Shown here one piece after another: positions 1-64,000 of a stretch of 64,000 nt of DNA. The DNA lies in IMG/VR virus record IMGVR_UViG_3300022744_000027, positions 12,806 through 76,805 of that record; one strand, written 5' to 3'. The notes under the pieces are model-generated. The model was not told the DNA's origin. It saw nothing but the letters and a program-made list of their open reading frames with translations, and searched no databases. The translations under genes were made by a program, and so were the position numbers. The stretch's first letter is position 1. The number at the start of each line of letters is the position of its first letter. This stretch comes from a virus. Its lineage: Duplodnaviria > Caudoviricetes.

Positions 1-2005
1 CAGCGCGGTATTCCTCCGTGCGCCCTGCCCCGACCTTTTGGAAGAAGTCGGCGGATTGCACGTCGGACAGGATGTCGGCTGGAGCATCGCCGTCTGCGGC
101 CCGCGCACCAATGTAGGTTTTTAGGCTGGCCTGCAGGTCTTCACCAGGTTGGAACGGCTGCGCCATGCGCTCGGCCACGCCGGGCTTCACGTCCATGACC
201 ATGTCGGGCCGATTGGCGACGCCCATGGGTAGCCAGCCGTCCTCGTCGTGGTCGCCGCGCATGATCGCCAGATTGCGCCGCACTTGGGCAATGTCCTCGC
301 GCGCAACGGGCTTGGCCAGGCGCGACATGCCAGCAGGCGTGACGGTGAGGAACGTGTCGCCACCGACCTTCTCCATCGCGTAATCGCCGGGCTGAAGCCC
401 GATGGCGCGAACCTGCGTGATCGCCGCCTCTGGCGATGTGTTGCCAAGGGATACCTGAAAGTCGCCGGAACCAGGGCCTTTCATGGCCACCACCAGCGCG
501 GCGTTCGCCTCCATCTCGCCTAATGCCTGCCCCAAGATGCGCTGAGCATCCCCGACAGCAGCGCGGCGGCGCGAATTCAGCTCTTGGGCTACGGCTAGGT
601 CGGCGCCTGTTTTGGCCTCGTCCGAGAGGTCGATGGCGGCCGCGGCGTCGGTCAGCTCCCGCGCCTGCTTTAGCGCCTTGGTGCTGGTGGTCATGTAGTG
701 GTTGACGTGCCAGTCCTGGATGCCATCGGCGACGTGCTGAACCTCGTCAGGGTTGAGGTCGGAGTGAAGGCGGCGCGCCAGCACCTGAGCGGCCCCAGCA
801 ACACCCAGCACATCCACCACGGAGCGATCCACAAGCGCGTCGCCACCCACGGCCATGGCCAGTGCGTTGATGCTGTTGTACGCCCCAACGCCCATGTGCC
901 CACCAAGGGTCTCGTTTGGCTGAGCTCCTGCGATTTTGCCGACTTCGGACAGAAAAGCGCGGGTCTGAGCGGTGCGCAGGTCGTTCTTGAGGTCTTCCTG
1001 CACCGAAGCGTCCACGTCGTCCGTGGTCTCCAGCACGAAGGCCTTGGGCTCAACGGGTGACTTGTCCACGTCGGCGTTGGCCTCTCGGGCGGCCTTTTCG
1101 ATGAGTGCGAGCTTCTTGCCCTCCCTCACCAGATCGAGGGCGTCCTTGGCGGAAATCAGGCTGGCGTCAGCCTTTGGTGCGGCGGGCTCCTTGATGCCGG
1201 CCAGCTCCTGTTTGATCAGTTTGGCGGCGTCGCCCTTGGCCAGAGCCTTCTGCCGCTGCTCGGGCGTCATGCCGCCAGTTTTCACTTCGACCGCTTCGGA
1301 TTCGAGTTTCTCCTGCGACAGCCCGGCAGCCTCGGCGCGGCCTTTGTAGTCGGCTTGGAACCCCATCCCGGCACCAGGTGGGCGAACGGGATCGAGGTCC
1401 GCGGCGGCAATCTCGTCGGGCGAATCGGAGAACAGCGGAACCTCGCCAACGCCAGCCTCTTCGCGCGCGGCGGGGCTGATCACCAACATTTGACGGCTCT
1501 GCTGGATGACCTCTTTGGCCTTGCTGAGCAAGTCGCGGTGGAATTTTGACCGCACCTTGTCGCGTGCGGATTCGGACAAATGCTCATAGTCGGCCTCGGG
1601 GAACTCCATGTCCTCGGGTGCCCAGCCTGCCTTTTTGGCGACGGCGCTGATGACCGACTGCTCGGCCTTCTTGCGCTGTTCGGCAATGTCCTTGCGGACC
1701 TGCTCCTTGGCACCATGGATGCCGGCAGCCTTGTCGGCGGCCATTTGTTCCTTGCGTGCGGCACGCTTATCGGCGGCCTTTTTTCCGGCTTCAGCCTTGT
1801 AATCAGAGTGCGATTTAACGCCTCGCAGCTTGAGGTAGTTCAAGCTGCCGCCAGCGCCACCAATGACGCGAGCAGAGCCATCCGGGTGCGGCTGGATGAG
1901 CACGGCCTGACCCTTTGAGCCTGGGCCGTTTGGGTGGACTGTGATCCACCGCGCGTCAGCAGGAATTGCGTCAGCCTTGATGAGAAGTCGTGGGATTTGC
2001 CGCAT
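1..2005 (-). CDS. N-terminal ~668 aa of a very large late protein (putative head-packaged protein); runs off the window
   Basis: Absent from the ORF track because no stop lies in the window. Frame starts MRQIPRLLIKADAIPADARWITVHPNG at ATG 2005 and is open in both end regions translated by hand (...QSADFFQKVGAGRTEEYRA at the edge); late-type promoter 14 nt upstream. Confidence 0.8.
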   Translation of the reverse strand, partial: MRQIPRLLIKADAIPADARWITVHPNGPGSKGQAVLIQPHPDGSARVIGGAGGSLNYLKLRGVKSHSDYKAEAGKKAADKRAARKEQMAADKAAGIHGAKEQVRKDIAEQRKKAEQSVISAVAKKAGWAPEDMEFPEADYEHLSESARDKVRSKFHRDLLSKAKEVIQQSRQMLVISPAAREEAGVGEVPLFSDSPDEIAAADLDPVRPPGAGMGFQADYKGRAEAAGLSQEKLESEAVEVKTGGMTPEQRQKALAKGDAAKLIKQELAGIKEPAAPKADASLISAKDALDLVREGKKLALIEKAAREANADVDKSPVEPKAFVLETTDDVDASVQEDLKNDLRTAQTRAFLSEVGKIAGAQPNETLGGHMGVGAYNSINALAMAVGGDALVDRSVVDVLGVAGAAQVLARRLHSDLNPDEVQHVADGIQDWHVNHYMTTSTKALKQARELTDAAAAIDLSDEAKTGADLAVAQELNSRRRAAVGDAQRILGQALGEMEANAALVVAMKGPGSGDFQVSLGNTSPEAAITQVRAIGLQPGDYAMEKVGGDTFLTVTPAGMSRLAKPVAREDIAQVRRNLAIMRGDHDEDGWLPMGVANRPDMVMDVKPGVAERMAQPFQPGEDLQASLKTYIGARAADGDAPADILSDVQSADFFQKVGAGRTEEYRA

Positions 2006-2011
2006 CGTCAG

Positions 2012-2027
2012 AGGATACGGTCACGAC
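2012..2027 (-). promoter_or_regulatory. Late-type promoter GTCGTGAC-cg-TATCCT (leaderless, ATG 6 nt after -10)
   Basis: Recurrent motif with fixed spacing. Confidence 0.7.
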
Positions 2028-2107
2028 GAGCATGATTCTTTTGGCTTAGAGACTTCGCCGACTTTGTGTGCTCTTACGCTGCGCCACAACAAAAACGGGG
2101 GGCACGG

Positions 2108-2440
2108 GTGGGGGACAGCAAACACGCTCGCATTGAGCGCGCGGTAATGCTCGCTAAGTCGGACGAGGGGGTAAACGCCAGCCTGGGGGAGATGGCCGAT
2201 TGCGCGTGCATGAGCCGCTTCCACTTCGCCCGCGTTTTTCGTGACGTTACAGGCAAAACTCCGATGGAGTACGTGCTCGAACAGAAGATCGAGTGCGCCA
2301 AGAGGCGACTGGCCACGGGTCGCTGCAGCATCGCGGCCGTCGCGGTGATGTGCGGATTTTCAGACCAATCACACCTGACGCGGGTGTTTAGGCGCAGCCA
2401 GGGGGAAACCCCGGCGCAATTCAAGCGCCGCCAAGAATAG
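2108..2440 (+). CDS. Stand-alone AraC-family HTH transcriptional regulator
   Basis: LGEMADCACMSRFHFARVFRDVTG and SIAAVAVMCGFSDQSHLTRVFRR...GETP double-HTH signature; start uncertain (2066-2147). Confidence 0.85.
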   Translation: MGDSKHARIERAVMLAKSDEGVNASLGEMADCACMSRFHFARVFRDVTGKTPMEYVLEQKIECAKRRLATGRCSIAAVAVMCGFSDQSHLTRVFRRSQGETPAQFKRRQE

Positions 2441-3578
2441 CCCGCAGCTCATCGCCGAACGCTGGGTCGTCTCCCGGAGCGTCCTCGATCACAGGCACCC
2501 ACCGGCCACGGCAGTGCGGGTGGGCCAGCCCGGCCGGGATTTGCCACATCTCGTCGGGCTCGCGGTCCACCAGCACGTCGCCGACGCGCTTCTTCGGAGA
2601 GGCAGAGCGGCCCACGTTGTTCTTGCCGGGCCAGATCATGGTGTCGGGGTTTTTGTCCGGGTGGTCGGCGGCGACGACCGTGACCACGCGGCCATCGATG
2701 CCGCGGCAAAAGGCGCACGCGCCCTCGTACCGCTCGACGCGCTGCACCTTGGTGCCAGGCTTCAGGCTGGCGATGTAGCCCTGCAGCTGGGCCTCGCCAG
2801 CCTCGGTGACGGCGATGCGCCGCCAATCCCGATTGAGGGCGCCGAACTCGTCCAGCAGCTTGGTCTCCAGGCTGCTGGTGCCCGGCGGCAGGTTGCCCAG
2901 CGCCCTCTGCTCCAGATCGGCGGCCACCAAGGCGCGCAGGCGGTGGCGGGTGTTGTCGGACAGGGCCTGCACGTGCTCGGCGGCGCGGGCGCGGGCGAAC
3001 GTGAGCACGGCCTGGGTGGCGGCAGACAATCCGGTGGCCTGCGCAGCCGACGAAGGCAGCGCCGCCAGAATGGCGTCGGCCTGCTTCGCCGTGGGCGTCT
3101 TGCCTTCGAGGTTGGCCTGCACCTTGCCCATCATCGTGGCCTTGGTGGCCAGCCAGTCGGCCTCGGCCACCAGCTCGCCAGCGGGCAGGTGTCGCTGCAC
3201 CACGTACTCGATGGCGAGAAGGTGGTCGTCCAGCGTCCAGACGGCGGGCGGCAGGCTTTCCAGGTACAGGCGGGCCAGGGACAGCTCGGCCTCGTTCCAG
3301 CGGGAAAGCATGCCGGGCGGCGTGGGCTGGATGGATGCGGTGGGAATGTGATTCGCGCCAGACTGCCAGGCCAGCAGCTGCTGGTGCACGGCATCCAAGC
3401 GGGCCAGGCCGCGCTCGGTGAACAACTCGATCAGGCGGCGCACCAGGGGGGAATCGTGGGGCTTCCAGATTTTGTCAGAACCGTGGTCGTGGCCATCCGA
3501 CAATGCCTTGTAGAGCCCCTCCAGCATGTCGTTGGTGGCGCGGATTGGCACATGCAAGAGATCGAGGAATAAGCCCAT
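2421..3578 (-). CDS. Phage head morphogenesis (MuF/SPP1 gp7-like) minor head protein
   Basis: RIAVTE, CxxC and HPHCRG motifs; late-type promoter. Confidence 0.75.
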   Translation of the reverse strand: MGLFLDLLHVPIRATNDMLEGLYKALSDGHDHGSDKIWKPHDSPLVRRLIELFTERGLARLDAVHQQLLAWQSGANHIPTASIQPTPPGMLSRWNEAELSLARLYLESLPPAVWTLDDHLLAIEYVVQRHLPAGELVAEADWLATKATMMGKVQANLEGKTPTAKQADAILAALPSSAAQATGLSAATQAVLTFARARAAEHVQALSDNTRHRLRALVAADLEQRALGNLPPGTSSLETKLLDEFGALNRDWRRIAVTEAGEAQLQGYIASLKPGTKVQRVERYEGACAFCRGIDGRVVTVVAADHPDKNPDTMIWPGKNNVGRSASPKKRVGDVLVDREPDEMWQIPAGLAHPHCRGRWVPVIEDAPGDDPAFGDELRAILGGA

Positions 3579-3584
3579 CCGGGC

Positions 3585-3600
3585 AGTGTCGCGTCACGAC
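3585..3600 (-). promoter_or_regulatory. Late-type promoter GTCGTGAC-gc-GACACT (leaderless)
   Basis: Motif 14 nt before ATG 3578. Confidence 0.7.
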
Positions 3601-3626
3601 AAAAAAACCCGGCACGAGGCCGGGTT
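3601..3626 (-). terminator. Intrinsic terminator
   Basis: AACCCGGC-CTCGT-GCCGGGTT followed by a T-tract on the minus strand. Confidence 0.8.
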
Positions 3627-3735
3627 CAAAACTCCTGCCCAGGGAGGAAAGGCCGGCCACCTGTAGAGTGGAAGGTCGGCAAGCCTGCCGCACGGGGCAT
3701 GGAGCCCACTACGGCGGCAGAGCGTGCCTAAAATG

Positions 3736-3943
3736 TTGATGGTGGCCGGTGCTGATCTCCGGCTTTGAGGCTATGGGCGTGTGGTGCCGCCCCGTTTTAC
3801 GTCTTGTCCTGCGCCATACAGAGCGGTGTTTATCCGCACTGGGCAGCTCAGGTCTTGCCCGCACCATCTGTAGCTCCACCACAGAACACCGAACAAGTCC
3901 TAGCTCTCACGATTCGCGCATCAGCCTGCGCATTCACCATCAA
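3736..3943 (-). ncRNA. Putative structured tRNA-like RNA (~208 nt)
   Basis: 9-bp closing stem TTGATGGTG/CACCATCAA; hairpins GCGCA-GGCTGA-TGCGC and GCCGG-AGATCAGCA-CCGGC with complementary loops; multi-hairpin insert; no convincing ORF. Confidence 0.55.
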
Positions 3944-4012
3944 TTCAGCACCCGACTTGCCCGGCGCACCAGCTTGTAGCCGACAAGCAGAGGACGGGTG
4001 CTGAATTGATGG
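3937..4012. repeat. Perfect 18-bp inverted repeat
   Basis: CCATCAATTCAGCACCCG (3937-3954) and CGGGTGCTGAATTGATGG (3995-4012). Confidence 0.9.
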
Positions 4013-4177
4013 CTCCGGGCCCTGCCCCCGGAAGGTTGTCGCGGCTCTCACGCGCATCAGCCGGGAAACCCCAGCCTGCCGGTTACGCTATCCGGCTCCG
4101 TGACGAGCAACTGAACTGCTCGCTGGTCGGCGGAACGAACTATACAACAACTTTATCGGAGCAGCGCGTTCACCGCG

Positions 4178-4212
4178 AAAAAATGGTGGCGTGCTACCAA
4201 CACGCCACCATT
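4178..4212 (-). terminator. Intrinsic terminator ending the portal operon
   Basis: AATGGTGGCGTG...CACGCCACCATT stem plus T-tract on the minus strand. Confidence 0.7.
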
Positions 4213-4364
4213 CTAACCCACCATTCGACTACGGGCGAACCCGCTGGCGGGAGCGTTTTCAGCGCATCTGCCTGGGACTGTTACCAGCCGAGGAACCCGG
4301 CTGCGCGGGTTGAAAGTTCTCCCGGCGGTTTAGCCCCCGCCGGACCTGCCAGACTTCAGGTGTT

Positions 4365-4577
4365 CTAGGGCGCGCTGCTGATTCCAAGGAGCATCAAAAT
4401 AAGCGCCTCTTCTTCCTGTTGCCGGCGCTTTCGCGCCAGCGCCTCTGTGTTGGTGCTGGTGTATGGCGACGGCTGCGGAGACCAGTCGTAATTGTTTGTC
4501 GGTGCAACCGGTGCCAGCATTCGGCCAAATGAATTGCCGAATGCCTTGCCAAACGACAGGCCCCATGCTGAAGCCAT
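4365..4577 (-). CDS. Small hypothetical protein
   Basis: Abuts upstream gene; MASAWGLSFGKAFGNSFG start. Confidence 0.65.
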   Translation of the reverse strand: MASAWGLSFGKAFGNSFGRMLAPVAPTNNYDWSPQPSPYTSTNTEALARKRRQQEEEALILMLLGISSAP

Positions 4578-5099
4578 TTAAGCCCCCGGGCCCCATGGGT
4601 CCGTGTCGCTACCCGTCCCGCCCAACTCTTGTCCTCTGACTTGCACCAAGTTGACCGGCAACGGGGCTGCGTGCAGGGCCGCCATCATTGTCGCCCGCAC
4701 TGTGTCAGCGATCTCTTGAGCTGTTGGGGCCGTCGTCCCAACGGCGATGGCCTGGACCGGCTGCTGGTAATTCACCCGCACGGCATACCCACCCAGCGTG
4801 GGCACAAACGGGTCGCCCCCGCCCTCCACCAGCAAAACGCCCTCCGTCACGGCAAGCGTGTGGTCAGCCTCCATGGGGCGAATGCGCCAGCCGTTTTGCA
4901 GGTACACGTAAAATGGCACCGCCGTGCCCTGCGCCGGGTCGATCTGGTCGCCGCCAAGCAGCCGCAAGGCCATGGGGTATTTGCCGTTGTCGGCCGTGGC
5001 GTGCCAGCGCACCCACTCGCTCCACAGGGTGCGCACACTCAAGGTGCCACCAGCGTCTGAAACAATCAGGCGTGCAGTTCCGTCAAAGCTCAGGGCCAT
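4578..5099 (-). CDS. Hypothetical virion-associated protein
   Basis: Likely start MALSFDG (RBS GGAG); N-terminus resembles the neighbouring 465-aa protein (LYSxxVxxW, P+xxLxG). Confidence 0.7.
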   Translation of the reverse strand: MALSFDGTARLIVSDAGGTLSVRTLWSEWVRWHATADNGKYPMALRLLGGDQIDPAQGTAVPFYVYLQNGWRIRPMEADHTLAVTEGVLLVEGGGDPFVPTLGGYAVRVNYQQPVQAIAVGTTAPTAQEIADTVRATMMAALHAAPLPVNLVQVRGQELGGTGSDTDPWGPGA

Positions 5100-5109
5100 G
5101 CCAGCTCCA

Positions 5110-6507
5110 TCACTGGTATGCGCGGTCGGTTTCCGCAATCATCGCAATCGTGATGCCCTTGGAGCGCGCAATCGTGCCGCCAAACAGCACCGGCTTTGCA
5201 AAGCCCGGGCGCCCCGCCACCACGGTGACGTTGGCATCGGTGCCCGCCGTGCGCCCGCCTTGCGCGTTGCTGTCATAGGCAAACGTGAATGAGGTGGTGG
5301 CGGTGGTGATAGTGCCCGCGATGGGGTTGCCCGCCGCATCGTTCACCGTTACCGCGCCGCTCTCGCCGAAGTCGTCCAGCGAGCCGGGCAGCGTGGTGAA
5401 GAACATGCGGTAATAGCTGCCCGCACCCACCAACGCTGCGTTTGCCGTGATATAGCCGCCGCTGGTGTACGGGTAAACGCGCCCGATACCGTTTTGGTCA
5501 GTGAAAATCACGCGGTTGCTGTCGTTGCCGTCGATGTTGGAAACGAAAACGCCCTGCGCCGTGATCAGCGTATCGCCCTCGAAGCGCATCAGTAGGTCAG
5601 CAGTTTTCCCGTTGACCGCCCCAGCACCACTGTCAATATCCGTGTTCTGGCGTAACAGGTACTGTACCTTCGCATATACCTGCTCCAGCGTCGCCCCGTT
5701 GCCCTCAACGATCACGCGGAAGGGGTATGCACCGGCCCCGATGGTTTGGTTCTGGTCGGCCCCGTAGTAGGTTACGGTAATACCGTTGTAAGGCGCACTG
5801 GCCATCGCCGCATCGGCCGCCGCCTTGTTGCTGCCCAGCAAATTGGTGATCTTGAAGTCTTGCTGGTTGGCCAGCAAAAGGTTCACCTTGAAAGCGCCCG
5901 TGCCGGTTTCGCCGGTGTCTGAAAGCGTGCTGTCGTCATAGGTGTAGCCGTACTCGCGCACGTAGCCCTTGAGGTAGGCACGGGTGTCGAAGTTTCCATT
6001 GGCGGCATCGCCAAACACCTGAATGCCCAGGTTTGCCGCATCGGTGAACGTGAAGTTAATTGCGGCCCCGCCAACCGCTTTTTGGTAATACTGCTGCGCC
6101 CCGCTGTTCACATCGCCAAGTGCCACCGCGCCAACATACACGCGGTTCAATGTACCTGTGTCGGTGAAGCCGGGGAGCGCCGCCGTACTGCTCCACTCCT
6201 CCCAACCGCCGTCGCGGAGCATGTTGCGGGTCGCGTCGTTCTTTGGCTTCCAGCTGTTGTATTTGCGGCCATCCGTGCCGAATTGCCACTGGCCTGATTT
6301 GGCGTCCAGCGCATAAATGGGGAATGGGCTGTCCTGATAGGGCGCAGTTGTCCACAGGTCAACCAGCTTGGAATACAGGGCCTGGATGGTCACGCCGTCC
6401 TTAGCCACAAGGTTTCCAGCCGCCACCAGCTCGAATGTGCGGGCCGGTTCATCAAGTATCAGCTCTGTTCCGATATTGATCAGTGATTTTGAGGTGATTT
6501 TTGCCAT
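5110..6507 (-). CDS. Putative virion structural protein (465 aa, G/T/N/A-rich)
   Basis: Long ORF, RBS GGAGG, composition typical of beta-rich structural proteins. Confidence 0.75.
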   Translation of the reverse strand: MAKITSKSLINIGTELILDEPARTFELVAAGNLVAKDGVTIQALYSKLVDLWTTAPYQDSPFPIYALDAKSGQWQFGTDGRKYNSWKPKNDATRNMLRDGGWEEWSSTAALPGFTDTGTLNRVYVGAVALGDVNSGAQQYYQKAVGGAAINFTFTDAANLGIQVFGDAANGNFDTRAYLKGYVREYGYTYDDSTLSDTGETGTGAFKVNLLLANQQDFKITNLLGSNKAAADAAMASAPYNGITVTYYGADQNQTIGAGAYPFRVIVEGNGATLEQVYAKVQYLLRQNTDIDSGAGAVNGKTADLLMRFEGDTLITAQGVFVSNIDGNDSNRVIFTDQNGIGRVYPYTSGGYITANAALVGAGSYYRMFFTTLPGSLDDFGESGAVTVNDAAGNPIAGTITTATTSFTFAYDSNAQGGRTAGTDANVTVVAGRPGFAKPVLFGGTIARSKGITIAMIAETDRAYQ

Positions 6508-6519
6508 GTTGGCCTCCAG

Positions 6520-9108
6520 TTAAGAAAACGAAAAGTTGCGGTCAAGTTTTTGCGTCACGGGCAATGAAACCGGGGCGCCCGTAAGTTGGTAGTCGCGGAT
6601 GTATTCCGGCTCATACCCGGACAGGTAAACGGCAATATCCACGCGGGCCAGCGACGAGTAGGTGTAGGTGTAGGCGCTTCCACCCACTGAATTGCCCGTG
6701 TCCAGAGCAGTGGTCGTGCCGGATTCGAGAATCACGACGTCAGAGCCCGGGATGATTCCGGCCACGGTAAGGCCGATGGCATCCAGCGGGTAAAGCGCCG
6801 CGTTTTGGGCGGCCAGTGTGGTTACGCCGTCAATCCGCAGGCTGTCCAGCTTGTTGCTGCTGTTTGTCGCCGTGCATGTGATGCGGATGCGCAGAATCCA
6901 TCCATCGGTGGGGCTTACCCCCGCCTCGGCGCTCAGGTTCGTGGTGTTGAGCGTTTTCCATGTGCCACTGAAGCCAGCGCCCTTGTCCACATCGTATTCA
7001 AACGCATGATTGGCGGTGTTGGTTCCCTGGCTCACCATGCCGGAAAAGCCGCTCCAGCCCAGCACGCGGTATGGCCATGTGTAAATGATCTGGTCGCCCG
7101 CCGTCCGCATTAAAAGCGAACCCGTGGCGTTGAACACCGGCGTACCCGCCGTGACGATGTAAAGGCCCGGAGCGACGGTGGTTTTCTCCACAAAAATGAT
7201 GGCAGCCCGCGCGGTGGTGTCGCCCGTGAAGGCATCCCAGTAGCAAGTACCGTAAACGGCAATATAACTGGTAGGCATCGAGCCGCCGTTTTGCCGGTTG
7301 CCCCGCGTCCAAGCATTCAGGTACTGCGGGCCAATGGTCTTGCTGGCGTCTGTGTTGTAGCAATTCTCCAGCTTGAAGCCGTTGTTTGTGTTTGTGCCGC
7401 TGGCCAGGTTGAGGCGCAGGCCGGTAACCCAATTGCGCTGCACCTTGCATTCGATGTTGTTGCCGCCGTCGCTGAATATGTACCCGGTGGGGTTCACCGT
7501 GCCGCAGTTGTACGGGGCGGCGTCAGAGCCAACAAAGCGCAGAGAGCCGCGCTTGGTCGTGTTCATGAAAATCAGCCCGGTGTACGGGTGGCAGTTGGCA
7601 ACGCCGGGCCAGTTGGTTATGGCCTGCACGTCAATATCGGCTGACTGCGACATGATCTCGACCGCGTTCGAGCCAACGGTCGTGGGCGTCGTCCCAACGG
7701 CCAGGTCGGCGTATTGGTGCGCCTTAATCTTGATGCGGTTGCAGGCGCTTATCAGCATGCGCTTGCCAATTGACTCCACCTTGTCAACGGTCACATCGTC
7801 ACAGGTATTGAAAAACACCGGCCCCGATACCGCCGTCGGCACGCCCGGGAAAGCGCCCCGAACAAGCCCAAACGTCCACACCCCATAGAGGTTCACAAAC
7901 ATCATTGCATAGCCGCTGGTGCTGATTGACTCGGCCCGGACGCCCGTAACCTCACCCACCGTGCCGCCCGTGTAGCACTGCTGAAAAACGATGGCGTTTG
8001 ATGCGAACGGGGTGCCCGCCGCGTAGTTGCTCAGGCCCACATGCACGCGGTCAACGTCGGGCTTTGTCGCGGGCTCCTGGAGCAGCAATTGGTCGCAGGT
8101 GTGCAGGTCGCGGATGTAAACCGAGTACGGCTGGACGATGTTCCAGTACCATGCGCCTGTTGATAAGCTGTGTGTAAGTATGCCCGCGTTTGAAAACCCG
8201 GTGTCATAGCGGTTCGTCATGCCTGCATAGGGCCGGACGGTCACATCCAGGTTTGTCGCGGCGCACGTCTGCAAAATGATGTTTGGCACGCGGATGGCGC
8301 AGCCCGCCACCGGCAGGTCGCCGCATACCGAGGCGTCAACACCGGTGCCAATTGTCAGCAGCCCGGCATCGGAAATGTAAACATAGCGGCTCCGGGAATC
8401 GGTGGAGCAGTTGGCGCTGGTGAACTTTGCGGCCACGTTGTGCCACATCTTGTAAACGCCTGAGCCGGGCGCGGTTTCAATCTCCACGCCGGGGTAAGCG
8501 ATCAGCTGGTCGCCCGTGAAAAATGGCAGTTGCACCGTCTGCCCACGCGCGCCGCTGGTGGTGCCCGCAGTGAACCATCGCCCGTCAACCGTCCAGATCC
8601 CCAGGCGGGAAATGGAAATGGTCTTGTCCACGCACCCAACGACAACAATCCAGCCCGTCTCATCGGGGCCGGATGCAGCCGCGCCAATTCCGGTGAGCGC
8701 ACCGGAGGCGATTGAGCCGCCCGCAACATTTCGCACCTTGAGCCAGCCTGAAGCGGGCATTGCGCCGCCCGCCGCTGTTACCGTGCCGCCCGTTCTGTCG
8801 GACATTACGCACAGCAGCTCACACGTCACGCCGCCCTGCGAAAGCGTTGTACCGCTCGCAGGCACATTGCCCGTACCGGTTGAAAAGGGGATGAGGCGCA
8901 CGCTTGCGCCGCTGAATACCACGGCCCCACCAAGCGTGGTGGATACCGTGATGTTGCCGAACGGCCCGGTCGTTGCGCTGGTGTTTGGACCAAAGCGGGT
9001 ATCGCTGTTGACCGTGAGCGTGCCGCCGTTGACGGAGTAGGTATCGTTACCCGTTTTTCCCGTTAATTGGGTGATGTTTTGGGCGGTTGTAATGGTGAAG
9101 GAGGCCAT
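6520..9108 (-). CDS. Putative virion spike/fibre-like protein (862 aa)
   Basis: Long T/G/N/S-rich ORF in late operon; function not recognised. Confidence 0.75.
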   Translation of the reverse strand: MASFTITTAQNITQLTGKTGNDTYSVNGGTLTVNSDTRFGPNTSATTGPFGNITVSTTLGGAVVFSGASVRLIPFSTGTGNVPASGTTLSQGGVTCELLCVMSDRTGGTVTAAGGAMPASGWLKVRNVAGGSIASGALTGIGAAASGPDETGWIVVVGCVDKTISISRLGIWTVDGRWFTAGTTSGARGQTVQLPFFTGDQLIAYPGVEIETAPGSGVYKMWHNVAAKFTSANCSTDSRSRYVYISDAGLLTIGTGVDASVCGDLPVAGCAIRVPNIILQTCAATNLDVTVRPYAGMTNRYDTGFSNAGILTHSLSTGAWYWNIVQPYSVYIRDLHTCDQLLLQEPATKPDVDRVHVGLSNYAAGTPFASNAIVFQQCYTGGTVGEVTGVRAESISTSGYAMMFVNLYGVWTFGLVRGAFPGVPTAVSGPVFFNTCDDVTVDKVESIGKRMLISACNRIKIKAHQYADLAVGTTPTTVGSNAVEIMSQSADIDVQAITNWPGVANCHPYTGLIFMNTTKRGSLRFVGSDAAPYNCGTVNPTGYIFSDGGNNIECKVQRNWVTGLRLNLASGTNTNNGFKLENCYNTDASKTIGPQYLNAWTRGNRQNGGSMPTSYIAVYGTCYWDAFTGDTTARAAIIFVEKTTVAPGLYIVTAGTPVFNATGSLLMRTAGDQIIYTWPYRVLGWSGFSGMVSQGTNTANHAFEYDVDKGAGFSGTWKTLNTTNLSAEAGVSPTDGWILRIRITCTATNSSNKLDSLRIDGVTTLAAQNAALYPLDAIGLTVAGIIPGSDVVILESGTTTALDTGNSVGGSAYTYTYSSLARVDIAVYLSGYEPEYIRDYQLTGAPVSLPVTQKLDRNFSFS

Positions 9109-9289
9109 GCGTCGTCAATTCCAGCGCGGGGGCTTGTCGGGGCATGCCGCGAACGGCAAAAGGGTTTTTGCGTTCATTACGCAGTAACAAAGGCGGCACG
9201 TCACCACCAGCCCGGCCTGCTTTGCGTGCGGGCACGCCCGGCAAACCGCTAGGCGTTGGGCGGGGGTGGTGAGTGCCGTCATACCGCTA

Positions 9290-10078
9290 TCAGGCCGCGC
9301 GCGCTGCGGTCTTTGCTGCGGCGAATGCAGCGCCGAATCCAGGCTTCACGGCATCGCACAAACCTACGAATTGCGCGTAAATCTGGCCACGAATCATGCC
9401 AATGGCATTGCCGTGCTCGGTGTGGCGGGCGTCCTCGCGGTCGCGCAAGCTGTTGACGGCCGTTTGCGCGGCGTTGGCGGCAGAAAGCGCTGCGGATGCA
9501 TCGCCACCGGCTGTAGCAATGGCGGTGGCCATGCCCGTCAGCTGGTCTTGAATGCCCGCAATGGTCACGTCCAGCGCATTCAGGCGGGTGATCAGTGCCG
9601 CGATTTGCTGCGCTTGGCCCGCATCAACGCCTTGCAGCGTGGTGATTGTGTCGCGCAGGCCGTTAATGTCAGCCGCAATTTGCGCGCAGTCGCACGTTGC
9701 ACCGCCACCGCCCGCCTGCTCCATCGCGGCAATGCGCGACTCGTAGCTCAGGATGGTGCTGTTGATCTGGCTGATTTGATCAGCGGCGGCGTCGGCACGG
9801 CCTTCCAGCGCAACAACACGATCGATCAGGGCCAGCAGGTTCTGGAGGTTCTGCATGCCGGGGGTATCGGCATCGCCGTCCAGCATGGCCACCAGGCTTG
9901 CGATCTGGGATTGCAGCTGGGCAATGGCGGCGGTGTCGGTGCCGGTCAGAAGGTCAACTTGCTTTTGCAGGTTGCCGATTTCAGCGCCCATAACGGAGCC
10001 GACCTCGCCCAAAATACAGGCAAGCTCGGATTGAATCAGGGTTTTCAGGTCGTCGATTTGGGGGTTTTCAAGGGACAT
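9290..10078 (-). CDS. Long coiled-coil protein (putative fibre/whisker-like)
   Basis: Heptad-rich sequence with a central GGGGATCDC linker; start MSLENP (or 10090). Confidence 0.7.
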   Translation of the reverse strand: MSLENPQIDDLKTLIQSELACILGEVGSVMGAEIGNLQKQVDLLTGTDTAAIAQLQSQIASLVAMLDGDADTPGMQNLQNLLALIDRVVALEGRADAAADQISQINSTILSYESRIAAMEQAGGGGATCDCAQIAADINGLRDTITTLQGVDAGQAQQIAALITRLNALDVTIAGIQDQLTGMATAIATAGGDASAALSAANAAQTAVNSLRDREDARHTEHGNAIGMIRGQIYAQFVGLCDAVKPGFGAAFAAAKTAARAA

Positions 10079-10119
10079 AAGTGTTTCCAATTAGGGATGA
10101 AACATGGACAAGCCGCCAC

Positions 10120-10308
10120 TCACGCGGGCGGCGTTGCGTTCTCCAGCTGGCTGGGGAAATCGGTAGCGCAGGACTGGCCGTTCAAAACAGCCTGCAGGTC
10201 GCTGATGCGCTGCGTGTGTGACGCGATCTCGGCTGGCACCAGGCAATGCAGCAGCTCGCCAATTGCCACCGCGAAACAGGACAGTTTCTCATCGAGGATA
10301 TTGCTCAT
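10120..10308 (-). CDS. Small hypothetical protein
   Basis: MSNILDEK start with RBS AAGGGA. Confidence 0.5.
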   Translation of the reverse strand: MSNILDEKLSCFAVAIGELLHCLVPAEIASHTQRISDLQAVLNGQSCATDFPSQLENATPPA

Positions 10309-10343
10309 GTAGTTCCCTTGTGGATGCCAAAAGCAGCGGTAAT

Positions 10344-11345
10344 TCACGCCTGCTTCTGAACTGCTCGCGTTATATTTCCGTCCTTGTCGCGTTCGATCTC
10401 TGTGACCATGCGGCGAGGCTCCGGCAATTCTAGCGTCACGTTTGGAGCTGGAACCACGACCGGCTCAATATTCACGACAGGAGCCGCAACGTTGACGACG
10501 GGCGCGGGCACGACCACGGGGTCGATGTTGACGACGGGGGCTGCCACATGGACGACCGGTGCGTCCACGTTGACCACGGGGGCCGGAACCACCACGGGCT
10601 CGATGTTGACGACCGGAGCAGCTTGCTGCGGCACGTTGACATGCACCACTGGCGGGGCCTGTTCCGGCACCGTTACATTGACCACCGGGGCGATCTGCTC
10701 CGGCACCTTTACGTCGATACGCGGGTCAAAGTTGATGACGGGCTGGGCTTGCACCAGGGCCTGTATCGCGAGCACAAGCTGCGACTGCAGTTCGGCAACT
10801 CCATCCATGCGCGCTGAAATCGCAGCCGCATCCTGGGCCCTGCTGGCAGCCAAAGAGGAAACAGAATGATGCATGGCAAGGACCATGCCATCCAGTGATT
10901 TGGCGAGGTCAGACAGGCTGTACAGGTTTACACCGCCAGCCGGACTTGAGCCGGTCGCTACAGGGGACTGAAATGACTTGGCAATCAACCCATTCGCGCT
11001 CGATTTGCGCATCACCAAGCGATCACTGCGAGCCTCCGGCGGGATGCCGACATACCGGCGGTTTCCCGCGTTATCGGCAACGATTATGCCGTCCGCACCC
11101 TCTTCGAGCACCCGGTACCGCTGCATAGTGCGCTTCTTGTGGCCAGCGACATGCTCCCACTTGACCTTGTGATGCTCGCCTCCGTGTTCAACGGTGCAAC
11201 CGTGCTGTCCGGCGCAAACGACCTTGCCGGAAACGGGAAGCCCGGCCTTATGGAAATAGACCTCATCTCCAGGGAATGCGTGGCGCACAGATGGAGTGGC
11301 TGCATTTTTCTGCTTGGTGCTCTTGGGGGCGTTGAAGCTGGCCAT
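10344..11345 (-). CDS. Portal-adjacent protein with tandem (A)PVV[NH][VI] repeats
   Basis: Start overlaps portal stop; about 9 PVV-N/H repeats in the C-terminal half. Confidence 0.8.
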   Translation of the reverse strand: MASFNAPKSTKQKNAATPSVRHAFPGDEVYFHKAGLPVSGKVVCAGQHGCTVEHGGEHHKVKWEHVAGHKKRTMQRYRVLEEGADGIIVADNAGNRRYVGIPPEARSDRLVMRKSSANGLIAKSFQSPVATGSSPAGGVNLYSLSDLAKSLDGMVLAMHHSVSSLAASRAQDAAAISARMDGVAELQSQLVLAIQALVQAQPVINFDPRIDVKVPEQIAPVVNVTVPEQAPPVVHVNVPQQAAPVVNIEPVVVPAPVVNVDAPVVHVAAPVVNIDPVVVPAPVVNVAAPVVNIEPVVVPAPNVTLELPEPRRMVTEIERDKDGNITRAVQKQA

Positions 11346-13120
11346 CAGGGCTCCACTGTGAATACTGGTAATCCAAATGACTTTGCCATTCCTGGCTCGT
11401 CATCCTCCGGTTCGGACGCCGGAGTGCCGCCATCATCGAACATTCCGTCTTCAGTCTTGCCGGCGCCATGTTCGTCGCCGTCATGCTGTCCATCTCCGGC
11501 ATCGCTGTCGATGGACCCGTAGTCCTCGCCTTGGTCATGGTCATCGCCATCTTCAGGCGACTGACCACCACCAGGGCCGGGGGCGCCGTAGTCTTCCTGC
11601 TGGGCCTGGTTTTCAGCCTGCCACGCCGACATCAGCGACGGATTCAGTGGGGCGTTGCCCCATTCCCCCTTAATCTCCTGCATGCCTTGAGCCTTGCGGG
11701 CCTCGTTGAGCGTGAGGATGGTCTTGTCCTTGTCCCAGCGCATCTGGGGGTCTTCTTCATCGAGGCCGGTCCAGCGGAAGACGTACTTGTCGCCGAACTC
11801 GGACACGATGTAGTCGGAAAACAAATCCTCGAAGTGGGACAGCAGCGGGCGTAGGCCCTTGTCCTTGGAGTTGATCAGCTTCTCTTCGGTGTCGGAGCCG
11901 GACAGCGAAGACGTGCCAGCGGTGAACGACTCGAAATTGATCTCGTCGGGGGCAATGCCGTAGATCGCGCAGATGATGGACGTGAGGAACGTCATCCACT
12001 TGGCGAACATGATCTCGTTCACGTCCACGCCGAAGTTTTCAAACGCGGCCTTGGACTCCTGATTTTTCGACACCAGCACGGGGAGCGTCCACGCGTTGTT
12101 GATGCCCTTCACCATGGCATTCCAGTACCGCTTGAAGGCAGCCATGTCCTGGTCGCTGTACTCGCCGGTCAGGTGCAGCAAGCCCTTGGGGATGGCATTC
12201 GAATCGAAATACTTGGTGTTGTAGCTGAAGGCATTGAGGAAGCCCGTGACCACGCGCACCAGCAGCTCGGTCTCGGACAGGCCGTAGCCGCCCACCAGGA
12301 CATCGGTGCGGGGATTGCGCGGAACGTAGATCAGGTCGTCGTGGGTGTAGGCGGCCCGGATGTTCCCATCCACCACCTGCAGCGCGAAAATCTCGTCCTC
12401 GTCGCGGTAGCCGATCTCGTTGGCGAGCCGGATGGTCGCGCCGTCCACGGCATACATGCCGTCAATCCCCAGCGACTTGTCGCGCTTGTATTCTGTTTCG
12501 ATTGGGGCGCTGTCCAGCGTGAGGCTGTCGCGCACCAGCTTGGCCATCAGGTTGGAGAAGTTGTCGCGCTTCAGGCGGGCGCGCTGGCGCGGGTTGCGCT
12601 CCCAGCCGCTGTGCGTGAAGAAGTCCTGCATCAGCGCGATGGATTGCTGCTCGTCGCTGCCAAGTTTTGCGTTGGGGTCTTTCAGGCGCACCTGGAACCC
12701 AGGGCCCTTGCCACCGTCGGGCACTCGGCAAAACCGCTTCACCTGACGGATGCGGGTGAAGATCACGGCCGACAGAATCGGGGTCTGGTCAACCATGCCG
12801 CGCAGCATGTCGAAGCTCATGTTCGACCAGCGCTCACGCCACTCGCCCATGGCGTTGCCATAGGTGTCGTTCACCCACACGGACTGCATGCCGGCCTTGC
12901 CGTCGGCTATGGCCCGGCTCGGGAAAGGTATGACGTTGGGTTTTGCCAGCGACTTTGCGAACTCACTCTCTTCGTACTGCCGCTGCATGTACTCCACGAC
13001 CGGCATCATGTCGGTAACGCTTTTGGGTAGCGCCGCCTGCTGCGCCTCTTGCATGGCGTGCGAGCGCTCATCTTGCGGAGCGGCGCCATTGAAGGCGGTG
13101 GATAGTGCAGTTTCAGCCAT
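11345..13120 (-). CDS. Phage portal protein
   Basis: 591 aa; GYGLSETE, YFDSNAIPKGLL, LTLNEARK, GNAPLNP portal motifs; near terminase. Confidence 0.9.
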   Translation of the reverse strand: MAETALSTAFNGAAPQDERSHAMQEAQQAALPKSVTDMMPVVEYMQRQYEESEFAKSLAKPNVIPFPSRAIADGKAGMQSVWVNDTYGNAMGEWRERWSNMSFDMLRGMVDQTPILSAVIFTRIRQVKRFCRVPDGGKGPGFQVRLKDPNAKLGSDEQQSIALMQDFFTHSGWERNPRQRARLKRDNFSNLMAKLVRDSLTLDSAPIETEYKRDKSLGIDGMYAVDGATIRLANEIGYRDEDEIFALQVVDGNIRAAYTHDDLIYVPRNPRTDVLVGGYGLSETELLVRVVTGFLNAFSYNTKYFDSNAIPKGLLHLTGEYSDQDMAAFKRYWNAMVKGINNAWTLPVLVSKNQESKAAFENFGVDVNEIMFAKWMTFLTSIICAIYGIAPDEINFESFTAGTSSLSGSDTEEKLINSKDKGLRPLLSHFEDLFSDYIVSEFGDKYVFRWTGLDEEDPQMRWDKDKTILTLNEARKAQGMQEIKGEWGNAPLNPSLMSAWQAENQAQQEDYGAPGPGGGQSPEDGDDHDQGEDYGSIDSDAGDGQHDGDEHGAGKTEDGMFDDGGTPASEPEDDEPGMAKSFGLPVFTVEP

Positions 13121-13126
13121 GCGGGA

Positions 13127-13142
13127 AGTGTGCTGTCACGAC
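13127..13142 (-). promoter_or_regulatory. Late-type promoter GTCGTGAC-ag-CACACT (leaderless, portal)
   Basis: Motif 14 nt before ATG 13120. Confidence 0.7.
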
Positions 13143-13170
13143 AACAAAAAAGAAGTTGCCACGAGTTGCG

Positions 13171-13191
13171 GCAACATTTTTGCGGTAGAAT
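13171..13191 (+). promoter_or_regulatory. Early-type promoter/operator GCAACATTTTTGC-gg-TAGAAT
   Basis: Recurrent 13-bp palindrome 2 nt before -10. Confidence 0.65.
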
Positions 13192-13213
13192 TACTGCATC
13201 AACAGGAGAAACC

Positions 13214-13333
13214 ATGAACATCAACGAAATGACCCCACGCGAACGCCAAATCGAAAAGCTGAAAGACTACTTGCTGGCAGTCTCCATCGGACTCGGTCTT
13301 GCTTGGATGTTGGTGGACGCCCTGTCCAAGTAA
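13214..13333 (+). CDS. Small membrane protein (39 aa)
   Basis: RBS AGGAG; one hydrophobic helix. Confidence 0.55.
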   Translation: MNINEMTPRERQIEKLKDYLLAVSIGLGLAWMLVDALSK

Positions 13334-13381
13334 CGGCCTACGGCCACTGCCGCCAAAGTGGCCGACACCCAAGGAAATTCA

Positions 13382-13597
13382 ATGTCATCAAAACGAATCT
13401 ACGCAACCACCGACAACACTGGCGCGCGAAAACTCATCAGTGCCACAACATCGCACCAGGCGGTAGCCCACCATGCCAAGAGCACTATCAGCGTGCGCGT
13501 GGCTACGCCTGAAGACCTGATCGCGCTGACCAAAGCCGGTGTCGATGTCGAGGAAGTCGGAGCAGCACCATCCACAGAAGGCGGGGCTGCAGAATGA
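13382..13597 (+). CDS. Hypothetical phage protein
   Basis: RBS AAGGA; ATGA overlap with dUTPase. Confidence 0.65.
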   Translation: MSSKRIYATTDNTGARKLISATTSHQAVAHHAKSTISVRVATPEDLIALTKAGVDVEEVGAAPSTEGGAAE

Positions 13598-14058
13598 TGC
13601 TAATCGTCCCTCTCAAGGTCAAAAAGCTGCACCTGGATGCCATTGTCCCGGTGCACCAGACAGCAGGCGCGGCCTGCTTTGATTTGCACGCCGTGCTAGA
13701 GGACGATGTCCATCTGAACCACGGCCTAACCGTGAACCCCGGCACCAGCGAGGTCATCCGCACCGGGCTGGCGTTTGAGGTGCCCGCCGGCTACGTGATG
13801 CTGATCTACAGCCGCAGCGGCCACGGCTTCAAAAACGGCGTGCGCCTGAGCAATTCCGTGGGCGTTATCGACTCGGACTACCGCGGGGAAATCAAGGTCG
13901 CGCTGCACAACGACAGCCGCGCCAAGTTCAAGGTGGCCAACGGCGAGCGCATCGCCCAGGCCATGCTCATGCCGGTACCGCGCGTGAACATAGTGGAGAC
14001 TGAGCAACTCAGCGAAACGGATCGCGGCACTGGTGGCTTCGGGAGCACCGGTCGATGA
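13594..14058 (+). CDS. dut: dUTPase (trimeric)
   Basis: AACFDL, SRSG, GVIDSDYRGE, RIAQ, RGTGGFGSTG motifs I-V. Confidence 0.97.
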   Translation: MMLIVPLKVKKLHLDAIVPVHQTAGAACFDLHAVLEDDVHLNHGLTVNPGTSEVIRTGLAFEVPAGYVMLIYSRSGHGFKNGVRLSNSVGVIDSDYRGEIKVALHNDSRAKFKVANGERIAQAMLMPVPRVNIVETEQLSETDRGTGGFGSTGR

Positions 14059-14516
14059 GAAAACGCACGCGCCGAAAGATTTACGCATTGGTTAACCCGA
14101 TTGCCTACGCAATTGAGGGAGCAAGCGTAACCCCCACGGACCAGCTCGATAGTCTTCGTGTTTTAGAGCTTTCCGCCATCGATGCGGTCGCTCGTGGAAT
14201 GGGGACTGTAAAAGACCTTTCGGCGCTGCGCGACATGGCCAACCTCTGTGAAATGATGGCGCTCGGAGGTGTCGGGCCCGAGGCGCTGGAGCCGTCAAGG
14301 CTGGCGCAAAGGGAGATGATCGACGTAGTGGAGCGCCGAAAGAGAACCGGTCGCATTGGCGCCACAGGCTCAGGGCTTGAGTCATTCCGCGAGCTTTTCA
14401 GGTGGCACGACCTCCAGCGCACCAGCATCTCGCGCAGCGAGTACGAGAAATACATCGTGAAGACGACAAACGCCGTCAAAGGCGGCAGAGCCACCGTGGT
14501 CAACTTGGACAATTAA
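14055..14516 (+). CDS. Conserved hypothetical phage protein
   Basis: ATGA-coupled ORF, 153 aa. Confidence 0.7.
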   Translation: MRKRTRRKIYALVNPIAYAIEGASVTPTDQLDSLRVLELSAIDAVARGMGTVKDLSALRDMANLCEMMALGGVGPEALEPSRLAQREMIDVVERRKRTGRIGATGSGLESFRELFRWHDLQRTSISRSEYEKYIVKTTNAVKGGRATVVNLDN

Positions 14517-17134
14517 ACCGCAATGAACAACGGGCACCCGGGGTCGGTTTCGCGCACGCGAACACCATTCCGCTCGTTGCATCGCCCGTTATCGAATGAA
14601 ATACAGCGTCCGCACACGTCGCCGGACACCTGCAAAACCTCCTGAATGGCGTTGCTCAACGTCGGCGTGTACCGCTCAAGCACCACCTGCACCGATGTCT
14701 CCTTGGGCTTTTCTGGCTCCGGCAGGATAAACATATTGGTGCCATACGCGCGGGCCCAAGCCACGTCGGCCAGCATATTTGCGTAGCTGGTGTGCGGGTC
14801 GATGCCGACTTTCACCACCCGGCGCTTAAACTTCTTCTCTTCCTCGTCCTTTTCCGCAATCAGCGCTGTGCGCGTGAAGTGGAAGAACGCGTACTCCTTG
14901 CACACAGCGGCCATCCGCCATTTGCCCTTCTCCAGAACCTCCTGCACCAGCCCATCGGGGTCAGGGAACAGGCAGAGCTTTTTCTGGAACCGGCCCATGG
15001 AAACCTGCATGCACTTGTACTGGTCGAGCGTGACGGTGTAGCGGTCCCGCAATTCCTCGTCGGTCCGGCGCTCGCTGGTGTCCAGCTTGGGCGCGTCTCC
15101 CCAGCGCAGCATGTCGCCTTCCATGTTGCCGTATCCGGCCAGGAACACGCGGCCGTCATGGCGGCGGGCAAACGACTTGGCGTTGTCGTAGTTTGGCAGC
15201 GTTTCCACCACGCAGCACTGCACACCATAGGTCGACATCAGCTCGTCGCACCGGTCCCATGGCGAGGCCTCGGGGTCGTCCTTCGTTGGCGCGCGGAAGA
15301 TGTACTCCATGTGCAGCACGGCCTGGCGACCGTCTGGCAGCCGCTCCTTGATGATGGCCACAATAAAGGAGCCCATCTGGTCGAGCCCCATGAAGGTGCC
15401 CCTGCCGTTGCGCCGCCACTGGAGCCCGTACTCCACGCCCACGCGGGCGCACTCGTTGAGCATTTCCAGGTTCACCGGCACCTGTGACGGGTCGGTGTAG
15501 GGCTTGCCCAGCTTACGGTTAAAAAAGTTCTTCATGTCGTCGGCGTTGTGGTACGCCTCGATGATGTCCCGGGGGCTGATTGTGGGCGACAGGAACTGCG
15601 GGAAGTGCACCGAGCGAATCTCGGCATCCGGCGCCTTTGCGATCCACTGGCCGATCTGCGGGTCGTCAATCCACCCTTGGCACGACACGCACCGGTAGCG
15701 GTACTCGCCACGGGCAGCGCCGCCCTCGCGCTGCAGCAGCCGCGGCGCATCGGCGTCGTAGCCGATACACTGGGGGAAGTTCTCGTCCAGCACCTGTAGC
15801 ATCGCGCAGTGCGGGCACTCGGTGTGGAACTGGTGCTGGGTGCCCTTTTTGTACCAGAAGTGAATGTCGGAATCCGGCCAGTTGGCCGTGGAGCCCATGA
15901 GCGTGTACCGCAGCGCCGAGGCCGACATACGCTCGCGGGTTTTCTCCATGTCCGCGATTGCCATCTCCTGCACCTCGTCAAACGAGACGACATCCATGGG
16001 GAAGGATTCGGTCGCGGTCTTGCCGGTGGTCCACAGGAAGTGAAACCGGGACGAACCCAAGTTGCGAATAAGGATGTTGCCCTCGCCGCCACGGCCGCCG
16101 GATGCCTGCTTCTCGGTCATCAGAGCGTACACGTCGGGTACCGTCCGCACGATGGGCATGAAGCGCTCGCTCGACTTGCCAGAGGCCAGCATCTGCGACG
16201 GCATAAACATGCCGATCTTGGCCGGCGAGAACCGCATGGCCAGGTAGATCATGGCCAGCATTTCCATAACGGTGAAGCCCACCTGGGTGCACTTCATGAT
16301 CACGTCGGTGCGGTTGAAGGCGTCCTCAATCGTGGCGGGGATGAGCTCGTAAATGAACCGCATCGCCGGGCGGTCGGACAGCGTGAATGGCCGGCCGTCA
16401 ACCTTGAGCCCTTCGGCTTCCAGCCGCTCGCACCACTGCAGGAACGTCTCGCCGGGCTTGAGTGAGCGCTGCTCTTGGGTGAACTCGACGGCCACATCAA
16501 AGAACTCAGCACCAAACCGCTGGCGCTGCTCCAGCTCGGTACCCAGCGACGCGGCCAGGCGCGCCTCTTCGGGCAGGTGCGGATTGCAGAAGCTGTCGAA
16601 TTGCCACACCGACCAGTCGGGGTCTGTCTGGCCGAGCCGGCACAGCCGGTAGAAGTCGTTGCGCTTGCCGAACGCCCCGGACAGGAACCATGCGTCGCCG
16701 TTGTAGACCTTCAGCATGGGGCGAAGCACGTCCTCCCACAGATTGAGCAGGCCCTCCACGAGCCGGGCGTCGTCCACCACGATCAGTCCGTATTGCTCGA
16801 ACAGCTCTTGGGGCTTTTCCATGCTGTAGAAGTCAATGAACCCGCCGGACACCAGCTCCAGTCGGCGTGCATTTACGCGGCGCTTGATAAGCGGGTCGAT
16901 GGCCCGCATCACCTGGCGGCGGGCCTCAATCATGGCGTCGTCGGTGGGTGAGAACCACGCCACCGGCTTCTTGCTGTTGAGCGCGCCCTTGGGGCTGGCA
17001 AGCAACACCTCGATGCCGAGCGTTGTCTTACCGAACTGCTCACCGGCGGCAACGGCGTTATACCGGCTGGCCCGCGCCAGCGCCTTCTGTTGCGCGGCGT
17101 GGGGGGTTGGGAGGGATATTTTTACTTTAGCCAT
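14513..17134 (-). CDS. Large terminase, lambda GpA-like, with an extra N-terminal terminase-ATPase-like domain
   Basis: GpA-like KCTQVGFT, SFDEV, GST, CPHC/CVSC, GLDQMG; N-terminal PHAAQ...GEQFGKT...LIVVDD. Confidence 0.85.
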   Translation of the reverse strand: MAKVKISLPTPHAAQQKALARASRYNAVAAGEQFGKTTLGIEVLLASPKGALNSKKPVAWFSPTDDAMIEARRQVMRAIDPLIKRRVNARRLELVSGGFIDFYSMEKPQELFEQYGLIVVDDARLVEGLLNLWEDVLRPMLKVYNGDAWFLSGAFGKRNDFYRLCRLGQTDPDWSVWQFDSFCNPHLPEEARLAASLGTELEQRQRFGAEFFDVAVEFTQEQRSLKPGETFLQWCERLEAEGLKVDGRPFTLSDRPAMRFIYELIPATIEDAFNRTDVIMKCTQVGFTVMEMLAMIYLAMRFSPAKIGMFMPSQMLASGKSSERFMPIVRTVPDVYALMTEKQASGGRGGEGNILIRNLGSSRFHFLWTTGKTATESFPMDVVSFDEVQEMAIADMEKTRERMSASALRYTLMGSTANWPDSDIHFWYKKGTQHQFHTECPHCAMLQVLDENFPQCIGYDADAPRLLQREGGAARGEYRYRCVSCQGWIDDPQIGQWIAKAPDAEIRSVHFPQFLSPTISPRDIIEAYHNADDMKNFFNRKLGKPYTDPSQVPVNLEMLNECARVGVEYGLQWRRNGRGTFMGLDQMGSFIVAIIKERLPDGRQAVLHMEYIFRAPTKDDPEASPWDRCDELMSTYGVQCCVVETLPNYDNAKSFARRHDGRVFLAGYGNMEGDMLRWGDAPKLDTSERRTDEELRDRYTVTLDQYKCMQVSMGRFQKKLCLFPDPDGLVQEVLEKGKWRMAAVCKEYAFFHFTRTALIAEKDEEEKKFKRRVVKVGIDPHTSYANMLADVAWARAYGTNMFILPEPEKPKETSVQVVLERYTPTLSNAIQEVLQVSGDVCGRCISFDNGRCNERNGVRVRETDPGCPLFIAV

Positions 17135-17145
17135 GTGCCAATGAT

Positions 17146-17167
17146 AAAGCCCGCGCGAGGCGGGCTG
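17146..17167 (-). terminator. Possible intrinsic terminator
   Basis: AGCCCGC...GCGGGCT hairpin plus short T run. Confidence 0.45.
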
Positions 17168-17186
17168 TTGCGGGGATGCGGAACGG

Positions 17187-17924
17187 TCAGTCGTTCATCA
17201 AGTGGCCGGAGTGGGTCACCCATGCGCGAGACTCCGCGTCGTCGCCTTTGTGGGCGTACTCGTAAGACGCCTCGCCGGTCTTGTTGTTCTTGCCGGACTT
17301 GCCGGTGAACGAGAAAGTCTTGCCTTCATGGTGGACCGTGTGGTCGCCCTTGCCATTGCTAGGAGGCTCGAACCCGCCAACGTGATGCGTGGAGCCATCG
17401 TCCTTCTTGGCGGACAGCTTCTCGCTGGACTTCGCCTGCATCGGCCACTTTTCAGAGCCGACATTTACGGTCTTGGTGGGAGCGGCAGAGCCGGTCTTCT
17501 GGTCGGCCTTTTTCACAGGCAGCGCCAGGCGGGGCTCCGGCTTGGAGGCAGGAGCTGCATCCGTAGGCTTTTCGTCACCCGGCCGCACATGCTTGTAACC
17601 ATTTCTACCCATGCGCTGCGAGTCGGCGCCATTGACCACGACATGGTATCCGTGATCGGGGTGCGACATAACAAAAGCACCACCCTTGGAGGAAGCGGCC
17701 CTATTAGCGAACCTGTGAGCAGCGCCAGACGTCGAGAACGCTGCCACACCTGACCGAGACTTTGCACCAGCGGAGACAGCATGAGCCACGGCCGGGTGCA
17801 CAGGATCGGCAGCCGCTGCAACCCGCTTGTCGTCATGCGCCTGCACCACAACGCCATCTTTGCGTGTGTAGGAATCGACGTGAGACTTCAGCAGATCAGC
17901 GCTGACGATAAGGATTTTTGACAT
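17187..17924 (-). CDS. Basic, His-rich late protein with LLKS-HVxxYTRKDG N-terminus (putative internal head protein)
   Basis: RBS GGAG; own late-type promoter. Confidence 0.75.
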   Translation of the reverse strand: MSKILIVSADLLKSHVDSYTRKDGVVVQAHDDKRVAAAADPVHPAVAHAVSAGAKSRSGVAAFSTSGAAHRFANRAASSKGGAFVMSHPDHGYHVVVNGADSQRMGRNGYKHVRPGDEKPTDAAPASKPEPRLALPVKKADQKTGSAAPTKTVNVGSEKWPMQAKSSEKLSAKKDDGSTHHVGGFEPPSNGKGDHTVHHEGKTFSFTGKSGKNNKTGEASYEYAHKGDDAESRAWVTHSGHLMND

Positions 17925-17945
17925 GGTGGCTCCAGAATTCCCGAC

Positions 17946-17961
17946 AGTATGCGGTCACGAC
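17946..17961 (-). promoter_or_regulatory. Late-type promoter GTCGTGAC-cg-CATACT
   Basis: Same spacing; followed by a short leader with GGAG. Confidence 0.7.
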
Positions 17962-18296
17962 GCGCGCTGCGGGCGACCGGTGTAGGGGGCTGTGGGCTGG
18001 AGGCGGGCGTGGACGTTCCAGAATTGGTTGTAAGCCGAGTGCAGATCGTCATCGCGCACCGAATTTTTGAAGTTTTCGTACTGAATGCCCATGATCTCAG
18101 CAGAGATAACCTCTGCAACACGGGCGCGAGGCAAAACAGCGCGAAACGCGTAGTCGGTATTGGTGGACTTAACCACCTTGCAACCAGGAAACACGGCCTC
18201 CAAGTCGCCGGGGCGACGAGCCCTGACAACTAACTCATTGGGCTTGCACCCCTTGTGCACGGCGCTGAAAAATCCACGGTTGGTACATATCCACAT
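17955..18296 (-). CDS. Conserved hypothetical phage protein (MWICTNRGFFS...)
   Basis: RBS AGGAG; early-type promoter upstream. Confidence 0.7.
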   Translation of the reverse strand: MWICTNRGFFSAVHKGCKPNELVVRARRPGDLEAVFPGCKVVKSTNTDYAFRAVLPRARVAEVISAEIMGIQYENFKNSVRDDDLHSAYNQFWNVHARLQPTAPYTGRPQRAS

Positions 18297-18325
18297 GAGA
18301 ACACTCCTAAAAAATTGGTGATGCA

Positions 18326-18346
18326 ATATTACATCAACAATTTTGC
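18326..18346 (-). promoter_or_regulatory. Early-type promoter/operator GCAAAATTGTTGA-tg-TAATAT
   Basis: Palindrome 2 nt before a -10-like hexamer. Confidence 0.55.
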
Positions 18347-18360
18347 GGTGTGTCGCTCTT

Positions 18361-19176
18361 TCAAAACAATTTTTTACTTCCGGTCCACTTCGCCTGCGGC
18401 TGCGGCTCGGGCTTCTTGGGTGCCGGGCCAGCGCCAACAGCCTCAGCCACCGGGTGATCGGCGTGGCCATTCAAGAGCTCGTACAGGTTACCCTTGGGGC
18501 AGAGGTGCACGGCCTGTGTTTCCCAGCCTGCATCCGTGGGGTCGCCACCCACGCGCACGGCGCGGTACATGCGGGCCTTTGACGTGGTGCGGTCGAAGTC
18601 ACCGATAAATCCGGTGATGCGAACGCGGAGCCCGACTTCCTCGAAGCACTCCTTCAGCGCATTCGCTTGCAGCGAGAGCCCCTTCTCCGCCGTGCCCTTG
18701 GGTAGCGTGGCGTGATACCCACCGAAGGCGTTTGTCGGCGCGCAGAGCCACACGCGGCCGTCCGGTTCTTCCACCACCACTCCAGCGCCAACGGACTTGC
18801 CCTGGGCCACGTGGAACGCGGGCTCTTCGAGGTCGTCATTTATTCCGTCGCAGTAATCCCACCCCTCGGCGGTAGTCGGCGCATCGCGCCAGCGGCGAAA
18901 CGGCACGCCGTTCAACTCGCGGGGCACGTCGCCACCAGGCACGAACGTGGCCACGGCGTCGGGGTTGTCCCAAGTGGACTCGGCCGACGGATGGTGCGGG
19001 GCCTTGACCAGCACGGCCTCGCCCTTTTCGCCCGGCTTCGGATGATGGTGCGGTGGCAGCGGCTCGTGGCCGTTGCGGTCATACGGGCGGACGTAGTGCT
19101 CGCCACGCATGTGCCCCTTGACGTGGGCCTTGGCGAGATCGTCGCCGAACTCCAGTACGGCATCAGTCATTGCCAA
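18361..19176 (-). CDS. NUDIX hydrolase with N-terminal extension
   Basis: Nudix box PKGTAEKGLSLQANALKECFEEVGL. Confidence 0.9.
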   Translation of the reverse strand: MAMTDAVLEFGDDLAKAHVKGHMRGEHYVRPYDRNGHEPLPPHHHPKPGEKGEAVLVKAPHHPSAESTWDNPDAVATFVPGGDVPRELNGVPFRRWRDAPTTAEGWDYCDGINDDLEEPAFHVAQGKSVGAGVVVEEPDGRVWLCAPTNAFGGYHATLPKGTAEKGLSLQANALKECFEEVGLRVRITGFIGDFDRTTSKARMYRAVRVGGDPTDAGWETQAVHLCPKGNLYELLNGHADHPVAEAVGAGPAPKKPEPQPQAKWTGSKKLF

Positions 19177-19663
19177 CCACCCCCGTCAACGCCATAGAAA
19201 TCGACCGCACGGCCGCCACCAAGGTCTGCTCTGTTTCCTCTGCTGGCGCACCAGCGGACGCCTCGCGCAACAGGTCGTAGACCGAATGCACGAACACGGC
19301 GAATGCTTGGGCAACCAGCTGCACATCGTCCTCGTCCGGTACCAGCTCCCGCTCCATGCGATTGCGCAGGTGATCGGCCAGCTGCTTACCCGTCCAGTTG
19401 CGCACGGGCGCATAGGCGGGGTCCGCACCAGTGAACACCCCGGCGAGTTTCAGGCACTGCGCCCGGTCGGCTTCAGCGGCATCGCTTGGCGTGAGCACGC
19501 CGTGCCCCACCTCGTCAAACCGCGTGATTACCTCAGATGCGAAGCCGCGCACGATACGCTCGACCTCCCGAATGTCGCCCAGGAACGGGCGGCCATCGGT
19601 GGCGGCCTTCAGGGACTCAAGAAGGCCGGATGGGTCGGTGTGGCGGTCAAGTTTGTCGGTCAT
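19163..19663 (-). CDS. Hypothetical helical protein between ART and NUDIX genes
   Basis: Tightly packed ORF, 166 aa. Confidence 0.7.
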   Translation of the reverse strand: MTDKLDRHTDPSGLLESLKAATDGRPFLGDIREVERIVRGFASEVITRFDEVGHGVLTPSDAAEADRAQCLKLAGVFTGADPAYAPVRNWTGKQLADHLRNRMERELVPDEDDVQLVAQAFAVFVHSVYDLLREASAGAPAEETEQTLVAAVRSISMALTGVVGND

Positions 19664-19670
19664 TTTTTAT

Positions 19671-22600
19671 TCACTCGGTTGGCAGAATAACAGCTTCGAT
19701 CACGTGGCTTGACGATTTGCCAAACCCGTCCGCATCGCCGTCCTTGCCTTTTACAGACAGGATCATAAGGCGAGTTCCAGGCGGCAGGATCATCTCATCC
19801 TCGCCGGAGTTCGAAGATAAAGCACCACCACCAGCAATCGAGTGGTGCCCGACCCATAAACCCTTCACGCCGGGGCCCACGTGTAGCTTCAGGTGCACGT
19901 TTCCGTGCCACGAAGACGGACGGATCGACGTGGACATGATCGCTGGCTCCTGAAGAATTTTCCCCGAGGACTTCAGCAGCTGATCAAGGTCACTGCCGTG
20001 CAGCGAAATCTTGCGCGACAGGACAGTGCCCGGTGCAATATCATGCCCCAGCGTTTTCAAAGCCTCTCCGGCAGCCTTTGCCGCGCCGCTGGGGTTGCCA
20101 TCCCACAGCGAGCCATTCATGGCTTTATACGAGCTGCCAGTGTAACTCTTGACCGCCTGCTTTTGCGTGGCGGGCATTTTTGCAATCGCGGCTTGGGCCT
20201 GTTTGGCATAGGTCTGAGCAGAAAGCGCGCCCCCACCCTCTGCGTGCTTGATTTTTTCCGGCAGGCCCAAATCCGCCAGATTCACCGCCCCGGGCTCGCC
20301 GAGCACAATAAACTTGCCGAGCTTTTGCGCGACAGAGCTGGAAGCCGGACCAGTAAACGCGGGGTACGCAGCATTCAGCGAGTGCAGCGGGTGGCCACCG
20401 TCAAACCTGAACTTCTTGGGCGGGTTTAGCTGGTAGTTGATCTCGTTGACGGCCTGCTGGGCGTAGCCCTTCACGTGCTGGCTCGGGTGCTCCAGCACAG
20501 GCTTCTCGCCGGTGACATGGCCGGTGTCCTTGTCGTAGACCTTGGCCTTCAGGCCTTTGATGGCGTCCAGGTCGCCCGTCTTGGCGGCGGCGAAAACCGC
20601 CTGCACGGCTTCCTCGTTGGCTTTGTTGAGAAACTCCTTCGAGGACGGACCAGAGCTGCCATTGCCGCCCCAGTTGAGGAAGGACGGCGGCGCGCTAATG
20701 TCTTCGGGCTTGAAGACCGGGGCCTTCTTCTTCTTGACGGCTGCGGGAAACCGCTTCGCTAGGTCGGCTTTGCGGGCAATCAGCGTCTCGGCCAACTTCG
20801 TCTTGGCTGCGGCATCGCCGGGCCCGTACTGGTTGACCATGGCGCGAATGGCCACGTCGCTGATGGCCAGCACCTTTGCCGCGCTGGCGGTCAGGTCGGC
20901 CTTGGTCATGCCCTTGAAGACAGACGCGGCCTGCGGGTTTTTGCCCGCGTCCAGCAGGGTGTCGAGCTCGTCCACCTTGGAGCCAAAAGGCTTCTTCTCG
21001 CCTTGGGCGCGGTATTCGAGCGAGCCACCGGCATCCACGCGGTGGGCCTTGCCGTCGGGGCCAACCTGCAGGTTGTCGTAGCCGAGGCCGACCACGTCCC
21101 AGTTGCCCAGCCATGCGTCGACCGCGAAACCGGCCTGCGCGCCGTCAACCTTGGCAAGCGCGCCAGGAGTGGCGGCCTTTTTGATGTCCACCCACTTTGA
21201 GGCAATCCCGACCTTGCCGCCCTTGGTGACCAGCACAGCGTCCTGGCTGGACAAGCCCGCGAGGGCGTACAGCTTGGCCGCGAGCACTTCGGACTTGGCG
21301 GTGTCGGCGTCGGCAGGGAATTTGCAGTACCACTCCTGCCCGCTTTGGTCTTTGAACTTGCCGCCGGGGTTGGAGCCGCCCTGCCCGCCGGTTTGAGCCC
21401 ATCCGTCCATGGGGAGCATGCCGCCAGCGGAGATGGGGGCGGAGGCAGCTGGGGCCGCGGGAGCTGACGGAGCTGCGGGAGCGGCGGGCTTCGCACCAAC
21501 GCCACCCGTCATGGCGTCGATCAGCGCCTGAGCAACCTTTTTCGATGCGGGCTTTCCCTTCGATTCGTTGTCAATCCACGCCTGCAGGCCAGCAACATCA
21601 CCGGCCACTGCCATCGCTTTGAATTTGTCCTTGTTCCCGGTTGCTGTTTTTGCGGCAACGGAGGCCATGATCTTGATTGCGTGGCCTGGCTTGAGGGCTT
21701 TGGTGGATGGCGCCTGCACGGTGGCTGGGGCTGCAGGCTGGTACGACGGGTCGAGCTTTTGCAGCGCCGCATCTGGCGGGATGGGGTATCCCATCGCCTT
21801 CATCTGGGGGAGAATTTCGGCGAGCGTTTCGCCCGGAATGGTGTCGGGCTCGGAGAACGAGCCATCCGTCACGCCAAATTCAAACCCGTCATCGCCGCCT
21901 CCGGCGAGGTAATAACCTTTCCCGTCTTTCTCAAATTCCAGCGATGGGTTGCCATCTAGGCCGGGATTGGATGCCGAGTGGGCCCACCCACCCATGCCGT
22001 CGTCCTGCTTGACCCAGTGCCCATTTTTGAACACCAGCATGCCGTCGGCGCCAGGCTTGGTGTCGCCTTCCTTGGGGCCCTGCTCCACGGTGGTGGGCGC
22101 GGCCTGGGAAGCCCGCTGAGGCTTCGTCCCAGCCAGCGCGTGCCCTTGCAGCTTGTGCGCTTTCTGCTGGGCTGCCTCCAAAGCGTCATCGTAGTCTTCG
22201 TCCGTTTGATTTTCTGCCGGCATACTCTCGTTCACGGCATCCATGAAGTATTCCATGGCGGCGTCCGGGTCGTGGTCCGTCAGCGCCTCGTAGGCCTCGG
22301 CCTGCGCCTTGGTTGGCACTTTCCCAGCGGAGATTGCGGCCTTCCACTCGCTGACGACGGGGTATGGGTCGGCGGCTGGCGGTGGCGGTACCGCAGACGC
22401 AGCCATCATCGACAAGGCGTGCGAGGCGGCGGTCTTGAGCGCGGGGTTTGCTGCGTTCTTTGCCAGCTGCTGCAGGGTCTCGGTTGAACCCGCTCCAATT
22501 GCATCCTTGAGCAGCTTGGACTCGGCGTCTGACAAGCCGTCCAGTGAGACGCCAGCGCCAGCCGGAGCGGGCTGCACAGGCACAGCAGCCGTCGCGCCCT

Positions 22601-24212
22601 CCACACCCAACCCAGCCAGGGCGGTCTGAGCCGTGAGCGCCTGCTTCTTGGCGTAGGTCTGCTTGGCTCCGGCCTTCGAGTCGATAAAGGCCTGCAGCCC
22701 GGCGGTGTCGCCAGCGAAGGCCATGGCCTCGATTTTTGCCAGCGCGGCGTTGTGGCTCTTGGCGTTGGTGTTTTCGGCGGGCAGCTTCAGCTTGAACCAC
22801 GGGATGGATTGCAGGTTCTGCAGCTGCTGGGCGGAGAGTGCGCCAGGGGTGGTGGCGGCCGGCTTTTGAGCAAGCAACGACGAAATGTAATCTTTGACCG
22901 ACTGCTTTAGCCCAGCCTCTGGCGACATCCACTCCTCAAGCTCCGACCACTCACCCTTGGAGGCGAGCTTGTCAAACATGGCCTTAGAGCTGGGCGTCAT
23001 CACGAACGCGCCGCCCTGCGTTTTCCAGTGGCCGTCCTTGAGTACCATCGTGGAGCCGTTTGCCCCGGGTTTTGTGTCGCCCTCTTTCGGACCGGTGTCA
23101 GTCACCTGCACACCCATGGCGCCTGCCACAGCGGCCATGGCAGCGGCAGCGCCGTGCCAGCCTTTGTCGAGCGCCTGCTTATGCGCGACCTTGATGCCGT
23201 CGGCGTCGCCATTCATGGCGGAGTCGTGAGCCAGCTTTCCGGTTGGGGTAGACAGCGAAAAGCCCATCGCTCCATCACCGGGCAGGTCGGTGTGCGCGGC
23301 CTTTATTTCCTCGGGGGTCAGCTTTTTAACAGCCGACTCCACAAACGGCTTGGCCGTGCCTTTTTCGATAGCGGTATGCAGCGAGGACTTGGGGATTGCG
23401 ACGGTATTCTTCTGGCCGGGCACCTTGGCGCCCAGCTTATTCAGGTAATACTGGTCCTCGTTTTGGTTGTAGACCACCCACTTGCCGGCGTTCATCTTCT
23501 CGTACTGGCTGGAGAACTCGAAGACGGTGCCGGTCGAAACATTTGCCTGCTTCTCAGCCAGAACCTTCTGCGCGTAGGCCACGATGTGCGGGTTGTGCGC
23601 GTTGTTGGCGATCACAGCCTCAAGCAAGTCATGCGACCCGGCGTCAATCGTGGCCTTGGTCTTGGGAGGGATTGGCGCAGAGGCGGCGGGCTCGGCTGGC
23701 TCCGCAGCCTTCGGTGCCAGGTGCTCAGGCAGTCCAGTCGGATGCGGGTCGGCGGGCTCGGCCACCTGGGCGGCGGCGTGGGTACCGGGTTTCTGGCCCG
23801 GGGTGACGGTGTGCGCAGAGCCGTGAAGACCAAGCAAGTGGTTGGCAATCTTCGCCAACTTCTGCCCATAGGTATTCGACCCAAACGACGCACCAACGAT
23901 GGCCGTCACATCACCAGCGTCAGACCACGCGCGCAGCTTTTCCAGCGCCTTATTGAAAACGGGCGCGTTCACATTCGAGTCCGGCAGCTTCAGCGCGGAC
24001 CATTGGTCGTCGGTAAAGTGCGCGGCGGCCTCGTGGTGCCCGGCAGACTTGGGATGCGCGGCGACCGGCGCGCCCTTGGGGGCTGGTGCGTCGTGGGTGA
24101 TCTTCCGCCACCGGGGAGGGTTGCCGTAAAGAGCGTACCCACCCTTATGGGCAATCGAGGTGCCGGTGCCGGGTCCGGATTTCAGCAGCAGGATGAGACG
24201 CGGTGTGTTCAT
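19671..24212 (-). CDS. 1513-aa multidomain protein: repeats + HipA/PI3K-like kinase + C-terminal VIP2/Alt-type ADP-ribosyltransferase
   Basis: Kinase: GGQGGSNPGG, WYCK, EVLAAKLY, DAWLGNWD...DN, VDAG. ART: YTGSSYKAMNGSL, LSRK, MSTS, EDEMILP (R-STS-ExE). Confidence 0.8.
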   Translation of the reverse strand: MNTPRLILLLKSGPGTGTSIAHKGGYALYGNPPRWRKITHDAPAPKGAPVAAHPKSAGHHEAAAHFTDDQWSALKLPDSNVNAPVFNKALEKLRAWSDAGDVTAIVGASFGSNTYGQKLAKIANHLLGLHGSAHTVTPGQKPGTHAAAQVAEPADPHPTGLPEHLAPKAAEPAEPAASAPIPPKTKATIDAGSHDLLEAVIANNAHNPHIVAYAQKVLAEKQANVSTGTVFEFSSQYEKMNAGKWVVYNQNEDQYYLNKLGAKVPGQKNTVAIPKSSLHTAIEKGTAKPFVESAVKKLTPEEIKAAHTDLPGDGAMGFSLSTPTGKLAHDSAMNGDADGIKVAHKQALDKGWHGAAAAMAAVAGAMGVQVTDTGPKEGDTKPGANGSTMVLKDGHWKTQGGAFVMTPSSKAMFDKLASKGEWSELEEWMSPEAGLKQSVKDYISSLLAQKPAATTPGALSAQQLQNLQSIPWFKLKLPAENTNAKSHNAALAKIEAMAFAGDTAGLQAFIDSKAGAKQTYAKKQALTAQTALAGLGVEGATAAVPVQPAPAGAGVSLDGLSDAESKLLKDAIGAGSTETLQQLAKNAANPALKTAASHALSMMAASAVPPPPAADPYPVVSEWKAAISAGKVPTKAQAEAYEALTDHDPDAAMEYFMDAVNESMPAENQTDEDYDDALEAAQQKAHKLQGHALAGTKPQRASQAAPTTVEQGPKEGDTKPGADGMLVFKNGHWVKQDDGMGGWAHSASNPGLDGNPSLEFEKDGKGYYLAGGGDDGFEFGVTDGSFSEPDTIPGETLAEILPQMKAMGYPIPPDAALQKLDPSYQPAAPATVQAPSTKALKPGHAIKIMASVAAKTATGNKDKFKAMAVAGDVAGLQAWIDNESKGKPASKKVAQALIDAMTGGVGAKPAAPAAPSAPAAPAASAPISAGGMLPMDGWAQTGGQGGSNPGGKFKDQSGQEWYCKFPADADTAKSEVLAAKLYALAGLSSQDAVLVTKGGKVGIASKWVDIKKAATPGALAKVDGAQAGFAVDAWLGNWDVVGLGYDNLQVGPDGKAHRVDAGGSLEYRAQGEKKPFGSKVDELDTLLDAGKNPQAASVFKGMTKADLTASAAKVLAISDVAIRAMVNQYGPGDAAAKTKLAETLIARKADLAKRFPAAVKKKKAPVFKPEDISAPPSFLNWGGNGSSGPSSKEFLNKANEEAVQAVFAAAKTGDLDAIKGLKAKVYDKDTGHVTGEKPVLEHPSQHVKGYAQQAVNEINYQLNPPKKFRFDGGHPLHSLNAAYPAFTGPASSSVAQKLGKFIVLGEPGAVNLADLGLPEKIKHAEGGGALSAQTYAKQAQAAIAKMPATQKQAVKSYTGSSYKAMNGSLWDGNPSGAAKAAGEALKTLGHDIAPGTVLSRKISLHGSDLDQLLKSSGKILQEPAIMSTSIRPSSWHGNVHLKLHVGPGVKGLWVGHHSIAGGGALSSNSGEDEMILPPGTRLMILSVKGKDGDADGFGKSSSHVIEAVILPTE

Positions 24213-24218
24213 CCGCGC

Positions 24219-24234
24219 ATTTTGAAGTCACGAC
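24219..24234 (-). promoter_or_regulatory. Late-type promoter GTCGTGAC-tt-CAAAAT (leaderless)
   Basis: Motif 14 nt before ATG 24212. Confidence 0.7.
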
Positions 24235-24245
24235 GCGCGGCCGCG

Positions 24246-24566
24246 TCAGGCGACCGGCACGACCTTGCAGGTCTTCGCGCCGAACTGGACCTCCACGTCC
24301 ACGGCGAACACGCCAGACAGGCGGATCGGCGCGCGCTTGATGGACAGCGACTCGGCGTGCGTGAGCATGTCCACCGACCACTCGTACTCGGGCATTTTTC
24401 GCGCCAGGCGCTTTGCCATCTTCATGGCCATGCCCTCGGTGGGGCGGATGGTGTAGATCATCCGGCGGCCGGGGTCTTGCGCGGGGAAGCCCGGGATTAC
24501 CACGAGGATGGTCGGGTACTTCCGGGGAGGCTTCTTTTCCTTGGGCGGGGCGGCGGTTTCAGCCAT
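24246..24566 (-). CDS. Hypothetical protein
   Basis: MAETAAP start with RBS GGAGG. Confidence 0.6.
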   Translation of the reverse strand: MAETAAPPKEKKPPRKYPTILVVIPGFPAQDPGRRMIYTIRPTEGMAMKMAKRLARKMPEYEWSVDMLTHAESLSIKRAPIRLSGVFAVDVEVQFGAKTCKVVPVA

Positions 24567-24837
24567 GCGACCTCCCGAGGTTGTACCAGTGGGCGGCATT
24601 GGCCGAGACGTGACCGCCGCACCCCAGGCATCGCCACTTTGCGCTGATCCGGGCCGGGTCTTCGCACTCGAAGTCGTGGCGCGGGCACGTATTCAGCATG
24701 GCGTTGTTGGCCTTCACCTCGTCCCAGATTTCCTGCATGGCAGCGCGGCTCAAGCCGACGACCGAGCCCAGGTTGTCAAGGGAATCAGCCACGCAAACAC
24801 TCCCGGAGCGCCCGGTGTGCGCCCTGAACTCGAACAA
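24559..24837 (-). CDS. Small Zn-ribbon-like hypothetical protein
   Basis: CPRH and CLGC pairs; start uncertain. Confidence 0.55.
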   Translation of the reverse strand: MFEFRAHTGRSGSVCVADSLDNLGSVVGLSRAAMQEIWDEVKANNAMLNTCPRHDFECEDPARISAKWRCLGCGGHVSANAAHWYNLGRSHG

Positions 24838-24911
24838 CCAGCGCGAAAGCCACGCCAGCCAAGGCGCGGCGCACGCAGGTCGAATGACTTAGGATCATCG
24901 GGAGGGCCACA

Positions 24912-25523
24912 TCACAGCACCACCCAGTCGATGGCCAGCATGTCAGACTGGCTAGCGAGCCAGCCCATCAGAATCTCGCCCGTTGCGGTCTTCATGGTGA
25001 TGCAGGGCAGCACGGTGGCAAAACCGCCGTTTTCCTCGGCATAGGCGCGGTTGTTTTCGCTCCAGAAAGATGCCGCGGGGATGCTGCGGGCGAGAGTGAA
25101 TGGACCGGAGGACGCGGGTGCAGACAGTGAAAGCCACATGCCCTTGCCATTCCAGCCAGCACGCGCAACGCGGTGGCCCGCCTTCAGGGCGCGGATCGCG
25201 TCGCCGAAGTCGAGCGAGCGAACAGCGCCATCCGCCGTCTCAACCAGCGTGTATCCGGACTCAAACGCGCCAGCTGGCGACCAGGACTGGTAGCCGTCCT
25301 CGTAGACGACGAGGTAGCCGCCAACGAGCAAGTCGGCATCACCCAGAACATCCGGGCAATGCTTAGCAACCCATGACGCCTGCACCTCGTGCGGGGCAAA
25401 CCGCTCGTCCTCGAAGTGCAACTCGAAACCGCGCGGGTTCGGGATCACGGCCTTGATTTTCAGGGCCGACACCCGCTTGTGGGACTGGTAGCGCGGCAGG
25501 GCGCGCAGGAACGCTGCGCTCAT
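24912..25523 (-). CDS. DUF2829/Tad2-family protein with an additional N-terminal domain
   Basis: C-terminal FGDAIRALKAGHRVARAGWNGKGMWL...GWLASQSDMLAIDW; N-terminal GYLVVYEDGYQSWSP...FE.GY. Confidence 0.8.
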   Translation of the reverse strand: MSAAFLRALPRYQSHKRVSALKIKAVIPNPRGFELHFEDERFAPHEVQASWVAKHCPDVLGDADLLVGGYLVVYEDGYQSWSPAGAFESGYTLVETADGAVRSLDFGDAIRALKAGHRVARAGWNGKGMWLSLSAPASSGPFTLARSIPAASFWSENNRAYAEENGGFATVLPCITMKTATGEILMGWLASQSDMLAIDWVVL

Positions 25524-25846
25524 ACGGCACCCCCTGCAGCCAGTCGATCACGCAGGGCGTAGCCCATGAGGGGCCACAACTCAGAGCGGGCGTTGTCGAT
25601 GGCCACCTGCTCACCGATCTCGGCGCGGTCGTTTTCAGGCGACACGCTGACGGACGGGCGGCCTGTGACGGCGTAACCGCTTCGAGTCGTGAGAACGGCC
25701 CAGCGCAGCACCTGGCCGCTCTGGCTGACGTGCTTCACGATCTCGGTGTGCACGATGTTTGCCGCCAGATCGGCTGGTGTGACGCGCGGAGCGGTCGCGC
25801 CAAGCGCCACGACGCGGGCCTCAATGGCCTGGTCGGCCGCGCTCAT
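25520..25846 (-). CDS. Gp49-family (N4 gp49/Sf6 gp66-like) protein
   Basis: APRVTP...G..VTG..SVSPEN..AEIG..A..NA...LWPLMGYAL pattern. Confidence 0.8.
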   Translation of the reverse strand: MSAADQAIEARVVALGATAPRVTPADLAANIVHTEIVKHVSQSGQVLRWAVLTTRSGYAVTGRPSVSVSPENDRAEIGEQVAIDNARSELWPLMGYALRDRLAAGGAV

Positions 25847-26226
25847 TGCACCACCTCGGGAGCCTTCACCATCCCGATGGACTCGCGGGCCTTGAGCACC
25901 TTGTCGGCGTCGGCCAGGCGGTTGATCATGTCCACAGCGGCAGGGTCGCCAGCAGCAGCGGCGGCCTCGACGGACTTGGACGCGCCAACCGTGTCGAACA
26001 CGAACGTGCACTTGTGCTGGGTTCCACCAACGGGGAAGCTGGTGCCGTCCCACACGACGGGCAGGTCTTCGACGTGCTGCTCAACGGATGTGGACACGCC
26101 CATCAGCACCAGAGGCGGCAGGTCGGAGACGAACTCGCCGTCGCCCTTGTGAACGAAAAGCATGTTGCCGCCTGTGGGGCTGGCAACGACGATGGCGGCG
26201 TCTTTTGGAAGGGTGAATTTGAACAC
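25843..26226 (-). CDS. Hypothetical protein
   Basis: GTG start with RBS AGGAG; ATGA overlap. Confidence 0.6.
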   Translation of the reverse strand: MFKFTLPKDAAIVVASPTGGNMLFVHKGDGEFVSDLPPLVLMGVSTSVEQHVEDLPVVWDGTSFPVGGTQHKCTFVFDTVGASKSVEAAAAAGDPAAVDMINRLADADKVLKARESIGMVKAPEVVQ

Positions 26227-26266
26227 GGCGACTCCTGAAAAAATTGATGAGGGTTGATTCTACCCG

Positions 26267-27703
26267 TCAGAACGGCTGGCCGTCGTCCTCGTCGGGCGCG
26301 GGCTCGGTGAGGTCAGCCGGAGCGCGCACCTCGCCATCGCGGGGGAACGGCTCGCCGGTCACGGCGTGCACAGCCTTGCGGCCGGTCAGCATCTCCCAGC
26401 GGCGCACGGCCACGTCCACGAACTTGGGGTCCAGCTCTGAGACGCGGGCGATCAGGCCCATGCGGTCGGCGGCAATCATCGTGGTACCGGAACCCGAGAA
26501 CCAGTCGATCACGACGTCGCCCGGGCGGCTGGACGGCTTCATCAGCTTCTCCCACAGGCCCACGGGTTTGGTGGTGGGGTGCAGCTCGGAGCGCGAAGGC
26601 TTGTCGTGGTAGATGACCGAGCCGGGCACTTCCTCGATGGTCGCCTGGCCGTCCACCACCAGCACGGTGTCGCCGACGGTGATGGCCCAGCGGCCGTCGT
26701 CCAGCTTTCGCACGGGGCCGGACTCGCCGTAATCGACCACGGTGGTGCGCTTGCGGCCGCCGTACCAACGGTGAGCGGCGCCGGGTTTCCACCCGTACAG
26801 GATGGGCTCGTGCTGCCACTGGTAGTCGGAGCGACCGAGCACCAAGGAATTCTTGCGCCAGATCAGGCAGCCGGACAGCTTGAAGCCGGTGGAGCGGAAG
26901 GCGTCGCGGAAGTTCAAGCCCTCGGTGTCGGCGTGGGCAACGTAGATCGGCGCGCCGGGCTTCATGACCGTGAACATGGTCGCGTACCACGAGCCCAGCA
27001 TCCGCCGGAATTCGGCATCGGCCATGTTGTCGTTCTTGATCGACCCAGCCAGCTTGGACTCGTAGGCCACGTTGTAAGGCGGATCGGTGACGCACAGGTC
27101 GGCCATTTCGCCCTGCATGAGCTTGTCGATCAGGCCGGCATCGGAGCAGTCACCGCACAGGATGCGGTGGGGACCGCACACCCAAACGTCGCCCAAACGC
27201 GAGTGCGGCACGTCCGGCGTGGGTGGCACGGCATCGGGGTCGCCGCCACCCTCGGGAGGCTCAGGATCGACCATGCCCTCGAACAGCTTGGCCAGGTCTT
27301 CCTCGGCAAAGCCGGTGTACAGCTCGAGGTCGTAGCCAGCGGCGCGCAGGTCGTCGGTTTCGAGTTTCAGCATGTCAAGGTTCCAGGACGCGCCAGTTTC
27401 CGCGCTCCTGTTGTCCATGATCACGTAGGCTCGCCGGTCGATTTCCGACAGGTGGCTGATGTCGATGCACGGAACCCGCTCAAGCCCCAGCTTCTTTGCC
27501 GCCATCACGCGGCCATGTCCTGCGATGATCGTGCCGTCGGCAACGAGGCAGGGGTTGGTCCAGCCAAACCGCTCGATGCTGCCAGCGATTATTTCGATTT
27601 GAGCCGGACTGTGGTCCTTGGAATTTCGGGCGTATGGCAGCAAAGCCGCCACGGGAAGGAACTGAACCTTCATGTCTTCAGGCTGCTTGATGGGCGCGTT
27701 CAT
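26267..27703 (-). CDS. ParB/Srx-domain plus N6/N4 DNA methyltransferase
   Basis: PYARNSKDH...FGW...GHGR N-terminal domain; DPPY, HPTTKP, FSGSGT (beta order). Confidence 0.93.
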   Translation of the reverse strand: MNAPIKQPEDMKVQFLPVAALLPYARNSKDHSPAQIEIIAGSIERFGWTNPCLVADGTIIAGHGRVMAAKKLGLERVPCIDISHLSEIDRRAYVIMDNRSAETGASWNLDMLKLETDDLRAAGYDLELYTGFAEEDLAKLFEGMVDPEPPEGGGDPDAVPPTPDVPHSRLGDVWVCGPHRILCGDCSDAGLIDKLMQGEMADLCVTDPPYNVAYESKLAGSIKNDNMADAEFRRMLGSWYATMFTVMKPGAPIYVAHADTEGLNFRDAFRSTGFKLSGCLIWRKNSLVLGRSDYQWQHEPILYGWKPGAAHRWYGGRKRTTVVDYGESGPVRKLDDGRWAITVGDTVLVVDGQATIEEVPGSVIYHDKPSRSELHPTTKPVGLWEKLMKPSSRPGDVVIDWFSGSGTTMIAADRMGLIARVSELDPKFVDVAVRRWEMLTGRKAVHAVTGEPFPRDGEVRAPADLTEPAPDEDDGQPF

Positions 27704-28279
27704 TTGCGATCTTTTTCAAAGTATTGACGGTCAGGAGTTGGCGGTAACGCAGGCGGATGGACATGAACCACCCCACCGTCTCCGGCGAAGCGCCCAGCTT
27801 TTCCATTTGCTTGGTCGATGACTCCACGAGCTTGTGGCACGGAGGACAAAGCGGGATGAGGTTCGATTTGTCGTTGGAGCCGCCAGCGCGACGCGGCAGG
27901 ATGTGGTGCGTTTCCAGCCTGCCCGGGACTTGCCGCAGCAGCCACAGAATGGCGTCCGTTTGATAACCTCAGCACTTAAACGCCGCCACGCAGCACCCAC
28001 CAAAGTTGGTGCCTTGACCTCCTTGCGCATCGAGGCCCAGTAGCACTCACGCCCGCAGAAGTTGGCCGACGAGTTGGTCTTGCCGCTCAAACGCCCGAGC
28101 TGGGCCACGAACGACTTGTCGCAGTGCTTGCAAACCCGCTCGACGGTCTTGGACTTGATGACGCAGTCGCGGGAGCAGTACGAGGCGGAGGCGTCCCGCA
28201 CCCCCGAGGCAAACCGCGTGAACAGACCGCTGCACCCACAACACGTGAGCGTCAGCGTGCCACCACCGTGGTGCGCCAT
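27678..28279 (-). pseudogene. Zn-finger HNH endonuclease split by a frameshift near 27923-27927
   Basis: Frame 1 gives CxxC repeats to CGCCGKSR; the -1 frame continues GRLETHHILPRRAGGSNDKSNLIPLCPPCH to TGA at 27678. Confidence 0.75.
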
Positions 28280-28884
28280 CAGAACTCACCGCCGTCGTTG
28301 GTACCGGGAGCAACGGCGGGCGCAGCAGCACCGCGCTCGACCACCACGACGGTCTGGCCGTCACCGGCACGCGCGTCGTGGTTGATGCCATAGGCACGGC
28401 ACTCGCCGACCTGCACCAGCGTCAGGGTCTCGGCGGTGATCTTCGCCAACTTGGCGCGCTCGAAGCCGCCAGCGATGTCGCCCTTGCCTGCCTGCTGCAG
28501 AGCCTCGTAGGCGACCTTACGGGGAGCCGCCCATTCCTTGCGGTGGCGGTCCAGCACCTCGGCGCGGACATCGGCGGCGAACTCCTGCGCCACTTCGCGC
28601 GAGGCCTCAGAGGCGGCGACTTCATCGGAGAGAGGTTTTCCTAATTCGGACATGCGAACCTTAAATTTATTGGCAAGCTCGCCAGCGCGAGCGGAAAGCC
28701 CGGCAGCAGCCCGGGTGGCGACAACCCACTTGCCCTCGGACTTCCACGAGCGAACCAGCTTCGGGTCCACGCCCACAGCGGCCGCAACGGTGTCGACGGT
28801 TGCACCAGGCTGGCCCTCGAACAGCGCGCGGGCTGAGGCGCGGCGGCCGGCCATGTCCTCGACAAGTTTCTTTTTTACGGTCAT
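28279..28884 (-). CDS. Putative terminase small subunit (N-terminal HTH)
   Basis: VDTVAAAVGVDPKLVRSWKSEGKW HTH plus helical oligomerisation region; late-type promoter. Confidence 0.6.
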   Translation of the reverse strand: MTVKKKLVEDMAGRRASARALFEGQPGATVDTVAAAVGVDPKLVRSWKSEGKWVVATRAAAGLSARAGELANKFKVRMSELGKPLSDEVAASEASREVAQEFAADVRAEVLDRHRKEWAAPRKVAYEALQQAGKGDIAGGFERAKLAKITAETLTLVQVGECRAYGINHDARAGDGQTVVVVERGAAAPAVAPGTNDGGEF

Positions 28885-28890
28885 GGGCGA

Positions 28891-28906
28891 ATCCTGCCAT
28901 CACGAC
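28891..28906 (-). promoter_or_regulatory. Late-type promoter GTCGTGAT-gg-CAGGAT (leaderless)
   Basis: Motif variant 14 nt before ATG 28884. Confidence 0.65.
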
Positions 28907-29011
28907 CTGGAGCGCCCGCGTCGCGCCCTTGAGGCGGCCAGAACGGGCGAAACCCACGCCCAGCAAGGCCCGGCGGGCATGGGCTTGGTGACTTGCAATC
29001 ATTTCGACAAG

Positions 29012-29038
29012 AAAAAGGCCCAGCGGTGGGGCTGGGCC
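29012..29038 (-). terminator. Intrinsic terminator
   Basis: GGCCCAGC...GCTGGGCC plus T-tract. Confidence 0.7.
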
Positions 29039-29055
29039 AGTAGGGAGGAACAACG

Positions 29056-29304
29056 TCAGCGAGCAGAGCACCACCATCGCCAAGTGCCCCGACTGCGCCA
29101 CAGCCAGCGGACGCCCCATACGGCAGCGTCCAGCAGCAGGAGCACAACAACCCCACCGGAAATGAGCAACGGGCCCGCCAGCAGCGCGAACAGCCACGGG
29201 CCCCCGATGATGATCAGGTAGGCCAGCAGCGACAGCCACAGCGTGACGGCGTACAGGCAGGCAATCAGGACGTGCACGGACAGAACCCCAGCGGCGACGG
29301 CCAA
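29056..29304 (-). CDS. Small membrane protein
   Basis: Two to three hydrophobic segments; start uncertain. Confidence 0.5.
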   Translation of the reverse strand: MAVAAGVLSVHVLIACLYAVTLWLSLLAYLIIIGGPWLFALLAGPLLISGGVVVLLLLDAAVWGVRWLWRSRGTWRWWCSAR

Positions 29305-29365
29305 TGGTAGGACGGCGGGCAGGTCCGGGCTCAGGGGAAGGCGGGAAAAGCCGTGATGGGCCGGG

Positions 29366-29599
29366 TCAACTCAGGGCCTCGCGCCAGCGGATGGGCCAGA
29401 GCACGGCGTACTCGAACGCCACGACGAGTAGCGAGACGGAAGCCAACAAGGCGGCAGCCCAGAGCGGCAAGCCGGAACGACGCGCCTCGTGAACGACGTA
29501 GTCGATGGATTGTTGGTGGCACAGCATCCGCGCCAAGGAGATGCCCGACACGGAGCAGCCGATAGCGACGTAGGCGAGAAGGAGGTCGGAGGCGGTCAT
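29366..29599 (-). CDS. Small membrane protein
   Basis: Two hydrophobic segments; late-type promoter upstream. Confidence 0.6.
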   Translation of the reverse strand: MTASDLLLAYVAIGCSVSGISLARMLCHQQSIDYVVHEARRSGLPLWAAALLASVSLLVVAFEYAVLWPIRWREALS

Positions 29600-29606
29600 G
29601 GGGCGG

Positions 29607-29622
29607 ATTGTGACGTCACGCC
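29607..29622 (-). promoter_or_regulatory. Late-type promoter GGCGTGAC-gt-CACAAT (near-leaderless)
   Basis: Motif variant 15 nt before ATG 29599. Confidence 0.55.
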
Positions 29623-29629
29623 CAGGTGG

Positions 29630-29833
29630 TCATGGTTCCCGCAGCACCCACAGGGCGGCCTTGCCCAGCGGGCCGGCGCGCAAACTGGCGCACAGGTGCC
29701 AAGCGGCCGCTGCCACGCGGGTACGGCGGGGTGGCGAAAGTCCGTACTCCGACGCGGCAGGCAGCATCATGCGCCGGCCACGACGGCGGCGGAACCACTC
29801 GCGGCCGTCAGGGGCCAGCCACGGGGCAGTCAT
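29630..29833 (-). CDS. Small basic hypothetical protein
   Basis: ATGA overlap with upstream ORF. Confidence 0.45.
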   Translation of the reverse strand: MTAPWLAPDGREWFRRRRGRRMMLPAASEYGLSPPRRTRVAAAAWHLCASLRAGPLGKAALWVLREP

Positions 29834-30027
29834 CGCGGCACCACAGCCCGCTTGGCATTGCGAGCAGCCCGGCGACGGGCGGCGGACTCGATGCGGGCAA
29901 GGTCGTCCGCAACAGGGCGTGGGGCTGGTCGCGGCTGGGTGGGCCGGATGGGGGCGCCGAGAGCGCTCTGTGAGGCCAGCACGCCGAGAGCGGCTGCCAG
30001 TAACAGCGACGCGCGACCGGGTCTCAC
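29830..30027 (-). CDS. Small hypothetical protein with signal-peptide-like N-terminus
   Basis: GTGA overlap chain. Confidence 0.45.
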   Translation of the reverse strand: MRPGRASLLLAAALGVLASQSALGAPIRPTQPRPAPRPVADDLARIESAARRRAARNAKRAVVPR

Positions 30028-30410
30028 AGCCACCCCAAGAGGCCAGCTGCCACCAGCAACGTGACACACAGAAACACCGGAATCAGCGAAGCGACCCCGA
30101 TCATGGAATCCAGATCGGACAGATCGTCAACAGCGGTAGACGGCGCCACGGGACGGGTCAGCAGCCAATACTCGCGACGCGGACGCATGCGGATCACCGG
30201 ACCCACGGGAGCGGACCACGCGACCTCGGGCATGAACAGGTGGCAGGGCACGCGATCACCCACCAAAGCAGGCGCGTCGGGCTCCACGAGGTCGATGGGC
30301 AGGCCGTGCGACGCGGACACGCGGGGCGTGAGGCAGGCGCCGCTGCACTCGCCAACAGGGTAGCCGCAATGCGGCAGTTGGCACGATTGGTCGCGCAGGT
30401 TTTCAGGCAT
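30024..30410 (-). CDS. Hypothetical protein with C-terminal hydrophobic segment
   Basis: TGATG overlap with upstream ORF. Confidence 0.45.
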   Translation of the reverse strand: MPENLRDQSCQLPHCGYPVGECSGACLTPRVSASHGLPIDLVEPDAPALVGDRVPCHLFMPEVAWSAPVGPVIRMRPRREYWLLTRPVAPSTAVDDLSDLDSMIGVASLIPVFLCVTLLVAAGLLGWL

Positions 30411-30706
30411 CAGGAATCTCCAGAGGAAGCAGCCGCAGCAGCGCGGCGGCGCTCCCACAAGCCAAGGATTGTCGCCTCAAGGCGACGTCGGTATTCGGGG
30501 CCAAACTCGGCCTCACGCCGCGCGAGGTGAGCGACGCGGGTGGGCTTGTCGGCCATTCGGAGAATCGAACGGGCCTCGACCTCGCGGTCGCGGGTTTCGG
30601 TTAACCAGCCGGGACACCACGTGCACACGGTCCGGCCGGTTAGCAGCACCACGGTGGGCGCGTCGGCGGCACCAAGCCGTTTGCAGCCATCGCAGCCGTC
30701 GCTCAC
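30410..30706 (-). CDS. Hypothetical phage protein (CxxC pairs)
   Basis: 98-aa ORF in coupled chain. Confidence 0.55.
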   Translation of the reverse strand: MSDGCDGCKRLGAADAPTVVLLTGRTVCTWCPGWLTETRDREVEARSILRMADKPTRVAHLARREAEFGPEYRRRLEATILGLWERRRAAAAASSGDS

Positions 30707-30808
30707 GACTTACCCCGAGGACGAGGAAAGCAGGCGGACGGGGCAATGGTGAGGGGCAGGGCGTAATTCATGGCGTCGCAAAATTGATGCGGGAATTTTA
30801 CCATGAGA

Positions 30809-31372
30809 TCAGGCGGCGGCGTCCTCTTCGGGCCAGAGAATGCCGTGCGGGCAGACCTTGCGCCAGGCGCGTTGCCGGCAGTCGTAAGGCGCGACCGAGA
30901 ACAGCGCGCACAACTTCTCGAAGTCGCGCCAGAGCAAGCCATCGAAGCCGTCGGTCCGCACAAAAAACGGGAGCTGCTCGGGCAGCATGTCGGAGGAGTC
31001 GTCCACGATGGCGTACCGCTCAACGCCAGGATGCCGGGCAAGCCAGTCGGCGATCTCGTCGCCGCGGCAACCACCCAGCGACGGCGTGCGGTCCACCACG
31101 GGCAGGTCCAGCCCAGCGGCCACGGACGCGAAGCCGTGAATGATGCGCCAGGACGACGACAGCACCACGGAAACGCCACCAACCCGGCAAAGCCCACGCA
31201 CCAGGCCAAGCGCGGCATGGTCAACCAAGGCCATGCCCTCGGCCGAGAAGTCGTGAGGAAAGCCACCCAGGCCAATGCAGGTCCGGTGCGAGTTCAACAC
31301 GCCGTCGATGTCGAGGAACAACACGCGGGTCGCGGTGACCGGCACGGAAGCGGGAGCGGTGGAATCACGCAT
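30809..31372 (-). CDS. HAD-superfamily phosphatase-like protein (HAD_SAK-type)
   Basis: VLFLDIDGVLN, VVLSSSWR, RGDEI..WL, YAIVDD. Confidence 0.85.
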   Translation of the reverse strand: MRDSTAPASVPVTATRVLFLDIDGVLNSHRTCIGLGGFPHDFSAEGMALVDHAALGLVRGLCRVGGVSVVLSSSWRIIHGFASVAAGLDLPVVDRTPSLGGCRGDEIADWLARHPGVERYAIVDDSSDMLPEQLPFFVRTDGFDGLLWRDFEKLCALFSVAPYDCRQRAWRKVCPHGILWPEEDAAA

Positions 31373-31446
31373 CAAAAATACCTTTTTGCGCCCTATGTGC
31401 GCCCAGAGAAAACGGCCAACGAACAAAACCCAATGAAATCAACGGG

Positions 31447-31839
31447 TTACGCATGGTTGCGCACTGATTTGGAATCATTCGGCCTAGGATTCTCCCCAGC
31501 AACGGCAATGATTTGCGAGGGTAGCGTGGGCGTCGGGTTGGGGTTGGGCGCGCACCGCACACCAACATCAACCTCGCCGCCTTTGCCCTTCAGCCTAAGA
31601 CCGCAAGAGCATAGCACGTCGGGCGCAGCACCCACGGCCTCAACCCCGCAATTTGAGCACACGTAGCGCCTCGCGTCGGCTCCTGGCGCCATGGCGGACA
31701 GCAGGCGGCCAAAGCAGTGTCGGCACACATGCGGCTCTAGGCGAAACCCCACGTCTGGCGCGGGCGCGCGCGTTTTTTTTGAAATAGGGGACAGATTGGA
31801 ACCGCGCAGTTCCGACGCACGCACATTACTCAAAGTCAT
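31447..31839 (-). CDS. Zn-finger hypothetical protein
   Basis: CRHC, CSNC, CSC motifs. Confidence 0.6.
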   Translation of the reverse strand: MTLSNVRASELRGSNLSPISKKTRAPAPDVGFRLEPHVCRHCFGRLLSAMAPGADARRYVCSNCGVEAVGAAPDVLCSCGLRLKGKGGEVDVGVRCAPNPNPTPTLPSQIIAVAGENPRPNDSKSVRNHA

Positions 31840-32411
31840 AAGCCAACCACTCCTAAACGCCCCAAACCCATCACAACCCGCCGCGTCGAATCCCGCAGCA
31901 GCTCCACCACCAGCTCGTCCATCCCAGCCGTCAGCTCACGCACCAGAACCCGGACCTCGCCACCCACCGCGTACACCAGTCGCCGTTTCGCCAGCACCGG
32001 GTGCAACTTCGGAAACTGCCCCTTGGCATTCTTCCCCTTCACCCACTCGTACTCGCGGTTTTTACACCCCACGCACACATTCCCCCCGATCAACCGCAGG
32101 TCAGTCCGGTGACACCGCGAGCAAATCGACACCCCACGCAGCCGGTGATAGCTCGCATCCCCCACGCCCGAGTGCCCAGCCCCAACCGAGCAAGTCCGGC
32201 ACCGGAACAACCGCTCCGGCACACGCTCCGCCGAATTCGCCTCGGTCCACATCCCCACACACGACGCAACGCGAATGCTCGCGCTCAACCGGTCACACCG
32301 AAACATCGGCTGGCCCGGCATCAGCGCGGACTCGAAGTAATGCACCCCAGCCACACGGACCGAGCCAGGCTCAGGGCAGGAAGCACGGGAAGCGGAAGCG
32401 GCAACAGGCAT
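31836..32411 (-). CDS. Zn-finger hypothetical protein
   Basis: CRTC, CSRC, CVGC motifs; ATGA overlap. Confidence 0.65.
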   Translation of the reverse strand: MPVAASASRASCPEPGSVRVAGVHYFESALMPGQPMFRCDRLSASIRVASCVGMWTEANSAERVPERLFRCRTCSVGAGHSGVGDASYHRLRGVSICSRCHRTDLRLIGGNVCVGCKNREYEWVKGKNAKGQFPKLHPVLAKRRLVYAVGGEVRVLVRELTAGMDELVVELLRDSTRRVVMGLGRLGVVGL

Positions 32412-32519
32412 GGCAACGACCCGGTAATTTTGATGCCCGGAATTATGCCACCCCTACGGTCACGACAGAGCGACAAGCCGTGTATTGGCGGGAAAACAAC
32501 AAAGGAACTCAGGTGGCAG

Positions 32520-32810
32520 CCAGTTCCCCTCCGGTTCCCTTTTTGGTTCCCTCTCTTTTCCCTTTATTTATCAAGACTTAACCAGAATAGTAGTAGTAGA
32601 GGGAACCAAGGGAACCGATATAGATACCCCCATAGAGAGAGTATTTGCATTTTTACAACAAACTGAAATATTTATTGCACTTTGTTGTTCAATCTCTCGT
32701 TCACTTATACAATACCTTTTCCACCCCGGTTCCCGGTGCCTTTGGTTCCCCGACCGGCCTAAACCCTTTACTTATCAACGGAATCATGCAGGAACCAAAA
32801 CAGAAACCAA
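32520..32810. repeat. Cluster of GGTTCCC/GGGAACC heptamers around an AT-rich tract (putative replication origin)
   Basis: Copies at 32522, 32533, 32545, 32728, 32744 (+) and 32601, 32610, 32790 (-). Confidence 0.65.
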
Positions 32811-33565
32811 TGGCACAAGAGGTGCCCGAAAAAGACCCAATCGCCTTCGCAAACGACATCTGCGCGCCCGTTTTGGCGCTCAAGGACGGGCAGTCGGTTA
32901 ACATTCCCCACCCAGACCTAGTGACCAAGTCGGTGCTCAGGCGGTGGCTTCCGGCGATTAAATACCGCCGAATAACCATCGAGGCCGCGCCAAACGGGAG
33001 CACCGTGACCTTTCACGCGAAGAAAGTGGCGACTTCAAAACCGGTTGGCAGGCCGAAAAAAGACGACTCGATCAGGGCTCGGCTGCTTGAAATATCCGTT
33101 GGAGCCACCGCGATATGGCGGGACGTGAACCCCGTCAGCCTTTCCTCACAGGCCAGCACGCTGCGCAAAAACGGGGTCGCATCCTTCCGTATCACGTATT
33201 CAGACCAGTCGCCACCAAGCGCCAAAGTCGAGCGGATCGACGGCCTTGCCGTCACCGACGGTTATGGGCGCACCGTCCTGATTGACAAGCTGGCGGAGCG
33301 CAGCCTGTACCCATTCCGCACCATGCAGCCAGGCGACCGGTTCACCGCGCTGATGGCGCTCCACACCGGCATGGCCAACATGCGGGCGACTTGCTCCAAG
33401 TTCGGAAAGCTCTGCGGCTACGTTTTCACATGCGAAGCAAACAAGGACGGAAGCATCACGGTCGAGTGCCAATACCGCAAAGACGCTGACGTTACAGAGG
33501 CGGACATTTCAAAAGTCAACAACAGGAAAACCAAGCCACCACAACTGATAACACTGATTTGGTAG
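32786..33565 (+). CDS. Putative DNA-binding protein with three similar small alpha/beta modules and a GRPKK motif
   Basis: LALKDGQSV / LEISVGATA / YPFRTMQPGDRF repeats; flanked by GGTTCCC arrays. Confidence 0.65.
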   Translation: MQEPKQKPMAQEVPEKDPIAFANDICAPVLALKDGQSVNIPHPDLVTKSVLRRWLPAIKYRRITIEAAPNGSTVTFHAKKVATSKPVGRPKKDDSIRARLLEISVGATAIWRDVNPVSLSSQASTLRKNGVASFRITYSDQSPPSAKVERIDGLAVTDGYGRTVLIDKLAERSLYPFRTMQPGDRFTALMALHTGMANMRATCSKFGKLCGYVFTCEANKDGSITVECQYRKDADVTEADISKVNNRKTKPPQLITLIW

Positions 33566-33580
33566 GTGTGAAATCGGGCG

Positions 33581-33614
33581 CCAGTTCCCCGCCCGGTTCC
33601 CCCATCGGTTCCCT
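33581..33614. repeat. Second GGTTCCC triplet, direct repeat of 32520-32552
   Basis: AGTTCCC 33583, GGTTCCC 33595 and 33607 at 12-bp spacing. Confidence 0.75.
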
Positions 33615-33644
33615 TGCAAATAAAGTGAATAAAACCAACCTGCC

Positions 33645-33665
33645 GCAAAATTGTTGCAGTACAAT
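33645..33665 (+). promoter_or_regulatory. Early-type promoter/operator GCAAAATTGTTGC-ag-TACAAT
   Basis: Palindrome, -10, then GCATC 4 nt downstream. Confidence 0.7.
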
Positions 33666-33710
33666 TCAAGCATCACAACAGCAACGGACCCGGGCCAACC
33701 GGGCAAGACG

Positions 33711-34061
33711 ATGACCCGCACCGACACCCTCGCAGCCATCCGCGTAGCCGGATACCACAACGACCAGCGCGCCCGGGTGCGCCTGATGGTCGAGAACCGC
33801 GTCAGCCGAGAAGCCGCCGACAAGGCATGGGTCACCGGCCAGGTCCAGAAGCGCCAGGGCATGCCCTGCGGATTCTTCGCCTGCAAGGAAGCCTTCCACG
33901 CCAACGTGCGCAAGCAAGAGCGCCTGCTCAACGCCGGATGCCTGACCACATGGGACGCCGCCACCGGCCGCACCACATGGACCGTCGCCGGGCAGGTCGT
34001 CGGCCACTCGGTCGGCCAGGTCGGCGCCACCACCGCATACATCAACCAACCAGCAGAATGA
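33711..34061 (+). CDS. Early hypothetical protein
   Basis: First ORF after early promoter. Confidence 0.6.
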   Translation: MTRTDTLAAIRVAGYHNDQRARVRLMVENRVSREAADKAWVTGQVQKRQGMPCGFFACKEAFHANVRKQERLLNAGCLTTWDAATGRTTWTVAGQVVGHSVGQVGATTAYINQPAE

Positions 34062-34348
34062 ACATGACCACCACCACCACCACCACCACCCCCCTCGAAT
34101 GGTCCGCCCTCTGGGGCGCCATGGACGCAGCCCCCACAGAGTGGATCGAAACCACTCGCGACATGTACTGGCAGATGCTCGAGTGCCTGCCACCCCGAGC
34201 CCAGCGTCGCGGCGCGTTTTTGGTCGGCGAGGCCAAGACCCACAACGACCAAGGCCAAGCCGTCCACGCCTGCTTTGATGAGCGTGCCGACGGCCGCGTG
34301 TTTGCCCGCCACCTGACCGTGGCTGAGTTTTTCAAGGAGATTACATGA
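34058..34348 (+). CDS. Early hypothetical protein (DUF1419-like, tentative)
   Basis: YWQMLECLPP...FLVGE; ATGA overlap. Confidence 0.55.
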   Translation: MNMTTTTTTTTPLEWSALWGAMDAAPTEWIETTRDMYWQMLECLPPRAQRRGAFLVGEAKTHNDQGQAVHACFDERADGRVFARHLTVAEFFKEIT

Positions 34349-34569
34349 CCACCACCACCCTCACCCACCGCGTCCGCACCTCCTGCGACAAGTTCCAAAT
34401 CAAGCACATGGGCCGCTGGTTCAACGTCGTCGCCCGCTTCCCCGACACCAAGGAAGGCACCAAGGAATCCAACGACTACATGATTACCAACCCGAACACG
34501 GGCTTGCTGACCATCGCCGACGGCTGGATCAACATCGCCGACATGGCCGACGCGGGAGTGGCGGCATGA
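34345..34569 (+). CDS. Early hypothetical protein
   Basis: RBS AAGGAG, ATGA overlap. Confidence 0.6.
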   Translation: MTTTTLTHRVRTSCDKFQIKHMGRWFNVVARFPDTKEGTKESNDYMITNPNTGLLTIADGWINIADMADAGVAA

Positions 34570-34829
34570 TCCAACGACGCGGATTTCTTGGAGCAATGCT
34601 GGCGCTCGTGGCAGCTCCAAGTCTAGCTGGCCACCAACCAACGAGACTGGCTCGAGCCATTGCGCCTAGACGTTACTTGTCAGTTCTTGACTTTGGTGCC
34701 GACCCGACGGGACGCGATGATAGTAGTGCCGCGTTTCAGCGAGCCATAGACGCAGCTGGTTCCAGAGATGTTGTGCGTGTCCCGATTGGAACGTATCGCG
34801 TCCAGCCATCTATAGGCGGTGCAGCATGA
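34566..34829 (+). CDS. 87-aa protein: Tat-like signal plus N-cap of a pectate-lyase-3/tailspike-type beta-helix
   Basis: QRRGFLG signal; SVLDFGADPTGRDDSSAAFQRAIDAA...VRVPIGTYRV. Confidence 0.65.
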   Translation: MIQRRGFLGAMLALVAAPSLAGHQPTRLARAIAPRRYLSVLDFGADPTGRDDSSAAFQRAIDAAGSRDVVRVPIGTYRVQPSIGGAA

Positions 34830-35023
34830 CCACCGCCCGCCACCTCACCTGCTGCGTCTGCGGCAGCGCCGCCGGTCGCTGGCAACAGCACTGGAACCGC
34901 GACATAGGCTACGGCATATGCCAGCCATGTGCGACCGAGCAAACCGGCAAAGAGACGCCCGAACGCATGGAGTCGCTGTACGGAAAGCCGGGCGTGAACT
35001 ACGAGGCGCCAGTCGCACCATGA
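34826..35023 (+). CDS. Small Zn-finger protein
   Basis: CCVC and CQPC; ATGA overlap. Confidence 0.6.
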   Translation: MTTARHLTCCVCGSAAGRWQQHWNRDIGYGICQPCATEQTGKETPERMESLYGKPGVNYEAPVAP

Positions 35024-35241
35024 GCCGCCTCGCCCACGCCACAGCCGCCGCGCCAGGTCTTGAGGCTGAGCGCCGCGACCTCGACGCAACCGTCCAATGG
35101 GAGGTGCGTCGCGCAAAAGTCATCCAAGCCGACACGCACTGCAGCTGGGACGAGGCCCTGCGTCTTGCCCGCAAGGATGTCAGCATCACCCAGTTCTACA
35201 CCGACCGCACCAACGGCTGCCACGCAGCAAAAGCACCATGA
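35020..35241 (+). CDS. Early hypothetical protein
   Basis: ATGA overlap chain. Confidence 0.55.
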   Translation: MSRLAHATAAAPGLEAERRDLDATVQWEVRRAKVIQADTHCSWDEALRLARKDVSITQFYTDRTNGCHAAKAP

Positions 35242-35471
35242 CCACACAAAAAAGCTATTTCCAAGAATACGAAGCCATGATCAAACACAACAAACTCAAC
35301 CAGCCATGCAGCACTTTTGAACTATTCCTGAACATGGTCGGCGACTTTCTGGCAGCCCTTGGGCTTGTAGCCTCCGTTGCACTTTTCGGCCTGTATTACG
35401 GTGGGTTTTTCCACTGGGCGGCAAAGAGTTTGCCAGACAACGCGATTTTGCAATTCTTTTTTGGAGCGTGA
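35238..35471 (+). CDS. Small membrane protein
   Basis: One hydrophobic helix; ATGA overlap. Confidence 0.55.
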   Translation: MTTQKSYFQEYEAMIKHNKLNQPCSTFELFLNMVGDFLAALGLVASVALFGLYYGGFFHWAAKSLPDNAILQFFFGA

Positions 35472-35474
35472 GAC

Positions 35475-35978
35475 ATGACCATCAAAACAATCACAGACCG
35501 CGAGCAGCAGCCACAAAAACAACTAGCCCTCGCGCAACAACTTGCCCAGTTGAATGGCGAGATTGCCGCTGAACTGAAGGCCGAGCGCGACACCCTGCGC
35601 CAGCAACTAGCCGAAGCGCAGGCGCTGATTGAGGCCAGCCGGAAGCAGGAGCCTGTGGCGACGGTAGGCCATGAACTTCGCCCATGGGAGAAGGCCGTAC
35701 TCGCCCCGCCACACCCAGGAGATTTCGGAATCCCGAAGGAGCACTGGGAAGCCGCGCAGCATTACGCAAATTTCTGGCACCTGAACCGACTAGATGCTGT
35801 CCGCGTGAAGCAAGAAGCCGCGCAGCCAGTACAAGTGCCGCTGACGGCTGAGCGGATAGTTTCAGCCTGCTACTCATTCCGCCATGACTTTGGACTGTTG
35901 CCACAAGAAACACGCGATTCACTTACCCGAACCGCAACAGACTGGGCTCAAGCATTCGGCATCGGAGGAGGACAATGA
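35475..35978 (+). CDS. Mosaic early phage protein (coiled coil plus QEPVA motif)
   Basis: RBS GGAG; QEPVA and VPLT segments typical of phage early proteins. Confidence 0.6.
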   Translation: MTIKTITDREQQPQKQLALAQQLAQLNGEIAAELKAERDTLRQQLAEAQALIEASRKQEPVATVGHELRPWEKAVLAPPHPGDFGIPKEHWEAAQHYANFWHLNRLDAVRVKQEAAQPVQVPLTAERIVSACYSFRHDFGLLPQETRDSLTRTATDWAQAFGIGGGQ

Positions 35979-36172
35979 CCCGCCCCGACTCCCCCTGCAT
36001 CGCCATCTGCGACACGCTCTACCAACCTACCCACTGCTCAGGCTGCGGCCGCACAATCCAAGAGGTCGCCAACTGGGTCATCCTCAGCGAAGCCGAAAAG
36101 GACGCGGTGTGGCAGCGCATCGAGACAGAAGGCACCGCCAAGCGGTTCACCACATACCGGGAGCGAGTATGA
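35975..36172 (+). CDS. DUF1289-family Cys-rich protein
   Basis: SPCIAIC...CSGCGRT..EVANW. Confidence 0.8.
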   Translation: MTRPDSPCIAICDTLYQPTHCSGCGRTIQEVANWVILSEAEKDAVWQRIETEGTAKRFTTYRERV

Positions 36173-36408
36173 CCACAGCCGTCCCCTACGCCGCGTTTTT
36201 CCTCGGCTTCCCCGTCGTCATCACCGCACCAGGCCAGTACGTCACCCGGTCGGGCGAGGTGGTCGAGGTGGACGACGACAGCAGCTACCACTGGAAACGC
36301 GGCCGGTACCAGTGCGGCACAGTCGAGACATGGCACCGCAGCGGCCGCATTTTTTCAGGCACCGAGACGGCCAACGACATCGTGCGAGTGAGTAACCACA
36401 AAGATTAG
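36169..36408 (+). CDS. Early hypothetical protein
   Basis: PGQYVTRSGE motif; ATGA overlap. Confidence 0.55.
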   Translation: MTTAVPYAAFFLGFPVVITAPGQYVTRSGEVVEVDDDSSYHWKRGRYQCGTVETWHRSGRIFSGTETANDIVRVSNHKD

Positions 36409-36423
36409 TCATGAATACACGTC

Positions 36424-36444
36424 GCAACAATTTTGCGGCATAAT
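36424..36444 (+). promoter_or_regulatory. Early-type promoter/operator GCAACAATTTTGC-gg-CATAAT
   Basis: Palindrome, -10, then GCATC. Confidence 0.7.
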
Positions 36445-36474
36445 AAAAGCATCCCAACCACACCACGCGACACC

Positions 36475-36729
36475 ATGAACCTCCAAGCCCACATCATCAG
36501 CACGCTCGGCAAGCGACTGCACAGCATCAAGATTGTGACCCCATCGCTAGGCCTCGACCGCGTCACCATCTCCCTGGCTGAGCAAGAAGCCCGCGACTGG
36601 GCCCGAACCCACGGTCACAAAGTGGTCAGCGACATCGTCAGCCAGGGCGAATACCGCGCATGGGTCGAGCCCATCCCTGCCGGTCGCCTGCGCACCATGG
36701 CGCAACTCGGTCGCGGGGTGGCGGCATGA
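36475..36729 (+). CDS. Early hypothetical protein
   Basis: First ORF after promoter. Confidence 0.55.
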   Translation: MNLQAHIISTLGKRLHSIKIVTPSLGLDRVTISLAEQEARDWARTHGHKVVSDIVSQGEYRAWVEPIPAGRLRTMAQLGRGVAA

Positions 36730-36995
36730 ACCTCGGTACCCCAGCGCCAACCCGCGACGTGACGCGCATCGATAAAGCCCGCGTCACCACGCTCCACGAG
36801 TGCAACGCCTACGTCGGCCACGCGACCGGCGTCCTGCTGGCCGGTGGCGTCGAGTGCATCGTCATCACAGCCACGCGCGAAGACGCGCAGGCCTTCATGG
36901 ATGCCAACTTCACCACCCCGGGAGACGCCCGGTTTTCAGCCCCAGTCGCCATGGTCCAGCGCAAGGACGTGGCCATCAAGCCAATCGAAACTTGA
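36726..36995 (+). CDS. Early hypothetical protein
   Basis: ATGA overlap. Confidence 0.55.
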   Translation: MNLGTPAPTRDVTRIDKARVTTLHECNAYVGHATGVLLAGGVECIVITATREDAQAFMDANFTTPGDARFSAPVAMVQRKDVAIKPIET

Positions 36996-37072
36996 ACGCC
37001 GCGAAGTACCAGCCAACAAAACGTGGCCTGACTGCAAATTTATCAAGTAATTTTGAGGTATTTGTGGATGCA

Positions 37073-37093
37073 GCAAAATTATTGCAGTAGAAT
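37073..37093 (+). promoter_or_regulatory. Early-type promoter/operator GCAAAATTATTGC-ag-TAGAAT
   Basis: Palindrome, -10, then GCATC. Confidence 0.7.
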
Positions 37094-37118
37094 CAAAGCA
37101 TCTTAACAAGGAGCAACC

Positions 37119-37421
37119 ATGACCGACCGAACCACCCTCGCCCTCGCCGCCTGCGCGGGGCTCACCGATACCGAACTCGCCGAGCGCGGAGCCCAAGGCT
37201 TCAAGAAGATGCGCGACCGCAAGCGCCAGTACGCCAACGCCGCCCGCATGCTGGCGAAAGGCATGGAGCTGGCCGAGGCGAAGATCGCCGACCTTCAGAA
37301 GCAGCTGGACGCCGCGAAAAAGCAGATCGCCACGCTGGAGCAGCTCGACGCACCAGTGACCGACACCACGCAGGCCGCCGACATGCTGACAGCCATCGCG
37401 GGAAAGAATGGTGCGGCATGA
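37119..37421 (+). CDS. Coiled-coil hypothetical protein
   Basis: RBS AAGGAG. Confidence 0.7.
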   Translation: MTDRTTLALAACAGLTDTELAERGAQGFKKMRDRKRQYANAARMLAKGMELAEAKIADLQKQLDAAKKQIATLEQLDAPVTDTTQAADMLTAIAGKNGAA

Positions 37422-37657
37422 TCATCCTGCGCATTGACGAAAACTCAATCGACCTGAAAGACCTGAACGAAACGATTGTGGCCACCAACGCCATGATCGC
37501 GCGCCTACGCGGCCATCAAGCCGTGCAGGACACCCTGCTCGGCGAAGCCCTGAGCGTGCTGAAAACCATCGAGCCCGAGTGCAGCAGCGAGGCCGAGCTT
37601 TTGGATGACCTGAAAACCAGAATCGCCAACGCTTTGAGCAGCCACATCATCAATTAA
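37418..37657 (+). CDS. Hypothetical protein
   Basis: ATGA overlap. Confidence 0.55.
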   Translation: MIILRIDENSIDLKDLNETIVATNAMIARLRGHQAVQDTLLGEALSVLKTIEPECSSEAELLDDLKTRIANALSSHIIN

Positions 37658-37692
37658 CGCAACCCGCCCGGAGCCAACCGGGCACCAAAACC

Positions 37693-38001
37693 ATGAAACT
37701 CAAGCACCTCACCATCATCGCAGCCATTCTCGTCAGCGCCACGGCGCATGCGCAGAACCGAAACCTCCACGTCGAAACCCCAGAGGGGCGGCTCATTCTG
37801 CAGCCCAAGCCGTGCCAAAAAGGCGGCAAGGAGGCCACGTTTATCGAAAACCGCGACAACGGCGGCGGCGGCTACGGCTGCTGGTACCTTTGGAACGACC
37901 ACGTCTACGTCGTGTGGAACACCTTTGTGGGCGCGAACGGCAGCATGCTCCGAACCGACGCCATCATGACGTACCCAGCGCCACCAGAGCTGCGTCGTTG
38001 A
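37693..38001 (+). CDS. Small secreted/periplasmic protein
   Basis: Sec signal MKLKHL...AHA; GCW motif. Confidence 0.65.
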   Translation: MKLKHLTIIAAILVSATAHAQNRNLHVETPEGRLILQPKPCQKGGKEATFIENRDNGGGGYGCWYLWNDHVYVVWNTFVGANGSMLRTDAIMTYPAPPELRR

Positions 38002-38019
38002 TTGAAAGCCGGCCACGAC

Positions 38020-38766
38020 ATGAAACTCAACCTACAAGCCAGACTGGTCGCTGCGGTCGCCCAGTTCAAAGCCTCCACCGACATCCGCTACTACCTCAAC
38101 GGCGTCTACGTCGAACCACGCCCCCAAGGCGGTGCCGTGATCGTCGCCGCCAACGACCACGCCATGGGCGTATGGCTGGATGAAACCGGCGAGATCGAGC
38201 GCCCAACCATCCTGCGCATCGGCGCGAAGCTCCAAGCCGCGTGCCGGGGGTCTGACATCAAGCGCCTGACCATTATCGACAACCGGCTGGCCGTGCTCGG
38301 GCAGAAGGTGAAGGGCGGACTCAAGGACATGGAGCTGTACATCCAGCCCGAGCCAGGCGATTGGGAGATGCCCGGCAAATTCCCAGACTGGGCCAACGTC
38401 GTCCGCGTCATTGACGGCCCGCCCAGCCTGCACTCAGCACTCAACCCCGAGTACATCGCCATGATGGACAGCGCCATCAGCATCGGCATCGGCGACAAGT
38501 TTAAGAACATCACCGTGCGCCAAGAGGCGCCACACTCGGGCATAGTGTTCACGACATCAGCCACGCCGAACTTTTTCGGCGTCATTATGCCCTTGCGCGA
38601 CCACGACGCCCCGTTCCCCGCATGGGTCAAACCCATGCTGACCCGGCGCGAAATGGAGCGCCGCGCGAAGGCTGCGCCCCTGCCCGTCCACGAGCCCAGC
38701 GACGCCGGGCCGAAGGATAGTGACGAGGCTGGATGGATTCGCGTGCGTCGGCAGGAGCAAGCATGA
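38020..38766 (+). CDS. DNA polymerase III beta-clamp-like protein (shortened)
   Basis: DIRYYLNGVY, GKFPDW, LNPEY, VIMPLR motifs. Confidence 0.75.
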   Translation: MKLNLQARLVAAVAQFKASTDIRYYLNGVYVEPRPQGGAVIVAANDHAMGVWLDETGEIERPTILRIGAKLQAACRGSDIKRLTIIDNRLAVLGQKVKGGLKDMELYIQPEPGDWEMPGKFPDWANVVRVIDGPPSLHSALNPEYIAMMDSAISIGIGDKFKNITVRQEAPHSGIVFTTSATPNFFGVIMPLRDHDAPFPAWVKPMLTRREMERRAKAAPLPVHEPSDAGPKDSDEAGWIRVRRQEQA

Positions 38767-39080
38767 GCGATCTGGAATGCCCATACTGCGGAGCCGATCA
38801 AAAGGTCAACCACGACGACGGCGCGGGCTACGACGAAAACCGCCGACATGAGCAGGAATGCCGCGATTGCGGAAAAACCTACGTCTTCGACACAGCGATC
38901 AGCTTTACCTACACGCCAAAAAGGGCCGATTGCCTGAATGGTAGCGAGCACCAGCTCAAATTCCGCAAGTCATGGCCACACCAGTATTCCCGCATGGTTT
39001 GCCGAGATTGCGACTACGAGCGCCAAGCCACCGAAACCGAACTCTCCACTAACGCCGCACCAGCGGCCAGCACGACATGA
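38763..39080 (+). CDS. Zn-ribbon hypothetical protein
   Basis: CPYC, CRDC, CLNG.EH, CRDC. Confidence 0.65.
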   Translation: MSDLECPYCGADQKVNHDDGAGYDENRRHEQECRDCGKTYVFDTAISFTYTPKRADCLNGSEHQLKFRKSWPHQYSRMVCRDCDYERQATETELSTNAAPAASTT

Positions 39081-39409
39081 AACTCACCACCAAACCCACC
39101 ACGATGCTGCTCATCGAAGACTTGATGCGGCGACCCCACAACCTCGACCCGATCCGCGTCATCGCCGAGAACTTCGAGCTCGGCAGGGGTCGCATCATCA
39201 TCACCTGCTACGACGCCGCATGGGTCGGGTACTGGACGGCCATGGGCGGCAAGACAGTGGAGCATTTCTTTATCGACTGCGGCGCCGAATACCTTGCCGC
39301 CAACCTTGGCAGCGCGTCATCGCTTAGCCGGAGCAATAACAACCGCACCTACCTGATCCGCGTCATTCGCGCGGTGCAGGACGCGCTCATCGAATCCTCC
39401 AATTCCTAA
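39077..39409 (+). CDS. Conserved hypothetical phage protein
   Basis: LDPIRV...GRIIITCY..AW..YW..MG. Confidence 0.65.
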   Translation: MKLTTKPTTMLLIEDLMRRPHNLDPIRVIAENFELGRGRIIITCYDAAWVGYWTAMGGKTVEHFFIDCGAEYLAANLGSASSLSRSNNNRTYLIRVIRAVQDALIESSNS

Positions 39410-39421
39410 ACCATTACCACC

Positions 39422-39571
39422 ATGAACTTCGACAACGACGAACACGACCGCGCCGAGCTGGCTGCCGATGACCGAGCTGTGCGACGATACAACGCCAGGC
39501 TCGGTGCAAACCCCGACTGCCGCGACCCAGACCACCCAGGGTGCGAGCACTGCGAGCCCCTCGAAGACTAA
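39422..39571 (+). CDS. 49-aa Cys/His peptide
   Basis: PDCRDPDHPGCEHC; below ORF-track cutoff. Confidence 0.5.
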   Translation: MNFDNDEHDRAELAADDRAVRRYNARLGANPDCRDPDHPGCEHCEPLED

Positions 39572-39607
39572 CAAACCCGCTGAATTTATTGCGGAAAACC
39601 ACACACA

Positions 39608-39628
39608 ATAAAATTATTGCAGTAGAAT
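39608..39628 (+). promoter_or_regulatory. Early-type promoter/operator ATAAAATTATTGC-ag-TAGAAT
   Basis: Degenerate palindrome plus -10. Confidence 0.6.
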
Positions 39629-39665
39629 CGGGGCTGGGAATTGCCCCGATTTACATTAAAAAACC

Positions 39666-39821
39666 ATGAAAACCAAAATGCTTAAACGAGCCCGCCATCT
39701 CTTCTGCCACGCCTACGTGCCAACCAGCACCGCCCGCCACAACATGCGCCAGTGGGTGCGCAGTATTCGCCAGCTCGGCGACCGCTGGTTGCTTGCAAAA
39801 AACGTTCGCCGCTCCGCTTAA
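39666..39821 (+). CDS. 51-aa basic protein
   Basis: RHNMRQWVRSIRQLGDRWLLA; below ORF-track cutoff. Confidence 0.5.
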   Translation: MKTKMLKRARHLFCHAYVPTSTARHNMRQWVRSIRQLGDRWLLAKNVRRSA

Positions 39822-39838
39822 TTCACCACCAAACCATC

Positions 39839-40750
39839 ATGATTAAAAACGCTCACGTCTTCCGCGCCGACATTCCAAACGATCTGGTCGCGCTCCACAA
39901 CCACCTGTCCGAGCGCTCGTTTGCCGAGCCGCTCAGCAACCAGACCCAGAGCCACGGCTTCGTGCCGCCATTCGGCCAGGGCTGCACGCTCGTCGGCTCC
40001 TACCTGGGGGGCATGGCCTTCAGCCTGCGCGTGGACACAAAGGTCATGCCAGCCAGCGCGATCAACGCCGAAACAAAGAAGCGCGTCGCGCTTCGCCTGC
40101 AGCAAACCGGCCAGGAACGCCTAAGCAAAACCGAGAGCGCCGACATCAAGGACATGGTGCGCTCCGAGTTTTGCGCCAAAGCCATCGTCACCACGGCGGT
40201 GATCAACGCCTTCTACGACACCGAGTCCCGGTTCTTGGTGGTGGCTACCGCCAGCCAGCGCATGGCCGATCTGGTCACCAGCGCCTTGGTACACGCCGTC
40301 GGCAGCATGAAGACCGAGACGATCAACGTCAGTAGCGTCAAGATGGGCCTCACCACCCGCCTGACCGCGTGGCTGCCCTGTGACGACACCGAGGGCGACA
40401 TGGATGCCTTCGGCGAATTCAGCCCGACCGGCGAAGTCGCCATGTCCAACCCAGAGCGCCATAAGCTGACCGTCAAGGCAGACACGCTGGCCGCCGCCAC
40501 GGACGCACTGCTCGAAGCCATCAAGCGCCAGTACAGCGTCACGTCGATCCGGCTGGCTCACGGCTGCTGCGCCTTCCGCCTGACCTCAGACTTCCACCTG
40601 CGCGGCATCGACATCCCGCGCGAGGAAGACCCGGTGGGCAACGAATGGGAGCACGAAGCCGCGTGGGAGATGACCAACGTCGTTGCGGTCATGAACGACC
40701 TCTGCGCCATGTTTGCATACGAGGCACCCGAGGAAGGCGGTGAGGCATGA
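39839..40750 (+). CDS. rdgC: Recombination-associated protein RdgC (phage type)
   Basis: MIKNA..F, SHGFVPP, KVMPASAI, MTxWL-like LTAWL; ~303 aa. Confidence 0.85.
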   Translation: MIKNAHVFRADIPNDLVALHNHLSERSFAEPLSNQTQSHGFVPPFGQGCTLVGSYLGGMAFSLRVDTKVMPASAINAETKKRVALRLQQTGQERLSKTESADIKDMVRSEFCAKAIVTTAVINAFYDTESRFLVVATASQRMADLVTSALVHAVGSMKTETINVSSVKMGLTTRLTAWLPCDDTEGDMDAFGEFSPTGEVAMSNPERHKLTVKADTLAAATDALLEAIKRQYSVTSIRLAHGCCAFRLTSDFHLRGIDIPREEDPVGNEWEHEAAWEMTNVVAVMNDLCAMFAYEAPEEGGEA

Positions 40751-40980
40751 CCAGGACCGTCGCCGATCTGGTGCGCGACAAGGCGCTGAGACTCGTAGGC
40801 TTCGCGTTCAGCGTTGGCCTGAACGTCACCATCACACGCGAGCCCTGCCACCCGCTGGCAATGGGCAACGTCCGCAACGTGATTGACGTGTGGCCGCTGC
40901 GCCAGCTGGCCGAGCCAATCAACCGGACCCATGACGTCCAGCACCTGCCGCCCGACGACACGGAAGGCGGTGCAGCATGA
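40747..40980 (+). CDS. Hypothetical protein
   Basis: PLAMGN motif; ATGA overlap. Confidence 0.55.
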   Translation: MTRTVADLVRDKALRLVGFAFSVGLNVTITREPCHPLAMGNVRNVIDVWPLRQLAEPINRTHDVQHLPPDDTEGGAA

Positions 40981-41231
40981 TGACTTGCCCACCCTGCAAC
41001 CAAAACTGCAACCAGGGCCGCACTTGCCCGAGATTGCGAACAACCGCCCCAGCGGAGCTTGCCCACAAAGAGGCGGCATTTATGGCCGAATGCGCGCCTG
41101 GATTCACCCGCGAAACAAACGGGCTGCCATCCCCAATCCCGCGCCCAATCAGCGACCGCGAGTGGGCGGCCCTGCCAGCCAACCTGCGCGAAGGCTGCAC
41201 GGTGCACGTGCCGGGGGTGGGTGACCTATGA
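40977..41231 (+). CDS. Hypothetical protein with CNQNCNQGRTCP motif
   Basis: ATGA overlap. Confidence 0.55.
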   Translation: MMTCPPCNQNCNQGRTCPRLRTTAPAELAHKEAAFMAECAPGFTRETNGLPSPIPRPISDREWAALPANLREGCTVHVPGVGDL

Positions 41232-41527
41232 ACCCACCAACAAAACCAGGCCAACGCTGCCGTGTCATCGGCGGCCGCATGGCCTTCAACGGCGAGGGCA
41301 AGGGGCCCAACCAAGGGAAAGAGGTCATCACGGTGTTCATGCACGACGAGAAAGCGGGCGCGGAGCTGGAGAACGTCTGGCGCTGCCGGGCGGCCAGCGG
41401 GCACGTGCTCCAGACTTACTACGGGGCAGGCGATGAGGCCGACTTCTTGGAGTGCTGGCTGGAAGTTGTCGAGCCACCCAAACCAGAAGCCATATCCACC
41501 GCCGCAGAGAAGGACATCACCGCATAA
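41228..41527 (+). CDS. Hypothetical protein
   Basis: ATGA overlap; followed by terminator. Confidence 0.55.
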   Translation: MNPPTKPGQRCRVIGGRMAFNGEGKGPNQGKEVITVFMHDEKAGAELENVWRCRAASGHVLQTYYGAGDEADFLECWLEVVEPPKPEAISTAAEKDITA

Positions 41528-41550
41528 CGGGGTGACACCACACCGCAAAC

Positions 41551-41577
41551 AAAACAGCCGCCCGTAGGCGGCTTTTT
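41551..41577. terminator. Intrinsic terminator between convergent operons
   Basis: AGCCGCC-CGTA-GGCGGCT with flanking A and T tracts. Confidence 0.8.
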
Positions 41578-41598
41578 CAATGGGCGTGAGCCCAATGG

Positions 41599-44340
41599 TC
41601 AGATCGGGAGCTCGTCGTCGTCCAGCACCAATGACAGCGGCACGGTGATGACCTTGCTATTGGTGCCGGCATACTTCCGGGTCCGGTTTCCATAGTTGGT
41701 CGCACCAGGCAGCCGCGACAGCTGGCCGCGAAGGTCGGTCACGTAGGCTGTGTCCTTGACCAGCGCATTCAAGTTGGTCGAGCGAACACCGAACAGGATG
41801 GCCTTGTCCTCGATCATTATCCCGTTGCGGCGGAGGATATCCATGCACAGCGGAACACCTATCACCGTCGAGCTGACCTGGTGACCAACCGCCTCGGACA
41901 GAATCTCGTGCACGGTCACGTCTGAGTTTGCCACACGAATCTTGGCCTCCATGATAGCGGCCAGAGCCTTCTCGGGGTCGCCGGGACCGCCGGACACGTC
42001 GGTGTGGTCAGTCCAGTCGTAGCTGTTGATCATTGCCAGCGCTTCGGCGTCGCTGGCGACCTTACTGGATGTGAGTGACCACGTCCCAGCCAGCAGAGTG
42101 CCGTACTGGTCGCCTTGGCGCTGAGTACCAAAGCGAGTCGCGGCCACCCGGCAAAACACATCGACGTTGGCAATGACGGTAGGCAGAAGCATCAGTCCGC
42201 GGGCCAGAATGCGAGCCGGCCAGGTGCCGTCGCGCTTGATCTTGTGCAGAGCCTCCTCCAACTGCTTCCACTGGTCGTCCGACCCGCCGGACTTAGCTGG
42301 CGGGCGAAGCACCAACGGCGTGATGCGGGACTGGTCGGAATCCTTGTCCAACATGGTGTTGATGGACGCGACGCAGAACATCGAGCGGATGTGGAACCGC
42401 ATGGAATCGCCGGAAACCGTGCCCTTGGCAGTTTGGTGCGCGCCCTCGGATGACGATTGGCGCATGAGCATCATGATGGACTTCATGCGCTTGCGGTCGG
42501 CCTCGTCGTTGGGCTCGAACTCGTCAATCAGCGCGGGAACCGCGTCGGCCCGCAGAGTTTGCCGGATGCCGGGCTCGGTGGAGTCACCCTGAAACGGCTC
42601 GGAGATGCCGGACAACAGCGCCTCCACATAGTCACTCTGAATGGTGGACTTGCCAGAGCCGGCCGACCCGGTGATCCAGACGTGCGGCCGCCAGCTCAGA
42701 GCGCCACCAACCGGGCTCAAGAACACCCAGCCCGCCAGCAGAGCCGCAGAGCCAGGCCGCGTCCAACGGGCCATCTTAGCCACGTCGAGTAGGTGCTTGC
42801 CATCTTCATCGGACAGCGGCGTCTCAGCAGGTGGAGTCATGGTCCGCGACATGGGGTAGACCCAGCGAGACTCAATGTCGGTGATGTCCGTTTTCACGCC
42901 ATCCACGGACAGGTAGTCGCCGTGGTGAAACACCGCCCGGCCATTGTCGCGCCATGCGCCACGTCCGCGCACATTCCGGGGGTCGTACACGCCGCGCTTG
43001 TGCGCAATCGCCATGATCCACTCGAAGGCTTGCACCTTGTTGATGCCGCCCTTTTGGCCGGCGAAGTGCATCTCCCACCAATTCGTTGGCGCCAGCTCCG
43101 CCAGCCCCATGTCGCTGAAGTCTTGCCGCGAGCGGTGGACCACCATCCGCTTGGCGCGGTGGAAAAAATAGTAGTAGTCGCCGTCATATCCCAAGATTGC
43201 GAAGTGCCCGTGGTCGAGCAGGGACTCGTCCTCGCCTTCAATAGCCGGGATTGCTGGCTGAACATCAGCCTCGGCCTCGGGCGCGCTCTCGCCCTCCCAC
43301 GGCAGCACATCATCATCCGGTGGCACGGGCGCAGGCGCCAAGGCAGCGCCAATGACGCTGGCCACAGCCTCCAAGCCCTCGGAGTGCTGCAGGTCGTTGA
43401 AGTCGCCAGACGGCGGCACAGCCACCAAGCCACCGACGGCATCGGCAGCCTTACGCGCAGCTGTCACGCCAGGATTGCCTGCCGTCTCGGTGTCATTGTC
43501 CGCGGCGAACAAGATGATGGCGTCAGGCTTTGATGCGCGAACACGCTCAGCCACGCGCAGCAGATTGGAAGTGTCGAAGCACACCAGCACCAAGTGGCCG
43601 GTCGCAGCGTGCACGCTGGCACACGTGGCGTAGCCTTCGCCGAGCACGTAGACCACGCGGCCTTCGTGCTGCTGTGGTTTGCCGATGGCGAAGAAGTTGC
43701 CAGCCTTGGCTGCGTCTTTGAAGTAGCGCTTCTTGCCGCCTTCTTCCGGGTCGATGCCTTGAAGGCTCCAGAGCTGGCCCTTGTTGTCTTTGATGGGGAT
43801 CAGCAGTGATTGGGTGGTGACGACGAACATCTCGCCGGTATCCGGGTCAACGCGCTCCCATGGACCAATGCGCAGGCCATACGAGGCAACACCCTTGCGG
43901 ACGAGATACGGATGGGTGTCGCACGGAGTCGCTGCGTCCCAGATTTGCTTGGCGCGAACCGCGCGCTCCGCGTGAATCGCCGCATCTTCGGCTGCAGCCT
44001 GTGCCGCACGCTCGGCAGCACGGGCTCGGTCGGCGTCAATTTCTGCCTTGGACCGTTTCTTGTTGGTACCAGCATCCACCCAGCCCGACGCTTTCGCGTC
44101 AAAGAACAGGCTGGCAATAGTCAGCTTGCCAGCAGACTTGATGGACTTCCACACCGACTTGGCCGCGCCAGCGCTGTAGGTGTCGCACTGCGACCCCCAC
44201 TGGTCCCAGATTTCAAACCCGTCGCTGTCAGGAAACTCGCTCTTGATGCAGGTGGCTGCGCGCACCCAAACTTCACGGCTGGCCGGATTGAGAAAACTAA
44301 GCGCTGATCGAACACGCTCAATACTTGTGGCGTCATGCAT
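41599..44340 (-). CDS. Primase-helicase (PriCT-2 + TOPRIM + P-loop NTPase; P4-alpha-like)
   Basis: WD.W...Y...WKS (PriCT-2), HPYL..KG, EGYAT, ADND, DFND, GSAGSGKS, IDEFE. Confidence 0.9.
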   Translation of the reverse strand: MHDATSIERVRSALSFLNPASREVWVRAATCIKSEFPDSDGFEIWDQWGSQCDTYSAGAAKSVWKSIKSAGKLTIASLFFDAKASGWVDAGTNKKRSKAEIDADRARAAERAAQAAAEDAAIHAERAVRAKQIWDAATPCDTHPYLVRKGVASYGLRIGPWERVDPDTGEMFVVTTQSLLIPIKDNKGQLWSLQGIDPEEGGKKRYFKDAAKAGNFFAIGKPQQHEGRVVYVLGEGYATCASVHAATGHLVLVCFDTSNLLRVAERVRASKPDAIILFAADNDTETAGNPGVTAARKAADAVGGLVAVPPSGDFNDLQHSEGLEAVASVIGAALAPAPVPPDDDVLPWEGESAPEAEADVQPAIPAIEGEDESLLDHGHFAILGYDGDYYYFFHRAKRMVVHRSRQDFSDMGLAELAPTNWWEMHFAGQKGGINKVQAFEWIMAIAHKRGVYDPRNVRGRGAWRDNGRAVFHHGDYLSVDGVKTDITDIESRWVYPMSRTMTPPAETPLSDEDGKHLLDVAKMARWTRPGSAALLAGWVFLSPVGGALSWRPHVWITGSAGSGKSTIQSDYVEALLSGISEPFQGDSTEPGIRQTLRADAVPALIDEFEPNDEADRKRMKSIMMLMRQSSSEGAHQTAKGTVSGDSMRFHIRSMFCVASINTMLDKDSDQSRITPLVLRPPAKSGGSDDQWKQLEEALHKIKRDGTWPARILARGLMLLPTVIANVDVFCRVAATRFGTQRQGDQYGTLLAGTWSLTSSKVASDAEALAMINSYDWTDHTDVSGGPGDPEKALAAIMEAKIRVANSDVTVHEILSEAVGHQVSSTVIGVPLCMDILRRNGIMIEDKAILFGVRSTNLNALVKDTAYVTDLRGQLSRLPGATNYGNRTRKYAGTNSKVITVPLSLVLDDDELPI

Positions 44341-44410
44341 AGACGCCCCTGGTGACTGATGTTGTATTCAAAACCGCACTCCCCACGGAATCCTCCCCGA
44401 AAAATAAAGG

Positions 44411-44476
44411 TGGGCGGCGCGCACGGGGGGAGGACCATGCGCGCCTTTTCAACCGGTAGCTAACCGGCGTAGCCCA
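44411..44476 (-). ncRNA. Putative structured 5' leader of the primase gene (3-way junction)
   Basis: TGGGC/GCCCA closing stem; CCGG-TTAGCTA-CCGG and GGCGCGCATGG-TCCTCCCC-CCGTGCGCGCC hairpins. Confidence 0.5.
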
Positions 44477-44544
44477 AAACAATTGTGGCTGCACGGCGAC
44501 CGAGTCGCTGACGTGAAGCCGGTAATTTGTGTGAAGGCAGCATC

Positions 44545-44988
44545 TTACAGCGGATCGGGGCTACTTCCGCGCCGCCATGCTGCAATAATTTCAGACGCCT
44601 GCTCCGGCGAGCTGGCAAACCCAGCAATTCCACCAGCGCGGTGCATCTGCTGCACGAAGTTGATCTGCGCGTCGCGCTTGCGACCGCCGCCGCTGGCCTT
44701 GGTTTCAATGCCGGTGAACACAGGCACGGTGCGCCCGACCATTTCCGGCGTGATGACCACAGGGGTCCAGCCGATCAAATCGGGTGTGCCAACCAAAGGG
44801 TCGCCGTTGGGGAGCGAGAAACCGAGCGCCACGGGGCGACTGCCAGGCGGTAGGACCATGGAGCCGTCAGGGAGCCGTCGGGCCTCCCCGTGGCATACCC
44901 ATGCCTTGCCGGTGTTGATGCGGAACAGGCGGCTGACCGGCCCAAGGGCCAGCCAGACCTGGCGCATGACGGTGTTTTCCGAGGTCAC
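44545..44988 (-). CDS. VRR-NUC-like nuclease
   Basis: SE..V, LFRINTG, GTPDLIG, IETK, Q..F, GGIAG. Confidence 0.85.
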   Translation of the reverse strand: MTSENTVMRQVWLALGPVSRLFRINTGKAWVCHGEARRLPDGSMVLPPGSRPVALGFSLPNGDPLVGTPDLIGWTPVVITPEMVGRTVPVFTGIETKASGGGRKRDAQINFVQQMHRAGGIAGFASSPEQASEIIAAWRRGSSPDPL

Positions 44989-45269
44989 GGCACGCCCTCG
45001 GGCCAAGGGTGAACCTCGGTCGGGGGTTGGATGGTAACGGCGTCGGCCTGCGCCAGCACCTCGATCAGCTTTTGCAGGTGATGCGCGGCCTTCTTGATGT
45101 CTTGGTCGCCACCTTTGGCCCGCTCGCGTGCCAGGTAGGCGATGGCGACACCTTTCTGGTAGCCGCGATACTCTTCTGGCGTGAGCCAGTGCTTCAGGAC
45201 GTCCCATGGTTGGAAGTCGCCCATGTCTTTGTAGTGGGTGCCCCCAACTTGGGTTTCAGATGCGGTCAT
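44985..45269 (-). CDS. DUF3310-family protein
   Basis: QVGGTHY...YL.R...KGGDQDIKKA. Confidence 0.85.
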   Translation of the reverse strand: MTASETQVGGTHYKDMGDFQPWDVLKHWLTPEEYRGYQKGVAIAYLARERAKGGDQDIKKAAHHLQKLIEVLAQADAVTIQPPTEVHPWPEGVP

Positions 45270-45274
45270 GGCGA

Positions 45275-45748
45275 TCACCACCAGATGCGGCAAGGGGCAA
45301 ACGGTATGTCGTCATCCATTGCCCCGAAGCCGCCGCCTGACGGAGCAGGAGCCTGACGCTGCTGCGGTGCCTGCTGACGCTGAGCCGGAGCAGCCGGCGC
45401 GCCAGCACCATCAGGCCGTGCCCCCAGCAGCTGGAAGTCTTGCCCACGCACCTCCGTGGTGGTCTTCTCGTTGCCGTCCTTGTCGGTGTACTTGCGCACC
45501 GAAAACTCGCCGTTGGCACGCATCTGGCTGCCCTTCTTGGCGTACTGACCAATCAGCTCGGCAGTCTTCCCAAAGAACGAGAACGGCACCCAGGTGGTCT
45601 GCTCCTTCATCTCGCCTGAGTTTTTGTCTTTCCACTTTTTGCCAACAGCCAGCGAGATGTTCACCGCGGCGTCGCCGTTGGGCATGTAGCGCACCTCGGG
45701 GTCGCGCCCGAGGCGGCCAATGACCACAACCATATTCAAATCAGCCAT
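45275..45748 (-). CDS. ssb: Single-stranded DNA-binding protein
   Basis: GRLGRDPEVRY, KKGSQ, DDDIPF tail (with 7-aa extension). Confidence 0.97.
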   Translation of the reverse strand: MADLNMVVVIGRLGRDPEVRYMPNGDAAVNISLAVGKKWKDKNSGEMKEQTTWVPFSFFGKTAELIGQYAKKGSQMRANGEFSVRKYTDKDGNEKTTTEVRGQDFQLLGARPDGAGAPAAPAQRQQAPQQRQAPAPSGGGFGAMDDDIPFAPCRIWW

Positions 45749-45775
45749 AAAGAATACCCTTTCTATAACTCACGG

Positions 45776-47386
45776 TTAGAAGGCCCGTGATTTGCCTGAA
45801 TTCTTGCGCTGGCGCGCGTTCCACAAATGAGCAGCCCAGCCCCGGGAGTATCCGCGCTGAGCCGCGATCTTCTCCAGCTCTTCCAACGTCTTCGCTCCTG
45901 CCACCTCAAATCGCTTCTGGTTCTTCAAAGCCGCCTCCATTTCCGGGGTAATCTCGGCAAGTTCGCCGTCCACGTGCTCGGGCCCCTTGCGGATGCGACC
46001 GGGGATGGCGTGCCCACAGTTGGGGCAGACATGCTCCTGGCCAGCGGGCCGGTCCTTGGGGTCGAAGACCGAGTAGCACTGGGGGCACTGCGTAAGGTCG
46101 ATCTTGGTCTCTTCGTCCTTCTTCTTGCCCTTCTTCTTCTTGATGCCGTCCAAGTCCCACTCGCGCTCGGCGTCGGCGAAGCCGTGCTTCTGCCAGAGCC
46201 CGCAGTGGTCGATCACAAAGCACTTGCGACCCTTGGGGCCGGCATCAATTGCCGCGAAGCGCTGCTCCTTGGTGTCCAGCGGCATGCCGGGCGCGAAGAT
46301 GGGGCGCAGGCCGCGCCCGATGGTCTGCAGGTAGGACGACAGGCTCATGGTCAGCCGAAGCAGGATGACGGCACCAATGGCTGGGCAGTCCACGCCCTCG
46401 ACCAAGAGCATGGCGAAGGTGATCAGCTTCAGGCGGCCATCAGACAGCATCTTCAAAGCCCGGTCGCGTTCCTCGCTGGTGTTTTCGCCGGACAGCGCAA
46501 TTGCTGGAATGCCGGCGGCGTTGAACTCGTCGGCCACGTGCCTGGCGTGCGCCACGTTGGTACACCACGCCACAGCGGGAACGCCGGGGCAGATTTTGTT
46601 GTATTCGGCGATGGCGCTGCCGGTGATGACGGGCTTGTCCATCACCTCGGCCATGGCGTCGGCGTCGTAGTCGCCGCCGATCTTCTTCACGCCCGACAAG
46701 TCAATCTGCTGTTTCGAGGCGAACACGGCGGGTTTGACGAGGTAGCCTTGGTCGATCAGCTCCTTGATGCTGATACCCTGCACCATGGTGTCGAAGCTTC
46801 CACCGGCATGGCGCCCCAGACCCTTGCCGTCCAAGCGCACCGGGGAACCCGTCACACCCAGCACGCGAGCCTCTGGCCATGCCGCGAGCACGTCCATGTA
46901 GGACTTGGCAGCGCTGAGGTGGCACTCGTCGATGACGATGAGGTCGAAGCCCACGCCCACCGCCTTCATTTTTTCGATGCGGCGCACCAGCGTCTGCACG
47001 CTGGCCACCTGCACCAGTCGGCGGGCGTTGGGCGTGAACCCGGCCATGATGATGCCGTGCTGCACACCGTTGTCGTCCAGCTTTCGGCTGGCCTGTTTGA
47101 TGAGCTGGTCGCGGTGCGCCAGGATGAGCACGCGTGAGCCCTTCGCGGCTGCCGACTTGGCGATGTAGCTGAACACCACGGTCTTGCCGGCACCGGTTGC
47201 AGCCACCAGGAGCACGGCCTTGTGCCCGTTGCGGTACTCGATGCGGACCTTGTCCACGAAGTCATGCTGGTAGTCGCGCAGGCTAACGGTCGGCGCAGGC
47301 GCTGCAGGCCGAGCCACCGGTGTAGGTATTGGAGCTGCTGCATTGAGGGCTGCAGCCAATCGCCCGGGTTGAATGGAATCGTTCAT
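45776..47386 (-). CDS. SF2 DEAD/DEAH-box helicase with C-terminal Zn finger
   Basis: LRDYQ, TGAGKT, DECH, QTIGRGLR, CPQC/CPNC. Confidence 0.92.
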   Translation of the reverse strand: MNDSIQPGRLAAALNAAAPIPTPVARPAAPAPTVSLRDYQHDFVDKVRIEYRNGHKAVLLVAATGAGKTVVFSYIAKSAAAKGSRVLILAHRDQLIKQASRKLDDNGVQHGIIMAGFTPNARRLVQVASVQTLVRRIEKMKAVGVGFDLIVIDECHLSAAKSYMDVLAAWPEARVLGVTGSPVRLDGKGLGRHAGGSFDTMVQGISIKELIDQGYLVKPAVFASKQQIDLSGVKKIGGDYDADAMAEVMDKPVITGSAIAEYNKICPGVPAVAWCTNVAHARHVADEFNAAGIPAIALSGENTSEERDRALKMLSDGRLKLITFAMLLVEGVDCPAIGAVILLRLTMSLSSYLQTIGRGLRPIFAPGMPLDTKEQRFAAIDAGPKGRKCFVIDHCGLWQKHGFADAEREWDLDGIKKKKGKKKDEETKIDLTQCPQCYSVFDPKDRPAGQEHVCPNCGHAIPGRIRKGPEHVDGELAEITPEMEAALKNQKRFEVAGAKTLEELEKIAAQRGYSRGWAAHLWNARQRKNSGKSRAF

Positions 47387-47436
47387 GAAGTAAAGCGCGG
47401 CATCAGGAAAAGTCCGCGTTCAATAAGAGTGGAAGA

Positions 47437-47745
47437 TCAGGACGGCTGCTCAGCCCCATCAAGGACGACGACACGCATCCCCAGCTCGACGGCCACCTTG
47501 TGCTCCAGGCGTGCACCGCGCGAGGCAGTCCAGCCCGGAAGCAAAGCGATGGTGTCGCAAGTCAGCAGCTGCGCCATGGCCATACGCATGTACGCCGCCC
47601 ATGTGCCGCACTCAGGGGTTGGATTCTCGGCTGGGTTTTCGACGTGCAAACCATTTGCCCGAAGGCTTGCTGCGGCCTTGTGGAAAGCCGGGTAGTTAAA
47701 GTCGGGCAAATTTGACATCGGCCCAGCCAGATACGTGCGGTCCAT
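47437..47745 (-). CDS. DUF4406-family (nucleoside deoxyribosyltransferase-like) protein
   Basis: YLAGPM...NYPAF...NPA...LPGW..SRGARLE. Confidence 0.9.
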   Translation of the reverse strand: MDRTYLAGPMSNLPDFNYPAFHKAAASLRANGLHVENPAENPTPECGTWAAYMRMAMAQLLTCDTIALLPGWTASRGARLEHKVAVELGMRVVVLDGAEQPS

Positions 47746-47972
47746 CAGGCACCCGCAACGGCCGCAGCCTTCTCGGCCTCCAAGCGCGCCACCTCGGCCT
47801 CCAGCTCGTCAACCTTGCTGACAGACTGGGGCGCGCGATAGCGCCAGCGTTCGACCGTGGCGCGGGCGATGCCTGTTTTTTTGCAAATTTGCGTAAAATT
47901 GCTTCCCGCAGATTTTGCTCGGGACTCAATGGACGTTAGTCGATTCTGTAGCTCTTGAGAGAAAGTGGTCAT
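47745..47972 (-). CDS. Cro/XRE-like HTH regulator
   Basis: FTQICKKTGIARATVERWR; first gene of leftward replication operon. Confidence 0.75.
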   Translation of the reverse strand: MTTFSQELQNRLTSIESRAKSAGSNFTQICKKTGIARATVERWRYRAPQSVSKVDELEAEVARLEAEKAAAVAGA

Positions 47973-48056
47973 GGATAGCTCCGTAAAAGTTGCGAAGTGT
48001 ACAACATTGTTGGATGTTACTCGTAATTTTTACTGCAAACTCTTTGTATTGATAAG

Positions 48057-48728
48057 ATGTCTGACATGGACATCATTACACGACGAGACGCCAAAGCAGC
48101 TGGCTACAAAAGGTTCTTTACCGGAGTTCCGTGCCTGCGAGAGCACATAGAGGAGCGGCTCACAAGCAACGGGGCATGCCTCGCTTGCGTGCGTGAGTTA
48201 CAGAACAAGCGGTACGCCAGCAATCCAGAGGCGGTCAGAGCTGCGCGGTACGCATGGATCACCGCGAACAAAGACAGGCACCTCAAGAACCATCGAGACG
48301 GGGCAAAAGCGCGGTATTGGGCCAACCCTGAAAAGCACCGCGCCAAATTGCGCGGACGCAGAGCCGAGAACCCAGAGAAGTGGCGAGCGCGCGACAAAGA
48401 ATACAGGTCCGACCCAATTCGAGGTCTTGCGCACACCGCCCGCGTGCTCACGGGTGGAGCCATGAGGCGCGCCGGATATGGCAAGACGACGAAAACAGCA
48501 GCCCTTCTTGGGTGCTCGTTTGAGTTCTTGCTAACCCACATCGAGCGCCAGTTCCTGCGTGGCATGACGTGGGCCAACCGAAGCCTCTGGCACATCGACC
48601 ATATCTTGCCAATCGCATCAGCAAAGACCGAGGCCGAGGCCAAGAGCTTATGCCACTTCACAAACCTCCGCCCAATGTGGGCGCGAGACAACCAGTCGAA
48701 GAAAGACAAGATTACTCACCTGCTGTGA
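48057..48728 (+). CDS. Free-standing HNH-type endonuclease
   Basis: FFTGVPC..H...C..C N-terminus; WHIDHILP...HFTNLRPMW..DN..K. Confidence 0.8.
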   Translation: MSDMDIITRRDAKAAGYKRFFTGVPCLREHIEERLTSNGACLACVRELQNKRYASNPEAVRAARYAWITANKDRHLKNHRDGAKARYWANPEKHRAKLRGRRAENPEKWRARDKEYRSDPIRGLAHTARVLTGGAMRRAGYGKTTKTAALLGCSFEFLLTHIERQFLRGMTWANRSLWHIDHILPIASAKTEAEAKSLCHFTNLRPMWARDNQSKKDKITHLL

Positions 48729-48883
48729 ATCAGAATTCTCAAGAATCATGCAACACGTCGGCTGCATGCCGCAAAAATGTTTTAGAATAAAGCCGTGACG
48801 CAGCGGGAAAACCCGGTAATTTCAGGGTTTGTACGTTGCGGACTACTGACAGATTGTTTCAAAATTTTTGAGAAAGGTGATTC

Positions 48884-49753
48884 ATGACACAAGCAGCACA
48901 GCATCTCTACCCGGACGAGGATGGAGTCCTTCAGCCACACCCAGTCGGACTGGTAGAGTGCACCAACGACGAGTACCACCGGGGGCCAGGCATCAGTAAG
49001 AGCCACCTCGATGCCATCGCCAACGCGAGCCCGCGCCACTACTGGCACCGCTATTTGAATCCCGACCGCGAGCGCCAGGAGCCAACCGCCGCCATGATCA
49101 TGGGCACAGCGGTGCACTCCGCAGTATTGGAGCCCGACCTCTTCACCAAAGAGGTGATCGAGTCGCCGGACTTCGACCGCCGCACCAAGGTGGGCAAGGC
49201 CGAATACGAAGCCTTCCAACAGGCGAACAAGGGACGGATCGTCCTCGCCCCCGAAGACTTCGCCACCTGCCTAGCCATACGCGACGCGGTGCACATGCAC
49301 CCGGTGGCTGCGGGGCTGCTCCAAGGCGGACGCGCAGAGCAATCGTTCTACGCGGTGGACAAGGAAACCGGCGAGCTCATCAAGTGCCGCACCGACTACA
49401 TGCACGACAGCGGCGCGATGATTGTCGACCTAAAAACAACCGAGGACGCCAGCCCCAACGGGTTCGGCAAGTCGGCGGCGAACTTCCGGTACCCGATTCA
49501 GACCGCCTGGTACAACGGCGTGCTGGATGCCGCATTCGGTGAGCACCCCGAGACGTGGGTGTTCCTCGCGGTCGAGAAGAAGCCACCCTACGCGGTCGGC
49601 ATTTACTTCATGGAGCCCGACACACTGGCCCGCGCTGAGATCGCGGCGCGCCGGGACTTCCTGCGCATCGTCGAGCACCGCCGGTCGGGCGACTGGCCGG
49701 ATTATGGTGCCACGCCCATGCCGCTGGCCCTGCCCGGCTGGAGCAAGCTGTAA
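48884..49753 (+). CDS. PD-(D/E)xK exonuclease (RecE/ExoVIII-like, DUF3799)
   Basis: YH..GISKS.L, GTAVH..VLEP, KCRTD, DLKTT, Y..Q.AWY. Confidence 0.9.
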   Translation: MTQAAQHLYPDEDGVLQPHPVGLVECTNDEYHRGPGISKSHLDAIANASPRHYWHRYLNPDRERQEPTAAMIMGTAVHSAVLEPDLFTKEVIESPDFDRRTKVGKAEYEAFQQANKGRIVLAPEDFATCLAIRDAVHMHPVAAGLLQGGRAEQSFYAVDKETGELIKCRTDYMHDSGAMIVDLKTTEDASPNGFGKSAANFRYPIQTAWYNGVLDAAFGEHPETWVFLAVEKKPPYAVGIYFMEPDTLARAEIAARRDFLRIVEHRRSGDWPDYGATPMPLALPGWSKL

Positions 49754-49779
49754 TTATTCCACTCACAAACTGAACCACC

Positions 49780-51099
49780 ATGAAAATCTCCCACATCAAA
49801 ATCCAGAACATCCTCGGCATCGACCACCTCGAATTCAGCCCCGAGGGCTTCACGCAGATCACCGGGCCCAACGGTCAGGGCAAGACCAGCGTGCTCGAAG
49901 CCATCAAAGCCGCCACAGGGCAAGGCCATGATGCCACCCTGCTGCGCAAAGGCGCCGACAAGGGCGAGGTGGTGCTCGTCTTGGACGACGGCACCGAAAT
50001 CCAGCAGCGCGTCACCGCCAGCCGCACGACCCGCGATGTGGTGCGCGACGGCAAGAAGGTCACGAAGCCGGGCGACGCCATCAAGGCGCTGACCGACGCG
50101 CTGAGCGTGAACCCGGTCGAGTTCCTGACGGCGCGCCCCAAGGACCGCGTGCAGGTGCTGCTGGAGAGCATGCCCATCGAACTGGACGCTGCCAGGCTGT
50201 CCCAGGTCTCCGGCCTGCCCGTCACGCCCACTGCTGGCGCCCACGCACTGGCCATCATCGATCACGTGCGCCAGCAGGTCTACGAGGACCGCACTGGTAC
50301 CAACCGGGCGGTGAAGGAGAAGGACGCGACCATCAACCAGCTGCGCATCGCCATGCCCGACGCGCCCGGCGGTGTCGAGGGGGACGAAGACAGCCTGCGA
50401 GCTCAGGTGCAGGCAGCCAAGGACACGATGCACGTCGAGCACCATCGTATCGACGCGAAGCTGACCGGTGTGCGCGCCGAGAGCGCAGCGCGCCTGCAGA
50501 AACTCAAGGACGACGCCCGCGCCAAGATCGACGCCATCAACGCCGAACTGTCTGCAGCCATCGAAGCCGAGCGCGCATCGCTGGCCGACATCGAAGCCAA
50601 GGCAGCCCGCGTGCGCCAAAAGGCAACCGACACGGCCACAGCCACCGCCCAGCCGCTGCAAGCCGCCGTGGCGGCCATCGCAGCCAACCGCGACGCGGCA
50701 GCCAAGCGCAAGGCCACCGCCGACACCATCGCCATGATGGGCACCGAGTTGGCCGACCTGCAGGCCGACGCGGCGCGCCAGACCAAGGCGCTGGACGACA
50801 TCGATGCCTACAAGGCCGAGCTGCTGGCCAACCTGCCCATCCACGACTTGGAGGTGATCGACGGCGAGGTCTACCGCAAGGGCGTGCCATTCGACCGCCT
50901 GAACACCGCACAGCGCGTCGGCATTGCCTTCGAGATTGCCAAGCTGCGCGCAGGCGAACTGAAAGCGGTGTGCCTCGACGGATGCGAGCTGCTGGACGAA
51001 GAACACCTGAAAGAACTGGAGCGAAATGCCGACGAAAGCGGCATCCAAGTCTTCATCACGCGGGTGACTGGAAAAGAATTTGCGGTAGAAACCAAGTAA
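49780..51099 (+). CDS. SMC/SbcC-like coiled-coil ATPase
   Basis: Walker A GPNGQGKT, long coiled coil, LNTAQ signature, VCLDG.E. Confidence 0.85.
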   Translation: MKISHIKIQNILGIDHLEFSPEGFTQITGPNGQGKTSVLEAIKAATGQGHDATLLRKGADKGEVVLVLDDGTEIQQRVTASRTTRDVVRDGKKVTKPGDAIKALTDALSVNPVEFLTARPKDRVQVLLESMPIELDAARLSQVSGLPVTPTAGAHALAIIDHVRQQVYEDRTGTNRAVKEKDATINQLRIAMPDAPGGVEGDEDSLRAQVQAAKDTMHVEHHRIDAKLTGVRAESAARLQKLKDDARAKIDAINAELSAAIEAERASLADIEAKAARVRQKATDTATATAQPLQAAVAAIAANRDAAAKRKATADTIAMMGTELADLQADAARQTKALDDIDAYKAELLANLPIHDLEVIDGEVYRKGVPFDRLNTAQRVGIAFEIAKLRAGELKAVCLDGCELLDEEHLKELERNADESGIQVFITRVTGKEFAVETK

Positions 51100-51166
51100 T
51101 CGCGTGAATTTGCGTTAAAATTAGTGCGTCATAACCGCCCCTCGGGGGCTTCAACCCGGAGAAACC

Positions 51167-52177
51167 ATGAGTCAAGAACTTGTCACACAATCACACATGC
51201 CCGCGCCATTTGCGCAGGGACGCTCACTCGCCGCCAGCGTCAACGCCGGTGCCGTCAGCGTAGAGCAGGAACGCGCAGTCGCGGAAGCCCAGGGTCAGCT
51301 CACGCTGGCTAAGCGCTTTCCCCGCGACCTGACAGCCGCTCACTCCGAGCTGATGACCGCCTGCAAGTCGCATGCGTTCGCAGCAGTCGCCTTCTACTCC
51401 AAGCCCCAGGGCGGCGGTACCGTCACCGGCCCCAGCATCCGCATGGCCGAAGAAGTGGCCCGCGTCGTCGGGAACTTTCAATATGGACACCGCGAGCTGA
51501 GCCGCGACGGCAAGAAGTCCGAGGTCGAGGTGTTCGCTTGGGACATGGAGAAAAACAACTACAACAAGCGCCAGCTGACGATCATGCACGTGCGCGACAC
51601 CCGCGATGGCCCAAAGCCGCTGCGTGACCAAGCCGATATCGACATGAAGATCAGCAACGTCGCCAGCAAGCAGGTGCGCGGGCTTATCTTGGCCATGATG
51701 CCAAAGTGGCTGGTCGAAGACGCGGTGCAGGAGTGCAAGAAGACACTGGCCGGCACCAATGACGAGCCGCTGGAAGTCCGCGTCCGCAAGATGACTCAGG
51801 CCTTCGCCAAGTACGGCGTGACCACCGAGCACTTGGAAAAGCGTCTGGGGCACAAGCTGGACGCGATGCTGCTGGACGAGCTGGTCGAGATGATGGGCAT
51901 CTTCAACGCGCTGCGCGAAGGCGAGCCAGCATCGGACTACTTCGGCGCCCAGGAAGCCGCAGAGGCCGTGGCCAACACCGCCGAGGCCATCAAAGCCACG
52001 GCAGCAGCCGCGCCACGCAAGGCGGCCGCCGCGAAGCCCGCACCAGAGCCGACCCCTGCCGCAGTGCAGCAAGAAAGCAAGCCAGTGACAAAACCGAGCA
52101 ATCCGGTGAAAGAGAATCCACCGGCAGCGCCCGTACAGGAGCAGCCTGAAGAAGATAACGGGGGCGATGTTTTCTAA
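51167..52177 (+). CDS. Putative single-strand annealing/recombination protein
   Basis: AKRFPRD, GPSIR.AE, AWDME.N; sits in exonuclease module; function inferred from context. Confidence 0.55.
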   Translation: MSQELVTQSHMPAPFAQGRSLAASVNAGAVSVEQERAVAEAQGQLTLAKRFPRDLTAAHSELMTACKSHAFAAVAFYSKPQGGGTVTGPSIRMAEEVARVVGNFQYGHRELSRDGKKSEVEVFAWDMEKNNYNKRQLTIMHVRDTRDGPKPLRDQADIDMKISNVASKQVRGLILAMMPKWLVEDAVQECKKTLAGTNDEPLEVRVRKMTQAFAKYGVTTEHLEKRLGHKLDAMLLDELVEMMGIFNALREGEPASDYFGAQEAAEAVANTAEAIKATAAAAPRKAAAAKPAPEPTPAAVQQESKPVTKPSNPVKENPPAAPVQEQPEEDNGGDVF

Positions 52178-52395
52178 TGAACACGGTACGGTTTCTGAGC
52201 GCGCAAGAAGTCTCGGATCGCTACGACGGCAAGATCAGCGTGCGAACGCTGGCCAACTGGCGAAACCTCGGCTCTGGCCCACCCTATTCAAAAATCGGCG
52301 GAAAAGTGCTGTACCCATCAGAGAGGCTGGTGGAATGGGAACAGCGCAACACAGTCAAATCCACCAGCGAATACTCAAGAGGTAACAAACCATGA
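52177..52395 (+). CDS. Excisionase-like winged-HTH protein
   Basis: SVRTLANWR..G.GPPY.KIG.KVLY. Confidence 0.8.
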   Translation: MNTVRFLSAQEVSDRYDGKISVRTLANWRNLGSGPPYSKIGGKVLYPSERLVEWEQRNTVKSTSEYSRGNKP

Positions 52396-52664
52396 AGAAA
52401 TCAGAATTGGCCAAGGCCATCGCGGAAAAAGCAGGCATCACCAACGTCAAGGCGAACGAGTGCCTCGAAGCTCTTGCTACGATCACCGGTGAACAGCTGG
52501 CAGCTGGACTGGAGATGACCCTCCCCGGCATCGGAAAGTTCAGCACCACGATGCGCGCCGAGCGCCCAGGTCGCAACGTGAGGACCGGCGAGAGCATCAC
52601 CATCAAGGCGTCGACCGGGGTGAAGTTCAAAGTCGCGTCATCCCTCAAGGACGCGGTTCAATAA
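52392..52664 (+). CDS. HU-family DNA-binding protein
   Basis: MKKSEL..AIA, G.GKF, R.GRN..TGE.I.I, KFK...LKDAV. Confidence 0.93.
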   Translation: MKKSELAKAIAEKAGITNVKANECLEALATITGEQLAAGLEMTLPGIGKFSTTMRAERPGRNVRTGESITIKASTGVKFKVASSLKDAVQ

Positions 52665-52687
52665 AAAAACGGGGCCTTCGGGCCCCG
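52663..52687 (-). terminator. UUCG hairpin, terminator-like on the minus strand
   Basis: A7 tract then GGGGCC-TTCG-GGCCCC. Confidence 0.55.
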
Positions 52688-52706
52688 GTTCATTCTCGGG
52701 AGGTGT

Positions 52707-53825
52707 ATGAGTTGGAGTCCCCAGCAAGACCAAGCCATCAAGGCGGTCAAAGATTGGCTCGCTGACAAGCGTAGCCCCCAAATTTTCCGCCTGTTCGGTT
52801 ACGCCGGATCAGGCAAGACAACCCTCGCAAAGCACATGGCTGAGGATGTAGACGGTGAGGTGCTGTACATGGCATTTACCGGAAAAGCGGCGTTGGTTTT
52901 ACGCAAGAAGGGCTGCGTCGGCGCCAGCACCATCCACAGCGCCATCTACAAGCCAGAGGAAGACCCTGTCACCGGGCACATGGAGTTCAAGCTGAACCCC
53001 GACAGCCCAGTAGCCACGGCCGGGCTGGTGGTGGTGGACGAGGTGTCGATGGTTGGCGAAGACCTCGCCCGCGACCTGCTCTCCTTTGGCTCCAAGGTGC
53101 TGGTGCTCGGCGACCCCGCTCAGCTCCCGCCGGTCAAAGGCGAGGGGTTCTTTATCAACGCGCAACCCGACGTGATGCTCACCGAGGTACACCGCCAGGC
53201 AGCGGAGAACCCGATCATTCGTATGAGCATGGATGTGCGCGAGGGCCGCGGATTGGCTCCAGGAGCCTACGGCACCAGTCAGGTCATCCTGCGCGCAGAA
53301 ATCGACCGCGACCAACTGCGGGACATGGTGATGGCCGCCGACCAGCTCCTGTGCGGTATGAACAAGACGCGCCAGACTTTCAACAACCGCATCCGCGAGC
53401 TTGGAGGGCGCATCGGTAGCCCGGCGCCGCAGATGCCGGTGGTTGGCGACCGGCTGGTGTGCCTGAAGAACAACCGCATCAAGGGCCTGTTCAACGGCGG
53501 ACTATGGGACGTGGACAAGGTGGTCCGGCGACCAGGCCGCACCGACATGCTGGTGTCGTCGGTGGATGAGCCCGGTACCATACCGGTGGATATCGAGGTG
53601 CCAGATCAGTTCTTTCTGGGTACCGAAAAGGACATGGACTGGCGCGAGCGCAAGCGGGCGGACGAGTTCACGTATGGCTACGCGCTGACGGTGCACAAGT
53701 CGCAAGGTTCACAATGGGACAACGTGCTCGTGTACGACGAGTCCAGCATCTTCAGAGATGACGCCGCGAAGCATTTGTATACCGCCGTGACCCGGGCTGC
53801 GGAAAGGGTGACGGTGATCATGTGA
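52707..53825 (+). CDS. RecD/Dda-like SF1 helicase
   Basis: GYAGSGKTT, DEVSMV, GDPAQLPPV, YALTVHKSQGS, YTAVTRA. Confidence 0.93.
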   Translation: MSWSPQQDQAIKAVKDWLADKRSPQIFRLFGYAGSGKTTLAKHMAEDVDGEVLYMAFTGKAALVLRKKGCVGASTIHSAIYKPEEDPVTGHMEFKLNPDSPVATAGLVVVDEVSMVGEDLARDLLSFGSKVLVLGDPAQLPPVKGEGFFINAQPDVMLTEVHRQAAENPIIRMSMDVREGRGLAPGAYGTSQVILRAEIDRDQLRDMVMAADQLLCGMNKTRQTFNNRIRELGGRIGSPAPQMPVVGDRLVCLKNNRIKGLFNGGLWDVDKVVRRPGRTDMLVSSVDEPGTIPVDIEVPDQFFLGTEKDMDWRERKRADEFTYGYALTVHKSQGSQWDNVLVYDESSIFRDDAAKHLYTAVTRAAERVTVIM

Positions 53826-54088
53826 CCACCCAAGACAAATCCTACATCGCCGCAAAACCCGGCCAGGTCTACTGGCGCCACGAGAAGTGCCCACACCGCA
53901 GCTCCAAGGTGCTGCTGCTGACCGTCGGCGGCATCTGCGTCACCGGCAGCTGGTATGGAGACGTGGGCCAGTATTTTCTGGCGTGGTCACCCATGCCGAA
54001 AACGGGAGAGCCGCCGCCAGACATCCGCAGCGCCTCGCTGTGGGAGCGCATCAAGTACGCCGTCAGGCTGGTGGCGGGGTGGGCGTGA
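53822..54088 (+). CDS. Hypothetical phage protein
   Basis: KVLLLT.GG....G.W...AW.P.PK. Confidence 0.6.
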   Translation: MTTQDKSYIAAKPGQVYWRHEKCPHRSSKVLLLTVGGICVTGSWYGDVGQYFLAWSPMPKTGEPPPDIRSASLWERIKYAVRLVAGWA

Positions 54089-54378
54089 AGCGCACCGATT
54101 GGTACAGGCCGGAGCAGGTGCCAGCCAGACGCGGCTGGTACGAGCGCGACCACCGCCGGGTACCGTACCAGAACCGGAAAGACCGGCGAATCAGCCTCGA
54201 CCTCTGGGAGCCGGTGCGCGACCGGCGAAGCATCCTGTACCCGGGCGTGTGGTACGTCCAGGGCGAGCCGTACTGGTACACGCAACCGCTCACCGGGCGG
54301 CGCGTGCTGTCGGACAACATCAACGACGCCAGCTACCAGAACCTGCCGTGGCGGGGGGTTGTGGGGCCCCGGGAGTGA
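54085..54378 (+). CDS. Hypothetical phage protein
   Basis: TDWY....P.R.GWYER and PWRG; GTGA overlap. Confidence 0.55.
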   Translation: MKRTDWYRPEQVPARRGWYERDHRRVPYQNRKDRRISLDLWEPVRDRRSILYPGVWYVQGEPYWYTQPLTGRRVLSDNINDASYQNLPWRGVVGPRE

Positions 54379-54381
54379 AGT

Positions 54382-54668
<287 letters not shown>

Positions 54669-54696
54669 AACTTCACTCCAACACGGGCCGAAGCCC

Positions 54697-54965
54697 TGCG
54701 CCCTATTAGCGCCCTTACCAGTCGACCGCAACCAAAAAACCCAGCAATCTCAAGCAAAAATATCGCTGGACTTAGTGTTTAAGAGTGTCGAAAATCAAGC
54801 ATCCCGCAAATACACGGAGATGCCAAAAAGCACGCGATTTCAACCGATTACCCGAATCCACTTATCACGCAATCACCCATACATTCCCCGCACATCCCGG
54901 CGATTTGCGCCCTACTAGCGCCCTCAATTCTGGGGCGCGGCGCACGCCGGGAGAAAAGGGCGCAA
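54697..54965. other. Putative intact attP with integrase arm-type repeats
   Basis: TGCGCCCTA(T/C)TAGCGCCCT at 54697-54715 and 54906-54924, inverted GGGCGC copies near 54933 and 54958, AT-rich centre, directly upstream of int. Confidence 0.6.
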
Positions 54966-54974
54966 GAGGACAAC

Positions 54975-56141
54975 ATGCCAAAACTCACCAAAACTACCAT
55001 CGACAACCTCAAGCCAGCCACCACCGAACAGTGGGTCTGGTGCTCCGAACTCCCCGGCTTTGGAGTGCGCTGCCAGCCCAGCGGCAACAAGACCTACATC
55101 GCCCGCTACCGCACCCAGGACGGCACCCAGCGCAAACAGAAGATCGCCCGCACCTGCGACATGCCGCCGGACAAAGCCCGCGACCTGGCGCGCAAGGTCT
55201 TCGCTGCCGTAGCCGAAGGCAAAGACCCCAAGCAGGATCAGCGCGACGCCAAAGCCGCTCCAACGGTGGCCGAAATGTCGGCGCGCTACATGAAAGAGCA
55301 CGCCGAGCCCTTCAAGAAAGACGCCAGCGTGCGCAGCGACGCCAACAACTGGCGCCTCCACATCCTGCCCGCCATGGGCAGCAAGAAAGTCCGCGCCATC
55401 ACCAAGGCCGACGTGCTGAGCCTCATGGGCAAGATGACCGACAAGCCAGCGGCCGCCAATCAGGTCGTGGCCCTGCTCAGCAAGTCCTTCAACCTTGCCG
55501 AAGACTGGGGGTGGCGCGACGCCAACAGCAACCCATGCCGGCGCATCAAAAAGTACAAGATCGCCGAGAAAGAGCTAATCCTCAGCCCCACCGAAATCGG
55601 CGTGCTCGACAAGGCCATGACCGACATGGTGGGCGGCGGAACCCTGCGCCCCGAGTTTGCCTCCTTCATTCGCCTGCTGATGCTCACCGGCTGCCGAAAG
55701 AGCGAAGTCATGCTGGCGCGCTGCGAGTGGATCGACTTGGAGCGCGGCCTCCTGCTGCTGCCCGACTCCAAGGTCGGCCAGCGCAAGATCGCCATGTCAC
55801 CAGCGGCCATCCAGATTGCCAAGGCGCTCATCGCCAACGGCGGCGAATGGCTCATCCCCGGGCGGCGCGTCGGCAAGCCACTCCAGACACCGTACAAAGT
55901 CTGGAAAGCCGTGAAGGAAGCCGCGGGCCTGCCCGTTGAGCTGCGCCTTCACGACCTGCGGCACAGCGCCGGGTCACTGGCACACATGGCAGGCGCCAGC
56001 CAGAAGCAGGTGGCCACCATGCTCGGCCACAGCCAGCTCAGCACCACCGAGCGATACCTGCACGGCATGACCGGCGACGCAGCCGCCACAGCAGCCAAGA
56101 TCGGCGAAGTGATTACCAAGGCGTGGGCGACGCAGGCGTGA
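54975..56141 (+). CDS. int: Tyrosine integrase with arm-binding domain
   Basis: N-terminal arm-binding domain (LPGFGVR...G.K.Y..RYR); TGCRKSE, SK, HDLRH, LGH, TTERY catalytic residues. Confidence 0.96.
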   Translation: MPKLTKTTIDNLKPATTEQWVWCSELPGFGVRCQPSGNKTYIARYRTQDGTQRKQKIARTCDMPPDKARDLARKVFAAVAEGKDPKQDQRDAKAAPTVAEMSARYMKEHAEPFKKDASVRSDANNWRLHILPAMGSKKVRAITKADVLSLMGKMTDKPAAANQVVALLSKSFNLAEDWGWRDANSNPCRRIKKYKIAEKELILSPTEIGVLDKAMTDMVGGGTLRPEFASFIRLLMLTGCRKSEVMLARCEWIDLERGLLLLPDSKVGQRKIAMSPAAIQIAKALIANGGEWLIPGRRVGKPLQTPYKVWKAVKEAAGLPVELRLHDLRHSAGSLAHMAGASQKQVATMLGHSQLSTTERYLHGMTGDAAATAAKIGEVITKAWATQA

Positions 56142-56150
56142 CGTGACAAT
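56135..56150 (+). promoter_or_regulatory. Late-type promoter GGCGTGAC-gt-GACAAT
   Basis: Same grammar on the plus strand, overlapping the int stop codon. Confidence 0.5.
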
Positions 56151-56193
56151 AACAACGGCCCCAATCCGGGGCCGTTATCACATTGAGCAAAAA

Positions 56194-56421
56194 ATGAGTT
56201 TGGAAGACAAAGCGCAGGAATACGAAGCCAAGGAATGGGAGGCGAGAAACGCGCCGCGGCCGCAGCTTCCCACATACGCCCCAGGCGACCCGGGGTATGG
56301 GCCAAAGGAATGCTACCAGTGCGACGGAGTCGTGCACCCCGTGCGTCGCGCCAACGGCTGGCGGCTGTGCACAGCCTGCCAATCCGCCCGCGAAATCGTC
56401 ACCGCCCGGCTGGCACGTTAA
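56194..56421 (+). CDS. TraR/DksA-like C4 zinc-finger protein
   Basis: D.AQE.E, CYQC...P..RR...LCTACQ..E. Confidence 0.7.
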   Translation: MSLEDKAQEYEAKEWEARNAPRPQLPTYAPGDPGYGPKECYQCDGVVHPVRRANGWRLCTACQSAREIVTARLAR

Positions 56422-56713
56422 CGGCATCCACCGCCTGCTGGTGGCGGTCTTGGCACTCGCGGTACATCCGCGCCGTATTCACGCCCCAGCGCAGCACAGA
56501 ACCAGCGGTCCCGTCCACGGGCTCGCTCAGATCAGGGCACGGCTGTCGCAGGTTTGCCGGTATCACCGGCACCGCCGTGGATGGCGTCCGAAAGGACGCG
56601 CAGCCCTGAAGCGTCAAGACAAACATTGCGGTACACAGGCCGCTCCACAATCCGGTCCACCGTTTCGGTGATAGTCTGATACACGACACGCTCGCGCTCC
56701 TTAAAAACTTCAT
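56399..56713 (-). CDS. o-spanin (Rz1-like lipoprotein)
   Basis: Lipobox LQGC, Pro-rich segment, C...YREC..RH; overlaps Rz; start uncertain. Confidence 0.75.
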   Translation of the reverse strand: MKFLRSASVSCIRLSPKRWTGLWSGLCTAMFVLTLQGCASFRTPSTAVPVIPANLRQPCPDLSEPVDGTAGSVLRWGVNTARMYRECQDRHQQAVDAVNVPAGR

Positions 56714-56888
56714 GCGTGGCGGCAGCAGTGTCGGCCTTGCGGGCACGCAGACGCACCAACTCGGCGGCATCCTCTATCCGCGCCAGCTCGGCAGAATCTC
56801 GCCGCCAGCCCTGCGCAGTCCAGCCCGAGCCGAAGGCCACGGCAGCAGCCACAGCCCCGACAATCAGGTGAGACTGGAACGGGATCAC
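56532..56888 (-). CDS. i-spanin (Rz-like)
   Basis: N-terminal TM, QGWR, coiled coil, IVERPVY..VC. Confidence 0.75.
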   Translation of the reverse strand: MIPFQSHLIVGAVAAAVAFGSGWTAQGWRRDSAELARIEDAAELVRLRARKADTAAATHEVFKERERVVYQTITETVDRIVERPVYRNVCLDASGLRVLSDAIHGGAGDTGKPATAVP

Positions 56889-57508
56889 GCCAGTGCCCGG
56901 TCAGCGGCCTGAGTGACCTCGGCGCGGTGCTCGATACCCACGGTGCCGCCATTCACGCGGCGCGTGACCTTCACGATGTTGTCCATGATGGAGTCCGGCA
57001 GGTTGCCCTCCCACCACGCCACGGATGCGCGCAAGGCAAACTCAGGCTGCGCCAGTAGGTCGGGGTTGCCTGTCAGGTCCGCGCCAATCGCGCGACCCAC
57101 GGACGTGTAATTGTCCCGGCCAGTGACCTGGAGCAGTCCGCGCCCGCGGAAGCGGTATCCGTCGCCGTGCTGCATGTTGCCCATGCGGCCGCTGTAGACG
57201 TGGTTTGCCAGGCCTTCGGGGTTGCGCACGTAAGGAGCCGCGTCGGCCGGCGTTGGGAACCGGCGGGGCCACACCGCGCACAGGCGCGAGGCGCTGGTGT
57301 ACGTCAGGCCTTCCTCGACGCGCTCCAGCATGCCGGACTCGTGGAGCACCTGGCCGAGAAAATCGCCCAGCTCGGAAGCGCCAGCACTGAATGAATCGTC
57401 CGTGATGACGCGAGAAAATACAGGGGCCCATCGGGCAGCCGTGGCGCGCTTAACGCCGCAGCGCGTGAGAACTTCAGTCCACTGGGCGGGAGTCTTGGAA
57501 ATCGTCAT
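56885..57508 (-). CDS. Endolysin, glycoside hydrolase family 19
   Basis: FLGQ..HES, E.L.Y, LAN.VY..RMGN...GDG.RFRGRGL.Q.TGR.NY, RVNGG. Confidence 0.93.
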   Translation of the reverse strand: MTISKTPAQWTEVLTRCGVKRATAARWAPVFSRVITDDSFSAGASELGDFLGQVLHESGMLERVEEGLTYTSASRLCAVWPRRFPTPADAAPYVRNPEGLANHVYSGRMGNMQHGDGYRFRGRGLLQVTGRDNYTSVGRAIGADLTGNPDLLAQPEFALRASVAWWEGNLPDSIMDNIVKVTRRVNGGTVGIEHRAEVTQAADRALA

Positions 57509-57788
57509 CGGGGTTCTCGCGGAAGGCAAACGGCACACCGTGGTGCCAATGGAAAGCCGTCACGGCCTGCAGAGCCAGGATCGCAAACAGCATGAAAATC
57601 GAGTCAGGCGTCGCCCGCCAATCCGGGACGATGATGGGTGCGAAAAGCGAGAAGACCACAGCTGCCGTCAGCAAGTAGAAGGCCAAAAGTATCGGCAGCT
57701 TCGTGTTGGCATCCGTTTTGACGGCCCTGCAAAACTGAGAGTAAAGCAGAGCCAGTGACAAGGCGATATGAAGGTCTGTGAGGCTCAT
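57474..57788 (-). CDS. Membrane protein (putative holin/antiholin)
   Basis: Three TM segments, upstream of endolysin. Confidence 0.65.
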   Translation of the reverse strand: MSLTDLHIALSLALLYSQFCRAVKTDANTKLPILLAFYLLTAAVVFSLFAPIIVPDWRATPDSIFMLFAILALQAVTAFHWHHGVPFAFRENPDDDFQDSRPVD

Positions 57789-58171
57789 TTCTGGTCCCCG
57801 GAAGCTGCGCCGCCAATACCGCGGGCCATTGCGGCCAGCCCTTGCTTAAGCGCGTTAAATACGGTCGACCACCCATTGCCCAGCGCTCCAATCGCAAACG
57901 CTACAACGGCCATGCCGTGGATCGCAGGGAAGCCGTAACTGGTCTCAAGGTGCCAGGCGGTCGGGACGGTTAGGATCAGCGCCGCCGTGATGATGCGGAA
58001 CAGAAAGAAGGCGCCGCCAATCTTGGTGGTGCCGTGCATCGTTGACAGAGGCCACATCGCACCCAGCATGGAACCCATGACAATGACCACGTAAGGCCCA
58101 GCGAGGGGCCCGAGGAATGCGGTCAGCAAGACAATGAGCGTGACGCCGCTGGTGGAAGTTGGTTCTGCCAT
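57785..58171 (-). CDS. Putative holin
   Basis: MAEPTS start, multiple TM segments, first gene of lysis cassette. Confidence 0.7.
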   Translation of the reverse strand: MAEPTSTSGVTLIVLLTAFLGPLAGPYVVIVMGSMLGAMWPLSTMHGTTKIGGAFFLFRIITAALILTVPTAWHLETSYGFPAIHGMAVVAFAIGALGNGWSTVFNALKQGLAAMARGIGGAASGDQK

Positions 58172-58203
58172 TTTTTCGTATCGTTTCGGTGTGACTGAGG
58201 CAG

Positions 58204-58219
58204 ATTCTTGCGTCACGAC
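58204..58219 (-). promoter_or_regulatory. Late-type promoter GTCGTGAC-gc-AAGAAT (lysis operon)
   Basis: Same motif and spacing. Confidence 0.65.
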
Positions 58220-58228
58220 GACCGCGCG

Positions 58229-59038
58229 TCAGGCCTTGATGATGTAGTTAAGGATGATGGTCGGCTGCAGGTTCGTGTGCGACTGCCCACCACCGGTGTT
58301 GTCGATGGTCAGCGAGTGGCTGTGCGAGCCCTGAGAGTCGGTGGCGACGCCCGCAGAGTTGGTGATGCCGGTCTGCGCCACGTCCGTCGTTTTGATCGAT
58401 CCGACGGACTGGTTGCCCGTGAAGTTCACGCCAGTCGAGTGTGTGTGCGCACCCCCGCTGGCTGCGGTACCGGTGTGGCTGTGCGCTGGAACGTGGTTCG
58501 TCCCAAGGGCCACAATATGGGTGCCGCTCTTGTCGCCCAGGGTCGCGCCATCCACCACGCCAAAGCGGATCGACGTGCTGCCGGTGCTGGTGCTGTTTAC
58601 GGACAGAGTAACCTGCGTGGCGCTGTCGATGCTGTTGATGACGGCGCTGGCGCCGATGCCAGTGCCAAATGCCTTCATGCCGACAGCCAGGCCAGAGGTC
58701 GAAGACAGCCCGGTGATCACGCCGGAGCTGGTGGACGCCTTTGTCCCGGTTAGCGTGACGTTGAGCACGCCGGCGCCGGAGCCACCCATGTCGTCTTTAC
58801 CGCCGACCACGCGGCCGCGCATGTCCGGGAGAGTGAACGTGGTGCTGCCATCGCCCACCCCGTAGGTCGTGCCAATCACGCCAAACAGGGTGGCGTATGT
58901 GGTCCGGCTGACGGTCTGACCGGCGCACAACAACCAATCAGTGGGTGCAGTCGCTCCAGCGAACGGGAGAATGGAACCAGCAGGCGCAAGGCCGCCAGCG
59001 ACTGAGGCAATTAGCGATAAGTTTCTGGCAAAGCTCAT
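58229..59038 (-). CDS. Tail collar domain protein
   Basis: PAGSILPFAG..AP..WLLC.GQ.VSR..YA.LF..IG..YG.GDGSTTF.LPD.RGR; HTNLQP...LNYIIK. Confidence 0.92.
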   Translation of the reverse strand: MSFARNLSLIASVAGGLAPAGSILPFAGATAPTDWLLCAGQTVSRTTYATLFGVIGTTYGVGDGSTTFTLPDMRGRVVGGKDDMGGSGAGVLNVTLTGTKASTSSGVITGLSSTSGLAVGMKAFGTGIGASAVINSIDSATQVTLSVNSTSTGSTSIRFGVVDGATLGDKSGTHIVALGTNHVPAHSHTGTAASGGAHTHSTGVNFTGNQSVGSIKTTDVAQTGITNSAGVATDSQGSHSHSLTIDNTGGGQSHTNLQPTIILNYIIKA

Positions 59039-59073
59039 AAAACTCCAATGATGCGGTTAAACACCGCGCAAAA

Positions 59074-59703
59074 TCAGTACAACCAGCGCCGAAAGCGCAG
59101 TTTGTCCGTGGTCGAGGCTCCAACGGTCAGGACAACCGAGACGCCGCTGCTTGCCGTGAAGTCGTCGCCTTCGCCGAAAAGCATGGAGCCATTCAGGTAC
59201 ACATCAATCTTGCCGACGGTGTACCCACCGGTGATCGTGAAAAGCGTCTGCCCGTTACTGCCCGGCACCACGACCTCATCGGAGAACAGCGCACCGACAG
59301 CAGCCTTGGCGCGGGCGGTCGTGAAATACAGGTTCGTTGAGCCTTCGGTGACCTCATCCGTTGAACCGGGTGAGCCGACGATTTCCACGTAGGCCGAGCC
59401 GCCCCAGCGATACTGGGCGTTGTCGTTCAGCGTGATGTAAACCTTGCCGGACTCGCCGGTCTCAGGCAGGGCTGCAAAGTTTGCGGCCTCGATCACGTCA
59501 TCCACAAAGGACGGGAGCTGCGCCGATGGCACCTTGCCACCAACCAGGTCAGCCTTAAGCGGCAGCGCTTGGTCTTGGGCGCGCATGGCGGCATCCACGC
59601 TCTTCAGAGCCTCGCGCAGCCGCGCCACGTCATCCTTCATGACGTTGTTCTGGTTTGGCAGTGCCAGGTTGTAGTGCGTGGTTCTGTCGTTGATTATTGG
59701 CAT
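59074..59703 (-). CDS. Tail fibre-associated protein
   Basis: GKVP.AQLPSFVDDV.E, TDEVTEGSTNLYFT..RA motifs. Confidence 0.8.
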   Translation of the reverse strand: MPIINDRTTHYNLALPNQNNVMKDDVARLREALKSVDAAMRAQDQALPLKADLVGGKVPSAQLPSFVDDVIEAANFAALPETGESGKVYITLNDNAQYRWGGSAYVEIVGSPGSTDEVTEGSTNLYFTTARAKAAVGALFSDEVVVPGSNGQTLFTITGGYTVGKIDVYLNGSMLFGEGDDFTASSGVSVVLTVGASTTDKLRFRRWLY

Positions 59704-59716
59704 TTACAGCTCCGGG

Positions 59717-62700
59717 TTACAGGACAAACACCCGCAGGTCGCGCACAACAGGACGGAAGGCCGTGCCACCAGACAGCACCAGCTTGATCTGTACTGCGGT
59801 CTCATTGATGCCGGTGGCCGAGTGGACAAACTCAACAAAGCCATCGTCCACGTTGCGGGTCGTGGGTGCGGTGATCTCCGCCCAGACGTCGCCGCCGTCG
59901 ATGCCCTTCCAGTAAGCCTGCACAGTGGCGCCGCTTGGGATGATGGCTTCGTAAATGATCTTCACGGCCACGCTGGCGCCGCCAGGGATGGCGCGAGTCA
60001 CGTAGTCGCCGGTGGCAGCGATACTGCCGGCAACAAGCTGCGTGCCGGGGTACAGGACAGCCGACCAATCCGCAGAGCCGTTGATCTTTGCAGACACGGC
60101 CACGGAACCAGTGATCGCGGCAGGCAGTCGGATTGACTGACCATCCGACACCGTCACGGTGGACGCATCGGGAAGCGTTAACAGGTACTCCACACCAGTC
60201 GCGCTGGCGGGTGTCTCTGCGTAAGACATGAGCATCAGGTCGGTCGCCGCCGTAACGCTTGCCGAGCCTAGAGCCACAGTGCGGGTGGTCTGGGTAAAGG
60301 CCGCCGACAGCAGTCGGAAAGCCATGTCGCGGTCTTGGTGCGCCGTCCATGTGCTGGCGTTGCTGGAAGACAGCAGCACACCCACGGTGTACGGCTGGCT
60401 GGTGATCCAGCGCTGAGCGTTGCTGTCAAACTTGCCCAGCTCGGCCACAGACAAGGCACCAACACTGTCGTCACACAGCACAACAAGCGCGTACTCGACG
60501 CCGCCAAGCAGGGTGACTGGCGAAGGGAACACCACGCGAGTGTGGCTGCCGCCAAGCACGATGGACCCGCTGGGGATTACCACGTTGGCAATGATCGTCT
60601 GATTTGGCAGGCCGGTATCCGTCGCCCGGATTTGCAGCCGAACCGGCGTCGTTGGCGCAGCCGTGAACCAGAGGTCCACCGCCGTCGCCTGAACCCCAGA
60701 AACCAGCGTGAAGGTCTGCGCCAGCGGATCGCTTCCGCCGCCATCACCGCCGCCGCCATCAAAAGCCGTAGGAACGGCTGGAGGTGGTGGGGGTGACTGC
60801 CAGCGGCGCTCGTTGAGCGTTGTCTGGCTTTGCCAGGTTTGACGCTCCAGCGTGCCTTGGCCGGAATAAACCGCGCCTCCAGAGCTTCCGCCGGCGCCTG
60901 TGAAGACAACCCGCTTGCTGCCGGATGGCACGCCACTGGGCACGGTAAACGTGCCGGTGACCACACCGCTGCCGTTGGCAACAGCGCCTCCGGTGGCCAG
61001 GCTCAAGCCGTCGAACGTCAGCGCCTGGAGCACCTCGCCGCTACCGAAGCCGGAAACGCTGTACGACACCGTAGTCTGGCGCAGCGTCTCGATTGCGCTC
61101 AGCGACGTGTTGATCAGCGCGCTACGCGTGCTGGATGACGTGTCGGACTGGTCACCCCACCCGAAAGTGAAGCGCTGAGTAAGCGGACCCGCCCAATCGG
61201 ACTGCACCACCGTCCAGCGATCCACTGACGGTGTCAGTGTGACCTGTGCAGGCACCGGGGCAAACGATAGATACGGGTTGATCTGCATGGAGGTAGTCCG
61301 CAGGGACTGCTCCAGGGTGATCACGTTGTTGTAGGTCAGCGTAGCAGGGGTCGCCACATCGGCAGACATCTGCAACGCCACGCCAGTGATAGGCAGCATG
61401 AGCAAGCCGCTGACGATGGCGGCCGACTGGACCGTCCCGGCGTCGCGCTGGCTGTCATCAAGGAACGGGTCAACAAACAACCCCTTCTTGGTGCCGCCCT
61501 CGCGGGTGTGAATGCTCGACTCCAGACGCTGCTGGGCGATCAGCTGCGCCAGCAGGTCCATGCGGCCGTCAATCGCGGCCAGCGTTGGCATTGGCACCAC
61601 GCGCACGCCGTCATTGATGACGCGCCGCGCAGAGGTCCAAGTCTGGTAGACCGTGGCAAGCGACAGCAGGTCACCTGGCACAGTGGGGAATTGTGGGTTG
61701 GTGTCTGACGACACGCCGTGCAGCCACACAATCGCGCCGGACTGGTCCAAGCACAGCTTGTCGTAGCGTGGCAGCATCTGGCTGTAAGTCAGCAGGATCA
61801 GAGTGCCAGTGACGGCGCCCGTGACCGTGAGGCCGGTCTCATCCACCAAGGTGGGTGTCACCAGCGTGATGTAGCGGTAGGTCACAGAGTACGTGCTGCC
61901 GGGAGCTGGCTCGGCGCCAGCCGGCGTCCAGTCAACCTTGCCAGCAGTCAGCAAGTAGTCGGTCGTGGCAGTGTAAATGGTGGCGCCCTGAGACACCTCC
62001 ATGATCTGGAGCACCGACGTGTCGGGGAGCTGGTCCTGAGCGCCAGTGAACACGCCGTGCGTGAGCGTCACCGTCTTCTCGGCGGTGATGGAAACAGCGG
62101 TAACAGCCGTGCCAGGCGAGCGGTCGAAGTTGACGCGCTGCGCAGTGGGGCCCGTGGACAGGTGCGGCTCGTTGGTGATCAGCTTGAGGTCCGGGGAGGA
62201 TGCCAGCGTCAGACGTCGCCCGGTTTGGTTTTCTACACTGAAGCCAAACACGCGTGCTCGGCCCTCAGACAGCGAGTACACCTGGTTGCCGCCAACATCT
62301 GCCAAGGCCTTCAGATTAAAGCCAGATACCACGTAGCTGCCGCCCGCGCTGTCGCGGTCGTAGCGGGCCAGTGCCTGGTTCACGCCGTCAAGATTGGGGG
62401 GCGGCTCTTTGGACTGAGCGAAGCCGTTGGAAACCTCGTAGACGGGGTAAAACTCCCCCGTGGTCACGCCGTCGCCAGACCAGCCCCACGCAGCATCCAC
62501 GCGCAGGCGCTCGGCACCAGGCGAGTTGTAGTTGCGAGTCCCGGTCGCGGGGTCGCGCAGGTCGGGGTCTTGAAGCGATGTGACCACGCTCTCAGTGAGG
62601 CGGACACCAATCGCAATCGTGCCCGTGGTGGGCACAGTGAAGGAGGCAGGCGGAACGCCGCGCACGGAGCCGCGGATGTAGACGGCACCAGAGGCGCACT

Positions 62701-62926
62701 GTACGGCACCAGTGATCTCGTTCACCACAACGACGGCATCACGGATGATGTCGCCGTCCTTGAAGATGGCATCGGCCAGCCCCTTGGTGCGGTAAGCAGC
62801 AGTCTTCTGCACCTCGTTTAGCTCGGCGGACTGAAGCGCCCGGCCAGCAATGAACAGGTGCTCATCGTAATTGTCCACCGGATCAAACCGGCTGTAATAC
62901 TGGCTCGGCATCGTGGCCATAGTCAT
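59717..62926 (-). CDS. Large tail/baseplate protein (DUF4815-like)
   Basis: YYSRFDP..Y...F...RALQSAELNE.Q, KKGLFVDPF, DPLAQTF, WTAHQ..D..F. Confidence 0.85.
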   Translation of the reverse strand: MTMATMPSQYYSRFDPVDNYDEHLFIAGRALQSAELNEVQKTAAYRTKGLADAIFKDGDIIRDAVVVVNEITGAVQCASGAVYIRGSVRGVPPASFTVPTTGTIAIGVRLTESVVTSLQDPDLRDPATGTRNYNSPGAERLRVDAAWGWSGDGVTTGEFYPVYEVSNGFAQSKEPPPNLDGVNQALARYDRDSAGGSYVVSGFNLKALADVGGNQVYSLSEGRARVFGFSVENQTGRRLTLASSPDLKLITNEPHLSTGPTAQRVNFDRSPGTAVTAVSITAEKTVTLTHGVFTGAQDQLPDTSVLQIMEVSQGATIYTATTDYLLTAGKVDWTPAGAEPAPGSTYSVTYRYITLVTPTLVDETGLTVTGAVTGTLILLTYSQMLPRYDKLCLDQSGAIVWLHGVSSDTNPQFPTVPGDLLSLATVYQTWTSARRVINDGVRVVPMPTLAAIDGRMDLLAQLIAQQRLESSIHTREGGTKKGLFVDPFLDDSQRDAGTVQSAAIVSGLLMLPITGVALQMSADVATPATLTYNNVITLEQSLRTTSMQINPYLSFAPVPAQVTLTPSVDRWTVVQSDWAGPLTQRFTFGWGDQSDTSSSTRSALINTSLSAIETLRQTTVSYSVSGFGSGEVLQALTFDGLSLATGGAVANGSGVVTGTFTVPSGVPSGSKRVVFTGAGGSSGGAVYSGQGTLERQTWQSQTTLNERRWQSPPPPPAVPTAFDGGGGDGGGSDPLAQTFTLVSGVQATAVDLWFTAAPTTPVRLQIRATDTGLPNQTIIANVVIPSGSIVLGGSHTRVVFPSPVTLLGGVEYALVVLCDDSVGALSVAELGKFDSNAQRWITSQPYTVGVLLSSSNASTWTAHQDRDMAFRLLSAAFTQTTRTVALGSASVTAATDLMLMSYAETPASATGVEYLLTLPDASTVTVSDGQSIRLPAAITGSVAVSAKINGSADWSAVLYPGTQLVAGSIAATGDYVTRAIPGGASVAVKIIYEAIIPSGATVQAYWKGIDGGDVWAEITAPTTRNVDDGFVEFVHSATGINETAVQIKLVLSGGTAFRPVVRDLRVFVL

Positions 62927-62928
62927 CC

Positions 62929-63411
62929 TCAGAAAGTGATTACAACTTCAAAGCTCTCGCGGATGGCCGGTGAGCGGTAGATTGGCCCGATGTTTTCCAG
63001 GGACAGCATGCGGCCCGGGTTGGTCACCTGAGCGGGGGAGAAATACTCCTGCCCCAGCGGTAGTCCACCCACCGTGACGGTACCCACGAACACCGCGATC
63101 TCGCGGATGACGTCGGAGATGCCGTCCTCAAAATCAAAGGCCGTGCGGATGTAAATGTGGTTTGTCGGAGTCACCGACCGGCTGAATACAGCGTCGTTCG
63201 GCAGCACGATGTTGCCGCCGGCGTCGGGCACCACGAACGCCACCTCGGTGGCAACCCGTCGACCGATCTCGGTCAGCAGGGCTGTGGCAGTTAGGGACTC
63301 TGCAGGCGGCGTAACCCATGAGCCGTCGCCGCTACCCCAAGCGAGATGGATGGGGCGCAAGGCGATGGACTCGGCAATTGATACGCGGCCAGCGTCAACA
63401 AGGATAGACAT
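62929..63411 (-). CDS. Baseplate/tail structural protein
   Basis: HLAWGSGD..W...L..EIGRR, IRE..VF, F..VITF; precedes DUF4815-like gene. Confidence 0.7.
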   Translation of the reverse strand: MSILVDAGRVSIAESIALRPIHLAWGSGDGSWVTPPAESLTATALLTEIGRRVATEVAFVVPDAGGNIVLPNDAVFSRSVTPTNHIYIRTAFDFEDGISDVIREIAVFVGTVTVGGLPLGQEYFSPAQVTNPGRMLSLENIGPIYRSPAIRESFEVVITF

Positions 63412-63435
63412 CGGTGCTCCAAATTTCTTGAAGTC

Positions 63436-63451
63436 ATTGTTGCGTCACGAC
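63436..63451 (-). promoter_or_regulatory. Late-type promoter GTCGTGAC-gc-AACAAT (tail operon)
   Basis: Same motif; leader with GGAG. Confidence 0.7.
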
Positions 63452-63517
63452 ACGCAGCCGTTCACGTGGGCCTGGTCGTGGTCACTTCGCGCAGCGCGGT
63501 GCTTTGAGGCGAGGGTT

Positions 63518-63973
63518 CTAACTACGGTTCAAAACCTTGAGCGCTTCCTCGGGCGTGATTTTCAGGCTGTAAGCGTCAGATATGAACTCAGCAAACATGG
63601 GTTTTCGGTCATCAAAATAGAACCGCGCCTGCTCTTTATACGCTGATACTTCGCACCACAAACGATAGCGCGGGATAAATCTATAAAGGATAGAGTGCAG
63701 AGCTAATGGAATAACTGCCACGCCCATGAAGTCCATGAGGCCAAAGTGATGCAACCAGTAGGCCAATGGGATAGCTAGAAGTGACCAAGCCGCCCATTGC
63801 TTAACGTGCATCAATTCGTGGCGGTACAGACCTTCGTCGTGCCTGTATTTGTCCAATATACGAATGACAGGCCCGTTTGCACACCCACCTACATTAGGCG
63901 GGAGGGTTTTTACAAAGAAGGTTAAAGGGTACATATGCGGTATTTTTAGGAGTTGGATTAGTGTTGCTATCAC
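63518..63973 (-). CDS. Membrane-associated HExxH (zincin-like) protein, lower GC
   Basis: RHELMHVKQW, hydrophobic hairpin, EV.AY. Confidence 0.65.
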   Translation of the reverse strand: MIATLIQLLKIPHMYPLTFFVKTLPPNVGGCANGPVIRILDKYRHDEGLYRHELMHVKQWAAWSLLAIPLAYWLHHFGLMDFMGVAVIPLALHSILYRFIPRYRLWCEVSAYKEQARFYFDDRKPMFAEFISDAYSLKITPEEALKVLNRS

Positions 63974-64000
63974 AGTACGCCCTCACTTACCCAAGTGCCA

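Follow-up and report, generated by a model that had tools for sequence, protein, structure and literature searches.

According to the available portions of the literature, the capsid-targeting sequence of phage T4 is a leader of the internal proteins IPI-III and of Alt, a packaged ADP-ribosyltransferase, and is cleaved by gp21 following an I/L-x-E rule (PMC9024508, PMC12991175). In phage P1, DarB is a large antirestriction protein with methylase and helicase parts, the N-terminal 30 residues of which are enough to bring a reporter into capsids, and the capsid protein is matured at E120↓S121; the authors, in the available parts of their report, found no consensus among the Dar N-termini (Gonzales et al. 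2022, PMC9024508). Analogously, excerpts on SPN3US describe ejection proteins with N-terminal propeptides that are cleaved by the protease, and in phiKZ and SPN3US many head-internal proteins possess N-terminal propeptides, cleaved by gp245, that end at one motif, copies of which are multiplied in scaffold-like propeptides (PMC10052503). Finally, polyvalent proteins have been described, in the accessible sections of that work, as giant multidomain effectors whose genes adjoin those of the head and for which packaging and injection are predicted (Iyer et al. 2017, PMC5512222).

Here, we investigated a stretch of 64,000 nucleotides (the window) within the 76.8 kb genome of a temperate, PHB04-like myovirus. 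Four window proteins, an SNF2 helicase (pv1516), an ADP-ribosyltransferase (ART) protein (pv1513), a NUDIX hydrolase and the 245-residue p245, carry an N-terminal leader ending L-x-K↓S/A, where the arrow marks the predicted cut (Table 1). We read these leaders as capsid-targeting propeptides of the T4/phiKZ/P1 type with a different sequence. As in T4, a short leader is found on unrelated proteins, here perhaps ending at the consensus of the phage's prohead protease, and the ART protein matches Alt-like PHROGs; unlike in T4, the cut rule would be phi-x-K↓S/A rather than I/L-x-E↓, a hydrophobic L-L-phi-K stretch of putative function makes up the leader, and the head module is SPO1/Twort-like. 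The phiKZ-type phages differ in being jumbo phages with a glutamate-type motif and sites mapped by mass spectrometry, at least in the excerpts available (PMC10052503), whereas the sites here are predictions. The likeness to P1 lies in content: PHB04 encodes a DarB-like protein of 2097 residues, which bears the leader, and an Ulx-like protein, both adjoining the helicase. The translated N-terminus of P1 DarB itself contains neither phi-L-L-phi-K↓S/A nor the HVxGY module, tblastn with DarB aligns the methylase region only, and the leader consensus is shared here, in contrast to the Dar N-termini as described in the available text (PMC9024508).

Table 1. Positions of leaders, candidate sites and associated features in the window (arrow, predicted cut).
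Feature	Position	Strand	Gene or basis
Helicase leader MRQIPRLLIK↓A	1976..2005	-	1516-aa SNF2-helicase polyvalent protein pv1516
pv1516 gene	1-2005 (start at 2005; runs on beyond window)	-	1516 aa in genome
GTCGTGAY box, one of eleven	2020..2027	-	sequence scan
p385 predicted 24-residue N-terminal propeptide ending LEGLYK24↓A	3507..3578	-	p385 gene 2421-3578
PVV-repeat protein sites VMRK114↓S, LIAK123↓S, DLAK149↓S	10899..11006	-	motif read in gene
Portal C-terminal 11 residues after EPGMAK580↓SFGL, candidate trimming site	11348..11380	-	motif scan
Portal N-terminal 56 residues ending ESEFAK56↓SLAK, candidate propeptide	12953..13120	-	portal gene 11345-13120
Conserved module SHVDSYTRKDGVVVQAHDDKRVA	17817..17885	-	immediately downstream of p245 leader site
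p245 leader MSKILIVSADLLK13↓S	17886..17924	-	p245 gene 17187-17924 (start at 17924)
NUDIX leader ending GDDLAK↓A	19129..19176	-	NUDIX hydrolase gene 18361-19176 (TTG start at 19176)
ART leader MNTPRLILLLK11↓S	24180..24212	-	1513-aa ART polyvalent protein pv1513
pv1513 gene	19671-24212 (start at 24212)	-	PF03496 at residues 1415-1489

The original prediction had listed the four tags on otherwise unrelated proteins; indeed, all are present where it placed them on the minus strand, and beyond the leaders no significant mutual similarity was found (best E 0.021). It had further proposed one shared tag, of which the L-x-K↓S/A ending stands, but the leaders split into two flavours: a hydrophobic phi-L-L-phi-K↓S/A, and a D-L-x-K↓S/A that is followed by an HVxGYTRKDG module. 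The leader resemblance is nevertheless real and above chance, a conclusion that rests on conservation among orthologues and not on motif counts.

The helicase and ART proteins are polyvalent in character, being large, with several effector domains and located beside head genes. The former matches phrog_62 (E 3.5e-203) with SNF2/DEAD helicase domains; for the latter, annotated before as a kinase-ART, Pfam finds the ART domain only, and the kinase part is putative. Congruent with the proteins of Iyer et al., ART, SNF2 helicase, InPase, PBECR and methylase effector domains are present in these proteins and their homologues, the homologues of the two adding WGR, ART-PolyVal, InPase and methylase domains. 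Among the ART-protein homologues, 102 of 106 have a leader L-[LF]-[LIV]-K-[S/A/G] with an invariant lysine, P1' being S in 62, A in 39 and G in 1, and P4 leucine in 92 of the 102. K11 is the sole phi-x-K-[SAG] site kept in all 28 aligned homologues. These leaders represent 75 distinct 9-10-mers and their codons vary freely (Lys AAG 43, AAA 38; Ser via TCN and AGC), and selection is therefore at the protein level. For the helicase, the PHB04 orthologue starts MKPILFLK↓AS, and in 112 of 132 cluster representatives the RWITVHPNG domain is preceded, at a distance of 6-12 residues, by phi-x-K-[SAG], as compared to 18 of 236 control windows. Residues 1-9 display pLDDT <50 outside the fold, which begins at R19 (AF2/AlphaFold), and the leader is thus predicted to be disordered. 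Other cargo with the leader in relatives and IMG/VR loci includes DarB-like methylase-helicases, an HD hydrolase and InPase-like proteins.

The second flavour is represented by p245, predicted to be mostly disordered (AF2), which reads MSKILIVSADLLK↓SHVDSYTRKDG and in which L11, K13 and H15 are invariant among 24 aligned family members. An HVxx[YH]xR motif had been noted after two of the tags, and corresponds to the HVxGYTRKDG module of p245 and a diverged copy, AHVKGHMRGEHYVRPY, after the NUDIX leader. The module is common to 21 other proteins of 134-429 residues and two longer ones (coverage 57-100%), the C-termini of which are otherwise shuffled, and recurs as internal repeats in P0003, P0005, P0025 and P0026. 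The NUDIX protein, with its Pfam domain at residues 128-231, begins (L)AMTDAVLEFGDDLAK↓AHVKGHMRGEHYVRPYDR; an ATG two codons downstream of the TTG has better Shine-Dalgarno spacing. Its orthologues read MDLMK↓AHVKGYSRKDGTYV in ST4, PLVK↓GHVKGYTKRDGTYV in Jeremy and ALLK↓GHIQGYTKRNGTYV in Touem01, and leaders of five residues, such as MDLMK↓A of ST4, can hardly target on their own.

A prohead protease had been expected outside the window, and its predicted gene was recovered at G000 8840-9748, about 3 kb away (phrog_1028, E 5.4e-29). A profile of 46 clade sequences matches SPO1 gp3.2 (53 bits) and, with 28 bits, the prohead serine protease of a Twort-like phage, while searches of Pfam, NCBIfam and PDB sequences returned no match to the protein. 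The motifs GNIDLDH and PSVGG align with FNFDH and FSVEG, and we take the conserved His and Ser to be catalytic. The gene order portal ... protease-scaffold-capsid also matches the SPO1/Twort/HK97-type arrangement, and by sequence the predicted enzyme belongs to the prohead serine proteases of that type. All 40 homologues bear [ML]-L-K↓A near the N-terminus, and 31 of the 40, as well as SPO1 and a Twort-like phage, a C-terminal K↓ALEA, a copy of the capsid N-arm. Cutting is improbable at the copies within the fold, namely VLAK↓ALEES and a VLAK↓S that directly follows the presumed catalytic Ser; a motif match alone does not define a site.

The scaffold holds seven phi-x-K-[SAG] motifs in 213 residues; 42 distinct homologues together contain 315, about six-fold the 54.1±7.0 (maximum 73) of 300 shuffles, and six of 12 invariant alignment columns are lysines of these motifs. 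Furthermore, the motif was anticipated in the major capsid protein and is present there as GDLKK38↓A39LEAS, with L-x-K↓A-L-E-A conserved: the expression L-x-K↓[AS]-L-x-A matches 30 of 39 distinct N-termini, and among the nine misses seven show L-x-K-A-L by eye, one stretch stops before the site and one is a protease ORF mis-picked as capsid protein. The capsid protein is homologous to that of the Herelleviridae (E 5e-18 to 1e-10), as is the protease (phi812, PDB 5lii/9row; SPO1, 9vel). K38↓A39 aligns with K24↓S25 of phi812, where the full-length chain reads QEDVVK24-S25FQTGY and the first residue of the 439-residue 9row chain immediately precedes FQTGY, so that the mature chain begins after K24 at the aligned position. 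The SPO1 scaffold is likewise rich in K↓S, with 11 such motifs. Aggregated, scaffold, capsid protein and phi812 mature chain point to a putative protease consensus phi-x-K↓S/A. In the Herelleviridae literature that we searched, we found neither a stated K↓S/A rule nor tagged cargo, and the PHB04-like clade was the only one in which we saw leader-bearing polyvalent cargo.

All the head-protein sites quoted in the original prediction are also present. The portal (PF04860) retains K56↓S in four of four relatives and in 6 of 16 IMG/VR homologues (strict window), and K580↓S in ST4, PHB04, Jeremy and 11 of 17 IMG/VR homologues; an ALPK↓S added by the motif scan was dropped, being without conservation. 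In p385, a conserved head-module protein that sits between portal and protease in relatives, [LI]-[YF]-K↓[AS] occurs at the same position in four of four relatives and 26 of 36 distinct IMG/VR homologues (approximate window). Its former label, MuF-like, is putative, the one match being a weak portal-C-terminal PHROG (E 1.8e-4). For the PVV-repeat protein, 14 of 22 listed homologous ORFs have phi-x-K-[SAG] near residue 100-121, right after a shared N-terminal domain; in two others the sole motif lies at a different place (residue 14 or 54), and six, mostly very short, have none. Moreover, a GTCGTGAY box (11 matches in the window, all on the minus strand; 4.45 expected) is common to the tagged genes, portal and protease; it lies 14 nt before the ATG of pv1516, p385, portal, pv1513 and the gene at 28279-28884, and 29 nt before the p245 start. 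The box may tie the tagged genes to the presumed late expression of the head genes.

The original prediction is partly supported, with a protease, the capsid motif and a motif-studded scaffold with invariant lysines found. We favor, at a probability of roughly 60%, that the leaders are propeptides and substrates of the SPO1/Twort-type prohead serine protease which the phage itself encodes, and that the enzymes are loaded into the head, cut and injected. Leaders and scaffold sites have phi-x-K↓S/A in common but diverge further upstream, the leaders being hydrophobic at P4-P5 and the scaffold D/E/T/G at P4-P6, and a scaffold-trained matrix scores hydrophobic leaders near zero; the protease may therefore not recognise both alike. 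This partial likeness would suit an uncleaved docking or ejection element, where a hydrophobic strand and lysine bind a head or portal component, or later the host membrane, remaining on the mature protein. The same holds for K-[S/A]-H-V-x-x-Y-T-R-K-D-G, conserved as a single unit across the putative cut, and for the DarB targeting signal, for which the available text reports no cleavage (PMC9024508). We consider such an element improbable: arginine replaces the lysine in none of 106 ART-protein homologues nor in any of 132 windows upstream of the RWITVHPNG domain, and P1' is only S/A/G, a restriction that mirrors the sites of scaffold and capsid protein and that a hydrophobic strand serving for docking alone would not usually show. 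The predicted disorder of the helicase leader also speaks against it.

It is just as doubtful that phi-phi-K-[A/S] generically marks linkers or domain boundaries in polyvalent proteins, has no part in head loading and, should it be cut, is the target of a different protease. Where the RWITVHPNG domain is internal (after InPase, PBECR2 or ART-PolyVal domains), the motif does precede it by 6-12 residues in 79 of 95 representatives; these internal copies, however, resemble N-terminal leaders retained after gene fusion, as in P0025. On this reading the cut would fall to a peptidase domain within the polyvalent protein itself or, once injected, to a protease of the host. The accessible sections of Iyer et al. 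indeed propose autoproteolysis by the proteins' own metallopeptidase domains, with packaging and processing through MuF fusions and such intrinsic peptidases rather than through a leader matched to a prohead protease (PMC5512222). Domain searches detected no peptidase domain in the 1516- and 1513-residue proteins, and scaffold, capsid protein and protease of the same genomes bear the same motif.

Motif counts set against chance gave divided results. In this genome, the loose [LIVMF]-x-K-[SAG] occurs within the first 25 residues of eight genes, with about 7.5 expected, thus without enrichment, but the density of the strict phi-phi-phi-K-[SAG] over the first 30 residues is 2.1-fold that of protein interiors (562 proteins, five genomes; p = 0.011), both counts relying on a crude GC3-based caller with longest-ORF starts, because of which some N-termini may be wrong. 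The head/cargo block, defined post hoc, has the motif in 7 of 23 genes versus 2 of 74 others in this genome (Fisher p = 0.0005). Chance resemblance of short, low-complexity N-termini, to which the loose count and three fortuitous-looking strict matches of 13 (terminase, two early proteins) would conform, is rejected as highly improbable by the conservation (102/106 and 112/132 versus 18/236) and by reuse of the leader on unrelated cargo. In Sec and lipoprotein signal peptides the hydrophobic core spans some 7-15 residues, and an AXA site or a lipobox Cys comes next. The leaders, read directly, have a hydrophobic run of 4-6 residues and no Cys, with K-S/A after the run, and this identity was discarded.

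Returning to the propeptide reading, the tagged enzymes would be produced late, alongside the head genes, and enter the assembling prohead with the leader still attached, the docking contact perhaps being provided by the hydrophobic part (L-L-phi before K) or the HVxGYTRKDG module. The protease would then cut after the invariant lysine at phi-x-K↓S/A, and by the same rule dice the scaffold, shorten the capsid protein by 38 residues and trim itself, p385 and probably the portal. Cleavage of the leaders and presence of the tagged proteins in the virion are what we infer from these patterns; our literature search found no virion proteomics of the PHB04-like clade. The freed SNF2 helicase, ADP-ribosyltransferase, NUDIX and small disordered His-rich proteins would remain in the DNA-filled head and reach the host together with the injected genome. 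If true, the leader marks which proteins get loaded into the capsid for injection with the DNA.

All four N-termini behind the original prediction, in which otherwise unrelated late proteins begin with a short hydrophobic stretch ending in lysine before serine or alanine, are present at their expected starts, as are the quoted motifs of the portal, of the head-module protein p385 and of p333, a PVV-repeat protein. The four proteins comprise two polyvalent proteins (the helicase protein and the ART protein), the 245-aa protein p245 and a NUDIX hydrolase. All-against-all BLAST recovered no significant similarity among them beyond short stretches (best E 0.021), and the shared N-termini are thus not ordinary paralogy. 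The leaders come in two flavours (phi, hydrophobic residue; ↓, predicted cut). In type 1 a hydrophobic run leads into L-L-phi-K↓S/A (helicase PRLLIK↓A; ART PRLILLLK↓S), while type 2, in p245 and the NUDIX hydrolase, reads D-L-x-K↓S/A followed by HVxGY(T)RxDGxxVxxH. The minus strand carries every gene of the leader finding. No match to p245, the leader module, p333 or the protein p166 was found in Pfam, NCBIfam or PHROGs, and an Atlas feature search gave no usable match, its structure rows offering no more than weak leads to a phage NUDIX cluster and to an SNase cluster.

Features of the leader system and its surroundings (window or whole-genome coordinates)
Feature	Position	Strand	Remarks
SNF2/DEAD helicase polyvalent protein, 1516 aa		minus	phrog_62, E 3.5e-203; window holds first 668 aa only
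p245, 245 aa	window 17187-17924	minus	no family match
NUDIX hydrolase		minus	PF00293
ART protein, 1513 aa		minus	C-terminal ADP-ribosyltransferase domain PF03496; Alt-like PHROGs
p333	window 10344-11345		PVV-repeat protein
Prohead protease	genome 8840-9748		just outside window
Acidic scaffold, 213 aa	genome 8202-8843		just outside window
Major capsid protein	genome 6655-8163		just outside window
GTCGTGAY boxes	window 2020-2027, 3593-3600, 13135-13142, 17954-17961, 24227-24234, 28899-28906 and others	minus	
GTCGTGAY boxes outside window	genome 9770, 5295, 2662		
T5orf172/MUG113 endonuclease gene	genome 5709-6629		outside window, directly after capsid gene
Tad2-like domain protein	window 24912-25523		PF11195, E 1e-22
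N6/N4 DNA methylase	window 26267-27703		weak ParB-N match
Genes of 186, 465, 862, 55, 266 and 75 aa	window 4578-10090		no family matches

The genome is one contig of 76,805 bp (G+C about 62%), the window being its bases 12806-76805. It encodes a tail sheath, major capsid protein, head protease, portal and GpA-type terminase, and parts of its head module share 60-75% DNA identity with Aeromonas phage ST4, Pseudomonas phages Jeremy, Dolphis and Touem01, and Bordetella phage PHB04, all myoviruses of 90-95 kb with an integrase. The endonuclease gene behind the capsid gene is GIY-YIG-like and probably encodes a homing endonuclease. Just upstream of the ART gene lie the methylase and the Tad2-like (Thoeris anti-defence 2) protein. 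In the relatives p385 is encoded near the portal, unlike here, where six genes intervene between p385 and the portal-adjacent p333; these may represent an inserted fibre or moron block.

Whether the N-terminal tag exceeds chance depends on how it is measured. The loose motif [LIVMF]-x-K-[SAG] is not enriched within the first 25 residues in this genome (8 called genes, about 7.5 expected), whereas the strict phi-phi-phi-K-[SAG] reaches 2.1 times its internal density in the first 30 residues (562 proteins from five genomes; 13 hits, p = 0.011), both counts being made on gene sets from a crude GC3-based caller with longest-ORF starts, which misses the scaffold gene because its middle is acidic and of low complexity. 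Motif counting alone is weak evidence, and we let conservation, as read from the sequences, decide. Among orthologues the leaders are kept while the flanking residues drift. Of 106 large proteins that share residues 1-130 with the ART protein, an L-[LF]-[LIV]-K leader is present in 102, followed by S in 62, A in 39 and G in one; two of the remaining four have PALAK↓A and two begin downstream of the leader. Arginine replaces the leader lysine in none of the 106, there are 75 distinct leader 9-10-mers, and K11 of the ART protein is the sole phi-x-K-[SAG] motif retained in all members of a 28-sequence alignment (next best, 20/28). Codon diversity rules out that a nucleotide-level signal causes this conservation: lysine is encoded by AAG 43 times and AAA 38 times, serine by TCN as well as AGC, and all six leucine codons occur, and since codon usage is free, the constraint acts on the peptide.

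The prohead protease, predicted to lie outside the window, was located there together with the scaffold and the major capsid protein, and the latter carries the anticipated motif as GDLKK38↓A39LEAS. Of 39 distinct N-termini assigned to the major capsid protein, 30 match the regular expression L-x-K↓[AS]-L-x-A; of the nine misses, seven show the motif by eye, in one the printed stretch stops before the site and one is a mis-picked protease ORF. The capsid protein is a distant homologue of those of SPO1 and phi812. Full-length phi812 reads QEDVVK24-S25-FQTGY and the 439-aa chain (9row/9rox/9roz) starts one residue before FQTGY; hence the deposited mature protein begins after K24, which aligns to K38↓A39 here, and from the length difference of 24 we infer residue 1 to be S25. 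In SPO1 the capsid protein has ALNK↓ALEAG and the scaffold 11 K↓S motifs. The scaffold of the present genome holds seven phi-x-K-[SAG] motifs, and 42 distinct homologues hold 315, compared to 54.1±7.0 in shuffles; in a 28-sequence alignment, six of the 12 invariant columns are motif lysines. The lysines of the phi-x-K↓S/A motifs are also the most conserved residues of the scaffold. A position matrix built from 39 scaffold sites ranks head proteins first, but leaves the hydrophobic leaders indistinguishable from background.

A profile of 46 proteases of the clade scores 53 bits with the SPO1 head maturation protease and 28 bits with a Twort-like prohead serine protease. The His motif and the Ser motif (PSVGG, presumably with the catalytic Ser) line up, and the protease and capsid proteins are members of the SPO1/Twort lineage. 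The protease has an N-terminal [ML]-L-K↓A-T site in 40/40 homologues, and its residues from about 204 to 232 (motif at about 207) repeat the N-arm of the mature capsid protein (K↓ALEASY..GGAAL..QSLD; 63% identical to capsid residues 35-64, E 4e-5), a copy found in 31/40 homologues and in the SPO1 and Twort-like proteases. Such mimicry may be the way the protease is built into the prohead, to be freed afterwards by self-cleavage.

A shared upstream box also connects tagged and head genes. The window has 11 copies of this box, GTCGTGAY, where 4.45 are expected; all are on the minus strand, and 0/100 shuffles reach 11. At six genes of the whole genome (five within the window) it stands exactly 14 nt before an ATG that has no Shine-Dalgarno sequence, namely those for the helicase protein, p385, the portal, the ART protein, the protease and one more gene; other gaps are 29 nt before p245, 3 nt at genome position 5295 and 30 nt at window position 63451. 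A terminator often comes immediately before the box; at two genes, those for p385 and p364, it is a hairpin with a T-run. From its placement, GTCGTGAY looks like a late promoter giving very short transcript leaders, and as it lies upstream of both, the tagged genes would share a presumed late signal with the head genes.

An AlphaFold2 model of residues 1-130 of the helicase protein (36 aligned rows, mean pLDDT 86) gives residues 1-9 scores below 50 and starts the fold at R19 (RWITV...), indicating a free tail rather than a domain strand. In the p245 model, most of the chain is disordered, the C-terminal beta domain is confident and the leader forms a low-confidence helix. Co-modelling of the scaffold (213 aa, alignment of 28 rows), the one receptor candidate covered, and ART residues 1-60 scored 0.00 against a mark of 0.32, a value that counts neither way.

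The leader is moreover found on other proteins. PHB04 has three further proteins headed by it, a 2097-aa DarB-like methylase-helicase (MIILLTK↓AQ...HVGAHVRKDGTVVKPH), an HD phosphohydrolase (MIVFLK↓AQVAGYTRQDGTV) and a 251-aa protein. At 80 IMG/VR loci found through the helicase N-domain, it heads DarB-like proteins of about 2000 aa, InPase-like proteins (240-780 aa), small proteins and helicases. The protease was matched at 52 of these loci and the capsid protein and scaffold at 46 each, while 28 show only p385, the portal or nothing besides the helicase protein; most have the same head module, and they add depth rather than independence. The p245 leader and the module behind it, LLKSHVxxYTRKDGxVVQAHDDKR, recur in 23 further proteins (coverage 57-100%, identity 72-90%), which otherwise consist of small His-rich modules in shuffled combinations. 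A second, internal copy is present in four of the 23, and in one of these, P0025, it retains the start-like MPMTKSLVLVTGDLAK↓AHV. The p245 family, including P0003-P0026, is largely disordered, His-rich and modular, with small modules shuffled among its members; these proteins are possibly counterparts of the T4 internal proteins. As for p333, a small N-terminal domain shared with PHB04 gp034 is followed by three K↓S motifs and then (A)PVVN(V/I) repeats, and among the matches listed 14 of 22 homologues place a K↓S/A motif between the shared domain and variable C-termini.

Behind the helicase leader lies the RWITVHPNG domain, which occurs in 359 clusters (50% identity); a scan of 50,697 phage records finds it only in PHB04 and Mecenats66. 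Of the 150 representatives listed from these clusters, 132 remained after dropping 18 without a recognisable anchor, and phi-x-K-[SAG] occurs within 20 residues upstream of RWITVHPNG in 112 of them, mostly 6-10 residues away, in comparison to 18/236 control windows. Among the same representatives the motif precedes 33/37 N-terminal and 79/95 internal domains, the part upstream of the internal ones being another effector such as InPase, PBECR2 or ART-PolyVal. The motif may be either a retained leader serving as a dicing site in a fused polyprotein or a structural boundary. For the RWITVHPNG proteins without the motif (P0241, P0255), a viral contig was sought for genomic context and not found. 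Four helicase-protein homologues (P0134, P0136, P0143, P0144) have inteins (Intein_splicing, LAGLIDADG) within the SNF2 helicase domain.

The best reading of the leaders is a T4-like load-and-cut system, in which leader-bearing cargo would enter the prohead, the head protease would cut after the leader lysine and the freed enzymes would be injected together with the DNA. Against this count the P4-P6 character of type 1 leaders, which differs from that of scaffold sites, the shortness of the leaders in some orthologues, and motif copies within the protease fold, where cutting is unlikely; no proteomic or biochemical data for the clade were found in the literature searched. The leaders would resemble the T4 CTS in function and do not in sequence, and the same holds for the SPN3US/phiKZ propeptides (PMC10052503) and the P1 DarB signal (PMC9024508); direct comparison with the N-termini of P1 DarB and Ulx gave no likeness. 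The polyvalent-protein survey, in its accessible portion, describes packaging via MuF fusions and processing via intrinsic peptidases, and does not invoke a shared leader, the explanation put forward here (PMC5512222). No description of a K↓S/A leader code or of tagged cargo, for the clade or for Herelleviridae, was found in the literature searched, the coverage of which excludes most subscription journals, so that an earlier description is possible.

A wider reading, which taken as a whole we consider tentative and rather unlikely, joins phi-phi-K↓A/S as a general load-and-cut code with diced polyproteins and a new handle module. The code would span a large, mostly uncultured phage group, and any ORF starting M-x(0-30)-phi-L-L-phi-K-S/A would be an injected effector. 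Giant polyvalent proteins would be polyproteins diced in the capsid by the head-maturation protease at retained internal leaders, which is supported by the motif's position 6-12 aa upstream of RWITVHPNG in 79/95 internal cases among the representatives listed. The N-terminal module exposed by the cut, S/A-H-V-x-x-Y-T-R-K-D-G..., would be an undescribed handle for capsid retention or exit. Ordinary tryptic proteomics of virions does not reveal a cut after lysine, and the code would for this reason have gone unnoticed.

Should the rule hold, sequence alone would reveal which proteins are injected across an entire clade of temperate Proteobacteria myoviruses (PHB04, Jeremy, Dolphis, ST4, Touem01, Mecenats66 and many IMG/VR contigs), among them antirestriction enzymes, ADP-ribosyltransferases, NUDIX and HD hydrolases, and small disordered proteins. 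The rule would likewise be a warning that trypsin-based virion proteomics misses maturation cuts after lysine. Furthermore, the leader would represent a compact capsid-loading tag beyond T4 and P1, connect cargo selection with the specificity of SPO1/Twort-type prohead proteases, and point to processing of polyvalent proteins by the head protease, not solely by their own peptidases.

What the first reader, a model, noticed from the sequence alone, without database searches (positions are those of the whole stretch)
3736..3943. tRNA-shaped ~208-nt RNA with kissing D/T-like loops and a large multi-hairpin insert
Seen (minus strand): closing stem UUGAUGGUG/CACCAUCAA; D-like hairpin GCGCA-GGCUGA-UGCGC; T-like hairpin GCCGG-AGAUCAGCA-CCGGC stacked on the closing stem. 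The loops are complementary (GCUGA/UCAGC), so Watson-Crick pairing could replace the tRNA elbow. The anticodon-arm position holds ~150 nt: stem GAG-AGCUA/UAGC-CUC, helix CUUGUUC/GGACAAG, and hairpins UCUGUGG../..CUACAGA, GGGCA../..UGCCC, GCGG../..CCGC, GGGCG../..CGCCC. I recall similar scaffold ends in other proteobacterial prophages but cannot name a family. Inference: an RNase P-processable scaffold that displays a variable cargo such as a decoy, sponge or antisense loops.
Basis: partly seen in the sequence, partly recalled or inferred. Interest (0 to 1): 0.75.

Follow-up and report, generated by a model that had tools for sequence, protein, structure and literature searches.

The report
Phage tRNA-shaped RNA chassis with insert
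The finding is a real copy of a widespread phage RNA that has no Rfam family or database annotation: a small tRNA-shaped fold locked by two kissing loops, which tolerates almost any insert where the anticodon arm would be, and whose function is still unknown.

Summary
Observation confirmed. On the minus strand, 3943..3736 folds as described (MFE z -3.5).

It is the window's only match (58.7 bits, E 1e-12) to a covariance model I built from 31 relatives. The family has these parts:
- Closing stem P1, with inner pairs UGGUG/CACCA.
- Linker AAU.
- A 5-bp hairpin with loop GGCUGA.
- A variable insert of about 5-160 nt.
- A 5-bp hairpin with loop AGAUCAGCA that abuts P1.

How common it is:
- At least 120 IMG/VR contigs.
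- 84 GenBank phage records.
- 646 of 5426 complete E. coli genomes.
- 30 species genomes, mainly beta- and gammaproteobacteria.

It has no Rfam 15 family and no RNA annotation in the records I inspected.

Stems covary. The loop-loop pairing covaries too: 3 of 3 U-to-C loop variants carry the matching A-to-G. Inserts are hypervariable, 77 clusters in 97.

Part of the window's 152-nt insert recurs in the excised spacer of a two-piece tmRNA gene in Achromobacter phage JWDelta.

A close relative lacks the element.

Processing by RNase P, and the function, remain inferred. In five loci a tRNA starts 3-10 nt after the element.

The parts
3736..3943 (-). Whole element: a tRNA-shaped three-way-junction RNA, member of the family modelled by R1
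   Evidence: R1 hit 58.7 bits, E 1.3e-12, model positions 1-102 of 102. MFE z -3.48. 93% identical full-length copy in L003.
3935..3943 (-). P1 5' strand UUGAUGGUG (acceptor-like). The inner UGGUG is nearly invariant in the family and the outer 4 nt covary.
   Evidence: Outer pairs show GC/UA/AU types with 22-24 double changes in 45 sequences.
3736..3744 (-). P1 3' strand CACCAUCAA
3916..3931 (-). P2, the D-like hairpin GCGCA-GGCUGA-UGCGC, preceded by the linker AAU (3932-3934)
   Evidence: Stem covaries: 4 of 5 pairs carry double changes. The loop is invariant in the 31 seed sequences.
3745..3763 (-). P3, the T-like hairpin GCCGG-AGAUCAGCA-CCGGC, abutting P1 with no linker
   Evidence: The middle pair appears as CG, AU, UA and GC. 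Note that the search pattern fixed part of this hairpin.
3921..3925 (-). L2 bases GCUGA, which pair with L3 bases UCAGC (3751-3755): the kissing loops
   Evidence: Among loop variants picked on the L2 side only: U-to-C comes with A-to-G in 3 of 3, and C-to-U with G-to-A in 1 and a wobble in 1. C-to-A (3) and G-to-U (2) are uncompensated. On A3 this helix is 96.3% paired with 4 double changes.
3764..3915 (-). 152-nt insert ('cargo') at the anticodon-arm position. Its closing stem is 3908-3901 with 3773-3767, and it holds four or five internal helices.
   Evidence: The family's inserts range from about 5 to about 160 nt and form 77 clusters in 97.
3773..3901 (-). Core of the insert. It is shared (83.7% identity) with the intervening segment of the permuted tmRNA gene of Achromobacter phage JWDelta.
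3937..4012 (-). Upstream long hairpin: an 18-bp stem, 4012-3995 with 3954-3937. Its 3' strand overlaps the P1 5' strand by 7 nt, so it is a competing or precursor structure.
   Evidence: The same arrangement with different sequence occurs in L003 and L133. An exact complement of at least 9 nt occurs in 18 of 93 members. A fold-based test shows only modest enrichment.
3729..4035 (-). 307-nt block (upstream hairpin plus element) that is absent from a close relative, which carries 34 other bases at that place
   Evidence: An 88-kb DNA contig of run X3 matches 3562-3728 and 4036-4441 and joins across the block (tables 5, 5c, 8).
3599..3659 (-). Downstream sRNA-like tail with a CCUCCC loop and an intrinsic terminator (stem 3627-3605). 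It is the probable 3' end of the transcript that carries the element.
   Evidence: Sub-threshold Rfam match to anti-hemB: 40 bits against gathering score 49.5, E 2.4e-7. Terminator scan.

Best explanation
What it is (well supported). This is one copy of a widespread structured RNA of phages and prophages of beta- and gammaproteobacteria. It has no Rfam family or database annotation. The fold is a three-way junction:
- P1 stacks on the 5-bp hairpin P3, like a tRNA acceptor/T-arm stack.
- The 5-bp hairpin P2 sits beside it, like a D arm.
- The two loops pair with each other (GCUGA/UCAGC), in place of the tRNA elbow.
- The strand between P2 and P3 is an insertion site that accepts anything from about 5 to about 160 nt.

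How it most likely works (inferred).
1. It is transcribed inside late-operon or tRNA-island transcripts.
2. The enzymes that mature tRNAs cut it out. RNase P cleavage at a following tRNA, or at its own P1, sets the 3' side. Cleavage in the long upstream hairpin frees the 5' strand so that P1 can form.
3. It survives as a compact, nuclease-resistant RNA.
4. The invariant surface (the kissing loops, the AAU linker and the inner P1 pairs) is the working part and binds some conserved host or phage component.
5. The insert is a tolerated or exploited passenger.

In this window the passenger is a 152-nt multi-hairpin RNA. Its core also rides in another carrier processed like a tRNA: the excised spacer of the JWDelta two-piece tmRNA precursor.
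For: Family and fold:
- 97 distinct full elements were extracted.
- R1 gave 104 matches in 100 loci.
- 84 GenBank phage records match, including Schitoviridae, Ackermannviridae and a Stx2 phage.
- 646 of 5426 complete E. coli genomes match.
- 30 of the 48 genome loci that hold the pattern give full R1 hits: 14 Enterobacterales, 11 Burkholderiales and 5 others.

Covariation:
- A1: 96.2% of cells paired, 9 pairs with double changes, 0 of 500 shuffles as high.
- A3: 94.6% paired, 15 pairs with double changes, 0 of 500.
- G-U pairs occur only on this strand.
- Kissing loops carry 4 compensatory changes.

Insert site:
- Inserts form 77 clusters in 97 elements.
- L171, L209 and L210 share the same 26-nt downstream flank but carry inserts of about 32, 84 and 6 nt.
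- Freshwater contigs join the two scaffold ends across 44-76 other letters.

tRNA-processing context:
- 19 of 125 elements lie within 1 kb of a tRNA, and all 19 are on the same strand.
- A tRNA begins 3, 4, 5, 6 or 10 nt after P1 in L174, L270, L165, L219 and L237.
- One copy sits inside a tRNA array of a phage-plasmid.
- CCA starts at offsets 7-9 after the start of the 3' strand in 43 of 148 tails, against about 1-11 at other offsets.
- The insert core lies between the CCA end and the GGGG start of a permuted tmRNA (Rfam RF04321, 95.8 bits).

Late-operon placement:
- Q-like antiterminator genes lie upstream and holin, endolysin or small terminase genes downstream.
- In the window the element lies on the strand of the terminase and portal genes.
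Against: - No expression or end-mapping data exist for any member. No RNA run was listed.
- RNase P cleavage of the element has not been tested.
- P1 plus P3 is 13-14 bp, not the 12 bp of a tRNA. The T-like loop has 9 nt and lacks the T-loop motif.
- ARAGORN and the Rfam tRNA model do not call it.
- The window copy has no CCA after P1.
- Only 19 of 125 elements lie near a tRNA.
- In Klebsiella phage RCIP0108 the element lies opposite to all annotated neighbours.
- Five of ten loop variants are uncompensated, and some copies have lost the L3 partner (L317, L270).
- Near-insertless members, together with only modest insert structure (mean z -0.92, 14 of 94 below -2), suggest that many inserts are passive filler rather than cargo.
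- In the long context the upstream hairpin out-competes P1.
- My samples were ascertained with patterns that fix parts of the loops and stems.
Confidence: 0.45

Rival explanations
1. It is a cis-acting element of the transcript rather than a free RNA. The fold, together with the competing upstream hairpin, would act as a processing, stability or anti-termination signal at the head of late or tRNA operons. It might separate upstream tRNAs or the leader from lysis and packaging genes, or it might modify RNA polymerase as HK022 put RNA does.
For: - It recurs between Q-like antiterminator genes and holin, endolysin or small terminase genes, and between cI and the next gene in a Stx2 phage.
- The downstream ORF is on the same strand in 81 of 115 cases.
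- Terminator-like sites lie within 300 nt downstream in 55 of 138 cases, against 29 and 34 in the two controls.
- The mutually exclusive pairing A:B versus B:C resembles a switch.
- In 23 of 93 members the upstream strand reads GCUCUU, which resembles boxA by my recollection of the consensus.
Against: - R1 finds nothing significant in HK022 (best 16.4 bits, not at the put sites).
- put RNA is a V-shaped pair of stem-loops (PMC9378689, passages read).
- The flanking genes are almost all different: 175 clusters in 215 proteins.
- Some copies sit mid-array between tRNAs or opposite to their neighbours.
- The boxA-like word is absent from the window, L003 and L133.
Confidence: 0.2
2. It is a selfish mobile or recombination-prone DNA module whose RNA fold is incidental. 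P1 and the shared GCTGAT words would act as terminal inverted repeats or as single-strand DNA hairpins for a transposase supplied in trans. Alternatively the two conserved halves would serve as homology arms for module exchange between phages.
For: - Presence/absence polymorphism between close relatives.
- A near-identical scaffold in unrelated phage families and hosts.
- No conserved neighbouring gene.
- Inserts are swapped between loci that share the same flank.
- An HNH endonuclease gene lies next to the JWDelta locus that shares the insert core.
Against: - The indel is 307 nt and its ends do not coincide with P1. It starts 92 nt upstream and ends 7 nt downstream, with 34 replaced bases.
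- Covariation in two local hairpins and between their loops, with G-U pairs on one strand only, points to selection on a folded single strand.
- The element is on the same strand as every nearby tRNA, 19 of 19.
- No transposase or recombinase recurs beside it.
- I did not test for target-site duplications.
Confidence: 0.12
3. It is a self-cleaving ribozyme that trims phage polycistronic RNA. It would play the part that hammerhead ribozymes, and the HDV-like 'theta' ribozymes beside phage tRNAs, play elsewhere (a recalled analogy).
For: - The conservation pattern is typical of small ribozymes: about 35 invariant bases in loops, the linker and the inner stem; covarying stems; and one peripheral site of free length.
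- It occurs in tandem and near tRNAs.
Against: - No match to any ribozyme family of Rfam 15, even at E up to 10.
- The junction strands (AAU; a variable strand ending in AA or AU; none between P3 and P1) do not fit the hammerhead core as I recall it.
- No cleavage data exist.
Confidence: 0.08
4. The loop-loop pairing is intermolecular. Copies would join hand in hand into rings or cages, as phi29 packaging RNA does (recalled) and as the tRNA-island RNAs ROOL and GOLLD do.
For: - Covariation cannot tell pairing within one molecule from pairing between molecules.
- The element is phage-borne, expressed from late operons, and lies near tRNA islands. ROOL and GOLLD are described the same way, and GOLLD's variable linker sometimes holds tRNAs (PMC12286853, passages read).
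- Several copies lie next to packaging genes.
Against: - P2 and P3 are both 5 bp and can be as little as about 6 nt apart (L210). That suits side-by-side packing within one molecule, as in purine riboswitches (recalled).
- There is no Rfam similarity to ROOL or GOLLD.
- No biophysical data exist.
Confidence: 0.07

Closest known systems
tRNA and tRNA-like small stable RNAs in phage tRNA islands (T4 species 1 and 2 RNAs, rnaC and rnaD)
   Same: - Overall shape: a closing stem stacked on a 5-bp hairpin, a second hairpin after a 3-nt linker, and loop-loop contact.
- It sits on the same strand in tRNA arrays, with tRNA-like spacing of 3-10 nt to the next tRNA.
- T4 likewise carries two small stable RNAs directly after its tRNA-Arg (record annotation). 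Their function is unknown, by my recollection.
   Different: - No sequence or model similarity. R1 finds nothing in the T4 region.
- ARAGORN and the Rfam tRNA model do not call the element.
- The T4 RNAs have canonical T arms. Here the loop is AGAUCAGCA and the elbow is a 5-bp Watson-Crick kiss.
- The anticodon arm is replaced by a site of free length.
Engineered 'tRNA scaffold' for expressing recombinant RNA in E. coli (recalled, not read here)
   Same: A foreign RNA is placed where the anticodon arm would be, in a tRNA-shaped carrier, so that the cell processes and stabilises it.
   Different: The engineered carrier is a true tRNA. The natural element is not, and whether its inserts matter at all is unknown.
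Two-piece (permuted) tmRNA precursor, Rfam RF04321
   Same: In JWDelta the core of the window's insert lies in the stem-closed segment between the CCA end of the acceptor piece and the GGGG start of the coding piece. By established knowledge of two-piece tmRNA maturation, that segment is cut out by tRNA-type processing.
   Different: - The window has no tmRNA: ARAGORN finds none, and Rfam gives no tmRNA match at E up to 10 in 3000-5000.
- JWDelta has no R1 scaffold.
- Only the passenger is shared.
c4 antisense RNA of P1/P7 and CI RNA of P4 (RNase P-processed phage RNAs; recalled)
   Same: These are small phage RNAs cut from longer transcripts by RNase P. They have repeated complementary segments upstream and downstream, which resembles the A/B/C strand arrangement here.
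   Different: - No Rfam C4-type match at E up to 10 in the window region or at a minimal member.
- Inserts show no excess complementarity to nearby transcripts.
Purine-riboswitch-type three-way junction (recalled)
   Same: P1 is coaxial with P3. P2 and P3 have equal length and lie side by side, held together by a loop-loop interaction.
   Different: The junction strand that forms the ligand pocket in riboswitches is here the hypervariable insert site, so there is no conserved pocket.
ROOL and GOLLD RNAs
   Same: They are encoded by phages and prophages, often near tRNA islands, and their function is unknown. GOLLD has a variable linker that can hold tRNAs (PMC12286853, passages).
   Different: They are 500-800 nt RNAs with unrelated folds, and there is no Rfam match here. 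The element's conserved part is only about 55 nt.
HK022 put RNA
   Same: It is a cis-encoded structured RNA near the start of lambdoid operons.
   Different: - put is a roughly 70-nt V of two stem-loops with a triplex (PMC9378689, passages).
- R1 finds nothing at the put sites.

Membership tests
   58.7 bits, E 1.3e-12, model positions 1-102 of 102, at 3736-3943(-). It is the only hit in the window.
   All are present in the window. They are invariant or at least 90% conserved in A1.
   The samples were pattern-ascertained, and R-scape was not run.
tRNA (Rfam RF00005 / ARAGORN) | Cloverleaf with T-loop and D-loop consensus and an anticodon arm, scored by standard tRNA models | tested here: not met
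   ARAGORN finds no gene here. The Rfam tRNA model does not match at E up to 10 in 3000-5000, nor at the 62-nt member.
tmRNA, one-piece or permuted (RF00023, RF04321) | tRNA-like domain with T arm and CCA, plus a tag reading frame | tested here: not met
   None in the window. Met in JWDelta L002, which shares only the insert core.
C4 antisense RNA and relatives (Rfam) | Match to the family models | tested here: not met
   No such match at E up to 10.
C4 antisense RNA and relatives (Rfam) | Loops complementary to sites in the same transcript | tested here: not met
   For inserts against +-4 kb of flank, the longest complement averages 8.85 nt against 8.79 nt for shuffled inserts.
HK022 put RNA | Homology to putL or putR | tested here: not met
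   R1 on the whole HK022 genome with filters off: best 16.4 bits, E 0.03, at 33581-33692. The published fold is different. The put sequences themselves were not compared because supplements are closed.
RNase P substrate (functional class) | Cleavage by RNase P at the 5' end of the acceptor-like stem | not testable with these tools
   Only context is available: tRNAs lie 3-10 nt downstream in 5 loci, and there is a weak CCA enrichment.
Self-cleaving ribozymes (Rfam families) | Match to a known ribozyme model | tested here: not met
ROOL / GOLLD | Match to the Rfam models | tested here: not met

The most novel reading that the evidence does not exclude
Phages of proteobacteria share a natural, horizontally spreading RNA 'display chassis'. 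It would be a minimal tRNA mimic whose elbow is a Watson-Crick loop kiss. The host's tRNA-maturation enzymes would cut it from late or tRNA-island transcripts, and it would stabilise interchangeable passenger RNAs. Passengers would move between this chassis and other tRNA-type carriers, as the module shared with the JWDelta tmRNA spacer suggests. If so, it would be the natural counterpart of the engineered tRNA scaffold and a new route for phages to evolve small RNAs.
Probability: 0.25. Interest if true: 0.85.

Novelty: new variant of a known kind. Interest (0 to 1): 0.72.

Why it matters
- A roughly 55-nt RNA fold is conserved almost base for base in lambdoid, N4-like, Ackermannviridae and Klebsiella phages and in a phage-plasmid. 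It occurs in about one complete E. coli genome in eight. Such conservation implies an interaction with something very conserved in the host or in phage biology.
- It has no Rfam family and no RNA annotation in the records inspected. In some GenBank records it is covered by tiny 'hypothetical protein' calls.
- It gives a compact model for tRNA mimicry without a T-loop, and a direct test of whether phages use tRNA processing to make other RNAs.
- It may offer a small natural scaffold for RNA expression.
- Adding the family to Rfam would also correct annotation in Stx and other prophages.

Tried and rejected
Searches and tests that led nowhere or argued against an idea:

- Rfam 15. Gathering scan of the window: 0 matches. 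E up to 10 on 3000-5000: only terminator-driven sRNA look-alikes downstream and a weak nhaA-I hit of 17.4 bits. Twelve member loci at gathering: only tRNAs and an IS1222 frameshift element. The minimal member at E up to 10: nothing relevant.
- ARAGORN: no tRNA or tmRNA at the element.
- T4 species 1 and 2 RNAs: no R1 match.
- HK022 put: no R1 match.
- PasA/PasC sRNAs. They lie next to holin genes, and the PasA 5' end is made by cleavage (preprint 10.64898/2026.05.13.724894; outline, section 17 and passages read). I asked whether the element is their upstream processing signal. R1 finds nothing in the PasA-bearing phage named there, NC_011356, so no link is shown.
- Antisense-cargo idea: no enrichment.
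- Exact-word scans with two words of the insert core in IMG/VR returned mostly chance matches. Only L003 and L133 are related.
- The metagenome scan for the core gave 5 chance hits in apparent coding sequence, plus L278, which duplicates L133.
- In the genome-contig scan, 18 of 48 pattern hits had no R1 match. These were mostly Actinomycetota, plus three MAGs of other phyla.
- Upstream competing hairpin as a universal feature: the fold-based test gives 78 of 93 against 39 of 93 for shuffled upstream sequence, and a mean of 4.87 against 3.60 paired bases. The enrichment is modest.
- Downstream terminator as a universal feature: present in only 55 of 138.
- Public runs: no RNA holder was listed. 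X23 is only guessed to be RNA. Parts of the stretch without contig cover say nothing.
- Literature. A sequence-string search gave 0 papers. Keyword searches found no description of this RNA. PMC10690425 predicts 8,495 unnamed candidate RNAs from IMG/VR (passages read). Its supplements, which could contain this motif, are closed, so I cannot exclude that it is listed there.
Full report
1. THE OBSERVATION

- P1: UUGAUGGUG (3943-3935) pairs with CACCAUCAA (3744-3736).
- A 3-nt linker, AAU.
- A D-like hairpin, GCGCA-GGCUGA-UGCGC (3931-3916).
- A 152-nt insert (3915-3764).
- A T-like hairpin, GCCGG-AGAUCAGCA-CCGGC (3763-3745), which abuts P1 with no base between.
- Loop bases GCUGA (3925-3921) are complementary to UCAGC (3755-3751).

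The MFE of the 208 nt reproduces P1 and both hairpins (-87.8 kcal/mol, z -3.48, 0 of 200 shuffles as good).

Inside the insert, three homologues (window, L003, JWDelta) keep three helices through compensatory changes: the closing stem and the hairpins UCUGUGG/CUACAGA and GGGCG/CGCCC. The MFE and the alignment fold prefer that alternative, and one U-A to G-C change supports it. Three sequences cannot settle the matter.

2. IT IS A FAMILY, NOT A ONE-OFF

Rfam 15 has nothing here. A blastn search of GenBank phages found one partial relative, Achromobacter phage JWDelta. Exact-word scans of IMG/VR with two words of the insert core gave mostly chance hits. They did give two relatives:
- L003 is a 93% identical full-length copy.
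- L133 keeps the two ends with compensatory stem changes but has a quite different middle.

Most of those carry the 5' motif 60-130 nt upstream. I extracted 97 distinct full elements of 62-218 nt. Only one is longer than the window's 208 nt.

I aligned 31 short ones (A1) and built model R1 from them.
- R1 hits the window once, at 3736-3943(-), with 58.7 bits and E 1.3e-12. It does not hit JWDelta.
- It gave 104 matches in 100 IMG/VR loci.
- It gave full-length matches in 30 of 48 pattern-bearing loci from species genomes: 14 Enterobacterales, 11 Burkholderiales, and one each of Paludibacterium, Moraxellaceae, a Pseudomonadota MAG, a Magnetococcales MAG and a Phycisphaerales MAG. The other 18, mostly Actinomycetota, had no R1 match.

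A member's sequence finds 84 GenBank phage records: Klebsiella 47, Escherichia 19, Stx2 and Stx2c converting phages 6, and others. The records I inspected were:
- a Schitoviridae coliphage (74.4 bits);
- an Ackermannviridae Klebsiella phage with two tandem copies;
- a Stx2a prophage (67.6 bits);
- a Klebsiella phage whose record gives no family (71.7 bits).

The 62-nt minimal form finds its 5' half in 646 of 5426 complete E. coli genomes, at 713 places, 23 of them on plasmids. 'None' is annotated under the match in all 30 rows listed. In two GenBank phages, tiny 'hypothetical protein' CDSs are annotated in the stretch; some overlap the element.

3. STRUCTURE EVIDENCE

On A1, 96.2% of cells pair, 9 pairs show double changes, and 0 of 500 shuffles reach the observed values. 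Slid controls pair at 27-53%.

On A3, 94.6% of cells pair and 15 pairs carry double changes. A3 holds 45 R1 matches from 40 sources that I chose and deliberately enriched for variants. Even inner P1 pairs change together in rare copies (L148 second copy, L324 second copy, L270 third copy). G-U pairs in P2 and P3 occur on this strand only.

My first samples fixed the L3 loop, so I tested the loop-loop pairing separately. I scanned IMG/VR for copies with one changed base in L2, leaving L3 free. That gave 11 loci and 10 distinct elements.

| L2 change | L3 partner | Loci |
|---|---|---|
| U to C | matching A to G in 3 of 3 | L334, L335, L336 |
| C to U | G to A (compensated) | L331 |
| C to U | unchanged, giving a wobble | L333 |
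| C to A | uncompensated | L328/L330, L329, L332 |
| G to U | uncompensated | L337, L338 |

On A3 this helix is 96.3% paired with 4 double changes. The pairing is therefore supported but tolerant of mismatches. A few low-scoring copies have lost it (L317 and L270). Covariation cannot say whether the pairing is within one molecule or between molecules.

4. THE INSERT SITE

Inserts fall into 77 clusters among 97 elements. L210 and L192 have almost none.

L171, L209 and L210 share the same downstream flank but carry inserts of about 32, 84 and 6 nt. Contigs from three freshwater runs join the window's two scaffold ends across 44-76 other letters.

Inserts of at least 30 nt are only modestly structured: mean z -0.92 against mononucleotide shuffles, with 14 of 94 below -2. 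They are no more complementary to +-4 kb of same-strand flank than shuffled inserts are.

The window's insert is unusual. It is large and strongly folded. Its core (3773-3901) is 83.7% identical to a stretch of JWDelta. There it lies, closed by a different long stem, between the CCACCA end of the acceptor piece and the GGGG start of the coding piece of a permuted tmRNA gene (Rfam RF04321, 95.8 bits, E 5.6e-19; ARAGORN; sequence). The GenBank record does not annotate this gene.

A hairpin motif of the core also appears in L133, not in the insert but at the tip of the upstream hairpin. Run X23 holds a contig covering 3756-3873. No further homologues of the core turned up.

5. CONTEXT

Flanking proteins are nearly all different: 215 proteins fall into 175 clusters. 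The recurrent ones are Q-like antiterminators upstream and holin, endolysin or small terminase downstream. In L171 the order is:
- a 166-aa ORF;
- a terminator;
- two tRNAs;
- the upstream hairpin;
- the element;
- a terminator;
- an 89-aa ORF and a 167-aa ORF.

I read the 166-aa ORF as the antiterminator and the last two as lysis genes. I did not scan these L171 ORFs against any family library.

In a Stx2a prophage the element lies after cI, before the next gene on that strand.

19 of 125 elements lie within 1 kb of a tRNA, and all 19 are on the same strand. In five loci a tRNA starts 3-10 nt after P1. In a 97-kb E. coli plasmid with a tRNA array and a Tad2 gene, an intact copy lies 4 nt before tRNA-Ser and two degenerate copies lie nearby.

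CCA is enriched just after P1: 43 of 148 tails have it at offsets 7-9. The region is C/A-rich and many tails are related, so this is weak evidence. The window has no CCA.

In the window the element lies on the strand of the large terminase and portal genes, in a gap of about 750 nt. A hairpin followed by a T run at about 4210-4177 precedes it. I read that directly; the scan does not list it. An sRNA-like tail with a strong terminator follows.

6. THE UPSTREAM HAIRPIN AND THE INDEL

In the window an 18-bp hairpin (4012-3995 with 3954-3937) uses 7 bases of the P1 5' strand, and in a 583-nt fold it wins over P1. L003 and L133 have the same arrangement with different sequences. In enteric copies, a long helix ending CAGUGCUCUUUCC abuts P1, and a CACAAC-like word before it can pair with the outer P1 strand. 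By strict and fold-based counts this feature is recurrent but not universal.

An 88-kb DNA contig of a 2025 freshwater run matches the window on both sides. It replaces 3729-4035, which is the hairpin plus the element, with 34 other bases. The two therefore come and go together, and the boundaries are not the P1 ends.

7. WHAT IT MOST LIKELY IS AND DOES

Shown:
- It is a conserved, covarying, strand-specific fold.
- It is a free-length insert site.
- It sits in sense orientation in late operons and tRNA islands.
- It has tRNA-like spacing to following tRNAs.
- It shares a passenger with a tmRNA spacer.

Inferred: it is cut out by tRNA-type processing. RNase P at a following tRNA must free its 3' side in those five loci, by established knowledge of RNase P. 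RNase P or a double-strand or single-strand endonuclease would act on the 5' side. It would then persist as a stable RNA whose invariant loop-kiss surface binds a conserved partner, with inserts as passengers. I put this at about 0.45.

The rivals are:
- a cis-acting processing, stability or anti-termination signal (0.2);
- a mobile or recombinogenic DNA module (0.12);
- a self-cleaving ribozyme (0.08);
- an oligomerising RNA (0.07).

8. COMPARISON AND NOVELTY

It works like a tRNA mimic but fails the tRNA, tmRNA, C4, put, T4 species RNA, ribozyme and ROOL/GOLLD membership tests run here. I found no description of it in the literature:
- a sequence-string search returned nothing;
- keyword searches returned nothing relevant.

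It could still be one of the unnamed candidates in PMC10690425, whose supplements I could not open.

Noticed in passing
L002 (KF787094 JWDelta) 3858-4543: A two-piece (permuted) tmRNA gene with an intervening segment of about 200 nt, just downstream of an HNH endonuclease gene. The listed features of the record include no tmRNA. ARAGORN's tag call (AQQSW...) differs from the frame that the Rfam alignment ends on (...GCUGCGUAA, which I read as ending ...LAA).
   Followed up: partly
window 3599-3659 (-): An sRNA-like hairpin with a CCUCCC loop plus an intrinsic terminator. It is a sub-threshold match to Burkholderia anti-hemB (40 bits against 49.5, E 2.4e-7). Contigs of three freshwater runs cover it, including the relative that lacks the element.
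   Followed up: partly
window 4040-4061 (-): A partial second copy of GGCUGAUGCGCG...UGAGAGC, which is the L2/P2 3' side plus the start of the insert stem. It lies just outside the 307-nt indel boundary and may be a trace of the recombination that placed or removed the block.
   Followed up: no
L133 6940-7030: The GUGCGGAUAAACACCGC hairpin of the window's insert core sits at the tip of the upstream hairpin in this relative, not in its insert. The small module is therefore found in either variable region.
   Followed up: no
L270 (NZ_CP021537) 549-2035; L171 5700-6110; L268 2350-2500: The upstream helices of enteric copies contain T-arm-like hairpins (GGUUCGAUUCC type) and anticodon-arm-like hairpins (GGGCUCAUAACCC type), and a UGCUCUUU word that resembles boxA. 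The whole stretch looks like an array of degenerate tRNA-like units.
   Followed up: partly
L339 (MN045230) 1411-1545; L340 (PV252060) 1482-1580: CDSs of 32-44 codons annotated as hypothetical proteins overlap R1 elements. One of them is on the opposite strand. They are probably mis-annotations.
   Followed up: partly
window 33110-33206 (-): ARAGORN calls a 97-nt tRNA-Ala with the anticodon at position 40. The Rfam tRNA model does not match it at gathering, and it lies inside long ORFs. It is probably a false positive.
   Followed up: partly
window 19671-24212 (-): A 1513-aa protein whose C-terminal end matches ADP-ribosyltransferase and Alt-like PHROGs (E 5e-9 and 1.5e-7). It lies between the packaging genes and a ParB-methyltransferase gene.
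   Followed up: no
window 3729-4035 vs run X3 contig: The 34 bases that replace the block in the relative contain GGUGAAAGGCU and CCGGUGCCA, which faintly resemble the two scaffold halves. They may be the remnant of a deleted element.
   Followed up: no
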